Made by a program: the position numbers and the translations under genes. From positions 1,054,001 through 1,114,978 of the forward strand of contig JAWMAR010000578.1 of assembly GCA_036785375.1 (NCBI GenBank): a DNA stretch of 60,978 bases. The letters run 5' to 3'. Within the stretch, counting starts at the first letter, position 1. Each line of letters starts with the position of its first letter. The notes under the pieces are model-generated. The model was given only the letters and a program-made list of their open reading frames with translations. It had not been told where the DNA came from and made no database searches. The stretch comes from Leucoraja ocellata (Eukaryota). Below, piece by piece: positions 1 through 60,978 of this stretch.

Positions 1-1190
1 AATCCTCGCATCTCATCAAAGTTAGCCTTTCTCCAATCCAAAATCTCAACCCTAGGTCCAGTTCTGACCCTCTCCATAATGATATTGAAACTAATGGTAT
101 TGTGATCACTGGACCCGAAGTGCTCCCCAACGCATACCTCCGCCATCTGTCCCGTCTCATTTCCTAACAGGAGGTCCAGCACTGCCCCTCCTCTAGTAGG
201 TACCTCTATGTATTGCTGCAAAAAACTATCCTGCACACATTTTACAAACGCCAAACCATCCAGCCCATTTACAGAATGTGTTTCCCAGTCTATGTGTGGA
301 AAGTTGAAATCTCCCACAATCACTACCTTGTGCTTATTACTAATATCTGCTATCTCCTTACATATTTGCTCTTCCAATTCTCGTTCCCCATTTGGTGGTC
401 TATAATACACCCCTATAAGTGTTGCTACACCTTTCCCACTTCTCAGTTCCACCCAAATAGCCTCCCTAGATGAGCCCTCCAATCTATCCTGCCAAAGCAC
501 AGCTGTAATATCTTCCCTGACTAGCAATGCAACACCTCCACCTCTTGCCCCTCCAATTCTATCACACCTGAAGCAACGAAATCCTGGAATATTTAGTTTC
601 CAATCACAGCCCTCCTGCAACCATGTTTCACTGATCGCCACAACATCATACTTCCATGTGTCTATCCAGACTCTAAGCTCATCCACCTTTCTTACAATGC
701 TCCTAGCATTAAAATATGCACATTTAAGAAACCCCCCGTCTCTTATTCTCTGGTTATTTCTTTTTTTTTATTTCTCCTCTTGTGTCCGAGTGCTTCTCTT
801 TTCTGCTTCCTGCCTCCCATTCTGTCTACTCGCTTTCTCTATTTGAGTCCCTCGCCCCAACCATTCTAGTTTAAAGTCTCCCCAGTAGCCTTTGCAAATT
901 TCCCCGCCAGGATATTGGTCCCCCTCGGGTTCAAGTGAAACCCATCCTTTCTGTACAGGTCCCACCTTCCCCAAAAGAAGTCCCAATGATCCAGAAACTT
1001 GAATCCCTGCCCTGTGCACCAGTGTTTCAGCCATGCATTTATCCTCCACCTCGCTCCATTCCTACTCTCACTGTCGCGTGGCACAGGCAGTAATCCTGAG
1101 ATTGTTACCTTTTTGGTCCTTTTCCTTAACTCTCCTCCCAGCTCCCTAAAATCCTCCCTTTAGGACCTCTTCCCTTTTTTTACGTCTTGT
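1..1190 (-). mobile_element. CR1 LINE fragment: ORF1 esterase (SGNH-type) end and ORF2 APE endonuclease start
   Basis: ORF 866-1084 (WGRWDLYRKDGFHLNPRGTNILAGKF) is typical of CR1 ORF1. Endonuclease motifs LDLLLGNE and DHNTISF read on the minus strand. Confidence 0.85.
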
Positions 1191-1694
1191 CTTATTTAGG
1201 GGAAGATGTAGATTTGGCTTTTTTTCCATTTCGTTTTATTACCCTATCTGGATGCGAAGCTTTGTAAACTTGTTAATTCAACCCTCTACTGTTTACAGTA
1301 ATGACAACATGTTCGATGACAATAAAGTGCTCTGGGACCAAAAGTAGATTTAAAACACGTGTTCCCTCGTGTTTCACTAGTTGTTTTCTTTGTTAAGCGG
1401 CTCATCTCTTCTTGCAAGCATATTAACCGACAAATTATTTCAGATTTGTTTTCAGCTGAAATTACTTCAGTGTTTCGAAATGCCCCTCTCTTGTCGTAAC
1501 CGATAATACAGGGGAATGTCAGGATATTTATCCAATTATCAATTTTATAATGATTGCCAATGAAACAATAAGTGGTTTGTCCTTCTACGTTTCAATAGAA
1601 AGATTGGCAACTTTAAAACTTGTTTTGAATTGATATCAAGATAATTGTTTCGTATTTCTTTTTTCCAGAATGTACACGGCGCGCAATTACCAAA

Positions 1695-1910
1695 CATAAA
1701 ACTCGCAGAGCAAATATTTTGGTATCAGAAACAGGGTCTCAAATAAATTACTCAAATTAGACTTCTTCCACTTCAGCGTCAAATTGGATACCGCAAGCAG
1801 TTTGCAACTTCAGATCATCGTACTCTTTGACCACAACGAGTTTCCATGATGTCACCAGCAGATTCAAGGTGCATTATTCTTATGGGTTATTTACTCTTAG
1901 TTCGAGCTAT
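1695..1910. promoter_or_regulatory. Conserved upstream element, fourth copy (gene presumably left of the window)
   Basis: ACCACA 1830-1835, TTTCCA 1841-1846, then TGATGTCA. Shares the caaataaatt(a/g)ctcaaat block with the other copies. Confidence 0.5.
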
Positions 1911-2329
1911 GAATGTATTTATCGGGTTCATTGGCTATATCATCTTTTTATAGAGAAGTTGCAAATGTGCATACTCTGGCTACAGCGAATTACATACAGA
2001 AAGCTAAAGTTTGAAGAAAGGTCTCGACTCGAAACGTCACCTACACATCTGCGATGCTGCCTGATCCACAGAGTTACTCCAGCACTGTTAGTCTTTTTAA
2101 AAATTTCCTTCCAGAGGACGTACCCTTTCCAATCGCAATGGAACAAGAAGCAAAAAAAGACATTTACAATGGACGAGAATAAATTGAAAAGAAAGCTGAC
2201 AAGCACGCACGCATGCACAGATTTAGATACACACATACACACATTTATTTAAACGCATACGTTTTACTGCGATGTTTTCCCAGAAAACACCAACTTTCAT
2301 TGACACAACATCTTCAAACCATTTAAAGA

Positions 2330-5090
2330 AAATACACAGAACGTGCTTTACGGGAAGATAAAGGTCTTGCAAAGTGAGTTTAGGGAGTTCCACAAATGTT
2401 TAAAAAAATTACTTCATGAGTCCTATCTCAGGATTCATGCGTGGGATCTGTATAGGAAACATTGATTGATCTAAACTGGAAGGGAACGAAGATCAGAGAA
2501 GAGAGGATTATTCAAGCTACTTAGAAGTGTTTAAACGAACTTGGGAAGGGAGAAGGTCGGTGGAAGCATGGAACCAGTGCAACAACTGGGGTGAAATTTG
2601 TGCAGGACAAATCAAGCAAGTCCCAAGGGCAGAGTAGAGGGTGGCAGGTTCGCAAGCCGAGGAGGCTTAGCAGGCCCAACAGCATTTACTTTAATGCAAG
2701 GTGTCTCACTGGCAAGTCAGTTGACATTAGAGCATGTGTCAGAACTTGGAATGATGACTTTACTGCAATCACATAGTTGAGGGAAGAGGGAAGGACAAGA
2801 CTGGCAACTTAATGTTCCAAGTTATACAACCTTCAGGTGTGAGAAAGAGTACTGCAGAAGAGCAGGGGGGTATGTTTGCATTGCCTGTTAGGCAGAAAAT
2901 AATTAGCCCTTTGGAAGGGTATCCAGGAGGGTTCATCCAATGAGGCCTTATGGATCGAATTTGGGAAAAAGAGAGGAACGATCACTTTGCCAAAGTTATA
3001 AGATAGACTTCCCAGTAGTCAGGAAAAATGACTGGAACAGGTATGTAAGCAAGCCGCCAAAGTTTGTTATAGTGGGCATTTTTATATGCTCAATCTTAAC
3101 TGGATTGTCCTGATTGTCACGGGTTTAGATGGAGAGAAATTTGTTAAGTTTGTACCACACATTTTGAGAGCCAATACATCATTGGTCCTGTCAGATATGA
3201 GTCAGTACGATGCTCGACATTATCAGGAAAGCACTGGGTAGGTGGTGGAAATGTTGGTTTAGCGAGACTTTTTGAACAGTGAAAATTCAGAAATGTTCAA
3301 GTTATTTATGCAAAGGGATCAGGTTGTTCCTTAAATTTGAGAAAGGCTTGTTTCAATAACGTAACTAGAAATTGATGAATGTAGACTGGGCATAGATGCT
3401 TGTGGGTAAAACTGACAAGTGGAAGTCTTTTAAGGGACAATTAACCAGACTTCAGATCCAGCAAGTTCCAATTAAGGTGAAAGGAAAGATGGCAAGGCAG
3501 GAGATACCTGTGGCCCAGGCAGAGGTTTCAGTACCTTCATTCTTCAAAGGTGACATGCCAAAACATGGAAGGATAACTACTATTCTTTCACTTAAGAAGA
3601 GCACCAGAGATATGCCAAGTAATTACAACTGTTGTGCCTTACTTCATTAATGAGGGAAATTAATGAGGAAGGTCTTAAGAGATATGATTTATGTAAATTT
3701 GATAATTCGGGTATTTATTAGGGATAGTCAGTAGATCTTTGTGCGGGGGTAAATCCTGCCTCACTAATTTGATTGAGCTTTATGAGGCAAGTACTAAACA
3801 GATTCATCAAGGCGGGATTGTAGGCATTTTTTTGACGTTTGACATGGTTTCACATCGTAGGCTGGTTCAGAAGATTAAGACATACTGGACACACCTTACA
3901 TCGTTGGTTAATTGCATCTAAAATTGGCATGGTGAAAGTAGACAGTGGTAGTGGTGGAAAGCAATTAATTCCACACAACCATGGCCTTCAGTGTGGAAAT
4001 AAAACTGTCTCTCATTTCTCCTTTCAATTTATCCTGTGTCAGCTTAAACAATGCTATTTAATTCCAGACTCTCCCGGTGAAGGAAAATGACTGACTATTG
4101 TCCTATTTATGCTTCTGATCAATTTATAAATCTTGATGTGTTGACGCTCAGTCTCGTACACTTCAGTGAGAATAATCCAAGTCAACACAATTTCTTCTTC
4201 TAAATACAGCTTACCATTCTAGACCTGATCCTGGTGAAACTCTTCTGCAAACTCTCTATGGCTAGTGACGTTGAGGTACAGAACTGAAGATGTGTCTGAT
4301 TGTTAGCAAATTCACCTAGTGGTCATACCCAAGAATGTCAATTGTAGTGAAATATTAGGGATTGTAACATCTAGTCCTACTAATCAATCAATATTTTCCT
4401 GTGGTGTGGTGATCAGAACTGTACATTGTACACCAAAGGCGCACATAAACAGCACATGCTTACTCACATGTTTCAGTGCTTTATGCTCCCACTGTCTTCC
4501 AGGCAAAACCTATATGCATTTTATGTGTTTCCTTCCATGTTCTTGTTCATGACACTCGGTGGAGCATATTTATTACTTACATGGCTACATTTAGCTCTAA
4601 AAAATACTCAAGAAGCACAACATTATTCAGGATAAAGAAACCCTTCACATTGGTACAGATTCACCAACATAAAATAAATAGTCTCCATTACTGTTGCATC
4701 ATAGCTGCAGTGGACCACATTGATGGAAATATATTGCAATTCCTTCAGCTACTTCCTATCGAGGAGTGGTGATCTTTCACTTGAAGGGGAAATCATGGAA
4801 GATGACCTACCAATTTTACATGGTAATTAAATAATTCCTCAGTCACAGTTGCTTAGTTAGGTTGCAGTTGCTCAAGACATTAGTGAGGCCACATTTGGAA
4901 TATTGTCTTCAGTTTTCGTCATCTTATTGTAGGGAATGTTATTGGTGCAGAGACGATTTACGAGGATGTAGCCAGAAGTAGACGGCGGAGGTTGAGCAGG
5001 TTAGGACTTTATTCCTTGGAGCGCAGGAGAATAAGGAGTGATCTTATACAGATATATGATCATGAAGGGAATAGATAGGGTAAACGTCTA
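2330..5090 (+). mobile_element. Old, fragmented CR1 LINE (ORF1 end, EN and RT remnants)
   Basis: IYFNAR..., GKSCLTNLIELY..., and a degenerate 3' region at 4850-5090. Many stops, interrupted by other sequence. Boundaries approximate. Confidence 0.65.
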
Positions 5091-6094
5091 CTCTGTCAAA
5101 CCTTAAAACTTCTATTAGGCCACTCAATTACATTGTTTATCCATACAGACAAGCCCGAATCAATGTTTTATTTCTGGATATGAATTGCCTCATTTTGTAC
5201 ACTGTACTGCAGTTCAATCCACTTGCCTTATTATTTTCTGCTTTTCAATTCAGTCTGAGTAAAAATGAACGGTGCCATGTTCTTTTTATATGGCCCCGTT
5301 AATCTCTATTCATAGATTTGTGTATTAATGCTCCCAAACACCTTACTCATCCAATAACTGGGTATTATTTGGTGTTTATCTTTCCAGGAATGTGGGCAAC
5401 ATCAACAAATCCAGCATTTATTGTCCGTCACCCGTTGCCCTGAGAAGATGGACATTATCCATAGGCTTGAATTACTGCATTCCTTCATGTGAATGAACTC
5501 CCCCAATGCAATTGGGAAGGAGTCATTTCAAATTGCCTGAGCAATTTATGTATTCTTTAAAAAAGTACCGCCTCATACCTATCTAAATCAAAAACTAATT
5601 AGCTATTAAATGGTCATTCTTGTAAGTGTATTTAATTCCTGAATTTTACTTCATTTACCTTTAGATTTAAACAAATCTGACATTGAGAACTACAAACATT
5701 TTGTTGCATTTGATTATGGCTCATTTATGCTTTCAATTTCCATCCAATTTCATTTAATTTGCAGTTGAAAAGGTCTACATCAAGGGATTCTATTACAAAA
5801 GTGATGCCAATGCATAACATGGTTAAGTTACAACTTATCTGTTACATCATTGTCATAAATTCAGACAAACTGATAGATCATATTTAATAAAGACTCAATA
5901 TCTATAAAATCGATTAATTGCTCAAAACTATATTCTAAGAATTAATTTCTTGCCGATATCATTTTGTGGAAGAAATTTAAAATTTAGAATGAGTTAAATC
6001 TGGCATAAAATTAGATCTAATAAACACCAGTGAATAATAGATTACACCCTTTGAACTTGAAAAAAATTTCAAGGCATAAGTCTTTCCCCTCAAG

Positions 6095-6712
6095 ATCATA
6101 GAGTATAGAAGTTGGGATGTAATGTTAAAATTGTACAAGGCATTGGTGAGGCCAATTCTGGAGTCTGGTGTACAATTTTGGTCGCCTAATTATAGGAAGG
6201 ATGTCAACAAGATAGAGACGACAGAGGAGATTTACTAGAATGTTGCCTGGGTTTCAGCAACTAAGTTACAGAGAAAGGTTGAACAAGTTAGGGCTTTATT
6301 CTTTGGAGCGCAGAAGGTTAAGGGGGGACTTGATAGAGGTCTTTGAAATGATGAGAGGGATAGACAGAGTTGACGTGGATAAGCTTTTCCCACTGAGAGC
6401 AGGGAAGATTCAAACAAGGGGACATGACTTGAGAATTAAGGGACAGAAGTTTAGGGGTAACATGAGGGGGAACTTCTTTACTCAGAGAGTGGTGGCTGTG
6501 TGGAATGAGCTTCCAGTGAAGGTGGTGGAGGCAGGTTCGTTTTTATCATTTAAAAATAAATTGGATAGTTATATGGATGGGAAAGGAATGGAGGGTTATG
6601 GTCTGAGCGCAGGTATATGGGACTAGGGGAGAATGCGTGTTCAGCCCGGACTAGAAGGGTCGAGATGGCCTGTTTCAGTGCTGTAATTGTTATATGGTTA
6701 TATGGTTATATA
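6095..6712 (+). mobile_element. 5'-truncated CR1 LINE 3' end
   Basis: LGLYSLERRRLRGDLIEVF...FFTQRVVAVWNELP, with a TTATATGG repeated tail. Confidence 0.9.
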
Positions 6713-6848
6713 TAGACAGTTTATATTTTCTACTCTCGTAGTTTATTTCATGCCACATTTGAAGTTTATGCCAGTTTTGCATTTATATATCTTTCTGGAA
6801 GAAAGGGACTGAAAAAATATACAAATTCAAATAGATGCAAACTAATAG

Positions 6849-7228
6849 CTTACAGAATTCTTAAGAGGTTGGACAGGCTAGATGCAGGAAGATTGTTCTC
6901 GATGTTGGGGAAGTCCAGAACAAGAGGTCACAGTTTAAGAATAAGGGGGAAATCTTTTAGGACCGAGATGAGAAAAACATTTTTCACACAGAGTGGTGAA
7001 TCTCTGGAATTCTCTGCCACAGAAGGTATTTGAGGCCAGTTCATTGGGTATATTTAAGAGGGAGTTAGATGCGGCCCTTGTGGCTAAAGGGATCAGGGGG
7101 TATGGAGAGAAGGCAGGTACAGGATACTGAGTTGGATGATCAGTCATGATCATATTGAATGGCAGTGCAGGCTGGAAGGGCCGAATGGCCTACTCCTGCA
7201 CCTATTTTCTATGTTTCTATGTTTCTAA
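6849..7228 (+). mobile_element. CR1 (HER1-like) 3' end
   Basis: Nearly identical to the 3' end of the 10064-11735 element, with a (TTTCTATG)n tail. Confidence 0.9.
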
Positions 7229-7909
7229 TAGTTACCAGTATCTTTATATCAGATCTAATTTCGCATATTAATAAAAAAATTAATTGACAACGATTTGTCC
7301 GGAAATAACTTGTCCAATATATGTTTTGAGCAGTGGATTAAGTTTATAACCTTTGCTTCCTTTGTGAAATATTCTGCACTAATTAATTTGGATTCAACAT
7401 TTGTGGTATCATTTGGATTCAACATTTGTGGTTATCAGGCAGGCGGGTTGCAGACATCGGAGTCATGGTGACTTAACTCATCAGCCTCAGGCAGGCTGAG
7501 GTTATGGAATGATGGGAGAGCGCAATATTCAGGAGCTGGAGGCACCGCCCAGATGGAAGAAGGACATGATGCTAAATTGCAGAACGGATTGACAAAGTCT
7601 GTAGTACTTCGCTGAAACCACAAGGTGGAGCCCGCCTCTCGCGCAGTGTAAAGAGGCCCTCTATGGCAGATGGAAGCGATTTTCTTTCTGATGAAGGATA
7701 CAGAGGAGCTGGACATCAATTCGGAATTGGGATCTGGCCTTTCAACAACAACACCAGGATGCATATTTTTATTCAGGTCTTTGTAAAATCAGGACTCGTC
7801 TCCCTGAACAAAGCTGGAATAACTCGGCCAAATGCAGCTTTTAAGACTGAGACGGTGGTCCGGTTTTGAGTAAATAGTGCAATTTTCAGTATAATACGCT
7901 TAGATTCAG

Positions 7910-10900
7910 TCAGCCGTTTCTAGCACGATCTGTTAAAGAAACAAAACATTTAAAGTTTATATCAACTGAATTATTGTGATAAGTCCTCTAGCGTTCTTAC
8001 CCGTTTCTATCACATACCCGGAGGTCTTTCCATGTTCCTCTCTGTTCATTGTTTGCTCTGATGTCTCGACCAATCGGTCAACCTTTACCACGGAGCCTAG
8101 GCAGGAAGACAAATTAATTGGGTACTATAGTGCAGATTTGGCGATCGTGAGTTATTTTGAATGTTGACATATTTTCTTACACCACTCTTATTATGAGCCG
8201 ACAAGACATCTAACGGGGTTTAAGAGGGAACTGCAGATGCTGGAGAATCGAAGGTTACACAAAAAAGCTGGAGAAACTCAGCGGGTGCAGCAGCATCTAT
8301 GGAGCGAAGGAAATAGGCAACGTTTCGGGCCGAAGAAGGGTTTCGGCCCGAAACGTTGCCTATTTCCTTCGCTCCATAGATGCTGCTGCACCCGCTGAAG
8401 ACATCTAACGGGCACCGATTCCCTATTGCCCAATTTGTACTCCCGACTAAAATCGATTTGTCGCCTTTGTCTCCAGATGGGTTCGAAGTCAAGGCGAGAG
8501 AGTCACCACTAAATGATACTTTGAATAATTATCTGAACATCAGTTTCGAAGACATTCCCAACGCTTCATCGGTCAGGGATCAGCCGCGGCTGGGCTCCAT
8601 CCTTCAGAAGCAAAACAATGGGATGGGGACCAATTCGGGTAGATGCAGAAATCACAACATTCAGCGGAGTCCCGACTGACCACAAAAATGAAAGAAGGAA
8701 CGGCAATTTTCAAGCCGACAACTTTTAAATCAAAGGTTTGGGAAATAATCACTTTATCCAACATGCATTGGCCCAAGATAAACAGTTGCACAAAGCTGTA
8801 TCTTGAGGAAGGAAACCGCTCCAAGTTGCGACATCTAAATTACAACCGCTCTCATCTTCCAATTCTGCATGTGGCGTTTCATCATTGGAACAATTATTTT
8901 ATAACAGTTCGATTAGAAGACGGTATTGTATTCCTTGATATTAACGATGATTAACAATTTATTTTTCTAAGCTCTTTCAATGCCCTCTTTTGATTTTGGA
9001 TTTTTACAAGTGAATTTGGAACACTGGTGATAGCGGAGACTTGATGGAATTGTTGTCCTCTGTGAGTCTGGGGATGGAGAACTGATATCATTCTGTACCG
9101 TTTGGGGATCACGATCTTGTTATTAACAATGTGGCCAAATAGCATCAATTCACTTAGCGTCATTTGATTCTCCGCAGCACCATTTTACAGGGAATTTGAA
9201 GATGAACTCTAGAATTAAGCTTCATTCACCTTTGGCAGAGCTTGATCCAAAAACAATTCTCAAAGTAGCCAACACCAGTAGAATGATCAATGTACCTCCT
9301 ACATTGCGAAGGACAAGGACAACGCTGGCCGAACCTGCAGACGTAAAAAGTAATTGAGCAATAAGACAATTATCACAAGTGAATGAACAAACTATAGAAT
9401 TGTATTTGTGTAAAGAGCTTTATCAAGTGTCACTGTACTACAAAAAATATCCAAATAAAATAGCAATATTAGGCAAATGGACACTGTACAAAATAAACGG
9501 GAGATCTTGCTTCCAATATGAACAATATTGTTATTGCATTATATGTCAACGAGTGATACATTTCCAAGTCAAGCTAGTGTGCAATTTGGAAGGCAGCCTG
9601 CAGGCCGTGGTGTTCACATACACCTGCTGCCCTGGTCCTTGTTGGTGATCCAACATGTCCAGAAATCTATAAATGTCAATCCTCACTTTTCAAACATCTG
9701 CAACGCGTCGAGGTAGGGAATTACAAAGATTCACTCATCTCTGAGAAGAGTCATACAGTCACAGAGTGATACAGTGTGGAAACAGGCCCTTCGGCCCAAC
9801 TCGCCTACACCGGCCAACAATGTCCCTGCTAACCTAGTCCCACTTGCCTGTGCTTGGTCCATAACCCTCCAAACCTTTCCTATCCATGTACCTGTCCAAC
9901 TGTTTCCGAAACGATGGGATAGTCCCAGCCTCAACCACCTCCTCTGACAGCTTGTTACATACACCCTCCACCCTCTGTGTGAAAATGTTACCCCTCGGAT
10001 TCTTATTAAATCTTTTCCCCTTCACCTTGAACCTATGTCCTCTGGTCCTCGATTCCCCTACTTAGAAACATAGAAACATAGAAATTAGGTGCAGGAGTAG
10101 GCCATTCGGCCCTTCGAGCCTGCACCGCCATTCAATATGATCATGGCTGATCATCCAACTCAGTATCCCGTACCTGCCTTCTCTCCATACCCCCTGATCC
10201 CCTTAGCCACAAGGGCCACATCTAACTCCCTCTTAAATATAGCCAATGAAGTGGCCTCAACTACCCTCTGTGGCAGAGAGTTCCAGAGATTCACCACTCT
10301 CTGCGTGAAAAAAGTTCTTCTCATCTCGGTTTTAAAGGATTTCCCCTTTATCCTTAAGCTGTGACCCCTTGTCCTGGACTTCCCTAACATCGGGAACAAT
10401 CTTCCTGCATCTAGCCTGTCCAACCCCTTAAGAATTTTGTAAGTTTCTATAAGATCCCCTCTCAATCTTCTAAATTCTAGAGAGTATAAACCAAGTCTAT
10501 CCAGTCTTTCTTCATAAGACAGTCCTGACATCCCAGGAATCAGTCTGGTGAACCGTCTCTGCACTCCCTCTATGGCAATAATGTCCTTCCTCAGATTTGG
10601 AGACCAAAACTGTACGCAATACTCCAGGTGTGGTCTCACCAAGACCCTGTACAACTGCAGTAGAACCTCTCTGCTCCTATACTCAAATCCTTTTGCAATG
10701 AAAGCTAACATACCATTCGCTTTCTTTACTGCCTGCTGCACCTGCATGCCTACCTTCAATGACTGGTGTACCATGACACCCAGGTCTCGCTGCATCTCCC
10801 CCTTTCCGAATCGGCCACCATTTAGATAATAGTCTGCTTTCCTGTTTTTGCCACCAAAATGGATAACCTCACACTTATCCACATTATACTGCATCTGCCA

Positions 10901-13900
10901 AACATTTGCCCACTCACCCAGCCTATCCAAGTCACCCTGCAGTCTCCTAGCATCCTCCTCACAGCTAACACTGCCCCCCAGCTTAGTGTCATCCGCAAAC
11001 TTGGAGATATTGCCTTCAATTCCCTCATCCAGATCATTAATATATATTGTAAATAGCTGGGGTCCCAGTACTGAGCCTTGGGGTACCCCACTAGTCACTG
11101 CCTGCCATTGTGAAAAGGACCCGTTTACTCCTACTCTTTGCTTCCTGTTTGCCAGCCAGTTCTCTATCCACATCAATACTGAACCCCCAATGCCTTGTGC
11201 TTTAAGTTTGTATACTAATTTTTTATGTGGGACCTTGTCGAAAGCCTTCTGGAAGTCCAGATACACCACATCCACTGGTTCTCCCCTATCCACGCTACTA
11301 GTTACATCCTCGAAAAATTCTATAAGATTCGTCAGACATGATTTACCTTTCGTAAATCCATGCTGACTTTGTCCAATGATTTCACCACTTTCCAAATGTG
11401 CTGCTATCCCATCTTTAATAACTGACTCTAGCAGTTTCCCCACTACCGATGTTAGACTAACTGGTCTGTAATTCCCCATTTTCTCTCTCCCTCTCTTCTT
11501 AAAAAGTGGGGTTACGTTTGCTACCCGCCAATCTTCAGGAACTACTCCAGAATCTAAAGAGTTTTGAAAGATTATTACTAATGCATCCACTATTTCTGGA
11601 GCTACTTCCTTAAGTACTCTGGGATGCAGCCTATCTGGCCCTGGGGATTTATCGGCCTTTAATCCATTCAATTTACCCAACACCACTTCCCGGCTAACCT
11701 GGATTTCACTCAATTCCTCCAACTCCTTTGACCCGCGGTAGATGCACAGATTCTACTCTGGGTAGAATCTGTGCATCTACCCGATCTATTCCCCTCATAA
11801 TTGTGTACACTTCTATAAGATCTCCCCTCATCCTCCAACGCTCCATGGAATAGAGACCCAGCCTACTTAACGTCTCCCTATAGCTCACACACTCTCTAGA
11901 CCTGGCAACATCATCGTAAATCTTTTCTGAACCATTTCAAGATTGACAATATCTTTCCTATAACATGGTGCCCAGAACTGAACACTATATTCTAAATGTG
12001 GTCTCACCAACGTCTTATACCACTGCAACATGACCTACCAACGTCTATACTCAATACTCTGAATGATGAAGGCCAAAGTGCCAAAAGCCGTTTTGACCAC
12101 CTGCGATTCGACCTTCAAGGAACCATGCACTTGTACTCCTAGACCCCTCTGCTCTACACCACTAGCATTTACTGTTTAGGTCCTGCCCTTGTTCGACTTC
12201 CCAAAATGCAACACCTTAAACTTCTCTGTATTAAATTCCATCAACCATTCCTCTGCCCACGTGGCCAAGCGATCCAGATCCTGCTGCAATCGTTCATAAC
12301 CATCTTCACTATCTGCAAAACCACTAACTTTTGTATCATCAGCAATCTTGCTAATCTTGCCCTGTTTGTTTTCATCCAAATCATTGATGTAGATGCCAAA
12401 CAGTAACGGGCCCAGCACCGAACCCTGTGGCACACCACTAGTCACTGGCCTCCATTCTGAGAAGCAATCTTCCACTAACATTCTATTTTCTTCCATGGAG
12501 CTAATTTACTATCCATTCAGCTATCTCTCCTTAGATCCCACGAGATCTAACCTTCCAAAACAGCCAACCATGCGGCACCTTGTCGAATGCCTTATTAAAA
12601 TCCATGCACACAACATCTACCCCTCTGCCATCATCAACCTTTTTGCCCACGTTTTCAAAAACAATCAATCAGATTGTGAGACACGACGTCCCACGTACAA
12701 AACCATGCTGACTGTCCCTAATCAGCCCATGCCCATCCAAATGCATGTATAACCTATCCCTCAGAATACTCCACAGTAACTTATCAACTACAAATGTTAA
12801 GCTCTCCAGCCTATAGTTCCCAGCATTTTCCCTGCAGTCCTTCTTGAAAAGAGGCACAACATTTGCCACCCACCAATCCTCTGGCACCTCTCCTGTATTT
12901 AAGGACGACATACATTTAATCCAGGGCCTCCGCAATTTCCTCCCTTGTTTCCCGCAATGTCCTCTGATATATCCGACCAGGCCCCAGAGATTTGACTACC
13001 TTCAAACACGACAGTACCTTTAGTACTTCCTCGACAGTACTTCCTCGATGCTCTCATGACACTTCCAGTAACTGCTCCAATTTCCTCCATCCTACTGTTT
13101 TCTCCTTGGTAAATGCAGAGGAGAAATACTCTTTGAGGACCTTACCCATCTCCTGTGGCTCCACGCAGAGGTGACCGCTTTTATTCCTGAGAGGTCCCAC
13201 TTTCTCTCTGGTTATCCTTTCCCCCCTTATGTTTTTACAAAATCTTTTCGGAATGTCTTTTATGGTACCCGCCAGAGCTATCTCCTGGCCAATTTTTGCC
13301 CTTCTGATCTCCTTTTTTAGTTTGCTCCTTATTTCCCAAAACTCCTCCAGTGATGCACTTATCCCAACTGCCTTTACCTGTCCCATGCATCCTTCTTGTT
13401 TTTGACTAACGTCTCAATTTCCCTCGTCAGCCAAGCTTCTTCACGTTTGCCTGCTTTGCCTTTCACTCTAACGGAGACGTACACACCCGGAGCTCTCTAC
13501 AGCATACGTTTAAAACATCCCACTTGGCCGATGTTCCTTCCCCCTCAAATAACCTGCCCCAGTCAAGTTGAGCTAGACCTTCTCTCATACCCTCAAAATA
13601 GGGAAATATCTCAGCATTGCAAAGTAATTTCCCGACTATATATAAAGAACGTGTACCTCTATCCCCATCTCACTGATTGTGTCTTTTTGATTTTTTTTGT
13701 TTGCTAACACCTCTGACAGCCTTGAAGGTTTAGCCACGTCACAGACACTATAAATATTGAAGATGCAGATATAATTTAGAAAACAGATGAGAGCATATGA
13801 TACGTCAGTTTGCCCGAACTCCCGCGGTGAATAAACACGGTCCACATTCAGCCCGTCTAGTCGTGTTTGAGCTGTATCCAACAATATTTCTAAATCGGAT

Positions 13901-16900
13901 CGGAGGTCTCCCTCTGTTCCCAGTTCTGTTTGCCAGTCTTACCTGGCTTGACGGTGTAGTCGACTCTGGCCGGGACCGCAAGGGAGACATGTGACACTAG
14001 GCAGGTGTAAATATCAACGCGCCAGGTAGGCTTCGTTACTTGGAGAAAGCTGGAAGCCACATACAACTCCTCCACGCTACTGGTGTTCACACGTTCTTCT
14101 CCGGTGGAAATTGTTACACCATTTCTTTGCCAGGATATTTTCACTTCCTTCGGGGAAAACGCAGCCGTTTTACACACAAGTCTGGGCGGCGAACTGCCAT
14201 TAACTTGGCTAATGCTCAGGGGAGTTGGCGGAGCTGTAACAGAAGAAAACATATGTTGCATATTTTCTTTCCAATTCAACGATAACATTCTAGTTTGCCT
14301 CGTCACACCGCGACCTTGCACTCCCACCATCAGATCGGTTATCGGTACAATCGCTTTTGCACCCACTGATTTGTCATTGTTTTAGATTTGACAGTGAAAT
14401 ATATCCAAGCAATACATAAGGAATCCGAGGTTTGGATGTAGGTAGTATGTGGGCTTCTGAACAATCGCCAATGTTCTGAAGTGCCAAATCAGTAGCGTGG
14501 AGGGGGGTGTATCATCGCTGGCAACAAAATTTTATGTTCAGTTCAAAAATGACTGTTTCTATGAGATTTTGGTGTAAAGAATGATACGTGTAGAGTGGAA
14601 TATCACAGAGATACACAGCACAGCACAGCACAGAGCAGCGCAGATTGCGTTATTAAACCTCCATCTCTACTTATTCATTTTTCATCTCCTGTCAACTTTC
14701 CTCTTCACTCCTCACCACGACCAATCAACCGGGACAATTTACAGAGACTAGTTTTCCTACCAACCTGCAGATCTGTGGCACGCGGAATAAACCGGAGCAC
14801 CGGAGGAACGTCTATGCGTTGAAGGGGACAACTATATATGGACGCACGCAGGATCTGGGTTGAAGGTGGGTCGCTGAAATTGTGGGCAGCGCTAACCAAT
14901 GTAGCGCTGTATATATCCAGATGTCACCAATATCAATAATCAAGAGGAAGGCCGTAGTTGCATAGATGAAAGCTTGGGCCACACAATTGTTTAATACCTG
15001 GGATGGAGGGCTCAAGTGATACAGCTTTTGGCCCGGGACGTTTCTCCACAACGCTAACTGAACAATTTGAGCATGATAGAGTTATACTAATAATTATTAA
15101 GAAGGAAATGCAGATGTCTGGAGAAGGATCTCGACCCATTCCTTCTCTCCAGTGATGCTGCCTGTCCCGTTAAGTTACTCCAGCTTTTTGTGTCTATTTA
15201 TTGATAATTAGTATCGCCGTGCAAATATTAGACACTTCTTCAATAATTACAATACGCGAATGGGAAATCCAAATTAGACTACGTCTCTTCTACAATTTTG
15301 CCATTTTCCAAATGTACTCGGTTTGTTGAAGACGTTTGGTCTGAATAAGATTTCACTTATATCAGCACGGAGTGGGTAATTTGCGAACGATGATCTACCT
15401 CCGTCGGATCTACAATCAGTAGGTAGTTAGTAGGAGGCCTCTTGTTAAATCGCTGTACGAGTTGATGACTACGAGTTTAATAAGTTTTAAATATTTTTAC
15501 ATTCCGTTTCTTTAGTAACAGGTTGTTGGATCGGTTTCTTTATTGAACTCGGAGGAGACCTCGATGCTTATTCTCAGCCTCGGCGAGTGCATCATCAGCT
15601 AAAACGTAAAATTAATATGTGGCACGAACACAGATCTATTTAGATAGAATGAATAACGTGGAGAGACTGATTCTTGTGGGAAACGTGGTTGAGTCATGTA
15701 AGAATGTAATTGTAAGGACGGGAGCTCAGGCGTTTGCCCCAATGCCGTTAAATCTTACTCGTATTTTATAAAGGTTAAGGGTTTAATGAGAATCCTCGGA
15801 GTGAGACGGTGATATTCTGTCCCTGGAGTAAGAATCGAGCAAATCAAACCTCTCAACGGTTTATAGGATTCATCTGTATAATAACCACGGTGGTTTGATC
15901 CGGGGTTCAGCTTCGTTTACAGCCGACGAATAAGAGTAGAATATTTAAGGCCGAGGCCGCTCCGTTGTTCAATTCAATCGTGGGTGGTTTGTGCGTCAGG
16001 TCTCTGTGTCACAAACCCTGTTGTCACATACCCCACGATACCTAATCTAAATGAATATTCTAACATCCCAATCTCGAGAGATCGATTTATTTTCGTGTTT
16101 CCAGACTTTAAGTGATTAAATGATTACAGATTTCGGAGAATCTGAATCGTGGGCAATAACGCCAAAGTGCACAGCGCGAATCTGCAGGAGAGCAATGGAA
16201 AATGTCTGGAGAAGTACGATATGAGGAAAAGGACATTTTCGCTCTACACAGATGCTGGCCCACTTACGGATTATTTAAATATATCAGATTTGGAACGGTT
16301 TGTTTTTATAGTATAAATCTTATCGAGTTTTTGCCGAGTTATAAAATGTCATGTTATTCATATCAGCGAGCTTTACTTGTACCCCGGGAAGCTTAAAATG
16401 TCTCCCTTACAGGGCACTTACCGAACACGGTGAGCCTTGAGCCAGGTCCATCTCCGATAGATTGCTGCTGTTGTTTCAATTTACAATAATAAACTCCGGA
16501 GTCCGCGATTTTCGTATTCAGGAGAATGAAATCCGCACTGCCCTTTCTGATAGAAAATTGTTTTCTGCTGTCTGGTTCTATAAATGTCTTCTCGCCCCAT
16601 CTCCACCAGTAAACATCAGGAGTAACTTGTTGTATTGAGAATGTGCAGAACATGGACGCATTGCCTCCTCTGTGGACGGTCAGGTCTTTAGGGAATTGGT
16701 CCACTTTGGTTGAAGTTACTTCGAAGGCTGCCAGAAATAAAACAAGAATACTGAAAACAGCTGGCCATCCGGACAAGCAAAATGAACAAAGAGTTGAAAA
16801 ATTCAAAATAAACTAGAATCGGACATAAACGAATTAAGAAGCACTGTAACTAAATTCGTGCTTGGTAACCAACATAGAATATTCTAAGGAGATACAAGAA

Positions 16901-17185
16901 ATGCACCGGCTGGTTTACAAAAAAAGACACCGAGTGTTGGAATAACTCAGCGGCCAGGAGTCTTCTTTAGATTCTGAAGTAGTTTCGACCCGAAACGTCA
17001 CCTATCCACGTTCTCCTAAGATGCTGTCTGACCCACGGAATTACTCCAGAACGTTGTGTCTTTTTTTTTTAAATAGAATATTATAAAACATGACATGGGA
17101 TTCGGAAACCCCACATGTATCTAAACGTACCGTGCCAAACTGTAGCCAGAAGAGTCATGTATCGAACTGATGCTCCAAACGACAT
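7910..17185 (-). CDS. Gene C: VJ-C1 Ig-superfamily receptor with Arg-containing TM and short non-ITIM tail (putative activating paralogue), 6 coding exons, 290 aa
   Basis: Exons: leader 17131-17185, V 16422-16727, C1 13943-14233, TM 9230-9334, cyt1 8001-8096, terminal 7910-7929 (DRARNG*). All junctions are phase 1 AG/GT, total 873 nt. AATAAA on the minus strand at 7768-7773. Confidence 0.8.
8218..8398. mobile_element. Penelope-derived fold-back insertion with 15-bp target-site duplication
   Basis: Perfect ~57-bp inverted repeat (8278-8334 / 8342-8398). AAGACATCTAACGGG occurs at 8203-8217 and 8398-8412. Confidence 0.75.
9230..9334 (-). CDS. Gene C transmembrane exon with intramembrane Arg
   Basis: GSASVVLVLRNVGGTLIILLVLATLRIVFGSSSAK, bounded by ctgcag| and G|gtgaat. 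Shares the VGG motif and the later Arg with the A and B TMs. Confidence 0.8.
9750..13565 (-). mobile_element. Older CR1 LINE, split by the 10064-11735 insertion
   Basis: RT fragments at 11706-11888, 12176-12496, 12669-12935 and 13054-13386. Its 3' end is at 9750-10062. Confidence 0.85.
10064..11735 (-). mobile_element. Young 5'-truncated CR1 LINE with an uninterrupted 520-aa RT ORF, nested in an older CR1
   Basis: ORF 10160-11722 contains SGVPQGSVLGP and SKFADDTKL, followed by a (TTTCTATG)n tail. Confidence 0.95.
13943..14233 (-). CDS. Gene C Ig C1-set exon
   Basis: LVCKTAAFSPKEVKISW...IYTCLVSHVSL, bounded by ttacag| and |gtaag. Confidence 0.93.
16422..16727 (-). CDS. Gene C Ig V-type (VJ-joined) exon
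   Basis: SMFCTF..VYWWRWG..DSGVYYC..GDGPGSRLTVF, bounded by ggcag| and G|gtaagt. Confidence 0.93.
17131..17185 (-). CDS. Gene C leader exon (MSFGASVRYMTLLATVWH)
   Basis: 55 nt, donor G|gtacgt, homologous to leaders A and B. Confidence 0.78.
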
Positions 17186-17984
17186 TTTGCAAAATGAGGT
17201 GGTCGCTTGCTGCAAATGAGGAAGCCTCTTCAAAGATTCGTGTATTTCATGACGCCGGATATCATGTGACAGTGCAGTGGGTTTCATATTTAGTTTTATT
17301 TTAAGGCATCCCATCTCATCTCGCAGGTGAAACATTTATGCTTGATGTAGAATTTTCTCCTAGACCTTCCGGGAGCACTAAAGAATCCCGAGAGCAGAAG
17401 CTATCACTAATTGAATTACACAAACAAAATGGAGACACGAGGAACTGCAGGTGTTGGGACTGAATGAAGGGACCCGAAACGTCCATATTACCGTTATATT
17501 ATTCCAGTAGTTTTCTACCACAAACACAATTCCGTTCTTCCGTGTATTTTACTAGTTTTCTCGTTCCACGTAAATTATTTTTGTACTGCTCGACGGACCC
17601 AACAAGCTATCCAGCACCTATAGAGCAAATGGATACCTCTAATCTGCTGTGTTCCTTCAGCAAAGAACAGAATGCTGGAGGAACTCAGCGGGTCAGGCAG
17701 CATCGGCGGAAGGAATGGACAGACGATATTTTAGATGGCGAACCTTGCCCTGTTCGCGAAGGCCAGCTGGAGCTCTAGGTTGCTAACCATTTGAACGCAC
17801 CTTTTCCTTCCCATACCGACCTTTCCGTCCCTTCCGTCCCCCACTGCCAGAGTGAGACCAACACACAAACTGGAAGACCAGCACTTTACATTTCGCTTGA
17901 GTAGCTTACAAACTAATGGTTTGAACATTATATTTTCAAATTTCAGGTACTACGATACGACACAATGTGTGTGAAGGAGCTGCA

Positions 17985-20117
17985 GCTGCTGGTACTGGAC
18001 CCCAAGAAAGTGAGTTTGTGGAGTGCCTCCGAGATGGATTCTTAGAGCAGCTTGTACTGGAACCTACCAGGGAGAAGGCAATTTTGGATTTAGTGTTGTG
18101 TAATAAACCGCATTTGATAAAGGGAACTCGATGTCAAGGAGCCATTAGGAGGTGGTGACCATAATCTGATACATTTTAATCTACAATTTGAGAGGGAGAA
18201 GGATAAATCGGAGGTGTCAGTATTACAGTTGAACAAAGGGGATTATGAAGCGATGAGGGAAGAGCTGGCCAAAGTTGACTGGAAAGATACCCTAGCAGGG
18301 ATGGCAATGGATTCAACAATGGCAGGTATTTCTTGGAATAATACTGAAGGTTCAGGATCAGTTCATTCCAAAGAGCAAGAAAGATTCCAAGGGGAGTAAG
18401 GGGCGACCGTGGCTGAGAAGGGAAGTCAGGGACAATATAAAAATAAAAGAGAAGGCATATAAAATAGCATAGATGAACAGGAAGCCAGAAGATTGGGAAA
18501 CGTTTAAATAGCAACAGAAGATAACTAAAAAGGCAATACGGGGAGAAAAGATGAGGTACGAAGGTAAGCTGGCCCAGAATATAAAGGAGGATATTAAAAG
18601 CTTATTTAGGTATGTGAAGAGGAAAAAAAAGTTGGGATCAAAGTTGGACCATTGAAGACTGAGAAAGGTGAATTTTTATGGGGAACAAGGAAATTGCAGA
18701 CGAGTTGAACAGGTACTTTGGATCCATCTTCACTAAGGAGGACACAAACAATCTCCCTGATGTACCAGTGGGCATAAGATCTAGGGTGACGGAGCAACTG
18801 AAGGAAATGCACACTAGGCAGGAAATGGTGTTGGGTAGACTGATGGGACTGAAGACTGATAAATCCCCAGGGCCCGATGACCTGCATCCCAGGGTACTTA
18901 AGGAGGTGGCTCTGGAAATCATGGACGCATTGGTGATTATTTTCCAATGTTCTGTAGATTCAGGATCAGTTCCTGTGGATTGGAGGGTAGCTAATGTTAT
19001 CCCACTGTTTAAGAAAGGCGGGAGAGAGAAAGCAGGGATTTATAGACCAGTTAGCCTGACATCGGTGGTGGGGAAGATGCTGGAATTAATTATAAAAGAT
19101 GATATAGCCACACCTAACGTATTCAAATACGGACATGAAATTAAGTGCTGACAGGTCTTCGTGTGTTTTATACGTTTTGCTCTCTTGCATGTGAAGATAA
19201 TGTATCAGTTTCAATGTATTACCTGACATATTGCAGAGAAGCGCCAAAAGTCGGGCATTATAACATCATCTGACACAAAGCTGGGGGGCAGTGTTAGCTG
19301 TGAGGAGGATGCTAGAAGGCTGCAAGGTGACTTGGATAGGTTGGGTGAGTGGGCAAATGCATGGCAGATGCAGTATAATGTGGATAAATGTGAGGTTATC
19401 CACTTTCGTGGCAAAAACAGGAAAGTAGACTATTATCCGAATGGCGGCCGACTAGGAAAAGGGGAGATGCAACGAGACGTGGGTGTCATGGTACACCAGT
19501 CATTGAAAGTAGGCATGCACGTGCAATAGGCAGTGAAGAAAGCAAATGGTATGTTAGCATTCATAGCAAAAGGATTTGAGTATAGGAGCATGGAGGTTCT
19601 ACTGCAGTTGTACAGGGTCTTGGGGAGACCACACCTGGAGTATTGCGTACAGTTTTGGTCTCCTAATCTGAGGAAAGACATTCTTGCCATAGAAGGAGTA
19701 CAGAGACGGTTCACCAGACTGATCCCTGGGATGGCAGGACTTTCATATGAAGAAAGACTGGATAGACTCGGCTTGTACACGCTAGAATTTAGAAGATTGG
19801 GGGGAATCTTATAGAAACTTATAGAAGTCCAGAACTAGAGGTCACAGTTTAAGGATAAGAGGGAAGTCTTTTAGGACCGAGATGAGAAAATCATGTTTTA
19901 CACAGAGAGTGGTAAATCTGTGGAATTCTCTGCCGAAGGTAGTTGAGGCCAGTTCATTGGCTATATGTAAGAGGGAGTTAGATGTGGCCCTTGTGGCTAA
20001 AGGGATCAGGGGGTATGGAGAGAAGGCAGGGATGGGATACTGAGTTGGATGATCAGCCATGATCATATCGAAAGGCTGAATGACCTACTCCTGCACCTAT
20101 TTTCTATGTTTCTATGT
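17985..20117 (+). mobile_element. CR1 LINE with an internal RT deletion replaced by about 160 nt of unrelated sequence (19110-19270)
   Basis: EN end (ILDLVLCN), then KSPGPDDLHPRVLKE...YRPVSLTS, then the RT C-terminal part and a (TTTCTATG)n tail. Confidence 0.9.
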
Positions 20118-20509
20118 TTCCATCTCTTTCAGATGAAAATAGTCGACTTTTCTTTCCAGGGCCCCATGATGTATCCGATTATGTTTGAAGGTCAGGTTGA
20201 ACAAAATTGTTTTCCTGACATCGATTTTACAACAACTAGTCAGGGAAAGTATAAATGGTCCAATAGTCGACACTGTCAGGGACAGATTAACACGTTTAAA
20301 AATGAATATCATTTGATATTGTGAAAATTGATTCCCTTATTTTTTCTTTCCAGAGTACAGAAAGGAGTTCGTGAAACCTTATGGAGCGCAGAAAAAAGAC
20401 TAAGCACCTTGTCGCCTGATGCCAAGACAACAACTTCCACCGCAATGTCAGCAAGTCAAGGGGCATTGCGATTTAATTCTGGAAGCAAAACAGTGCACAC
20501 ACTCATTAT

Positions 20510-21250
20510 ACGTTGATGGCGTCGAAATAGAGATGGTTGAAAGTTTCAAGTTTCTAGGAATAAATATCACCTGCAATTTGTCCCGGGCCACATACAACGA
20601 AGGTATGGGGAAGAAAGTGCACCAATACCTCTACTTGCTTGGAAAGCCGATGAAGTTCGGTTTGTCCCCAGCAACCCTCAACAACCTGTAAACATGTGCT
20701 CCAGAAAGCATGTTTTAGCATGCATCACCTACTGCTTTAAAAACAGCTCCACCCAAGGTCACAAGGAATTGCAGAGAGTTGTGGATGTAGACCAAACCAT
20801 CAGACAAACCAACATCCCTCCCGTTGACTCCACACACACTTCACATCACCTTAGCAAGATCACCAGCATAATCAAGGACCAGTCTCACTCTGGTCGTTCC
20901 ATCTTCTCCCCTCTTCCACCAGGCAAGAGGTACAGATGTGTGAAAAGGGATATCCCCAGATTCAGGGATAATATTCCCAGCTGTTATCGGTCAACTGACG
21001 ATACTCTCATCAGCTGGAGAGCGGTCCTGGTCCTAACCTCTCGTCTACCTCATTGGATACCTTTGAACTATTTTAAATCGGACTTTATCAGCTTTATCTT
21101 GTACTAAATGAGGTGCGTATCCTTTATCTGTGCTCTGTGGATGGCTTGATTGTATTCATGTATCGTCCTTTCCTTGACTGGATCGCATACAATTAAAAGA
21201 GTTTCTTTGTACCTCGGAACAAGTGGCAATATTACACTAAACTAAACTGA
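20510..21250 (+). mobile_element. Rex1/Babar-type LINE 3' fragment
   Basis: VEMVESFKFLGINIT...ELQRVVDV...FSPLPPGKRYR, with an (ACTAA)n tail. Confidence 0.75.
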
Positions 21251-21459
21251 ATAACTCGCGTGGTAACTTTTTCACAAAAAGGGTGGCGGGTGTATGGGGC
21301 GAGCTGCCGGAGGAGGTACTCGATGCAGGTAATATCGCGCCATTCAAGAAACATTTAGACAGGTACATTGATATGATAGGTGTAATGGGATATGGGCCAA
21401 ACACAGGCTGGTAGGATTAGTGTAGATGAGACATGTTGGTCGGTGTTGGCAATTTCCGT

Positions 21460-22270
21460 TCAGTCCAGTGTAGTTCAGTTTAGTCCAATTTAGTTTATGT
21501 TCACGTGTACCGAGGTACAGTGAAACGCTTTTGTGCGTGCTAACCAGTCAGCAGAAAGACAATAAATGATTACAATCGATCCATTTACAATGATACATGA
21601 TAAGGGAATAGCGTTTAGTGCAAGGTAAATTTGAGCCAGCAAAGTCCGATCAAAGATAGTCCGATAGTCATCAAAGAGGTAGTTCAGCAATGCTCTTAGG
21701 TTGTGGCAGGATGATTCAGTTGTCTGATAACAGCTGGGAAGAAACTGTCCTGAATCTGGCGGTGTGCGTTTTTACACTTCTATACATTTTGCCTGATCAG
21801 AGAGGGAAGAAGAGGGTGTGGCCAGGCCTTGATTATGCTGCTGGCCTCGAGGAAGCAGCGTGGGCTATAAATTGAGACAATAGAAGGGAGATTGGCCTGT
21901 GTTATGGTCCGGGCTGTGTCCACAATTCTCTGCAATTTCTTGCCGTCTTGGATGGAGCTTGTTCCCACACCGAGCTGTGATGCATCTTGATAAAATACTT
22001 TCTACGGTGCATCTGAAGCGGTTGGTGAGAGTTGTCGGGGACCTGCCAAACTTCCTTAGCCGTCTAAGGAATTAGAGGCGTTGGGTGTGCCTTCTTGGTC
22101 GTTGCTTCAATATGCGTGGTCCAGGAGATGTAGTTGGTGATATTGACGCCTAGGAATTGGAATTTTTTAACGATCTCTACTTCGGCACCGCCAATGCAAA
22201 CTGGGGTATGTGAACCGCTTCGCTTCCTGAAGTCGATCACTATCCCCTTTGCCTTGCTGACATTGAGATG
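21460..22270 (-). mobile_element. Rex1/Babar-type LINE 3' fragment
   Basis: KKLQRIVDTARTIT, and a 3' UTR containing ctttcactgtacctcggtacacgtg. Confidence 0.75.
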
Positions 22271-22304
22271 GGTCTGTTTCTATGACATGTCGTGAAATTG
22301 AAGC

Positions 22305-22610
22305 ACCGACTTTGCAGAGCAACTTTACATACAATTGCCTTAAAGAAACAGACTTTCAAATAAATTGCTCAAATTACATTTTTAATGGCCAAGTTAAGCA
22401 TCGAAAGTAATAAGGCGAGCATTCTGCAAATAGATTGTCTGAGCGCAGCGCAACATGACTTTTAACCACAGAGTGTTTCCACGATCTCATCAGCAGGCTC
22501 GCGAGTGCAATTCTATTATCTGCTGTTTGAGGCTTTCCATTTGCTCGAGCTACAAACACATTCACTGAAGGAAAAATGGAGATGTGCAGCATCAAACAAA
22601 AAAACATTGG
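22305..22610. promoter_or_regulatory. Conserved upstream element, copy next to gene C
   Basis: ACCACA 22465-22470, TTTCCA 22476-22481, then CGATCTCA. Confidence 0.6.
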
Positions 22611-22639
22611 GCCCGACTAACCCATGGAGACCGAGATAC

Positions 22640-22990
22640 CTATCTACATTCATGCCCTTTTCCTGTCCTTATCCTTTTATTCATTTTATATTCGTGTGTC
22701 TTCCTAAATCCGTTTAAAACTGTGATTATATCTACCTTTGACACCTTCTCTGGCAGATTGTTCCATATATTCACTGCATGGAAACCTCCCTCGAAGGCAT
22801 CCTTTAAATATTTCCCTCTTCCCTTTATACATATCTCTTCTAGTTTTAGACCCCTCCACCCCTTTGAATAAAGACTGTGACTATCTTCCCTGTTTATGAG
22901 GGTCATAATTTCATAAACCTCATTAAGGTCACCATGCAACCGCCTATGTTTCAGTTTGATCAACCCCAGCCCATCCAACGTCTTCTTTTA
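22640..22990 (-). mobile_element. Old CR1 3' fragment
   Basis: RRLHGDLNEVYEIM...VNIWNNLP. Confidence 0.7.
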
Positions 22991-23303
22991 TCTATAGTCC
23001 CCCATTCCAGACAAGACGTGAACAAACGTGTAGGAAGGAAATGCAGACGCTGGTTTAAACTGAAGATAAACACACTCAGTCTGAAGAAGGGTATCGACCG
23101 GGAACGTCACCCATTCCTTCTCTCCAGAGATGCTGCCTGTCCTGCTGAGTTATACCAACTTTTTGCATCAATCTTAAACCGCGAACAAATATCTTCTCTA
23201 CTGTTCTAGCGCGACCAAAACCTTTTAATAGCGTTGTGAGCAGTACCAAACATAATATTTCAAGAGTATCCTACCCAATGGCTAGTAGTGAAGCAACATA
23301 AGT

Positions 23304-23333
23304 CTGAAGAAGGGCTTGGACCCGAAACGTTGC
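23304..23333 (+). ncRNA. Minimal hammerhead ribozyme motif of a Penelope terminal repeat (representative copy)
   Basis: CTGAAGA-A-GGG(cttgga)CCC-GAAAC-GTT gives the CUGANGA and GAAAC core boxes with a short stem II. Confidence 0.55.
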
Positions 23334-23510
23334 CTATTTCCTTCGCTCCATAGATGCTGCTGCACCCGCTGAGTTTCTCCAGCACTTTTGTCTAGCTTGC
23401 CAACTATATCCCTCTCACCTCCCGCTCCCCCCATGCCCTTCTCCACCCCCCCCCCCCCCCCCCCCCCCTCCCCATCCCCGCGCTACACTTGTAAACACTA
23501 AAAATATTAC

Positions 23511-23779
23511 TTGGCTTGTCGATGTAGCAGAAACCATACGACACAAGACAGGTGTAGTCATCGTTATCCCCGGCAGGCGGCGTTATTTCCAAATAGCTGC
23601 AAACATAAAAAGGTCCGGCCGTGCTTTCACAGGGTGTTTTTTTTCCGGTCAGAACCTCCATCTCATTTATTCGCCATGCAATTTCAAAGCTCTCTGGTTA
23701 AAGGGCAGACGTTTTACACACGAGGTTACGAGGAGGAGAAATCCTTCAACCGGAACAAATTTTAAGGAAGTTGGTGGAG
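23511..23779 (-). pseudogene. Orphan degenerate C1 exon of the same receptor family
   Basis: tttcag|(A)PPTSLKFVPVEG, then a frameshift, then LVCKTSAL*PESFEIAW...YTCLVSY. In-frame TAA at 23698-23700, a C-terminal deletion, and a 269-nt length that is not a multiple of 3. Confidence 0.85.
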
Positions 23780-25014
23780 CTGAAACCAAATGAAGGCCTT
23801 CTCCATATTTGGATGAACACGTTGTCTCCTTTCTCCCCGCCTAATTGTATAAACTACTTATATTAGTTGGTCGATAAATGTTTTTTTTAACCGTCTGCGT
23901 TTGACGTTATATTATAAATTCTTGCATGGTGGGTAATAAGATGACGTTAATTTTGTGCAATGCACAAACAGGTTGAATCTAAGAACTGATACCATGCTTG
24001 TAAATGAAGCCAACGTGACGAAGATATTAATTGGCATCCAACTGCTGTGCGACACGTAGTAAATATTTGTTAAAAAGAGCTCGTTCAATCACTGTTTATG
24101 TGTCCGATGGATAGGAGCTTAGTGGACTGTGGCGTCGTATAATTGTTCAACGTTCATCGCGCTTAACGAGTTTTAAATTGTATAACGTTGTATAATTGTA
24201 TTGTATATTAATTGTATTTCACGGTTTCGGAAGATATTATCTAATTCAGTGTATTGATATATTTTATATAATAACTACTATATATTATATCTAATAAATT
24301 ACAATGAATACATTGCAAAGGTTCCAATAGTCGTTATTATCAATTTCAACTCAGAACAAATGGCTGCCAATTTTGCCACATGGCTGCCCGTGCAACCAAT
24401 TATATTGGGAGAGCAGAATAGAGGAGAATATTATTTCCTGTCACCAGGTTCAGTAATAACAACGCTTTGTATGTGGTTCAATTTCCATGTTTTCAAAAAA
24501 GGAATGATACATTTAATGCAGCAATCTAATTGATCTGTAGGTTACTTTGTATTACTTCTTTCCAAAATGAACACGTTATTGAACCAGGAACACGGAAGTT
24601 TCAAGAGGACTTTCAGAATATTTAGTTGAAATAAATAAATGACGCACATGCCTTTACCTTTGTTTATGTCCAATACGACGATAGGATTGATCTGCATCAT
24701 AGCTCATTCAAACATATGCAACGCAGACAAAAATGTTGGGGAAACTCCGCGGATGAGGCAGCATCTAAGGCGCGAAGGAAATGGGCAACGTTTCGGGTGA
24801 GGTGCTGCTCCTCCAATTTACGGTGGTCCTCACTCTGGCCATGGAGGAGGCCCAGGACACAAAGATCGGATTCGGAATGGGAGGGGGAGTTGAAGTGCTA
24901 AGCTACTGGGAGGTCAGGGTGGTTATTGCGAACCCAGCGGAGGCGTTCGGTGAAGTGATCGCCAAGCCCACGCTTGGTCTAACCAATGTAGAGCAGCTGA
25001 CATCTAGAAACGTA

Positions 25015-25464
25015 AAAATATAGAAACATAGAAAATAGGTGCAGGAGTAGGCCATTCGGCCCTTCGAGCCTGCACTGCCATTCAATATGGTCATGGCTTA
25101 TCATCCAACTCAGTATCCTGTACCTGCTTTCTCTCCATACCCCCTGATCCCTTTAGCAACAAGGGCCACATCTAACTCCCTCTTAAATATAGCCAATGAA
25201 CTGGCCTCAACTACATTCTGTGGCAGAGAATTCCGGAGATTCACCATTCTCTGTGTAAAAAATGTTTTTCTCATCTCAGTCCTAAAGGATTTCCCCTTTA
25301 TCCTTAAACTGTGACCCCTTGTTCTGGACTTCCCCAACATCGGGAACAATCTTCCTGCATCTAGACTTTCCAACCCCTTAAGAATGTTGTACGTGTCTAT
25401 TAGATCCCCCCTCAATCTTCTAAATTCTAGCGAGTACAAACCGAGTCTATCCAGTCTTTCTTCT
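25015..25464 (-). mobile_element. CR1 3' end inserted in a Penelope element
   Basis: EERLDRLGLYSLEFRRLRGDLI...GTGY, with a TTTCTATG tail. Confidence 0.9.
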
Positions 25465-26035
25465 AGAGCAGCGGATGCAATAGATGAGGTTCGAGGAGGT
25501 GTAGGTGAACCTCTGCCGCACCTGGAAAGACTGCTTGGGTCCTTTAATGGAGTCAAGGTGGGAGGTGAAGCATTTCTTGTGGTTGCAAGGGAAAGTGCCC
25601 GGAGAGGGGGTGGTTCGGGAGGGAGCAGTCTTTGCGGAAAGCAGACAGGGGAGGAGATGGGCAGATGTGGCAAGTGGTGGGATCTCGTTGGAGGTGGCAA
25701 AAATGTCGGAGGATTAGTTGTTGTATGTGACGGCTGTTAGGGTGGAAGGTGAGGACAAGGAGGACTCTGCCTTTGTTACGAGTGGGGGGTTGGGGAGTGA
25801 GAGCAGAGTCACGGGGTATAGAAGCGACCCTGGTGAGAGTCTCATCTATAGTAGAAGAGGGGAACCCCGTTCCCTGAAGAATAAGGACCTCCGATGCCCT
25901 GGTGTGGAACACTTCATCCAGGGTGAAGATGCGGCGTAGACGGAGGAATTGGGAGTAGGGGATGGAGTCCTTACAGGAAGCAGGGTGGGAAGAAGTGTAG
26001 TCCAGATAGCCATGGGAGTCAATGGGTTTATAGTG

Positions 26036-27120
26036 GAAGCGGCGGCGCTGTTGAGCAGCTGCGGCTCGCCTGCAGTCCGTCTGTTTTTACTTTTGTTTGT
26101 TGTTTTTTTGTTTTGTTTTAGCAAAATTTTATTTTATTAGATTGTGTTATGGGGGGGGGGGGACATATTTTTTGTCTCTTCCTTCGGGGGAATGCGACTT
26201 TTTCTTGTCATATCACCCTTCTCTGCCTCCGTCTGCGCTGAGGCCTAATGGCGAAGCTGGCGGTCTCCAACCTGCGACCGACCTCGAGGCTCCGGAAGCA
26301 GAGCCAGCCAGGACTTACAACGCGAGGTTGGCCGACTTCGGGGCTGTGGCGGCAGCGGCCCAACTCGCTGATGCGGCGTTCCAGCTTTCGGCAGCTGGCC
26401 GGAGCTGAGGCTGCGGGTCTCGGATCCGAGGCAGCGGGACTCGGAGCTGATGGAGCGGTGGCCCGACTCGCTGAGGCAGCGGGACTCGGAGCTGATGGAG
26501 CGGTGGCCCGACTCGCTGAGGCAGCGGGACTCGGAGCTGATACAGCGGTGGCCCGACTCGCTGAGGCAGCGGGACTCGGAGCTGATACAGCGGTGGCCCG
26601 ACTCGCTGAGGCAGCAGGACTCGGAGCGGAGGCAGCGGGACTCGGAGCGGAGGCAGCGGGACTCGGAGCTGAGGCAGCGGGACTCGGAGCTGAGGCAGAG
26701 GCAGCGGCACTTGGGGCTGAGGCAGCGGTGGCCCGACTCGCTGAGGCGGCGTTCCAGCTTTCTGCAGCGGCCCGTCTCGGAGCTGAGGCTGTGGCCGGCC
26801 GACTTGGAGCGGAGATGGCGTTCCGGCTTTCAGCAGCAGCGACATCACCACGGAGGTCCGCTGGACTGGAGGGCGGCATCTTCGGCCTGGATCGCCTCAA
26901 CACAGAGGGAGAACAAGGAGGGAAGAGACAGAGACTAAGACTTTTGCCTCCACCACAGTGAGGAGGTGCTTGGTGAACTCACTGTGGTGGATGTTAATTT
27001 GTGTTTATTGTATGTTTTGTTATTTATTATTATTGTGTATGACTGCAGGCAACGAAATTTCGTTCAGACCGAAAGGTCTGAATGACAATAAAGGAATCAA
27101 ATTCAAATTCAAATTCAAAT
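26036..27120 (+). mobile_element. Non-autonomous retroposon with an internal GC-rich minisatellite and an (AAATTC)n tail
   Basis: Interrupts Penelope sequence and ends gacaataaagg..(caaatt)n. Related in layout to the element at 32310-33080. Confidence 0.6.
26400..26830. repeat. Minisatellite with 45-bp and 21-bp units
   Basis: The unit gactcgctgaggcagcgggactcggagctgat(g/a)(g/c)agcggtggccc is repeated, followed by 21-bp gaggcagcgggactcggagc(g/t) units. Confidence 0.9.
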
Positions 27121-28949
27121 GTCGGTCAGGAGACTATCACCTGTGATGGAGAGAGTGAGGTCAAGATATGGTAGGGAAATGTTGGAAATGGTCCAGGTGT
27201 TTTTGAGTGCCCGAGGGAAGTAAGTGGTGAAATGGATGAAGTCAGTGAGTCAGTGAGTTGTGTGTGGGTGCACCAATGCAGTCGTCGATGTAGCAGAGGT
27301 AGAGTTTGGGGATAATGCCATGGTAATTTCAAACATGGATTATTCGATGTACCCTACAAAGAGGCCGGCATAGCTAGGGCCCATGCACGTGCCCATAGCT
27401 ACGTCTTGTATTTGGAGGAAATGGGAGGAGTCAAACGAAAAGTTATTAAGGGTAAGGACCAGCTCCGCTAGGCGGAGGAGAGTATCAGTAGACGGGGATT
27501 GGTTGGTTTTCCGGTCGAGGAAGAAACTGAGGACTTTGAGACGCTCCTATGGGGGATGGAGGTGTAGAGAGACTGGACATCCATGGTGCAGATGAGGAAA
27601 TGGAGAACTAGAAAATGGAAGATGAAGAGCGTGTGAGGTGTCTTGAACATAGGTAGGAAGGGATTTAACCAGGGGGGATAGGATGGAGTCAAGGTATGTG
27701 GAAATAAGTTTGGTAGGACACGAACAGGCAGAAACAATGGGGCTGTGAGGACAGTCAGGTTTGTGGATTTCGGGGAGAAGGTAAAATCGGGCCGTGTGGG
27801 GTGGGGAACGATGAGGTTGGTGGCTTAGGAGGGCAGGGAGCCTGAGTTGATGAAGTCAGTGATGGTGCAAGAGATAGTGGACCGGTGCTCGTCTGTGGGG
27901 CCATGTTCCATGTAGTCCTGGACCACACATCTTCATTCTTCAGGGAACGGCCGTAAGATTGCGGGGTACCGAGGAGACATGAGTGAGGGCCTCATCTATG
28001 ATGGGAATGGGAGACCCCAGTTTCCCAAAGAATGAGGACATCTCGGATGTTCTGGTATGGAATACTTTATGTTGGGAGCAGATGCGACGTTGACGGGGGA
28101 ATTGGGAGTAGGGCATAGAGTCTTTGCAAGAGGCAGGGTGGGAAGACGTGTAGTCGAGATAGTTGTGGGAGTCAGTGGGTTTGAAAAGTTTGCAATAGAC
28201 ATGAAATAGTGTTATTGACTGATGTCTCACAAACCCTGAAATCCCACACGGCAATCCAAGGTGCAGAATTATATAGTAATTTGTAATGTGTTTAACCAAA
28301 GAGCTCACATATTGTGGAAGAATGATGGGAAAAATGGGTAACATAGGGAATTTAAGTAGTGAGCCAATAAATAGATTGATCTTAATTTTTACGTTCCACG
28401 GAATAATCGGTTGAGTTAAAATAATCATTAGAGGTTGTAAACTCAGCCGAAGGCAACACAATCAAAGAGGGAGAAGTAACATTTATTGCACCCATTTGTT
28501 CAACAAATAGGTTTTCTATCGACCAAAGTGAGCATAAAATGCATTGAGCTGATTGGTGAGGGATCCATGATTGCCATCAATACTGGTGAACTTCGCCTTG
28601 TAACATATCATAACACGCAAGCCTTCACACAATCCATGGATGTCTATGCCATTGCCCTAGGAATCTGGCGTGGTCAATTTCCTCTTGACATTCTAAATGG
28701 CTTTGCTGGTGTCGTAGATCAAGGGTTCCCAATCTGGGGTCAATTTACCCCAGGGGGTAAATTTCGCCTACCAAAAGGGTACATTTGTTGATTCTGGATT
28801 TGTACATAATTTTTCTATTTGACTGACTGTGTTTGGTTCTGGTATTTCGGTATCTGGTCATCATTAGTTAATCATAAATAAGTGAAATAACATTTTTATG
28901 TGCTATTAAAGTTGCCAGTGGTAAACGGGATGAAAAAGGTTGGGTACCT

Positions 28950-29580
28950 CTACGTCCTCAGAAGATTGAGAACATTCAATATGTGTATGAATACTCTCCT
29001 AAACTTCTACACATGTATCTCATAGAGTATATTTACGTGTTGCATCATAGCCTGTTTGCTCTAATCATGGAATCTTGGAAACTTTATTGTCATTCAGACC
29101 TTTTGGTCAGAACGAAATTTGGTAATGCCCAGGAAGTGAGGAGATCACAAAGAGTGGTGGACATTGCCTGGTGTATCATGGGTACTGTCCTGCTCACTTC
29201 AAAGGAATTGCCTCAAAGAGGTAACCATCATGGCAAAAGACCCACAGTACCCTGCCATGCTCTCATTTCACTCCTACCATCAGGAGGAATGAATAGAAGT
29301 CTGAAACCCGTGACTGCCTGGTTCAAGAATGGATCCTTCCCAACTGCAATCAAGCTCTTGAACACTGCACAACACCAACCTCAGCTATGGACTACAGACT
29401 GTCTTTGGTTGCATGAAGGACTTCTAGCTTTTTGTACTGATATTGGAGTGATTCGTTTATTGAGCTTTTACTAATTCTATATTATCTATGTTTATTGTGC
29501 TTGAAGTCTTCATTGAGGTCTGTTACACAGCTGCCAGTAATAATGTAATCGTTCCCTTGTTGATTATTATGACAATTGAT
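28950..29580 (+). mobile_element. Old Rex1-type LINE 3' fragment
   Basis: RSQRVVDIAWCI...LISLLPSGG..FKNGSFPTAIKLLN. Confidence 0.65.
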
Positions 29581-30374
29581 CCATGACTCCCTTGACCCCT
29601 TGAATATGGACCAGTCCACAGACTCAAAATAGTCGTTAAGAATCGCATCTGCTTCTTCAGACCAGCATTGCAGGATGTCTGTTCTTGATCGCCTGGTGTC
29701 AACTTCGGCTTGTAGGTCGGGGGCAGAACCACAACCAGTTGGTTGGATTTTCCAAGGTTCAGTGCAGAATGAAGCACGGATTATCTTTGATGGTTGTGTA
29801 CCAATGGTCGAAGGTGATTGGATCTCAGGTTGGTCAGGAAATGCACTGATAGCATTTTAGTAGCAGGCTCTTAAGGTTGCCCTGATTGAAGTTCCTGGGC
29901 ATTAAGAACAAGGCCTTAGGGTATTTCCTTTCAAGGCTATCGGTGAATGTGTGTAGTTCCATGAGTGCAAGATTAGCATTAGCATGTGGTGGGATGAAGT
30001 CAGCTAACAGGATAGTCAATCGGATATCCGGAGGCAGGTAGAATTCATGAAGGTTCATGGTAAAATAATCCCAGTCAGGGAAGCAGGAACTTGACAGGAC
30101 CCCTGAGCCCAAGCACTAAGTTGTGCTAATTAGGAAGCAGACCCCTCCGCCCTTCTGGCCTTGCCCAATGATGCCTTGATGCCCATCTGACGTGGAGAGA
30201 AAGCCTCATGCTGATGCGGTGGTTCGCCATGTCCCTGTCAATCAGAGCATGCAGCAGTCTTAACATTCATCGTCTTTCCTTAAACTAATATATTTATGTT
30301 TAGGTTCATAGAGACCGATTAGCACAGGTATCGTTGTGACCGCTTCAATCAATTGTGCTCATTAGATTTCTAAC

Positions 30375-31160
30375 GGTGAAGTGGTGAGAACATCTCAGAT
30401 GTCCTGGTATGGAGCGCCTCATCTTAGCCACTGATGCGGCATGGATGGAGGAATTGGGAGTAGGGAATAGAGTCTTTGCAGGAGGCAGGGTGGGGAGAAG
30501 AGTAGTCTAGACAGCTGTGGGAGCCAATCATCTTTAGGGAACCGAGGTTCCACTCTTCCATCATAGATGAGGTCCTCACATGGGTCTCCTCAGTATCTCG
30601 CAGCTCCGTCCTTGTTCCATGTCCCCCTAGTCGCAACAGGACCAGTCCCCCTAGTCTTCACCTTTCACTCCACCAGCGTTGGTGCAGCATATAAACCTCC
30701 GACATTGTCGGCATATTCAACGGGATCCCACTATTAACCACTTCTCATTTTCACCCTTTTCCGCTTTCCACAGAGACCCTCCACAGTGCAGGTTCACGTG
30801 CACTTCCTCCCATCTCATCTGTTGTATCCCGGCTGCTCCAAGTGTGGACTAGTATATAATGGCGAGTCCAAGTGCATGCTCGGCGATCGTTTCGCTGAAC
30901 ACCTTCGCTTAATCCGCCTAGGCCTACGCGATCTCTCAATTGCCAAACTCTTTAAAGTCTCCCTCCCATTCCCATACTGATCTTTCACTGCTGGTCCTCC
31001 TCCACTGTCAGAGTGAGGCCCTACTACAGTTGGGTCTGTCATTTTCGTACCTTACCAATCATATCTCTGTCTCCCTCTCCCCGCCTCTCAATCTGAAGAA
31101 GGGTCTCCACTCGAAACTTTCCCTGTCCAACTAAATTACTGCAGCATTTTGTGTCTACCA
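30375..31160. mobile_element. Rearranged Penelope fragment with a GIY-YIG endonuclease remnant
   Basis: CSKCGLVYNGESKCMLGDRFAEHLR on the plus strand, an inverted RT-end piece at 30375-30525, and a terminal ctgaagaagggtc..gaaac motif. Confidence 0.75.
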
Positions 31161-32309
31161 ATATAGGGTGATTTCACGAAAGGTCACTGGAGCGTAGATC
31201 CGCACCCACTGACCGAATTTTTTAACTGGAGGACACTTGGTACTACCGGTACATGTTAGTGAATGGGAAAACACGCACTTTCACACCCGTTAAAAACATC
31301 GAAAACGGCCAGCTTTTGAGCTGCAATTTACTGTGCCAGTCGGGGTGACCGTGAGGCACAGCTACCTAAATTTACAGTCCAAAGAAAAGATAGAAACTAA
31401 GGTAAATTCAAGAGGGAGTTGAAGGTGCAACAGCGGACGTGCTTAGCGGACATTTGTCGTGGAGATTTAAAGATCCAAAATATCGGGAATTATCGCGTTT
31501 GCTTGCTGCATTTCATCAAAAGTAAGGCATTATTGACTTTTTGTATCTTTATTCATTTGTTATATGAAAAGTTTTAAAAGTGAAAAATCCGTCAGTAAAA
31601 TTGCAAAATCGCCCATGGTTCTCAGGTGGGTTTTAACATGCAAAATGAAAACGCTTCTGAAGCTACATTTACCATTTAAATAATCGTAAACTATCAATGC
31701 GTTTTGAAATAAATTTTACTCAGATGCAAGCTAAGGAATGGGATAATTGTCAGCTGTTAGTTGGACAAAATTAGGACATTTTATTATTTGCCAAAATATA
31801 TTTCTCAATGTTTCTTGTTTAAAGCCTGCACAATCACCCAAACTATTTATTTATTTATTTATTTATTTATCATCTAATAACAGACAAGCCTGCAGCATGG
31901 AATGATGTCAACAATCCTGATTTTGGCAAATAATAAAATGTCCTACTTTTGTCAGATAACATCTCTGGAGAGAAGGAATGAATGGGTTTCAGACCATTTA
32001 TTCAGGCTTTTTAGGAGACTGAAGAAATGCGGCCTGTCTCCAAGCTAATCTCATTGGATGACATTCGAAATAAAGCTTTTCACTGTACCTCGGCACACAT
32101 GAGAATAATAAACCTAAACTAAACCTAAACCCAAACCGAAACATGTTATATCAACGTTAATATAATCGAGGGAAAGGGCAGGTAAATACTTAAGATAGAA
32201 CTTACAGAACTTCGAATTTGAAATACGAACGTTTCAATGCACCGTTTGAATCATTCGTCAAGTCACGGGCTGATTGACAACCGCTTTGATTAAACAACAA
32301 TATATTTCA

Positions 32310-33080
32310 TAAGGTTCATAAAGTTCATAAGATTCATTTATTGTCACAAACACCAATTGGTGTAGTGAAATTTCAGGGCCAGGTCAGTCATACGTTAAAA
32401 AAAAGCAACAGACTCAAAAAACACATTTTAACATAAACATCCATCACAGTGACTCCTACACATTCCTCACTGTGATGGAAGGCGAAATAAAGTTCAAGTC
32501 CTTCCCTTTTTGTTCTTCTTGGTCGGGGGCCTCGAGCTCTCCGTTGACGGAACGGTCTTGACTCCCATTCGGGCCCTCCGCATCGAGGCGTTCAGCTCCC
32601 GCATCGGGGGGATGTCAGCTCCCCCGAGCCGGGCGATCGAATCTCGCGTCGGGGCTGGACGAACCATCTGCGGAGTTGGAGCTCCCGACTCAGCCTCCCC
32701 CGATACTGCGAGCCCTTGATGGTAAGTCCGCAGGCCGCGCTGGGAACGATCCCAGGCAAGGGATCCGCTCCGATGGTAACTCCGCGCCCCGCGGTGGGGC
32801 TCACAACAGTCCGAGGCGGTTTTTCAACTCCACCGATGGTAGGCCGCAGAACCCGGAAAATGTGATCCGAAACTTGATCACCTCTCCCGGAAGGTAAGAA
32901 CCCGAAAAAAAAAAGATTCCTTGACCAACCCCCCCCCCCACCCCTCCCCCCCGCCCCCCCCCCCCCCCACCCCGCCACATAAAACAAACAGAAGAACATC
33001 AAAACAAACTTCAAACAAACGCTAAAAATACCAGAAAGGATGAAAAAACGAACAGACTGCCGGCAAGGCTGCCATCTCCT
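32310..33080 (-). mobile_element. Non-autonomous GC-rich retroposon related to the 26036-27120 element
   Basis: Shares the 5' layout (cagtc(t/c)gt, TG/T-rich tract, poly-G) and the 3' layout (cacagtgagga...gacaataaa plus a short-repeat tail). Confidence 0.55.
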
Positions 33081-33466
33081 TCCTCCGGCGATCCCTACTA
33101 TTTAAACGATTGCATAACGTGGCATTAACTTTGAGACATCGTTCATGAAAAAAAGTTATCACTAGAGGACATTGCGATACTTTGATGATATTTTGCCATG
33201 TGCAAACTTTTTTATTGAATAAAATGACATATATAAGCAAGGGCACGTGTTTATTTTTAAAAAATCGGTTTTAAATCGCTTGCTTCGCTTTCCGCATCAA
33301 AACACGGACCATTTAGAGGGTCAACAACAATTTCCGACAACTAATCACAATATGCAAAGTGAAAGCGAGGACTGTCTTTGCGCGTGTATTTTATTGTGAT
33401 CATTGCTCCTTGATGTGCAGACCGTGGGGAAAAAAAATCTTAATCCACGGAATAGTCTTTCGCTTC

Positions 33467-34680
33467 TCAACTTCTCGCTTTCCTTGAAACCTTTACACCC
33501 GCGTACATTGAGTATTTGTCATTGTGCTTAGATAGCGATGTTTCCTTGGAGTTGGAAAGCTGCAGGGAGGTGTAAGTCAGCTTGTCATCTACGCCTCGTT
33601 TGGTCTGTGAAATAAATTCAATATTGCCTGTTAACGCATCGTACAGTGACTTGGGAAAACAATCGATTTTCCAATACGATTGGAATATAACCAACAATTA
33701 TCATTTCTAGATTGCAGATAACGCCTTTCTTGCTCTAGCAGTGTAACACAAATATTAATGAAACATTTTCAATTTTATTCTCTCCACTTTGCCATCAACA
33801 CTTCGCTCACTCCTAGGTTATACCACTTGCCTAAACACGGGACATTTTAAGTGTCTAATTAGCCTACCACCCCTCACGTGATTCGAGATGTGCGAAGAAT
33901 TAGGAGCACCTCGGGAAACCCGCGAGGATGTAACAAATAACGTTCAAACATCACACTGACAGCACATACGGCCAGGATGCGTTTTACCTTGTGGCTGGAT
34001 ATACGAGGCCAAGCCATAATATCTCTCTCACTGTGTGATCTTCGTTAGATAATATGGAAATACTGCAAAGAGTGCTTGTCATATGTCCCAGATAGAACTG
34101 AAATTCTTACTTGCAGCAGCACGACAGAATAAGTAAACATAGTACTCTGTAAATAATATAATAAACCTCTCTGAGGTCCAGAGCCATCCTGCCACCTGTC
34201 CTTTATTGTGGATTTCCTGAATTCAGATTTCAATCTGTTCCGAATCACTGTCAGAATTTCTCATATTTCGTGGCGCTGGATATGCCCGTTGGCTGTTCCC
34301 CATCTTGTCTGTTTCTTAATTTCCCATTAATTTTGGACAGCATTCTACATTAAACCCGGGAAAAGAGATACATGGATGGCGTCGTGCAGCGGAATGTGTT
34401 GTTCGGCTCTATCTGGTTTCAACGTTGCAATTGGAAATTCGCCATTACGGCTTTTCCACAGTCGGACAAGGTCAACATTATGTTCACGTTACTTCATAAT
34501 CAATAGAAATAATTTCCTTTAAGCTGATATTTCCTTGGAATTATTTTCGTGCAAATACTTTTCCCTTACCTCGGCATAGACAACATTCTCTTCCTTTCGT
34601 CGATATTTGGTCATTTTTTTGCCATCACTCAAGTTTAGTGTTGCGTAGGCAGAGGCATCTTCACTTGACGCTTGCCGAAC
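33467..34680 (-). CDS. Gene B distal cytoplasmic exons (34570-34680 and 33467-33604) carrying ITIMs
   Basis: VRQASSEDASAYATLNLSDGKK...VVYAE | TKRGVDDKLTYTSLQ...KYSMYAGVKVSRKARS*. Confidence 0.87.
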
Positions 34681-37600
34681 CTATTAGAAAGTGACATTCA
34701 ACACAGTTAGCAGAGTGTCTGATGTGGTTCTTTAAAGAGTGAGTCTGGAAATTTCCCTTTAAAATAGCTGCAGAAAAATTCAAATATTTGGGAATTGAAA
34801 TTACTAGAAATTGCCAGGATATGTTTAAAGCCAATTATAATCCCTTACTCAAGAAATTGAATAATCTGATTAAATTCTGGAAAACACTTCCGATGTCCTT
34901 AATAGGCAGAATAAATGCTATTAAAATTATTTTCTTACCACAAATCCTATACCTATTTCAATCAATACCTATATATCTCCCAAAAAAGTTTTTCAAAAAA
35001 TTGGACTCAGACATTACAAATTTTATATGGGATTATAAATCCCATAGAATACAAATAGCACATCTTAATAAATGAAAAGAGTTGGGGGGTCTAGCGCTCC
35101 CTAATTTTATGTATTATAATTGGGCAGTAAATATTAAAAATATGAATCACCTGCTGGACAATTCTGCCCAGCAGGCGGATTGGATGGTAATGGAAAAAGG
35201 GGACTGCTCCCCGAGTAATATAGGAGCGACTATCCTCTCACCAATAAATTTGAATAATAAAAATTATAATAAAAATCCAATTATACATAACACAATTAGA
35301 ACATGGAAACAAATAAAACAGAATTTAAAATTAAGAAACCTATCTATTTTAATACCAATAGTCAATAATCCATCGTTTAAACCATCAATCATAGACAAAT
35401 CATTATACAATGGGAAAGAATGGGAATCAAAACGCTCGAAGATCTGTATGAATTGGGGAAATTACTATCATTTCAACAACTACAACTGAAATATAATTTG
35501 AAAAATAACCAATATTTTAAATATCTTCAAATTCGTGATTATCTGAAAAAACACACAAAAGACTATCATAATATGCCTCCCGACTTATTGGATGAAGCAA
35601 TGAAGACAAAGGCGGAATCAGCTAATCTAATATCGTACCTATATAATATCATTTTAAATATAGAAATACCCACAACAGATGGAATTAGAAGAGATTGGGA
35701 ACAAGAATTAGCAATACAAATTTCAAAAGAGAGCTGGTATAATCATTTACTACAGGTGCATAAATGTTCGATCAACGTACGACATACGCTCATCCAATTC
35801 AAAACATTACATAGATTATATTATTCAAAAAATAAATTAAATAAAATCTTCCCTAATGTTTCACCAATCTGTGATAAATGCCTGTGTCAAGAAGCTACCA
35901 TAGCGCACACTTTTGTTTTTTTGTACAAAAATCCAAAAATTCTGGTATGAAATATTTGATATTTTTTCAAAATTAATCAAAATAAAACTGGTACCAAAAG
36001 CAGAATGGATTATTTTTGGAATATCGGAAGGTAACCCTGAGCTAAACGTGTTTCAGAATAATTTATTTAATTACGGGCTGATAATGGGAAAAAAGCTTAT
36101 ACTTAAATTCTGGAAAAATGCGCCCACACCAACAATAAAAATGTGGATATCAAATATGTTTGAAACATTAAATCTGGAAGAGATGAGATTCCTCTTAGCA
36201 GGTAAAGCAGACCAATTCCAAAAGACGCGGTCTACGTTTCTGGACCTATTACATGTATGAGGTGCAATAGTAATTTTAAAAAATAAATAAATAAATAAAT
36301 GGTATCAGGACCTGGTAACCGGAGGTAAAACAACAAAAACAGACTTGGTTGGTAGTCCCCTTTCTGCGGAGTTTAATGTTATAATAGAGCGATTGTTCCT
36401 ATTTTCTTTTTCTTTTTTTCTAGGGTCTACTTTCTCACTTTACTTCCTTATCTAACTTCTTTTCTAAGGGGCTTTCTTTTCCCAACACTCTTGCACTTCA
36501 CGACTCTTGCGCACTTTCTTTACTTTCTTTACTTCTATCTTTTTCTTAAAGCTCAAAAAAAATGAAGCGGTACAAAAAATGTATTAAGATATATGTGTTG
36601 TGTAGTATTGTAATTTACCGTACTTCTAATAAAAATAAAATAAAAAAAGAAATAAAAAAAAAGAAACACAAACATACAGAATGAATGCAAAATCGGGGCA
36701 CGATACCATTTGAACTGCATTCAATTATATTTCTCAGAATGTCATTCTGAGAGCATTCAGTGCCAGTGTTTAACTTGTTTATTAATTTTGTAGCTTGCGA
36801 TTCATTTGGAACTATGAGACTGCAGGTTTAGTCGCTGCGCCCCTTCCAATATTAGAGGTGACAGGCAAAATTGTTTCCTTCTGGCCTGCAATGTTCGAAA
36901 ATTATATGGAATGAAACTGATATATTCTCTGCTGAACGTATAATTTCTGTACTGGTCCATCCCTCTTGGAAACACGAAGAATAGCTTCACCTACCGGTTC
37001 TACGCTATGACTTGCTTCCACGCAGTTTGCATTAATACCTACATGAAAAAAAAGAAATCTCGAATAACATTTTAATGTCAGGAAAATGTAAATTACGCAT
37101 TAGATTATAATCACATCTACTGCCCTTGAAGGCAGCGACAATCCCGTATACGTATCGGAGTATCACCGCCACAGTGTAGTGTGTTGTGCATTACCTTCAT
37201 ATACACCATCCGCGTTAGATCTGCACAACCGGCGGAAGCCAAATAACTCATCCTTCACATTTTGACGTTAAAGCAAATCAACAGTGCGAAAGGGCAGGGG
37301 AAATAATTGTATTTTAACTTACAACTAATAACTAGTATTGCTTTGGATTCTTGTTTCAATACTGCTCAGAATGCACCAACCGCTTTTCTATCAACGGGTG
37401 TGTGAAATGGAAAATTATGCAAGGTTCGTACCTCGTTGTGCCTTTAATACGAATCTTGTCAAAATTATAAGCAGAACTACAAATGACAGTCCGCCCACGA
37501 CACATCCGAGAATTAGAGTTTTGTCCGTGGTTTCTGGGGTCTCTGGAATGGCGAAAAATGAGAACAGTGAAGCATAAATACATACGCAGGGACCGGTAGA

Positions 37601-40122
37601 CAAGAAGGCACAGCAATCGTTCAATATTTTCGGCACAAATATGTTATGACTGCCACATGGCACGCATTGTACGGTAATGACGAATTTATAGAACTGATCG
37701 CATTATACGGCGGCTCTTTGCTGAGGTTTGGTTAGTAAGTTAAGATGAGTATTAATTTTAATTTTACAAAACTACGCCCGGTAGTTTGACAACGGTTTAA
37801 AAAGTCAGAATGCTATATTCTATATTCTGGATCTGACACCCTGGACCCGCCGCCACAGGTTCCAGTAAATATGAAAAGGAACTGGATTTTTGTGTTAGCA
37901 TAACTATCTAATTGTATTTGTAAATAGACACAAAAGAGCTGGAGTAACTCAGCGGGACAGGCAACATCTCTGGAGAGAAGGAATGGGAGACGATTTGGAT
38001 CGAGACCCTTGTTCAGATTGTATTTCTCGGCAGGCTGAAGTCTACGTTAAATGCCTCCCGGCTTACCTTGCTCGACAATGTAGCTGAAACTGGCAGGGGC
38101 TGTAAGAGATACGTGGGATACCAGGCAGGTATAAACAGTTTTGCCTGGCGTAGGCTGCGTATCGTGCAAAAAACTGGAAGCCTCATAAAGTCCATCCGCT
38201 GTTCTGTTTCTCACGGTTTCAATGCCGGTCAAAATCTCCACGTTGTTTCTTTGCCAGATTACGTCTAATTCCACTGGATAAAACGCAGCCGTTTTACACA
38301 CGAGTTGCGGCAAATGCGGTGCACTTCCTTCAATAGCAACAATTTTCAATGGAGTCGGGGGAGCTGGAACAATTTAAAAAAAGCGTGAAGCTGCAAAATA
38401 TATTTTATTTCAATGAACATAATTGTCGCTGAACCGTTGCTGCTGCCTCCTGTTATCCGTGTGGTTGTTTCTTGAGTTTATAATTTTGTTATACATTATT
38501 TTACGGAGGATATCAAGGTAAGTAGTGTAATTGAAACAAAGCATGAATGGAGTGCTGCCTAGCGCGATTATTATGAAGGAATGTGACACGGGTAGGTATT
38601 GCTTGGTAAGATTCCGTGACAGTGCTTTATGTTGAATTCAAAATCACGCATTTCTTCTGAACATTTTCTCTTTCTTATGTGCATATGGTAGTTACAGAAA
38701 ATGGACTGCACTGAATGGCAGAAGTACATCGGCGACAACTGCTTTTCTCGAAAAGCACGCAAGGATGAACGGAGCAAACTCTGTTTCTCATTTCATATAT
38801 TTTATTAACAAGACATTAACGACCATGGTTCCATTTGTGCTGGAGCTACTGTCAGTAATATTTAGCGAGCGGGAGAGTTAATTGTACCTTTTTTTTGTCA
38901 ATTCATTGCGTAATCACCTCGTTTCTGTTTAAGCATATTTATTTTTCCTTCATTTGTGTAATAAAATCTCATTGTACTATAATTATTAATTAATAAAGAT
39001 ATATTACATTTTACTCCCTGTGCCATATAAATGATTACCAAGCAAAGAAATAATATCGGAGAATTTCAGTTGTAGTTCTTTTTTTTTCTTTTTTCATTCC
39101 ATGAACTTTCCTGGAGACAGTGAATGTGAAAACAAAATTATCCACCTCAAAACTGTGAGGTCAATTTCTCCTCCGTTTTTAGTTGATGTGAAAGTTTGTC
39201 GGCGTGGGAAATTTGCAACTTTCTGGAAATTCGGAGTAACGTGAATTTGGTTGGGTATTTGAAAAGCTGGAGATCAAAATATAAAGTGACCTGCCAATTT
39301 ACAAGAGCCATAACCAGGGTAACGTCACTGTGACTTTTTAACATAACCCGGAGTAAATAAAACAAAACTATAACAGAACTCTCGCTGAACGTATATTGAC
39401 CGACTGATGGAATATTTTTCAGTATTTTCCCTTTATTTCAGATTTCCATCTCGGAAGTAACCATTAAAATTATAGAGCTAGTTAAGATTAATATTTCCAC
39501 CACCAGGAAGCTTTAGTAACATTGCAACAGAAGAACATACCCCACTACTCGTAACAAAGACACTTACTTAACACAATTAGCTGGGAGCCAGTTCCATTGC
39601 CGATATGTTTCACTCGACAGTAATACATCCCGAAGTCATCGACACTCACATTCAATAAAGTAAATGTACTCCTTCCCTTGCCTACTTTGAATTGTTTTCT
39701 GTTGTCCGATTCTATAAATGTCTTCTCGCCCTCTCTCCACCATGAAACGGCAGCGGTTTCTTTTAATATCGGAAATTTGCAGAACATGGTCTCATTTCTG
39801 CCCCTGGGGACCTTCAGGATTGCGGGGAATTGTTCCACTTTGCTCGAAGTTGCTTTTGTCAGTGGCAGAAATAAGTAAATATGATGAAAACATTTGTACA
39901 TACAGCACCAAGAAAAAGAGCCAATGGATACACAAATACAAAACAATTAGGAAATAATGGTTAGCCAATTGTAGAAACGTTGTAAATTTAATTTACTGTG
40001 GCATACTAGTGTAAAATATTGTCAAATATGATTTGCTTAGCGAAATCGGTACAGAAACTATGCATACCTTGACAAAGCAAAGCAAGAAGACCCATGTACC
40101 GAACCATTGCTTTCACCGGCAT
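33467..40122 (-). CDS. Gene B: VJ-C1-TM-ITIM Ig-superfamily receptor (paralogue of gene A), 7 coding exons, about 346 aa
   Basis: Exons: leader 40068-40122, V 39568-39852 (acceptor uncertain), C1 38067-38363, TM 37432-37542, cyt1 36995-37038, cyt2 34570-34680, cyt3 33467-33604. Frame is open. Tail motifs: SAYATL, VVYAET, LTYTSL, SMYAGV. Confidence 0.87.
34750..36665 (+). mobile_element. 5'-truncated L1-clade LINE (ORF2 C-terminus, zinc-knuckle region, 3' UTR, poly-A) in a gene B intron, antisense to the gene
   Basis: YLGIEIT...SLIGRINAIK...LPQILYLFQSIP...GGLALPN...CDKC......H..F. A-rich tail at about 36628-36665. Only a few stops and frameshifts. Confidence 0.9.
37432..37542 (-). CDS. Gene B transmembrane exon
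   Basis: ETPETTDKTLILGCVVGGLSFVVLLIILTRFVLKAQR. An alternative in-frame acceptor lies 9 nt downstream. Confidence 0.85.
38067..38363 (-). CDS. Gene B Ig C1-set exon
   Basis: LVCKTAAFYPVELDVIW...VYTCLVSHVSL, bounded by ttccag| and |gtaag. Confidence 0.93.
39568..39852 (-). CDS. Gene B Ig V-type (VJ-joined) exon
   Basis: TMFCKF..VSWWREG..DFGMYYCRVKHIGNGTGSQLIVL. Donor A|gtaagt. Confidence 0.9.
40068..40122 (-). CDS. Gene B leader exon (MPVKAMVRYMGLLALLCQ)
   Basis: 55 nt, from ATG to G|gtatgc, homologous to leaders A and C. Confidence 0.8.
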
Positions 40123-41984
40123 ACTGCAAAATAGAAGGGTGTGCATAAGAAATAGGTTTTCATAGAATGCCTGAAGCGTGTGACACCAACGCCGTAAATC
40201 ACATGACTAAGGCATCGTGATGCATTTTGAGTATATTTATGTTTCAGCGAGTATGATCTAGGAAATATGTTTTCTTCGATTTCCTACTCCAAAATGATTT
40301 CTCTCCCAGCCATTGTAGGTGCACCGCGTTTGGACAACACATATTGAAATCTATTTACCTCTACCTCATTCTCAAATTGAGACTTTGTCCTACCGGAGCA
40401 TAAGATGACAGAGCTGTCAACTATTCAGCCTCGTATATTTCTGTCACAGATTATCCCACCTTGAATGTAGGAGGGTGCGATGACCTTTGAGTTAGTCCCG
40501 CTGCGAATTTCTTTCATTTCAGCCAAAAACTCCAAGCCTCAATTGCAGCATTTAAATGAGATATTGTTGATAAGGATTTGTGATGTTGTTGATAAGGATT
40601 TGATCATCCACTAGATGGCAATTGGGCGGCGTACCATTAAGAGTTTTTCGCTATTGATTCGGATCGCCTAATTCTTCACACAAGGAATTTAGAAAGGGAA
40701 ACCCATAGTCAACTGAATCTTTCATTGCATTCTTTTTCGCTTACAATATATTGTGCATTCCTCTGCTACCTTTCTCCGTGGTACCATATGTGACTATAAG
40801 CAAAAATGTTATAACCTCTTTCCATTGTTAAAATTCAGGAATTAACTAGCTCCTTGCTCCCAAGTATTAATCTGTTACATTCGCAGATATTTGCAACAGC
40901 AACTTTCGCGCAAAGGTATTCAAGGGCCAAATGTGCATTCCAAAACCCGATTAATGAAGAGAAGGGGATCACATCAACAACCAAAAGACGATGCGAGTTT
41001 ATTAAAGTAAAAGCTTGGATTGTTAGAAATAGAATCGATTATCAAAGAAAAGGAGAAATACGTCCAAGACCACAAAAGACTTCAGAGACAAAAAATAGAA
41101 TTCTTTACAGTATGACTGCTAACTTAAAATTGTTGCATTCTTGGAGATTTGAGCACTTGACAACTTGTGATGCCAAATTTTAAAAGAGCAGCATGAGCAA
41201 GGTGTATAGTCCATGGAGTTTGTTCCCGATCAATGCAATGTGCGACGTAACTTTTTAAAAGTTATAATTGTTCCTTTTGGTTATTGCAGGTTCACATTTT
41301 CAACACACAAAGAATAGTTATTATGGTAAGATGAATAACAAAACGTGAATCAAAAAAGGTGACATGTGTGAAGGAACATAAGATGATCAAACGTGTGTGC
41401 AAACGTAAGAACTTTAAAAGAGGGGGGAGTGGGGAGGGGAGAAGAGGGGAGAAGGGGGATACGGGGAGAAGGGGAGAAGGGGGGAGAATGGGGGAGAAGG
41501 AGTGGAGACACTTTTAAGAAGCCATACAACGTTTAATAAGAGATTCACAGATGTGAAGTTCGGCGGGCATTTAACATTACCGGTGGGTTATCTTTAGTTC
41601 TGAAAATTCGTGCTTATGGTTGTTTCCCCCAATGAGCCAATGAAAATGACCGGTCAGCAAAGGCGATTAACTAAGACTTCATACGACTATCTCGACTACC
41701 TACAACTATATGGTGACCCCACTACGACTGCACCGACGACCACAGGATTATCGATTTTCTCCATGGCGACCAATTTTTGGTCGCAGCAACATTTTGTATG
41801 ACAACTTGTTCTATTTGATCTTATTTGATTGTGCACGCTGGGTTGATTGCATTCGTCGAAACAGGGCGGACCACGTGAAGGTTGCAATCTCCCATCCCAA
41901 GGAGACTCACCAGAGACCATCAGCGAATATGTGGCGACCATGTGGTGAGCACAGAGTCTGCTGCACTCGCCAAAAAAAGTCGCC

Positions 41985-42688
41985 TAAAGGGGCAGTCCCA
42001 CTGAGGCGATCTAATCTGCGAGTTTAGAAGAGTTTGCCCTCGACTCAAACTCGCAGCATGGTCGACACGTGGTCCTAGGAGGTCTCTGGAACCATGCCTC
42101 AGTTTGGTCGAGGAAACATTTTCAGCATGTTGAAAAATTGTCTTCGGCATGGTTCCTTTGAACTCGTAGTGCAATGGAATGGGGTCGCTGTGTAGTTGTA
42201 GGCAGTCGAGGGCAGCCATAGGCAATCTCCTTGGCTGACCGGGCAATTTAATTGGCTCATTGGCGTTTTCTGGGCCAAGGAAAACCGACCGGTAGGTTAA
42301 ATGCCCGCTAAACTTGCCTGGCTTCGTAAAAGTGTCTCCACTCCATCTCCACCCCCCCCCCCCCTCTCTCCCCCTCTCTCCCCACCACCTCCCCCCCCCC
42401 CCCCCCGCGCTCGCTAAAGGACTTACCGTACACTGTGCCGTCGTCTTTTACGTTCCTGTTCATCGCGGGTGTGAATTTCAGACTGCGCCCCCCCCCCCCC
42501 CCCGCTTCCCCTGGCCCCCGCTTTTGCAATGTGTGTATGTGCGGTCGGTCGATCCAGCTCGCGGTTTCATCGCTGACGGTCAATCCAGCTCGAGGTTGTT
42601 CAGGGGAGTGCCCTCGAGCTTGAAGGTCGAAGACAGTCGCTGAAAGGTCGCGTTAGTGGGACAGGCCCTCGAGTGGGACAGGCCCTTA
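41985..42688. mobile_element. Harbinger/PIF-like non-autonomous DNA transposon, with an inverted related block at about 41420-41985
   Basis: Termini TAAAGGGGCAGTCCCACT and AGTGGGACAGGCCCTTA are imperfect inverted repeats in a TAA/TTA context. Confidence 0.55.
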
Positions 42689-42779
42689 TGGGACAGACAG
42701 CCTTCCCAGTCTCTCATCATAACTGAAAAATTCATTCCAGGAAAAAATGTTGAAGTATATATTCTCATTTTATTTCTGG

Positions 42780-43530
42780 CCATCATTGATGGCACCGAAG
42801 CAAAAATGGTCGAAAGGATCAAGTGCCTTAGAATAAATATCACCAGCAATTTGGCCTGGACCAGCCACGTCGAAGCTATGGCCAGAAATGCACACGAATA
42901 CCTCTACGTCCTGAGAAGGATTAGGGATTTCGGCATGACATCAATAACCCCCACCAACCTTGACAGAGGCATTGTAAACAACTTTTTTAGGATGTATTAT
43001 AGACGGGGTTGGAAACAGCTCCATCCAAGACCACAAGAAATTGCAAGAAGTTATGGACGTAACTCAGACCATCACACAAACCAACTTCCCATCCATTGAC
43101 TCCATCTACACTCCATCTGCCGCGGCAAGGCCGTCAGGATAATCAAGGACCAGCCTCACACCGGCCATCACTTTTCTCCCCTCTCAAACGAGGCAAGTCT
43201 TACAGAAGTTTCCGACGCATATCTCCAGAATCAGGGACAATTTCCTCCCAGCTGTCATCTGGCAAATGAACGAACGGTCCTCTGATCAGCTAGAGTGCGC
43301 TCCTCATCTACCTCATCCATCTCACATAAGAACTTTTAACCATCTTTCATTGGCCTTTATCTTGCACTCAGTTTTGTATCCGTTACAATTTCTCTGTGCA
43401 TTGTTGACGGCTTGATTATATTCATGTATATTATTTTCTTTGACAGGACAGCACGCACTGAAATGTTTTTCATTGTATTTCGGTAGACGCGACAATAATT
43501 TGCTGAAGTAAACTGAACTAAACACACGAC
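42780..43530 (+). mobile_element. Rex1/Babar-type LINE 3' fragment
   Basis: IDGTEAKMVERIKCLRINITSNLAWTSHV...LYVLRRI. Homologous to 20510-21250. Confidence 0.75.
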
Positions 43531-43544
43531 TTGGAATTGAAACA

Positions 43545-43800
43545 CAGACTTTGCGGAGCAACTTTACAACAATTTGTCACGCCGAAATAAGCTATTACAT
43601 AAATTGCTCAAATCGCCGTTCTGATCTGTAAGGTAAGAAGGCGACATTTTGCTTTTCACCACAAAGTGTTTCCACGACGTCATCAGCAAGTTCGCGAGCG
43701 CAATTCTAGTCTCGGCTATTTGTGAATTTCTTATTAACTCGAGCTGCAGATACATTCGCTTAAAGGGAAAACGGAGACGTGCAGCATAAGACAACAACAT
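43545..43800. promoter_or_regulatory. Conserved upstream element, copy next to gene B
   Basis: ACCACA 43658-43663, TTTCCA 43669-43674, then CGACGTCA. About 250 nt align by eye with the 22.3-22.6 kb copy. Confidence 0.6.
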
Positions 43801-43984
43801 CCAGGCAGATTACTCCGTGTACTCACCAAATATATCAATTTTTGTTTTGAACATACACCTTCTAGTTTTAGACTCCCCTACCATTTGACAAAAGATTTTT
43901 GACTATCTTCCCTGTCTATGAACCTCATAATTCTAGTTTCTTCATTCCACTTCTGTCCCGGAGGCAGAATCAAATTAGCACCAA

Positions 43985-44360
43985 CTTACAAAATTCTTAA
44001 GGGGTTGGACAGGCTAGATGCAGTAAGATTGTTCCCGATGTTGGGGAAGTCCAGAACAAGGGGCCATAGTTTAAGGATCAGGGGGAAGTCTTTTACGACC
44101 GAGATGAGAAAAACATTTTTCACACAGAGAGTGGTGAATCTATGGAATTCTCTGCCGCAGAAGGTAGTTGAGGCCAAGTTCATTGGCTATATTTCAGAGC
44201 GAGTGAGATTTGGCCCTTGTGGTTAAAGGGATCAGGGGGTATGGAGAGAAGGCAGGTACGGGATACTAAGTTGGATGATCAATCATGATCATGTTGAATG
44301 GCGGTGCAGGTTCGAAGGGTCGAATGGCCTACTCCTGCACCTATGTTCTATGTTTCTACA
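43985..44360 (+). mobile_element. CR1 3' end
   Basis: TYKILKGLDRLDA...FFTQRVVNLWNSLP, with a TTCTATG tail. Confidence 0.9.
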
Positions 44361-45203
44361 CGGCCATGGTATCATCAAATCTAATCATGATTATATTAGC
44401 GAATTATCTTTTATTCCACCCATCATCCTCTTCAAAATCTTGGTATTCAGTAGGCTAACACCTTTCTCTATTTCACACTTCTGATCAGGGATCCCTCGTC
44501 TGAAATATTAAACGTTTTTCCCTCCAGTCTGCAGTCTGACTTTCATCTATCCAACCGTTTTTATTTCCTATTTTTACATCGTTTTGTCTCAGTTTCTATT
44601 TCCATGTCTCATGAAAGGTTATAGGCGAACTATTAATTTCCCTATTCGTTTGCAAATGTAGATTATTACAACATTCGTGATGTATAGAGTCAAGTAGAAT
44701 TTATTGACATATGCAGAGGTCTGTACGGTACATGTCCAAATTAAATTTGTATCCACCACATGCACATACCCATTGACACAAACATGGGTGGCTGCAGGAT
44801 GCTATACCCTAAATGGAGGAAAACCTGTGCGTGACTTTGTTTACCGTGGGAGACTGGTGCACAGACAGATCTGGGCCAGGATCCAGTGGCACTAAACAAT
44901 TTTCACAAACATATTATGGAATGAGGTTCACAAACAATTAATGTGTTAATACAGGGCCTTCGTGAAAGAAACAGCTGAAGAGTGACGCTGTTTTTCTGAA
45001 GCGTTATGGGCTGATTAAAAAAATCAGGGCTTATTTTTACTTACCATCAGATACCCTCTACTTTTCAAAGTCGTTCATCATCATGCTGGTGCAACCGAAG
45101 AGCCCCGTGCAAGAGCCTTCCCGTTTTTTTAATGAGCTCATCGGTGACCATCATCCAAACTTTGGAAACTTAACCCTTATACCTGTCACCAGATCAAAGT
45201 CAA

Positions 45204-45650
45204 CTAGACCAAGTGGGGCCCGTTGGGCCCCGTTCCCCCATCGCGATATTCCTTCACTCACCCATAGCTCCCAACTGCGCAGGAGTAGCGGATGCTTTTA
45301 AAGTTTAAAATGGCAATAACGTAAAAAATAAGATCAATGTTTACGCATCTACTCCTCCCTCTTCAGTCGCCTATTCCCTTACTCCATTATCCAGCCTCTC
45401 CCCAGTCTCCACCAACCCCCCTCTGCTTCCTCCCCTCACCCCTCCCTCCCCTCCTCATTCGTCCCCCTCCCCTCCTCCATTACCTCGCCATCCCTCTTCC
45501 TACCCCTACCCTCCTCCCTCCCCCCTCATCTCCCAGCATTCCCGCTGCCTTCTCTTCACCCTCTTTTCTCTCTCCTCTTCCTCTCCCAAATTCCATCCCT
45601 CACCTCTTCTCCCTCTCCTTTCCCCTACCCTCAGCCACTCCCTTCCTCCA
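45204..45650 (-). mobile_element. Helitron-like non-autonomous fragment (3' end)
   Basis: The minus strand ends GGGGCCCAACGGGCCCC (hairpin) ACTTGGT CTAG|T, the canonical Helitron 3' terminus. The adjacent sequence is low complexity. Confidence 0.55.
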
Positions 45651-46489
45651 TAAACTAGTAGAGTGGATAAGGGAGAACTAGTGGAGTGGAGTGGATAAGG
45701 GTGTAACTAGTGGAGCGGATAAGTGGAGTAACTAGTAGAGTGGATAAGGGAGAACCAGTGGATGTCTTATATCTGGGCTTTCAGAAGGCTTTATTTGTAA
45801 CCAGTCGCCCCATCCCAGAAACAACAGTGCTTTAGGAAGAACATTTGTTTTACTTATTTACAAGCATTTACCATACAGTTCGTTGATCCATATCCAGGAA
45901 AATTGTGTGATAATTGCACAAAAGGTATTATTGTCTAAGAAATGTGGTGTGGAATGATAATCCATCTCAGTACTCATTTAGGCAAGTCCCAAGCTATAGA
46001 TACTTCCCCCCCACCCCCAATCCCTCTCGCCCAATCTTCATTGAACCTACCATTTGACCAATATTTTACTCAGCTGCTGTAACGTTTCCTTCCTATCAAA
46101 ATCTCTGTGTAGCATCTCTGTCCCTATCTTCAAATTCCCACTTTGAAATAAACTACCACTTAAAAATTTCGCAGCAGGATCGCTATGTAAATGCAAATAT
46201 ATGGTATCCAAGAAGCATAACTTGAAGCGTTTGCATTTGGAGAAGTTCGACACGGACCAGGAATGAAAATTAATAGTTATGAATAACATATTTCTGCTTC
46301 TACTTTGTAAATTCTTATTTTTTATCTGCAATAGACAAATTCCAACAGTGAGCCTGTCTTTCATCGAAGTTGAAAATGGTCACTTGCTTTCTACCCTCTA
46401 ACAATTATTACTCTAAATTCTGGACGCAACGTGAAACTTTGGGCTTGTACTCAAACAAATAGTCTACCATCTAAACTGTATTTGGATTG

Positions 46490-47581
46490 TCAGTTACACG
46501 TCTTTTTAGAAGTATTCACATCAGCGTACACCGTGTATTTGTTGTTCTGTTTGGATGCTGATGTTTTCTTGGGGTTGTGATGTTGCACAGTTGCGTAGGT
46601 CAGCTTGTCATGTCCACCTCTTTTAGTCTGCGAAAGTAATTAATGATCGGTGATTAGGCAATCATTCAGTGACGAATTTGAGCATACTGCTTTAAAATAA
46701 TATTTTATGCAACCCATCAGTTGTTATTTTTACAATGGTATTGATTTGCAGATTTATTTTTGGCTATACCTTTCTGCTTGATATTGAGTTTAAACGCGAG
46801 GAGCTGTTCTTGTCCCACAAAATAATTATTTTCTTTTTCTTTTATGTCAACTTCGATGTAATTACGAAAGTTAGGAGAATTGGTGAATGCTCAAAATTGT
46901 ATCGCAGTATTAAATATTTGGCATAATACGAAGCTCCTTTTAAAGTGTATTTGTGGGATTGGCGGGAATCCATTTTGCCTGTCGCGCCCAAGAGGTGGTT
47001 CGCAGACTGAAGCTACCGGTACCTCTCCAATAGACACCGCGGCTCGCGGCTTCATCAGCGGCACCGAAATGCAATAGAATATAAGTTGGTACTACTTCCT
47101 ATGGCTCTGCGTCCCCAGCTTTTGATACGAGTCCCCTATTCGGTGGATAATTTGAACGGCTTGTTTACTCTCTTTTCCCAGGCCATTGTCTTGCATTTGT
47201 ATTTAGTTTCGCCCTGATTATGAGAACTGGATAGGTTTGTGTGTTCCTAGCTTCCCACCCTTTATTTCTTCACATACAATTTACATTTGAATTTAAACCC
47301 GAATAAGGAAAGGAAAATTATATTTATGCTCTGATGAGCAGCGGGTGATAGGTTTTACTTAAATGAAGATTTGCCATTGTGCACTTATATTTTCCCTGCA
47401 GTTTGGAAAAGCAACTACATTTGGAACAATGCTCATTCCATATCTTAATTACGCTGTCCAAGAGCATTACCTGTGAATAGGCGACATGTTGTTCTTCTTG
47501 TAGACCATTTGAAAATCCTTTGCTCTCGCTTAAATTCAGTGTAGCATAGGCAGCGGTATGTTCAATTGGTGCTTGTCTCAC
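46490..47581 (-). CDS. Gene A distal cytoplasmic exons (47471-47581 and 46490-46627) carrying ITIM/ITSM
   Basis: VRQAPIEHTAAYATLNLSES...VAYSQ | TKRGGHDKLTYATVQ...KYTVYADVNTSKKTCN*. Exon sizes (111 and 138 nt) match gene B. Confidence 0.87.
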
Positions 47582-50500
47582 CTATTGGAAAAGTACATTT
47601 AATACTGCGGGTGACCAGGCTTATATAGCTGATAGGACACTAGAACTGTATCTGGGGCTGAAAATCGATGCACGCGGGATATAGAGGAATAGATTAACAT
47701 TTCACTTGCTTTCAATGATATTACCAACGATGTCATTTCAAGGAAGGGGGTGGACAATGGTGTTGGTCGAGTTTCCTGGCGATAAACATCACCAATAATT
47801 TGCACTGGGCCAACCACATTATGCTAACGCCATGAAAGCACACCATTGCCTCGACTTTCCCAGAGGACCAAGGAAAGTTGGACGGTCTCCAAAGTCTCTT
47901 CCCAAATTCCACAGCTGCACTGTCGAAATAATTATATGGGGATGAATCCCAAATTGGTTTAGCGACAGCTTTGCCCAGGACCTTAAGAAACGCAGGAACC
48001 TGTGATTGCAACCCAGCCAACCACGTAAACCAGCTTCCGTCATTATCTCCTCTTCCCTCGGCGGACAGAATACACAATAGCTTGAAATCGCCTCGTGTAA
48101 GATTTAAAAACGGCTTTATACTCGATGTTATCAAGTTACTAAACAGGCGTCGCGCAAGCTAATGGTGCAATCCTGATCTGTGATTTACCTCGTTCTGGTC
48201 CTTGAGTTTTTAAAATGTGCACTTTCTCTTTAGCTCTAACACAATATTTTGCATGCTGTGTCATTTCCCTTTTTGCACTTGGGTATGGTATGATTGTACC
48301 CATATATGGTATCCAGTTTCCGGATTGCACGCAAAATAAAGTTTATAATTGAATCTCGGTGTACATGGCAATAATTAACCAGTGCCAATACGAATATCAG
48401 TCTTTTGCAGATTTTGGAGATTTCTTCTTCTAAGCATTGCAGAGTGGAAGATGCATTTGCGGGATTCCATTTAGCAGTCAGTACAAAATAGTAATTTTGT
48501 GGGAAGCAGTTTCGATGCCACGTAGGCCATATCCGGTTAAATTGCCTTCGTTAAGGATCGAAGCCAAAACTGCAATTAACACGTTAAAGAACGGCACAAG
48601 AAAGCAAATTAAATTCTCGACAAAGGTTCTTTTCATTTTTATTTTAATTACCGTGCTTTGAAATTCAATATAATTTTTGCCTTAAAATTGCCTTGGGTTG
48701 ATTGTTGCACTTACTTTCCCATTGGTCAGCAACCCACAATCTCTTCGTAGTCTGATATTTGATACGTTCTCACTATCTAAAATTATATTTTTAAGTGTTC
48801 CTGCCACCCGAACTAATAAAAGCTCATATTTTCATCCTAAACATCACCTTTCACTTTAGAATAAATTAGGATATGATCTGGCATGGAATTGTCAAAAGAT
48901 GTTGAAGCAGATACAACAGGAATGTTCAAATTATTAGTGGATGTATACTTGACGTAACCTGAAAAATAAATAATGGGTTCATCCTGCCCTAGAGTATTCC
49001 ACGATACTATAGAATAAAACTGATTTATAATATTTCTGCTACGAATAATCCCTATTTTGAAACAAGAGGAGACATTTCACCTACCGGCTCCCCGTTCGGA
49101 CGTATTCCTACAGAGGTTACGTTATGGCCTAGAGGAATGAAACATGAGTTACATAAAAACAGCTTGAATTGTAAAGATTGATCTGTAGATTTTGACATCA
49201 ATCTTCTCATATTAATCAAATTTACTGCAGAAAATAAGAACGATTGCATTTTTAAATATCCGTTGGTGCTCAGCAGCACCAATTGTCACAATTATACCAA
49301 TACAACGCATCTTGTACTCTTTCGTGATGTTGCGCCCACTGGACCTAAATTTTAACTGAAACTTTAAAATTGTAATGGTTTATGAGGAACCGTGTCCATG
49401 TCGAAACAGCAATGTCATGTAAACATATGGAGATGTTTGGTTTTGCTCATTGCCACAGAAAACCACAGTTGTTTTTTCCTCAAAATCGTAATCTTCCATT
49501 GCATTAATTATCAATCGCACTGGATGTTTGAAAAATTCCTTATATTTGAAAATATATGCATAGGTGATAATTGAATACATCCAATTCCAAGCTGAAATAA
49601 TTGAATTTGAAGATCCATCATATTATCACACACATATATCAAAACCGGCTTCAGAACTCTCTTTACATGTCCATCTACGTTTCCTTTTCTCCTCTGTGAG
49701 CAAACACCATTGACATATCCATTCTCGTTTTAACTGTCGAAATGATTATTGTATGATTATTATCAATATTCTTACCGTGCCACATCTTTAAACTGAGTCT
49801 TATCACGATTATAATCAGAACTAAAATTACTGATCCACCTACTGCATAAACGATAATCTGTTTGCGACCAATTCCTGGTGGATTAACAGAAAATTTAGAA
49901 ACTGTAAAGAATTTATACATTTCAGAACAAATATACAAACGGCAGTCAACAAAGTAAATCATTTCGTAGGTGCATTTTAATACCCACATCGGAAAGTTTG
50001 GAAGGTATATCATGAGGCACCAGATGGAAGTTAGTAATGGAATCCACAGGACAAGCAATTGCCGTTGTATTGTGCCCATGTGCGGAGAGCTGCTTACTGA
50101 CGTTAAACGGAATATAGGCTTTATCTTTATATATTTCACCAGACAGTAGATAGATGCATATCCCAGGACGTTTTTGCTCATTACAACCATTATATCAATT
50201 CAGTTTGTCAATTCATCTCACACGGATTTCCTTACAAGAACTGATGAAGTACAATTAATTTTAAACAGCATGCAAGTGTTGCTTTCATGCGAATGAATGC
50301 GAGCCACATTTACCCTTACCCTTGTACGGAAAACTGTCCAGTTATTAATCTGATGGAATTTGATCTACCGCCCCAATATCATGTGTAACTGGCTCCAGTC
50401 TTACCTTGGCCCAGGGTATAACTGAAACTGGCCGCCACCTTCAGGGAGACATGTGATACCAGACAGGTGTAAATATCTTTGCCCTCCCCAGGCTGCGTTA

Positions 50501-53303
50501 TTTCCAAAGAACTAGTAGCCACAAACAATCCTTCTTCGCTCTGATTTTTCACAGTTTCGATTCCAGTGCGAATTTCCTCGTTATTTCTTAGCCAGAATAT
50601 TTCTAATTTCTCCGGATAAAAGGCGTCAGTTTTGCACACAAGTTTCCGTGGAGAGCCAAGTCCTTCAGCAGGAACAATTGTCAAGGGAGTTGGGGGATCT
50701 TAAGCAAAGAAAAAAAAATATCGGGTGTTCGCTTTCCATTACATTGTAAATATTTACATTTTATCTCGCCACCGAGTCGTATTTGGCAAGACCAAATTAT
50801 TTAATATTTAAACTTCCCAGTTTGTCGTTCATTTATACTCCCTTTCCTAGCGGACACCCGGACGAACTCCGCCAACATACAAAGAGGGTGAATTTAAGGA
50901 GTGCCAACAGAATTTAAGGAGTTCCAAAATAAACTCTGTTCTGAATGGACGTTCCCCGGTATCGCGCGAAAGTTTTTGCCAGAAGCCTGCCGTGATTATT
51001 TAAAAGTGGCCATGTTCGGATCATTCATATGTTGCAAAAGAAATGGAGCCATCATAATCGAAATATAACAGATTCGTATAGTGTGGTGACAGGAAGCGGT
51101 TATACATGAAGATTAATGATGAATCCCGTTAGCACTTTAAGTAGTATATGGATTAAATCTTCTCACCCTGGTCAAAAACACCCACTTCAACATTTAATCA
51201 CTACTCTACTCTACTCTACTCACTCCGACATGCGGGAGATAACCACTTATCACGTGTTTGCGCAGTAATCAACCAGAACCAGAACCAGATATGGGTTTGA
51301 AATGCCGATCACAACCATTTACCTGCATGTGAACCAAGTGCTGGAACACCTTTCTCGCCCATTGAATGCTTATAGTGAAACACCGTGGTTTCTATTACAA
51401 GCAATTTACGAGCGGCACTTATTCAATATCAGTATGTAGGAAAGAACTGCAGATGCTGGTTTAAACCGAATATATGTTGGAGTAACTCAGCGGGACAGGC
51501 AACATCTCTTCGGAGAAGGAATGGGTGACGTTTCGGATCGAGGTTTGAAGAAGGGGTATCGACCCCAAACGTCACTCATCCTTCTACCCAGAGATGCTGC
51601 CTGCCCCGCTGAGTTACTCCAGCATTTTGTGTCTCTATACAAATCAGTTCCATCTGTTGTGCCAACTTGGCGGCAGTGAATCGACAACGTTAGATCGGCG
51701 TTAATGATGATAGCTTGCAGAAGCCAAACGATGGAAAATAACAAGCTCTGTTTCTCGCTGTGCAGATTCTACTCATATAGGTCTGCACGTAAAAGGCCCT
51801 ATATTTGGCATTTATTAACGCGAACTCCTTCCGTACGAGCTGCAGCCGGTGTCTAACTGGACGGGGAGTTGATTGTTGGGTTGCTTTGTCCGTTTATTAC
51901 AAATCTTTAGAAAGCTTGACTTAATTCACTTAATCAGGATAATCTTTAATGATGAAATAAATGTTACTGTTTATTCCCGGACTTTAAATAATTTCATTTG
52001 AGATGTTGTTTACTTCTTTTTTCCCCCCGTACGTTGCCAAATTGGTTGAATAGACTGAGGTTATGCCTGACAAAATTAGTATCAAGCGATTTCAAAAAAA
52101 AGAAAAAAGATTTCATTGAAGTCAGCTTGGAATCAGCAGCGATGAGTCCCACATGTTGGAAGACCAAGGTCCTTGTGTTGCAGCAACACATTGGTCTTAT
52201 GAGGTTCTAAAGCTGTCGATGTAGAATAGAGGCATGACAGACTCTACCATCGACGTATTAAAATTGCTCCTACTCTATTTTCTTAGTGATGAGAAACCTG
52301 GACATCACACTCCAACCACTCAAACTAACAGGAATATTATTTTCAATATCTCATTGCAAAACATTTCTAACCACACCTCAGAATGAATTCCTTCCATCTC
52401 AGCATTTACCCGTTCTTAGCGATAAATCCATCTGGGAGATTGGCTTAAAAATTCGGGACCGCTAAATGAATGGGCTGCGCCAATTCATAGCGGCAATGAA
52501 AAGGCGTCTCGCAAAGTATCGTACAATGAACAGAATAACCCTCAATACCCACGCGTCCCACAAGTGCGACTCGACCTGCTGGTTATGTCCATTGTGCTTT
52601 GTTTTATTTTGAATTACTGGTCCCTGTAATTTAAAATTGTTATTACTGGATATTTATCAACAGGCGATTTTTCACATTGTCCTCGCGACTAGACTTTACA
52701 AATGACATAGAACTGAAAACTTGCTTATTTCCCTAACACACACACTCACCAAATACGGTGATCAGGCTGCCACTTCCATTTCCGATAACCTTCTGCTGGA
52801 ACTTTACTTGACAGTAATACAGGCCGGAGTCAGCGACACGCACATGTTGGAAAGTAAATGTTCCGCTTCCAGAATCTATGGTAAATTGTTTTCTACTGTC
52901 CGGTTCAAGGAATGTCTTCATGCCGTCCCTCCACCAATTAACGCCAATTTTGCCTTTCGATATTGGAAATTTGCAATACATGATAGCGTGTTCACCGCCG
53001 CCAACGTCCAAGTTGACAGGGAATTGGGACACTCTGTTCGAATAGACTTCGGTAGCTATCGGGAAAAAAGCAAGAACAATTGAAACAGTTGTAAACACTG
53101 GACAGAGAAAACAGGAACCAACTGTCGAAAAGCACGAAACAACTATAAACCCACGAGGGCCTAATAGATGAACCTAATAGCTCGAAACCAGGTCCGAATT
53201 TTCGTAAAATAATACTTAGACCAGAAATGGCACACATTTTAACTATACCCTGCGTTAGTATGACCAGAAGAGCCATGGACCAAACTCTAACTTTCACCGA
53301 CAT
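46490..53303 (-). CDS. Gene A: VJ-C1-TM-ITIM/ITSM Ig-superfamily receptor (SIRP-alpha-like / antigen-receptor-like), 7 coding exons, 348 aa
   Basis: Exons: leader 53249-53303, V 52750-53055, C1 50405-50698, TM 49776-49874, cyt1 49085-49128, cyt2 47471-47581, cyt3 46490-46627. All junctions are AG/GT with consistent phases (1,1,1,1,0,0). Total 1047 nt, open to TGA. Tail motifs: AAYATL, VAYSQT, LTYATV, TVYADV. Confidence 0.9.
47780..48380 (+). mobile_element. Old Rex1-type LINE 3' fragment in a gene A intron
   Basis: aacatcaccaataatttgcactgggccaaccacatt.., and a 3' UTR ending ctcggtgtacatggcaataa. Confidence 0.6.
49776..49874 (-). CDS. Gene A transmembrane exon
   Basis: GIGRKQIIVYAVGGSVILVLIIIVIRLSLKMWH, bounded by ccag| and |gtaag. 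Confidence 0.85.
50405..50698 (-). CDS. Gene A Ig C1-set exon
   Basis: LVCKTDAFYPEKLEIFW...IYTCLVSHVSL, the C1 signature. Canonical splice sites. Confidence 0.93.
52750..53055 (-). CDS. Gene A Ig V-type (VJ-joined) exon
   Basis: IMYC..VNWWR..DSGLYYC..GNGSGSLITVF. Acceptor ttttcccgatag, donor G|gtgagt. Confidence 0.93.
53249..53303 (-). CDS. Gene A leader exon (MSVKVRVWSMALLVILTQ)
   Basis: Runs from ATG to a phase-1 GT donor. It is 55 nt, the same length as the leaders of genes B and C, and has a hydrophobic core. Confidence 0.8.
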
Positions 53304-54464
53304 ATTACAAGAATAAATTGCCAACTTGTTATTAGTTTACTCAAAACTTGCTCTGCGGAAAAGGAAATTATGAGTAAATATATGAAACGTGACCGTGACG
53401 TAATATATCCCACGACTGTGGCTCGTGCGGCGGGAGAGGTCATAGTTCGGGCCCATTCCCATTGTAACAAAGCTTCCAATACTTCCTGAAACATGTTCAC
53501 AACCTCCTCCGTAGCATCCAGATTTTTACTCGGAATTAAATATGCATCAGCTGCCTACTAAGTTAATTTTCACAAATCGTTTCGGCGTAGAAGGTAAGGA
53601 GTGCTTGTGAATATTTAGATGCACAAACGTAGACACCCACCTTCCTTTGAATCCCCCCCCCCCCCCCCCCCGCTTCCCAATGTGTGTTGTGCTCTTTCGC
53701 TCTTTCGATTATATACATTCAAGCAACAATCACCCATTTCGTTTCTTCCTGTTCAGCCCCTCACCATCGCCATCCGCAGCTTTCTATTGATTATGTTTCC
53801 ATCTGACGCTTTATCAATAACTCCGGTTGCTATTCCTATAAAACCAAATCTCCATACTGGTTTTTGTTAACTAATATTTCTATTATTTTCATAAACACCA
53901 TTGCAGCAATATTCTATGGGGAGTCCAGCAGAAGATTGGCGCCAAGCCGCGACAGCTAACGTATGAATGAAATCTATGTTTTTTCTTCCGATATTGCCCA
54001 GTAGAGCAATCAACTTATGCTGTTGACATCCACACAACGCAGGAGAATAGGGGCTGTAAATTAATCGAATGGGCCAATATAAATTAGGGAGATTTAAACC
54101 AAACTGTTAATCTTATAATTTCCTCCAAAGTAATTGTTTTAAAAATCGTAGAAATTAAGGATTACTTAAAGTTTGGACTACAGGCAAGAAGCCAAAGTGG
54201 TGAGCGAGGCGGTTTGAACTCTTTATGTTTTCCCCGTATCGTGGTTATACTCACATTCCTCTGCACAAATCAATGATTTTGGCTTCAGAACACACATTAA
54301 ATTGCACGAGCAGAAACCTGTTGTAGGCCAAATGGTTAAGTAATTTTCGTGTAATTTAAATGTTTGATGCGCCTCACTTAGAGACCTTGTGCCGTTCAAT
54401 GGAAGGACACAATATTCCAAATATACACAGTAATTCTCTGGATATTTTTTAAATTACTGAAATC

Positions 54465-54770
54465 GGTCAGGACCGTATCGCAGTAGTAGAGTTGCTGCAC
54501 TTACAGCGCCAGAGACCTGGGTTCGATCCCGACTGCGGGTGCTGTCTGTATGGAGTTTGTACGTTCGTCCGTGACTGGCTTGGGTTTTCTCTGGGCGCTC
54601 CGGTTTCCGCCCACATTCCAAAGACGCACATGTTCGTAGGTTGATTGGCTTCGATAAAGATTGTAAATTGTCCCTAGCGTGCAGGATATTGCTAATGTAC
54701 GGGGTGATCGCTGGTCGGCGCGGACTCTGTGGGTCGAAGGGCCTGTTTCCGCGCTGTATCTCTAAACTAT
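54465..54770 (+). mobile_element. tRNA-derived V-SINE (HE1-like)
   Basis: B-box GGTTCGATCCC, V-domain core (ggagtttgtacgttc...cccacattccaaagac) and a CR1-like 3' tail (gggcctgtttccgcgctgtatctctaaact). Confidence 0.85.
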
Positions 54771-55744
54771 TGCTAAAAAAACTGCTTCTGTAAATGGCTT
54801 CTATTTGACCTTCCATGTAAAGATTGCGTAATATTCGGGTTTTAAGTCTGTCACGTTAACCGTTCAAACGAAGAGCTGCAACAAGAACATTCCGGTTTGT
54901 GATGCTGGTCTTGAAGATAATGAAGACTGGACTCAGATTTTAAAGCGGCACGTTGTTTCTTGTTTAGTGAAGGCAGCAGTGTAAAGAAACCAGCGGCAGT
55001 TCGAGAAAACCTCAGTACACGGCAAATCTGACAAATTAAGGATTTCTGTGCATGTTTACAAGCTACTGTCAGCGATGGACTGTTCTGCAATAATAAGCCA
55101 ATAATAATCTTACAAAATGGATTTTGAAGACATTTTATTTGTCACATTTTGAGAAAATGCATCGGTATATTCCATTGTTTAATAGAAAAAATATTGTGAT
55201 ACCGCAAGCGAATACTGGAAAAAGATCATGTTTGCATTATTAATTTAACTTCGATTAAATGTTTCCAAGATGGCTCCTATATTTTTAAAGTTTCATTAAA
55301 TTGGATTCATTTAGTAAACAGCAGGCGCGGAAAGCTTTGGGCAACATAATTTTGCTTTCCATAACGTTAGACCCTTACATTGTTGATGACCTCATCGCAG
55401 ATGCGTTTTCCAAATAGTATTAACAATGTCTGATGGGAATAATTGGATAGATTGCGTTTTTATTCTCCTTTCGACAAGATGTGTTGGATTGCCATTAACA
55501 AGAAAATACTGTTTTCTCCCGTTTGGTGGAATTGGACTGGAATCCTGCAACAGGTCAGATTGCGAAATAGAACGTCTCCAGTTGATCATTTCTGTGATAA
55601 TATAGAAATATTTACTGTTTCTCTTTCTCCACAGATTGTCCTCGACGCCTAGAATTCATAACATTCGTGATTAATTTCAGATTTCAAAGTATCTGCAATC
55701 TAGCATTATCCAGTAATTATCTTGCCACAACTTTTTTTTCCAAG

Positions 55745-56045
55745 TGATCGCAGCGGTAGAGTTGCTGCCTAACAGCACTTGCAGCGCCGGGGACCCGGGT
55801 TCGATCCCGACTACGTGAACTGTCTGTACGGAGTTTGTACGTTCTCCCCGTGACCGCGTGGGGCTTTCTTTCTCCGGTTTCTTCCCACACTCCAAAGACG
55901 TGCAGGCATGTAGGTAAATGGCTTGGTAAATGTAAAACATGTCCCTAGCGTGGGTAGGATAGTGTTAATATGCGTTGATCGCTTATCGGCGCGGACCCGA
56001 TGGGCCGAAGGGCCAGTTTTCGTGCTGCATCTCTAAACTAAATTA
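55745..56045 (+). mobile_element. tRNA-derived V-SINE (HE1-like)
   Basis: Second copy of the 54465-54770 family, with the same B-box, core and tail. Confidence 0.85.
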
Positions 56046-56529
56046 AACAAAATTGGAATTTAGATGTAGACTGAAAATGTAAATGCATTAAACGCATATC
56101 CCCGACGGTCATCAATTGCGACATATTGCCAGTCAATCTGCATTCTCCTTATCCATTCGAGCGGCCCCTAAAGTCTATGAACTTTATAGTTAATGCCAGC
56201 AAGTTGCCTCTAATTACAGGCGATATATTCTTTTTGTAAATACAATAATCACAACTTGTCAATGTTGTATGGAGTACGTACTAAGCGCACCCACATAGGT
56301 CAAGTGCACAGGGGCAGTCTTTCCAGTAATCCTCACGGATATATTTCAGCTCCTCTATGCCGGAGAGGCACCACACGTCTCTGCTCTTCTGAGCAAAAGT
56401 GACAACGCGTCAACCATATGAAATACTCGACTCCAAGCAGGCAGGAATGATGAAACAGATAATATTTTTGAATCATTTCGTTTCATCTTGACTTATAATG
56501 CGTCAGGTAATGGCACATCGTTCCATGTT

Positions 56530-56975
56530 CTCAGAGAAAGGGTAACATTGAACAAGATTGGTCTTTATTCTTTGGAGCGCAGAAGGTTAAGGGGGACTTG
56601 ATAGGTCTTTAAAATTATGAGAGGGATAGACAGAGTTGACGTAGATAAGCTTTTCCCATTGAGAGTAGCGAAGATTCAAACAAGAGGACATGATTTGGGA
56701 ATTAAGGGACAAAGGTTTAGGGGTAACATGAGGGGGAACTTCTTTACTCAGAGAGTGGTAGCTGTGTGGAATGACCTTCCAGTGGAAGTGGTGGAGGCAG
56801 GTTCGATTTTATCATTTAAAAATAAATTGGATAGGTATATGGACGGCAAAGGAATGGGGGGTTATGGTCTGAGTGCAGGTAGATGGGACTAGGTGAGAGT
56901 AAGTGTTCGGCACGGACTAGAAGGGGCGAGATGGCCTGTTTCCGTGCTGTAATTGTTATATGGTTATATTATATA
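56530..56975 (+). mobile_element. CR1 3' end (same subfamily as 6095-6712)
   Basis: MRGIDRVDVDKLFPL...FFTQRVVAVWNDLP. Confidence 0.9.
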
Positions 56976-57319
56976 GTTACATTTAAAAATCAGCCATTTA
57001 ATTGCCATGAAGTAGTTTACCTCGTATTTATTTTTTCCCCAGAACGAACACGAAATAATGAAGGAAAGACCAATAAAGGAAAGAAGGGTCTCAACCCGAA
57101 AGGTCACTCATTCCTTCTTTCCAGTGATGCTGCCTGTCCCGCTGTGTTACTCCAGCATTGTGTGCCTTCCTGCGAAATAATGAAGATTACAGTACAACCT
57201 TAGAAATGTTTCATTGCCGGAGGCAGACTTTTAAGAAATGGTCTTAAATTATACTTCTTGTTCTACACTTAAGTTTCCAAGGTGATAACGCGAGCTGTCG
57301 GTGACTTGTTTGTTTCAGA

Positions 57320-57420
57320 TAGGCACAGCATTCGACCGCAAGCCTTTCCATGACGTCGCCAGCAGACTCGCGAGAACAGTTCTATTCTCATGCTGTGTGT
57401 TATTTCTATTTTGTCAAGCT
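57320..57420. promoter_or_regulatory. Conserved upstream element, copy next to gene A (RUNX/NFAT/CRE-like motifs)
   Basis: ACCGCA 57335-57340, TTTCCA 57345-57350, then TGACGTCG. Homologous to the copies at 43.6, 22.4 and 1.8 kb. Confidence 0.55.
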
Positions 57421-58412
57421 AGAAATGTAGCGGTCAGTTAGTTAGTCAGTAGATGATTAGTTAGTCAGTAGACGATGGAAAAAAACTTAGTTCCGTTCCA
57501 TCTTTTTATAGAAACGTTGCAGAAGCTCGCATGGACCCATTCGTGTTTGCGAATTACAAGCAGAAGTCAAAAAGATATCTGATTCGGAGGGCATAACGCT
57601 TCGTCCTAATCGAACAAATAAGAGGCATCTAAAAAGCGCATAACAAGGACGGCGTATACGCATATACATAATTTAATTTAAATATGCAGATTTATAATTC
57701 GCAGTTGAAGCAGTGAGAATCGAACGCTATTTGCTTTCGTCTCCGAAAGCAAATAGATCATAAAACATACAACAGTTAAACACTGCAACGGGTCTCTCGG
57801 ACTAGTATGTCTACGCGGAACATGATGCGAAGATAAACTAATCTCCTCTATTTGCATATGATCCACATCCCACCATGCCTGCAATATTTCTGAAGAAGGG
57901 GCTCGACGCGAAACGTCACCCATTCCATTTCTCCAGAGATGCTGCCTGGCCCGCTGTGTTCTCAAGCTTTTTGTGTCTATCTTAGATTTAAACCAGCATC
58001 TGCAGTTCCTTTGTACATATTTATATGCCTATCGAAAAGACTCTTCAAAAACTGCTGTCTTAACTTCTTCCAGCACCCGTGGTAACGCGTTCCAGGCACT
58101 TTCTGCGTCAAAAACTGGCCCAGCATAACACTCAAACTCGGACGTTAAAGCAATACCTCCCTATCTTTCATAGGTTCTTACGAATAACACTATCCGTGCC
58201 TCTCGTAATTTCCAATTCTTCAGCCAGGTGGCCAGTCTCTGAAGAAATCACGCCGAGCGTTTTATTGTCATATGTCCCAGATAGAACTACGACATTCTTA
58301 TTTCCAGCAGCCCAACAGAATATGTAAATATAGTACACTGTGAGCAAAACAATGAACGGGAAAAAAAGTCCAGTGTGTGTATATATAACATACATTTATA
58401 CACACACATATA

Positions 58413-59520
58413 TCTATATTACTAAAAGTCTGATCTTGACCACTTCCTGTTGTTCTGTATATTGATTTTTAGAAAAAAACGCTGCCACAGATGGCTGTGA
58501 TTTTTGGCCATCTTACTTAGAGTCCCCTTCCGCTGCGCAGGACAAGAGGATTTTTCCCATCGATTAAAAATAAAAAGAGTTATTAGTGTTCTAAAAATGT
58601 TGAGATTCCTCTCTCCCGAAGGTACTATGAAGCCCGGAAGTGTTGAGTGCCTCAGTCAGTCTCTGCAAGATGGGGGGGCGAGAGGGTAATGTCTCTCAAT
58701 CTGAGCTGTAAATAAAACTGAACACATGTCTACTAAACTGTGAGTGGTTTTACTGACCTGTCAGTGCCCTTAATGTGGTTTAAAATTATAGTTTGGAAAT
58801 CTGTGCTGCCTTTGGTTTGGAAATGCTAAAGCTGTGTTGCCTAATTTAAAGCTGCCTTGCCTAATTAAAGTTGCCTTGCCTAATTAAAGTTGCCTTGCCT
58901 TCTATATAATAAAAGTCTAATCTTGACCACTTCCCGTTTACGCTTTGTATTGATTTTAGAAACAACGCTACCATGTGTGGCTGTGATGTTTGGACATCTT
59001 ACTCAGAGTACCCCTCCACTCATCAGGTGCCGAGGATTTTTCCCATTGATGAAAAATAAAAGAGTTAATATTAGTGTTTAAAATATGTTGATATTCTCTC
59101 TCCTGTTAATCACGCCATGAAGGCCACGCCCCTTCTGGTGGGAGGGGGTGGGAGGGACTATAAACCCAGAAGTGTGGGCGTGGCTCAGTCTCTGGAAGAT
59201 GGAGGAGGGAGAGGTCACGACTGCTGTCTTTAGTGGCCTTGCACCCTGCTTGAAATGGTATGAAACTGCACTTGAATTTGGTGGCATTGCACCCTGCTTG
59301 AAATGGAATTTCAAGGAATAGCAGTGAGTCAACTGCCAGCCCACCAGCCGTGAGTGAGTGAGTTGCCAGCACAACAGGCATGTGTGACTGAGCCGCCAGC
59401 CCAAGAATCCATGCGGTCCACTATGTCCATACTAGCCCTCTGGAAACCAGTCCCTTCAGCCCTTAACACCATACTAGCGCTCCAGAAAGCCCCCCACCCC
59501 ACTGACCACCAATATTGGTA
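58413..59520 (+). mobile_element. Helitron-like non-autonomous element with an internal ~200-bp duplication
   Basis: Starts A|TCTATATTACTAAAAG. The block 58413-58615 is repeated at about 58902-59103, and ctaattaaagttgccttgc is repeated in tandem. No 3' CTAG hairpin was identified. Confidence 0.45.
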
Positions 59521-60978
59521 TTTGTTGAGAGGTGGGTTACTTGAAGTTGGAGGTCAATATTCATACTGCTGTGGGGTAAGCTTCCCAAGCGAAATATTCG
59601 GTGCTCTTCCTCCAATTTGCACTGAGCCCCACGCTGATGGGGGTGTTAAAGTGTTTAGTAATGGGAGATCTGGTAGGTTTATGCGGAGGTTTATGCTTCG
59701 CTACTAAACTGTGGGAAATCGATTTCCTGTGGTCAATAGGAATAGTACTTAGCGAAGAGAATTTGCAGATAATTGTCCTGGTCAATCTTGTGGATACTTG
59801 ATTTTGAAATAAATTATCCAGATTTGCAGGTATGCGGCCCGCTGCTTGAGTCGGTGGCACAAGTTCATGGAAATTCAGGTGTCAGGGGTAATGGGGAGAA
59901 GACAGGAGAGTGGAGATAGGAGGGAGAGATAGATCACCCATGGTTGAATGGCGGAGTAGACTTGATGGGACGAATGGCCTAATTCTATTCCTATCACTTA
60001 TGACCTTATGACAAGTTAAATTCATTCACAAGAGTTAATGTTATTAAACTATTCACAAGAGCAGTAGATTATAATTTCAGATAAGGGGAAATCGCGCTAT
60101 TGAGAAGCGAGAAGGGATAGGCAAACACGAATAAATTGCCACATTATCCCAAGAGCAAGAGTATACATATGGCCTGTGGCACACTCTGGCATTCACATTA
60201 TTTCACTATGTCATAGGTGCATCAGTGGAAATAATCATAAACAGTTTGCAATTTGTGCACAGTCTTGATATTTATTAAGTTGCATCACCATCCAGTGTGG
60301 ACGATTTAATTCACACCTTTAGTTGAATACAGCACAATGGATTTAATGTAAACAGAAATCTACCTATTTAAGTGACCAAGTGACATACATTTCTGAAGGT
60401 CAGTCTGAAGACGGGATCCAATCCGCAAGGTCGTCTCTCCATTTCCCTCAACAGATATTGCCTGCCTGCTGATTTCTTGCAGTTCAAGATTCCAGCACCT
60501 TCAGTCTCTTGTGACACCATATATTTTTTCGTAATTAATTATCAGGATCTGTTGAAAATCATAATTCATCCAAGACGAATCAATCGTATTTGATTAAATG
60601 ACATTAGTTTTCCATCTATTTATCTGATTGAGTTCATAATGGGACGTACAGGATGAATACAGTGACAAGTGGGCGCACTGTTTCAGCATCCAGAACACAG
60701 TCCGCAGGGAGCTGCATGGACGGTTACTACACATTAAGATATTTGAGACTGTCATTGCTGGGATCATGAGAAAAACAGCAAAGCGCTGGAGGAACTCAGC
60801 AGGCGATGCAGCATCTGTGGAGGGAATGGGCAGACGACGTGTCAGGTTAGAACCCTTCTTCAGAATAGTGTGGATTAAGCTGGAAGATAGCTGGGGTGGG
60901 CCAAAACCGATCCAGTGATAGGTGGATGCAGTTGATGGGTGAAATTGTCATGTCGAGAAGGCGGCGGTTGTATATGTA

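What the first reader, a model, noticed from the sequence alone, without database searches (positions are those of the whole stretch)
7910..53303. Tandem cluster of non-rearranging, antigen-receptor-like VJ-C1 receptors forming a paired inhibitory/activating system
Seen: three complete minus-strand genes and one relic share the layout leader (55 nt) - V with an in-exon J-like G strand - single C1 - TM - tail. Established: C1-set domains are largely confined to Ig, TCR, MHC, tapasin, SIRP and a few B7-family proteins, and V+J+C1+TM is the shape of a TCR chain. Here VJ is germline-joined in one exon, and I saw no RSS or separate J segments. Two members carry ITIM/ITSM tails and one has a charged TM with a short tail. 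That is the paired-receptor logic of SIRPalpha/beta, KIR and LILR. Inference: this is a probably uncharacterised chondrichthyan paired immune-receptor family, between SIRP/NKp30 and TCR/IgL in architecture, and relevant to the pre-RAG ancestor of antigen receptors. I cannot exclude that it is already auto-annotated as SIRP-like or NCR3-like.
Basis: partly seen in the sequence, partly recalled or inferred. Interest (0 to 1): 0.9.

Follow-up and report, generated by a model that had tools for sequence, protein, structure and literature searches.

The report
Shark-and-ray paired immune receptor family
These genes belong to a large, apparently unnamed family of cell-surface immune receptors in sharks, rays and chimaeras that come in braking and probably activating versions and are built from antibody-like domains without gene rearrangement, which makes them candidates for the self/non-self sensors of these animals' innate immune cells.

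Summary
Three intact minus-strand genes (55-nt leader, single-exon V with J-like strand, one C1-set exon, TM, tail) splice in frame at GT-AG sites. Two have ITIM/ITSM tails; one has an Arg in the outer TM and a short tail. The relic is only a broken C1 exon. The window is the end of a larger array: 52 C1 matches genome-wide, about 37 without a probable haplotig. Relatives occur in sharks, rays and Callorhinchus under inconsistent automatic names (SIRP-, B7-H6-, tapasin-, IgL-, TCR-like). Pairing is supported: the Arg gene's ectodomain recurs in copies with neutral TM and tyrosine tail, and among 69 relatives TM-Arg and ITIM largely exclude each other. The family is its own clade beside AMFR-NUDT21, away from the B7-H6-like gene (by KCNJ11) and NSFL1C. 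A coelacanth SIRP-like gene is the weak best outside relative. The V is truncated (53 residues between cysteines, no C'/C'') and lacks the J phenylalanine, which weakens the pre-RAG-ancestor reading. It works like SIRP/LILR; SIRP orthology is unresolved, ohnology possible. Splicing and expression were not shown; key papers were unavailable.

The parts
53249..53303 (-). Gene 1 leader exon (55 nt, ATG at 53303)
52750..53055 (-). Gene 1 short V exon with germline-joined J-like G strand; N-glycan sequon where J has Phe
50405..50698 (-). Gene 1 C1-set exon
   Evidence: Pfam C1-set 49.8 bits
49776..49874 (-). Gene 1 transmembrane exon, uncharged
49085..49128 (-). Gene 1 tail exon 1 (44 nt)
   Evidence: only this donor keeps the frame; same donor in gene 2
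47471..47581 (-). Gene 1 tail exon 2, two tyrosines (AAYATL, non-canonical)
   Evidence: homologous to relatives P0003, P0027
46490..46627 (-). Gene 1 last coding exon: ITIM LTYATV and ITSM TVYADV
40068..40122 (-). Gene 2 leader exon (55 nt)
39568..39852 (-). Gene 2 V(J) exon; FG loop four residues shorter than in its two closest copies
38067..38363 (-). Gene 2 C1-set exon
   Evidence: Pfam C1-set 36.3 bits
37432..37542 (-). Gene 2 transmembrane exon, uncharged
36995..37038 (-). Gene 2 tail exon 1 (44 nt)
34570..34680 (-). Gene 2 tail exon 2 with ITIM SAYATL
33467..33604 (-). Gene 2 last coding exon: ITIMs LTYTSL and SMYAGV
23536..23786 (-). Relic: isolated C1 exon with one frameshift and one in-frame stop; no other exon found
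17131..17185 (-). Gene 3 leader exon (55 nt)
16422..16727 (-). Gene 3 V(J) exon
   Evidence: Pfam V-set 33.4 bits
13943..14233 (-). Gene 3 C1-set exon
   Evidence: Pfam C1-set 51.2 bits
9230..9334 (-). Gene 3 transmembrane exon with Arg near the outer end
   Evidence: Arg kept in the 3 other copies found
8001..8096 (-). Gene 3 tail exon 1, no ITIM (least certain exon; no homologue seen in other species)
7910..7929 (-). Gene 3 last coding exon and stop

Best explanation
The window is one end of a tandem array of a large, old family of germline-encoded paired immune receptors of cartilaginous fish. Each is a single-pass, two-domain rod: a short V domain with a J-like G strand that binds ligand, on a C1-set stalk. 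Shown: gene structure, motifs, family size, copies with similar ectodomains and opposite signalling ends, own clade, locus by AMFR-NUDT21. Inferred from established ITIM biology: genes 1 and 2 are phosphorylated on their tail tyrosines by Src kinases and recruit SHP-1/SHP-2 to damp a myeloid or NK-like cell. Inferred from the position of the Arg: gene 3 pairs in the membrane with an FcR-gamma or CD3-zeta-type ITAM adaptor and activates. Inferred from paired-receptor theory: inhibitory members read a self ligand, pathogens or polymorphic self drive turnover of the V domain, and activating twins arise by changing the TM/tail exons. It works like SIRP, LILR and NITR, but is not shown to be a member of any of them.
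For: Open GT-AG models with ITIM/ITSM or TM-Arg. 52 C1 and 52 V matches in the genome: C1 on C578 12, C26 26, C1270 14. Two genes on C578 (about 908 and 1046 kb) have gene-3-type ectodomains (V 85-86%, C1 93% identical) but an uncharged TM and a two-tyrosine last exon. Of 92 database relatives 69 had a TM: Arg without ITIM 13, Arg with ITIM 2, ITIM without Arg 35, neither 19; Fisher p 0.0008 (gene models, related species, not independent). Nine of those have Arg at -17 plus an acidic residue ending the TM, the pattern I recall from FcR-gamma-coupled receptors. An FcR-gamma-like TM exon exists in the genome. V changes faster than C1 among close copies: pN/pS 0.81 vs 0.46 (6 gene-1 types), 1.33 vs 0.08 (3 gene-2 types), 0.43 vs 0.36 (4 gene-3 types). 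Family clade 97/91 (C1), 87/95 (V), 98/95 (V+C1).
Against: No read joined the exons: four RNA runs gave almost no depth on the exons and appear to come from a related species. No ligand, cell type or adaptor binding was tested. Gene 3's tail exons have no match in other species, and its three other copies are 95-99% identical in the TM region, so they are not independent support. The tails of the neutral gene-3-type copies have Pro at -2 (PTYAAL, PVYADI), which is not a canonical ITIM. 19 of 69 relatives have neither signal, some probably truncated models. pN/pS exceeds 1 in only one small set; this is no formal test of selection.
Confidence: 0.7

Rival explanations
1. These are simply the chondrichthyan SIRP orthologues (two-domain form), moved to or from this chromosome; the automatic name is right.
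For: Same V(J)-C1 order, paired design and four-tyrosine tail (bat SIRP-alpha P0160 has four ITIM/ITSM motifs). SHPS1-like is the commonest automatic name. Bat SIRP-alpha is among the best non-chondrichthyan hits of the full-length query (E 7.8e-21). AU tests do not reject family+SIRP (p 0.137) or family+coelacanth+SIRP (p 0.189). No Ig gene was found in 130 kb around NSFL1C, so no separate shark SIRP was found.
Against: NSFL1C is on C667, not on C26, C578 or C1270. Bat SIRP V scores about 12 bits on the family V profile against 32 for the coelacanth and 40-56 for turtle multi-V receptors. Cys-Cys spacing 53-58 vs 65. One C1, not two. Activating form uses outer Arg; bat SIRP-beta has a central Lys. 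In the genome search with bat SIRP-alpha the first six of nine weak matches were other loci.
Confidence: 0.22
2. They are an expanded set of B7-H6 (NCR3LG1)-like ligands rather than receptors.
For: Several relatives are auto-named NCR3LG1-like. The model is an extended V-C rod; B7-H6 is among the tied top structural matches (Z 15.4, rmsd 3.4, 184 aligned). Family+B7H6 is not rejected (p 0.287). A frog B7-H6-like protein with two V-C1 units scored E 1.4e-24.
Against: A different B7-H6-like gene lies 20-30 kb from KCNJ11 on C40, the neighbourhood I recall for human NCR3LG1; no KCNJ match is on the array contigs. B7-H6-like V domains lack the GxG strand and have 67-73 residues between cysteines. 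TM-Arg versus ITIM pairing is a receptor trait.
Confidence: 0.07
3. Gene 3 is not activating: the Arg sits at the membrane edge or the gene is a decaying or decoy copy, and the cluster is an inhibitory family only.
For: Gene 3's TM is a variant of the inhibitory-type TM and lacks the acidic end residue; a LINE lies in its C1-TM intron; its tail is unsupported by homologues or reads; one copy has a two-codon deletion just before the Arg.
Against: Aligned on the shared VGG and stop-transfer Arg, the Arg falls 16 residues into the helix with five hydrophobic residues before it. Arg at -14 to -18 without ITIM recurs in 13 relatives across sharks and rays. pN/pS is 0.36-0.43 in gene-3-type exons.
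Confidence: 0.2
4. [quoted passage not shown]
For: Split leader, single-exon VJ, true C1-set, TM: the shape of a TCR chain. The top solved-structure match of gene 3's C1 is UrIg2 (a summed multi-domain score). Family+IgL is not rejected (p 0.11).
Against: V lacks C'/C'' and the J Phe, often replaced by a glycosylation sequon, so Ig/TCR-type V-V pairing is unlikely (established structure knowledge). The locus is not the MHC or AgR complex where UrIg/UrIg2 lie (PMC12227049). No tree joins it to IgL.
Confidence: 0.08

Closest known systems
SIRP family (SIRP-alpha / SIRP-beta1)
   Same: Non-rearranging V with J-like strand plus true C1-set; tandem paired family; four-tyrosine ITIM/ITSM tail
   Different: One C1, truncated V, outer TM Arg instead of central Lys, located by AMFR-NUDT21 rather than NSFL1C; about 37 genes
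Coelacanth XP_005987622 (auto-named SHPS1/SIRP-beta-like)
   Same: V-C1-TM-ITIM/ITSM; its first 28 of 47 matches in this genome are this family; weak sister in trees (93/59)
   Different: Longer V (63 between cysteines); itself uncharacterised; its locus could not be checked
B7-H6 (NCR3LG1)
   Same: V + C1-set rod; similar predicted shape
   Different: Separate gene next to KCNJ11 in this genome; no GxG strand; ligand, not a paired receptor family
NITR (ray-finned fish)
   Same: Germline VJ, clustered, inhibitory and activating forms
   Different: NITR second domain is an I domain with six cysteines (bioRxiv 2021.06.11.448072); here a two-cysteine C1-set
UrIg / UrIg2, PRARP (VJ-C1), NCR3/NKp30
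   Same: Single-exon VJ; UrIg and PRARP have C1 domains; NKp30 has a TM Arg (recalled)
   Different: UrIg has 3-11 C1 domains and lies in the MHC or AgR complex; NCR3 has no C1 (recalled); a different VJ-C1 pair with full-length V lies on C175 and falls outside the family in all trees
LILR / KIR / GPVI-type paired receptors
   Same: ITIM versus outer-TM-Arg signalling logic (recalled)
   Different: Those use C2-set domains; no homology claimed

Membership tests
SIRP | V-set with J-like strand followed by C1-set | tested here: met
SIRP | Two C1-set domains (SIRP-alpha/beta/gamma) | tested here: not met
   one C1 exon per gene; some non-mammalian SIRPs are shorter (recalled)
SIRP | Tandem ITIM/ITSM tail in the inhibitory member | tested here: met
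SIRP | Central TM Lys for DAP12 in the activating member | tested here: not met
   outer Arg in gene 3 and relatives; bat SIRP-beta has Lys
SIRP | Linkage to NSFL1C (recalled human/chicken locus) | tested here: not met
   NSFL1C-like exons on C667; array on C578/C26 by AMFR-NUDT21; contig-level assembly, name assigned by recall
SIRP | Clade with tetrapod SIRP | tested here: inconclusive
   not recovered, not rejected (p-AU 0.137); one SIRP sequence only
SIRP | CD47 binding, myeloid expression | not testable with these tools
   no data
B7-H6 | Linkage to KCNJ11 | tested here: not met
   another V/C1 gene occupies that place on C40
B7-H6 | V + C1-set extended ectodomain | tested here: met
   (tied with other B7/BTN and MHC II rows)
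B7-H6 | Clade with B7-H6-like proteins | tested here: inconclusive
   not recovered, not rejected (p-AU 0.287)
NITR | I domain with six conserved cysteines | tested here: not met
   second domain has two invariant cysteines and C1 hallmarks
TCR / IgL | Split V and J with flanking RSS | tested here: not met
   J-like strand inside the V exon; no RSS beside any V
UrIg / UrIg2 | Three or more C1 domains, MHC or AgR-complex linkage | tested here: not met
   one C1; neighbours AMFR, NUDT21
PRARP / Xenopus VJC1 genes | Sequence clade and locus as published | not testable with these tools
   Fu 2019 and Ohta 2019 not held; the C175 VJ-C1 genes may be PRARP (inference) and are outside the family
NCR3 / NKp30 | Single VJ domain, no C1, MHC-linked (recalled) | tested here: not met
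   C1 exon present in all three genes; no named shark NCR3 sequence was compared
Skate MDIR | CD300/pIgR-like V and C2 modules (recalled) | not tested
   no MDIR sequence at hand; search listing only

The most novel reading that the evidence does not exclude
The family is the whole-genome-duplication sister (ohnologue) of SIRP: a V(J)-C1 paired receptor existed in the proto-gnathostome outside the MHC paralogon, one copy became SIRP on the chicken-20/human-20 chromosome and the other, on the chicken-11/human-16q chromosome, survived in coelacanth and expanded in cartilaginous fish into their main germline NK/myeloid self-sensing repertoire. AMFR and NUDT21 are human 16q genes (recalled) and chicken 11 and 20 are ohnologous (PMC7471279). 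This would date V-J-C1 receptors with paired signalling before RAG and outside the proto-MHC.
Probability: 0.3. Interest if true: 0.82.

Novelty: new variant of a known kind. Interest (0 to 1): 0.62.

Why it matters
Large paired receptor families (KIR, LILR, Ly49, NITR, CHIR) are how vertebrates set the threshold of innate killer and myeloid cells. For cartilaginous fish few such families are described; NITR homologues were reported as not found there. A family of dozens of genes, kept on one chromosome from chimaera to rays, with copy-number difference between two probable haplotypes, gives concrete candidates for shark and ray missing-self or pathogen-sensing receptors and can be tested by single-cell expression and ligand screens. 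It adds a member to the short list of C1-set proteins outside antigen presentation, and its locus bears on whether V-J-C1 receptors arose only in the proto-MHC. It also shows that five different automatic names in RefSeq cover one family.

Tried and rejected
RNA: no RNA holder listed; four raw-read runs (4 of 12 listed) laid on 33400-53399 gave depth only on repeats, 0-0.08 in the bins holding V, C1 and TM exons, no exon joints among those shown, with fixed differences suggesting another species; gene 3 was not covered. Not evidence either way. Homodimer prediction of the Pristis ectodomain: no answer, score 0.00. PDB profile searches were swamped by multi-domain summed scores; Foldseek listed only antibody chains at rmsd 8-12; SIRP was not among the 50 VIA rows shown, which does not exclude it. 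ESM Atlas gave only generic V/C1 clusters and generic LRR for a flank exon, so DNAAF1, NECAB and EEPD1 names for C26 neighbours rest on recall. A GPCR search found no marker on the array contigs among 147 scored. The coelacanth query found only itself in the word-indexed search. My first tail model (donor at 49081/36991) broke the frame and was replaced. A possible extra tail exon in gene 1 near 48855-48958 is not needed for the frame and was left out. Trees used 13 of the database relatives and 6-7 other own-genome members, one SIRP, no TCR, NCR3, UrIg or PRARP by name; no sister group was rejected. Literature searches with no description of this family. Not held: Ohta 2019, Fu 2019, Flajnik 2012, Dornburg and Yoder 2022, Flajnik 2023, Ohta and Flajnik 2015. 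The elephant shark supplement search gave 0 hits and may have missed picture tables. Earlier scan notes: none.

Full report
Observation. Six-frame motif scans found three V exons and three C1 exons on the minus strand. Reading the DNA and fixing borders gave three open models of 348, 346 and 290 aa with 55-nt leaders and GT-AG introns. Pfam calls the second domains C1-set and the first V-set/I-set. The C1 hallmarks given in PMC2785349 (passages read) are met. Genes 1 and 2 have uncharged TMs and ITIM/ITSM tails; gene 3 has an Arg 16 residues before the cytoplasmic border and no ITIM. The relic is a lone broken C1 exon. Four loose RSS-like sites occur, none beside a V.

The family. The window is the right end of contig C578. 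Gene 3's C1 has 52 matches and its V 52: for C1, 12 on C578, 26 in clusters on C26 (7.83-8.50 and 11.96-12.15 Mb) and 14 on C1270. C1270 carries the same NUDT21 flank, so I take it as the other haplotype; that leaves about 37 intact-looking C1 exons (lower bound, not checked gene by gene). The relic-gene 2-gene 1 block is repeated on C26 at 93-98% identity. Database relatives come from Pristis, Hypanus, Hemitrygon, Mobula, Narcine, Heterodontus, Scyliorhinus, Chiloscyllium, Hemiscyllium, Heptranchias, Carcharodon, Mustelus and Callorhinchus, named SHPS1-like, NCR3LG1-like, tapasin-related, Ig lambda-like, TCR beta-like or uncharacterised; where a species has several named hits from a chromosome-level record they share one record length, that is one chromosome.

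Pairing. Two genes on C578 have ectodomains close to gene 3's (V 85-86%, C1 93%) but an uncharged TM and a last exon with two tyrosine motifs. Three other gene-3 copies keep the Arg. Among 92 relatives scoring at least 65 bits on the family C1 profile, 23 had no TM call; of 69, Arg and ITIM co-occurred in 2, Arg alone in 13, ITIM alone in 35, neither in 19. These rows are automatic models from related species, so p 0.0008 overstates the case. Nine rows show Arg at -17 with an acidic residue closing the TM, the arrangement I recall for FcR-gamma-coupled receptors; the bat SIRP-beta fetched here uses a central Lys. A TCR-zeta-family search found two TM exons, one FcR-gamma-like by recall. Among close copies V diverges more than C1, without a formal selection test.

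The V domain. Cys-to-Cys spacing is 53 in the window genes and 53-58 in the family, against 63 (coelacanth), 65 (SIRP-alpha), 67-73 (B7-H6-like, IgL, C175 VJ genes). The AlphaFold2 model of the Pristis relative (65% identical to gene 3's V; pLDDT 90) has no strand between C and D and a G strand broken at GxG. The J Phe is replaced by Asn or Asp, in genes 1 and 2 as a glycosylation sequon. By established Ig structure this residue sits in the V-V interface, so antigen-receptor-type pairing is unlikely (inference). The rod-like model ties among MHC II, B7-H6, PD-L2, butyrophilin and a skate VNAR (Z 15-16).

What it is not, and what is open. The family is one clade in V, C1 and joint trees. The coelacanth SIRP-like gene is a weak sister (93/59) and finds this family first in the genome (28 top matches of 47). 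AU tests reject none of SIRP, B7-H6, the C175 VJ-C1 genes or IgL as sister (p 0.11-0.29). Synteny says more. C578 runs AMFR (single copy) - NUDT21 - array. C26 flanks hold an LRR gene, a septin, an EF-hand gene and a helix-hairpin-helix gene, which I recall as DNAAF1, SEPT7-like, NECAB and EEPD1-like. A B7-H6-like V/multi-C1 gene lies by KCNJ11 on C40. NSFL1C-like exons are on C667 with no Ig domain in 130 kb around them. AMFR, NUDT21 and DNAAF1 are human 16q genes and SIRP lies by NSFL1C on human 20 (both recalled); chicken 11 and 20, the matching chromosomes, are ohnologous (PMC7471279, passage read). Hence the reading that this family is a duplication sister of SIRP; it is not tested beyond that.

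Literature. Ten full-text searches gave no description of this family. Passages read: PMC12227049 (UrIg2), PMC10751288, PMC3964593 (supplement search 45, no hits), PMC11599192, PMC2785349, bioRxiv 2021.06.11.448072 (94; section 18 in full, 99), PMC11372145 (108, no SIRP/NCR3/ITIM hit), PMC7471279. The papers most likely to have noticed it (Ohta 2019, Fu 2019, Flajnik 2012, Dornburg and Yoder 2022) were not held, and Kinlein 2021, Janes 2023 and the MDIR paper are recalled only, so a prior mention cannot be excluded.

Against. No transcript support was obtained, gene 3's tail is the weakest part of the model, and ligand, cell type and adaptor are inferred.

Verdict. A real, large, apparently unnamed paired V(J)-C1 receptor family of cartilaginous fish that works like SIRP/LILR (0.7), is not B7-H6, NITR, UrIg or a rearranging receptor, and is of unresolved relation to SIRP. 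The design principle is known, so it is a new variant of a known kind; the link to the RAG-invaded gene is weaker than first proposed. Interest 0.62.

Noticed in passing
window 10163-11752 (-): 530-residue open frame of a LINE reverse transcriptase inside gene 3's C1-TM intron; a 99% identical copy lies in the neighbouring gene at about C578:1040-1042 kb but is missing from the gene-3 copy at 927 kb, so a recent insertion
   Followed up: partly
window 26400-26751: GC-rich 45-bp tandem repeat (7 copies) within a probable retroelement 5' region
   Followed up: no
window 24131 (-): RSS-like heptamer-23-nonamer about 345 bp upstream of the relic C1 exon; no V or J remnant found beside it
   Followed up: partly
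G000:C175:1.14-1.20 Mb (L029, L030): Two other non-rearranging VJ-C1 genes with full-length V and an EIPPP motif in the FG loop, on the contig that also has a CD3-zeta-family exon; possibly PRARP-type
   Followed up: partly
G000:C105:6079357 (L036): A lone family-type V exon on another contig, with no family C1 match there
   Followed up: no
G000:C40:6.475-6.488 Mb (L026, L027); C424: The B7-H6-like gene next to KCNJ11 has one V and at least five C1-like exons; further B7-H6-like multi-C1 genes on C424
   Followed up: partly
P0111, P0156 (turtles): Turtle multi-V(J) receptors, one with an outer-Arg TM and one with a tyrosine tail, auto-named NCAM2 or FCRL5-like; their V domains score best among non-chondrichthyans on the family V profile (40-56 bits): another possibly unnamed paired family
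   Followed up: partly
G000:C26:7.9-8.5 Mb: Part of the distant cluster is present twice in inverted orientation (mirror-image matches)
   Followed up: no
G000:C578:1033 kb (L074): Another family C1 exon split by an insertion, followed by an intact-looking TM exon
   Followed up: no
window 48855-48958 (-): Open stretch with splice-like ends ending in LIYSK in gene 1's tail intron; could be an optional exon but does not fit the modelled phase
   Followed up: no

Follow-up and report, generated by a model that had tools for sequence, protein, structure and literature searches.

A probable activating member of a SIRP-like VJ-C1 paired-receptor family in Leucoraja ocellata

The stretch of DNA that we analysed, hereafter the window, comprises 60,978 nucleotides of Leucoraja ocellata (assembly GCA_036785375.1, contig JAWMAR010000578.1, positions 1,054,001 to 1,114,978 of the forward strand). 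Its minus strand carries three genes that belong to a single family: A (53303-46490), B (40122-33467) and C (17185-7910). Each has a 55-nt leader exon, an unsplit VJ-type V exon, a C1 exon and a transmembrane (TM) exon, beyond which A and B continue into tails of three exons (44, 111 and 138 nt). Of the proteins that bear a species name, the most similar are those of Pristis, Hemitrygon, Narcine, Mobula and Hypanus, and within the window we recognised no gene outside this family and no synteny or MHC marker. The features on which the argument draws are these.

46490..53303, minus strand: gene A, inhibitory type with an uncharged TM, seven exons, three ITIM-like motifs
33467..40122, minus strand: gene B, inhibitory type with an uncharged TM, seven exons, three ITIM-like motifs
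23520..23795, minus strand: orphan, broken C1 exon between B and C, with a frameshift and a stop
17131..17185, minus strand: gene C exon 1, leader exon with the ATG, 55 nt, ending in phase 1, placed by tblastn of relatives' leaders
16422..16727, minus strand: gene C exon 2, V domain of VJ type in one unsplit exon (Pfam V-set; Cys46, Cys100 and a GxG J-like motif)
13943..14233, minus strand: gene C exon 3, C1-set domain (Pfam C1-set, 1.6e-13)
9335..13942, minus strand: gene C C1-TM intron, 4608 nt, with LINE reverse-transcriptase ORFs inside
9230..9334, minus strand: gene C exon 4, TM exon with Arg227, 105 nt, AG/GT, phase 1-1
8001..8096, minus strand: gene C exon 5, first tail exon as predicted, 96 nt in phase 1-1, with a single Tyr and without ITIM
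7910..7929, minus strand: gene C exon 6, terminal exon as predicted (its coding part), 20 nt, TGA stop
7768..7773, minus strand: AATAAA polyadenylation-like signal, about 137 nt past the gene C stop

For the orphan C1 exon at 23520..23795 we found no V, TM or tail exon to go with it. Gene C itself shares 53/101 and 53/94 V residues, and 51/96 and 54/96 C1 residues, with A and B respectively, and these values (about 52-56% identity) amount to much the same distance as that between A and B. A model's interpretation made from the letters alone, which we call the sequence-only reading, had cast gene C as the partner of A and B; at this distance it is a neighbour in a cluster and not a matched twin. 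Indeed, no close inhibitory twin sharing its ectodomain was found in the window, and among the relatives that we collected none comes closer than 58%.

The six exons of gene C are all bounded by AG and GT, are compatible in phase and together give an intact reading frame of 290 amino acids with a simple plan, namely a leader, one VJ-type V domain, one C1 domain, a TM segment and a short tail; we infer that they are spliced as modelled. The leader donor lies in the top 0.2%, and the V domain, which is 64% identical to a Pristis pectinata protein, is modelled from its exon as an Ig fold (predicted structure, mean pLDDT 81). The long intron between C1 and TM contains reverse-transcriptase ORFs at 11752-10160 (Pfam RVT_1, 2.7e-33) and 12505-12176 (2.4e-11), so that the earlier description of a 4.6-kb, CR1-filled intron holds for its length and its reverse-transcriptase content, while the name CR1 goes beyond what a match to RVT_1 can tell. 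The training set of our splice model held 15 donors and 14 acceptors, taken from A, B and gene C exons 1-3 and excluding the tested exons, and the model places the TM acceptor at 9334 in the top 0.4% of 3668 AGs. Among the 984 AGs downstream of the gene C C1 exon, 9334 also ranks first of 20 hydrophobic phase-1 candidates, and the same scan puts the true TM exon first in A and in B, the sites of these two genes having been part of the training. Downstream of the TM exon, 8096-8001 ranks first of 1149 open phase-1 acceptor/donor pairs, and across the 9 kb concerned (9170-30) the top-scoring acceptor is 7929 and the top-scoring donor 8001, which recovers the tail exons of 96 and 20 nt that had been proposed, the second ending in TGA. 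Since seven pairs on the plus strand of 1-17000, taken over three phases, score as high as the 96-nt exon, these exact tail exons are predictions and a best guess rather than proven. Of other candidates nearby, the ORFs at 7435-7788, 7576-7869, 8380-8679 and 8643-8954 gave no Pfam match worth keeping, and the minus-strand ORF 7788-7435, considered as a tail, holds Tyr motifs but needs a phase-0 donor that was not found.

What the tail lacks does not depend on such details. It carries a single Tyr (GYVIE), no ITIM or ITSM pattern and no ITAM, and a profile made of 28 tails with ITIMs from relatives, which recovers all four ITIM exons of A and B at 27-50 bits, finds no homologue of an ITIM exon in 1-13900, where its best score is 3.9 bits. 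If the TM donor is read through, or the second possible exon 5 donor at 8018 is taken instead, the tail is still short and still has no ITIM, and gene C is thus without an ITIM whichever tail choice was tested, independently of the exact exons. The sequence-only reading was right on this point, and its further statement that the tail is unrelated to those of A and B is best worded as relatedness that is not detectable (p 0.26 and 0.10 against shuffles), the exon phases also differing (1-1 and 1-stop in gene C; 1-0, 0-0 and 0-stop in A and B). Compared with 53 tails, those of A and B and of 51 other relatives, the gene C tail reached a family-wise p of 0.15, and a resemblance to relative P0085 was set aside as not significant at that value.

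The TM exon, translated on the minus strand from 9334 to 9230, reads SASVVLVLRNVGGTLIILLVLATLRIVFGSSSAK, just as had been claimed, and its Arg227 (precursor numbering) is encoded by CGC at 9308-9306 and is followed by Asn. The Arg is N-terminal in a hydrophobic stretch that contains no Lys, with a second Arg, Arg243, at the cytoplasmic end. At the site matching this Arg, gene A shows IVYAVGG and gene B LGCVVGG; the Arg is certainly there, and its pairing with the Tyr of A and the Cys of B is one of two alignments, the other lying one column earlier. The wider family offers the same two registers, since the Arg can be set either on the family's recurrent Arg column, which is preferred by profile scoring (marginally so, two profiles out of five giving a shuffle p of 0.03-0.04) and by one MAFFT run, or on the neighbouring conserved Cys column, which is preferred by the best single-sequence matches and by the other MAFFT run. 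The exon as a whole scores below zero on every TM profile and is not among the top 14 matches of the family TM HMM, and at the DNA level its likeness to the TM exons of A and B is not significant, 18% and 66% of random windows doing as well. Because TM homology of C to A and B is not significant, the attractive idea that Arg227 arose from Cys by one transition is unproven. Relative P0066, the most similar-looking of the Arg-bearing proteins, gave no significant BLASTP match to the TM exon (E 0.65), the PDB gave no match to the exon, and no orthologue with the gene C TM or tail was found by word-index searches or among the best 150 representatives of the profile search.

Relatives of gene C in Pristis, Hemitrygon, Hypanus, Mobula, Narcine, Scyliorhinus, Heptranchias, Heterodontus and Callorhinchus have the same domain order, and because gene C shares with them the order of leader, V, C1 and TM, together with high similarity, we judge from the sequences that it belongs to a chondrichthyan VJ-C1 SIRP-like receptor family. 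These relatives reach at most 58% identity to gene C over V and C1, ITIM-bearing and Arg-bearing members coexist among them, and none matches its TM or tail significantly; the more common Arg type in sharks terminates in ...IVDH, and this motif is absent from the window. NCBI labels the relatives variously as SIRP-like, NCR3LG1-like or TCR-beta-like, which are automatic names and not statements of orthology. Keyword searches of the literature consulted found no description of this V-C1 family, which may already be in print, perhaps in a paper on shark NCR3 genes (Kinlein et al. 2021). In trees, gene C falls within a clade of 26 rows (support 100/100) and at the base of a clade of 21 rows whose named members are rays (98/98), in which it is the sole Arg member. 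The relatives closest to it in V, P0001 and P0003, are short-tailed and lack the Arg. A tree that joins gene C to the Arg-rich shark group is not rejected (p-AU 0.175; 0.61 on a quick, suboptimal tree), so that its Arg may or may not have arisen independently.

It is the family as a whole that gives the strongest support for the earlier suggestion that gene C is activating, in that Arg and ITIM exclude each other. Word-index and profile searches of proteins returned 173 relatives, most of the profile-search rows being unnamed, and from these we made two count sets. The first keeps 73 rows of the 173 proteins plus A, B and C (at most 520 aa, with a C1 motif and a TM window above 1.8), and the second comprises 67 rows, made up of A, B, C and 64 proteins from databases (at most 460 aa, with V, C1 and TM, and with four odd proteins dropped). 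Two or more ITIM-like motifs occur in 0/16 rows with an N-terminal TM Arg and in 25/51 rows without one in the 67-row set, and in 0/16 and 30/57, respectively, in the 73-row set (Fisher p 7.7e-5, a value that ignores kinship). Nine independent pairs gave a median sign-test p of 0.008 on a quick ectodomain tree later shown to be suboptimal, and on that tree the Arg state changes at least 12 times. A single clade for all 16 Arg members is rejected (p-AU 6e-5), with the proviso that ectodomain trees need not mirror TM history, and the Arg falls in one column in 12 of the 15 other Arg members. Named examples of TM-Arg members are P0012 and P0015 of catshark and P0031 of sevengill, and sister pairs of an Arg and an ITIM member that resemble classic paired receptors include P0042/P0044, P0053/P0032 and P0047/P0112, among others. 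The ITIM pattern used is loose, five Arg rows of the 73-row set retain one ITIM-like match, and many rows are automatic models that may be truncated, as some of the non-Arg, non-ITIM rows probably are. Even so, the TM Arg is a real marker of the ITIM-less class in this family.

Judged on sequence, then, gene C probably represents the activating side of a SIRP-like VJ-C1 paired-receptor family of chondrichthyans. It would be a type I membrane receptor with no signalling motif of its own, whose Arg227, near the outer leaflet, would pair with the two acidic residues of a dimeric ITAM adaptor (CD3zeta/FcRgamma type). A ligand bound by the V domain would then activate the cell, while its neighbours A and B would inhibit through their ITIMs. 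Activating receptors with a charged TM alongside relatives that bear ITIMs form a textbook arrangement, and the mechanism is not new. The useful part is that this arrangement can be seen statistically in a VJ-C1 family of cartilaginous fish that has been inconsistently labelled.

How deep the Arg sits bears on an unlikely alternative, in which gene C would be an adaptor-independent, non-signalling receptor (a decoy or adhesion molecule, like SIRPgamma), with a helix that starts after Arg-Asn, Arg227 as an interface residue and the short tail idle. TM prediction, which the sequence-only reading had proposed as a check, supports the expected placement on one scale and not on the other. The best Kyte-Doolittle window, 222-242, puts Arg227 inside at position 6, and the Arg lies at position 4-7 in 13 of the 15 Arg relatives on the same scale, whereas our own position-weighted insertion score, built on Hessa values, has its best windows at 228-248 and 229-247 (21 and 19 residues) and leaves Arg227 just outside, at position 0, as it also leaves the Arg at the surface in 2 of the 15 relatives. 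Those windows speak for a helix without the Arg, as do the hydrophobic residues that run on past Arg243 and the short-tailed, Arg-less P0001 and P0003, and SIRPgamma shows that non-signalling members of such families exist (PMC12975943). Against this, five hydrophobic residues directly precede Arg227 and would otherwise be exposed beside the C1 domain, which favours burial in the bilayer, and the Arg occupies the family's recurrent Arg column or the one beside it. In addition, either depth is compatible with adaptor binding, because the functional Arg of FcalphaRI itself is only at TM position 3 (PMC1440944).

Decay would be quite improbable as an explanation. Gene C would here be a copy in decay or of weak expression on which selection has relaxed, its Arg incidental and derived, for example, from Cys by one base change, in keeping with a long branch in the C1 tree (0.69; median 0.09), a TM exon diverged beyond recognition, a C1-TM intron filled with retroelements, the broken C1 exon that adjoins the gene and the best single-sequence matches that set the Arg on the Cys column. 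Yet all six exons are free of stops and frameshifts, the splice sites are strong and a poly(A) signal follows, and dN/dS is about 0.4-0.5 in V and C1 when gene C is compared with A and B, a ratio well below 1 that shows past constraint only and not current function. An error in the exon model, with another TM or tail in use (a secreted V-C1 form, or ITIM exons past the left end of the window), is very improbable: the exon joins are genomic predictions, the TM donor is moderate (top 4.5%), chance exon-like pairs of equal score occur and several relatives' database models have no TM, but 13.9 kb contain no competing TM exon and no ITIM exon, and 9.2 kb follow the TM exon of gene C when the last exons of A and B lie at most about 4 kb from theirs.

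If gene C is the activating receptor that we favour, there is then the question of its adaptor. FcRgamma partners that bind through a basic residue do so through an Arg in the TM's N-terminal portion, and type I DAP12 partners through a more central Lys, according to Feng et al. 2006 (PMC1440944), so that the rule on which the sequence-only reading relied is borne out there. Its conclusion that gene C acts through an ITAM adaptor draws support from the missing ITIM and from the pattern across the family, and is weakened by the reported absence of the FcRgamma gene in cartilaginous fish, which comes from two papers of one group (PMC4016189, PMC5742104), while cd247 is described as expressed in bamboo shark T cells (PMC11372145). 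For these two reasons CD3zeta is at least as likely as FcRgamma to be the adaptor of gene C. Shark FcRgamma has reportedly been described in later work. A VJ-C1-TM(Arg) chain that docks on CD3zeta has the layout of the TCR alpha chain. This invites a larger picture, which we regard as a conjecture with rather poor odds: the family would be a large set of non-rearranging VJ-C1 receptors whose activating forms were switched on and off repeatedly, mostly via an Arg at one TM column, and which, if FcRgamma is missing, would signal through CD3zeta, gene C included. Were it true, the VJ-C1 family would serve as a living model for the coupling of a germline receptor to CD3zeta prior to the origin of RAG rearrangement. 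More immediately, gene C would make it possible to test directly which ITAM adaptor serves innate receptors in the oldest jawed vertebrates, whose possession of FcRgamma is in doubt. Kinlein et al. (2021) reportedly describe a shark NCR3 family, and genes related to this one may already be treated there; Memmer et al. (2016) are said to deal with the NKp30 stalk and CD3zeta.

Among known receptors, NKp30 (NCR3), NKp46 and FcalphaRI come closest to gene C in proposed mechanism, with a TM Arg, no ITAM of their own and coupling to CD3zeta or FcRgamma, and FcalphaRI domains are of the C2 type. For NKp30 and NKp46 published accounts state that the Arg pairs with CD3zeta or FcRgamma (PMC6514059, PMC2195691), and describe NKp30 as a single V domain (PMC2195691) and NKp46 as two Ig domains related to KIR/LILR (PMC6514059). 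The label NKp30-like, which the sequence-only reading had attached to the Arg position, is apt for the Arg only, in that gene C has the C1-set exon at 14233-13943 and NKp30 has no C1. NKp30, NKp46 and FcalphaRI are all absent from the best 60 PDB matches of either profile and from the Foldseek rows listed, and attempts to place the gene C V domain in a particular family, be it NKp30, SIRP or any other, with a PDB profile, Foldseek or ESM Atlas returned only generic Ig matches. The likeness, as we read it, is one of mechanism and not of membership.

The mammalian SIRP family follows the same paired logic as the cluster, since it too combines a joined VJ with C1 and has both ITIM-bearing and adaptor-coupled members; SIRP is listed among joined-VJ receptors (PMC11599192), and SIRPs are described as a V and two C1 domains, with SIRPbeta using DAP12 (PMC12975943). 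Gene C differs from them in its one C1, its N-terminal Arg and its lack of a central TM Lys, and the 58 bits that SIRPalpha (2wng) reaches with the V-C1 profile are equalled by Ig light chains. The best PDB match of the V-C1-TM profile is shark UrIg2 (9dmx, 97.5 bits, E 7.8e-27), with Ig chains at about 60-70 bits. Shark UrIg and UrIg2 are reported to be non-rearranging, with an unsplit VJ exon and C1 (PMC12227049, PMC10751288), and nurse shark UrIg2 to have nine C1 domains and linkage to antigen-receptor loci (PMC12227049). Unlike UrIg2, the genes of the A/B/C cluster have a single C1 each, with ITIM tails in A and B, and what gene C shares with the UrIg and UrIg2 genes is the unsplit VJ exon joined to a C1 domain.

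In the family of chondrichthyan VJ-C1 SIRP-like receptors, two proteins of the catshark Scyliorhinus canicula, P0012 and P0015, are 82% identical overall and have near-identical ectodomains. Their transmembrane segments are of two different types, each with an Arg, which suggests that exons may have been shuffled or the ectodomains gene-converted. One of them, an Arg-bearing segment ending in Asp-His, is distinct and conserved (P0015, P0031, P0034, P0039, P0051, P0096 and P0102), its named carriers being catshark and sevengill shark, and the ectodomains joined to it belong to different clades; P0082 has the same type of segment, but with Gln in place of the Arg. The spacing from the Arg to the acidic residue may be reminiscent of FcRgamma-coupled mammalian receptors. 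This Arg-type segment was not found within the window.

Four further features of the window deserve description, the first two lying in intron 4 of gene C, the ITIM-less gene.

8477-8571 or 8477-8638, plus strand: sequence resembling an exon, with its frame open and its acceptor good
8278-8398: near-perfect inverted repeat of 121 nt (94% self-complementary)
23795-23520, minus strand: broken, orphan C1 exon from the family to which genes A, B and C belong
26200-26980: tandem repeat, rich in GC, in which both strands contain long open frames

The exon-like stretch holds a Tyr motif in its open frame, a Pfam search with it gave no match and its score was not above that of chance pairs. The inverted repeat is built from a short repeat family with many copies across the window. 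The orphan exon, between genes B and C, carries a frameshift near 23745 and an in-frame stop near 23700, and a search of the window found no V, transmembrane or tail exons belonging to it.

As for the intact domains, the 26-row tree shows that the C1 of gene C (14233-13943) has outpaced the median C1 in its rate of evolution by a factor of about 7, its V domain being less exceptional. The V exon of gene B (39852-39568), one of the two ITIM-bearing genes, has the weakest acceptor in the cluster, and its CDR3-like loop, which precedes the GxG motif, is four codons shorter than in A and C. Compared with the PDB, the V-C1 unit, represented by the family profile alignment A1 (V-C1-TM), finds its closest solved relative in shark UrIg2 (9dmx), which outscores both SIRPalpha and the Ig light chains by a wide margin.
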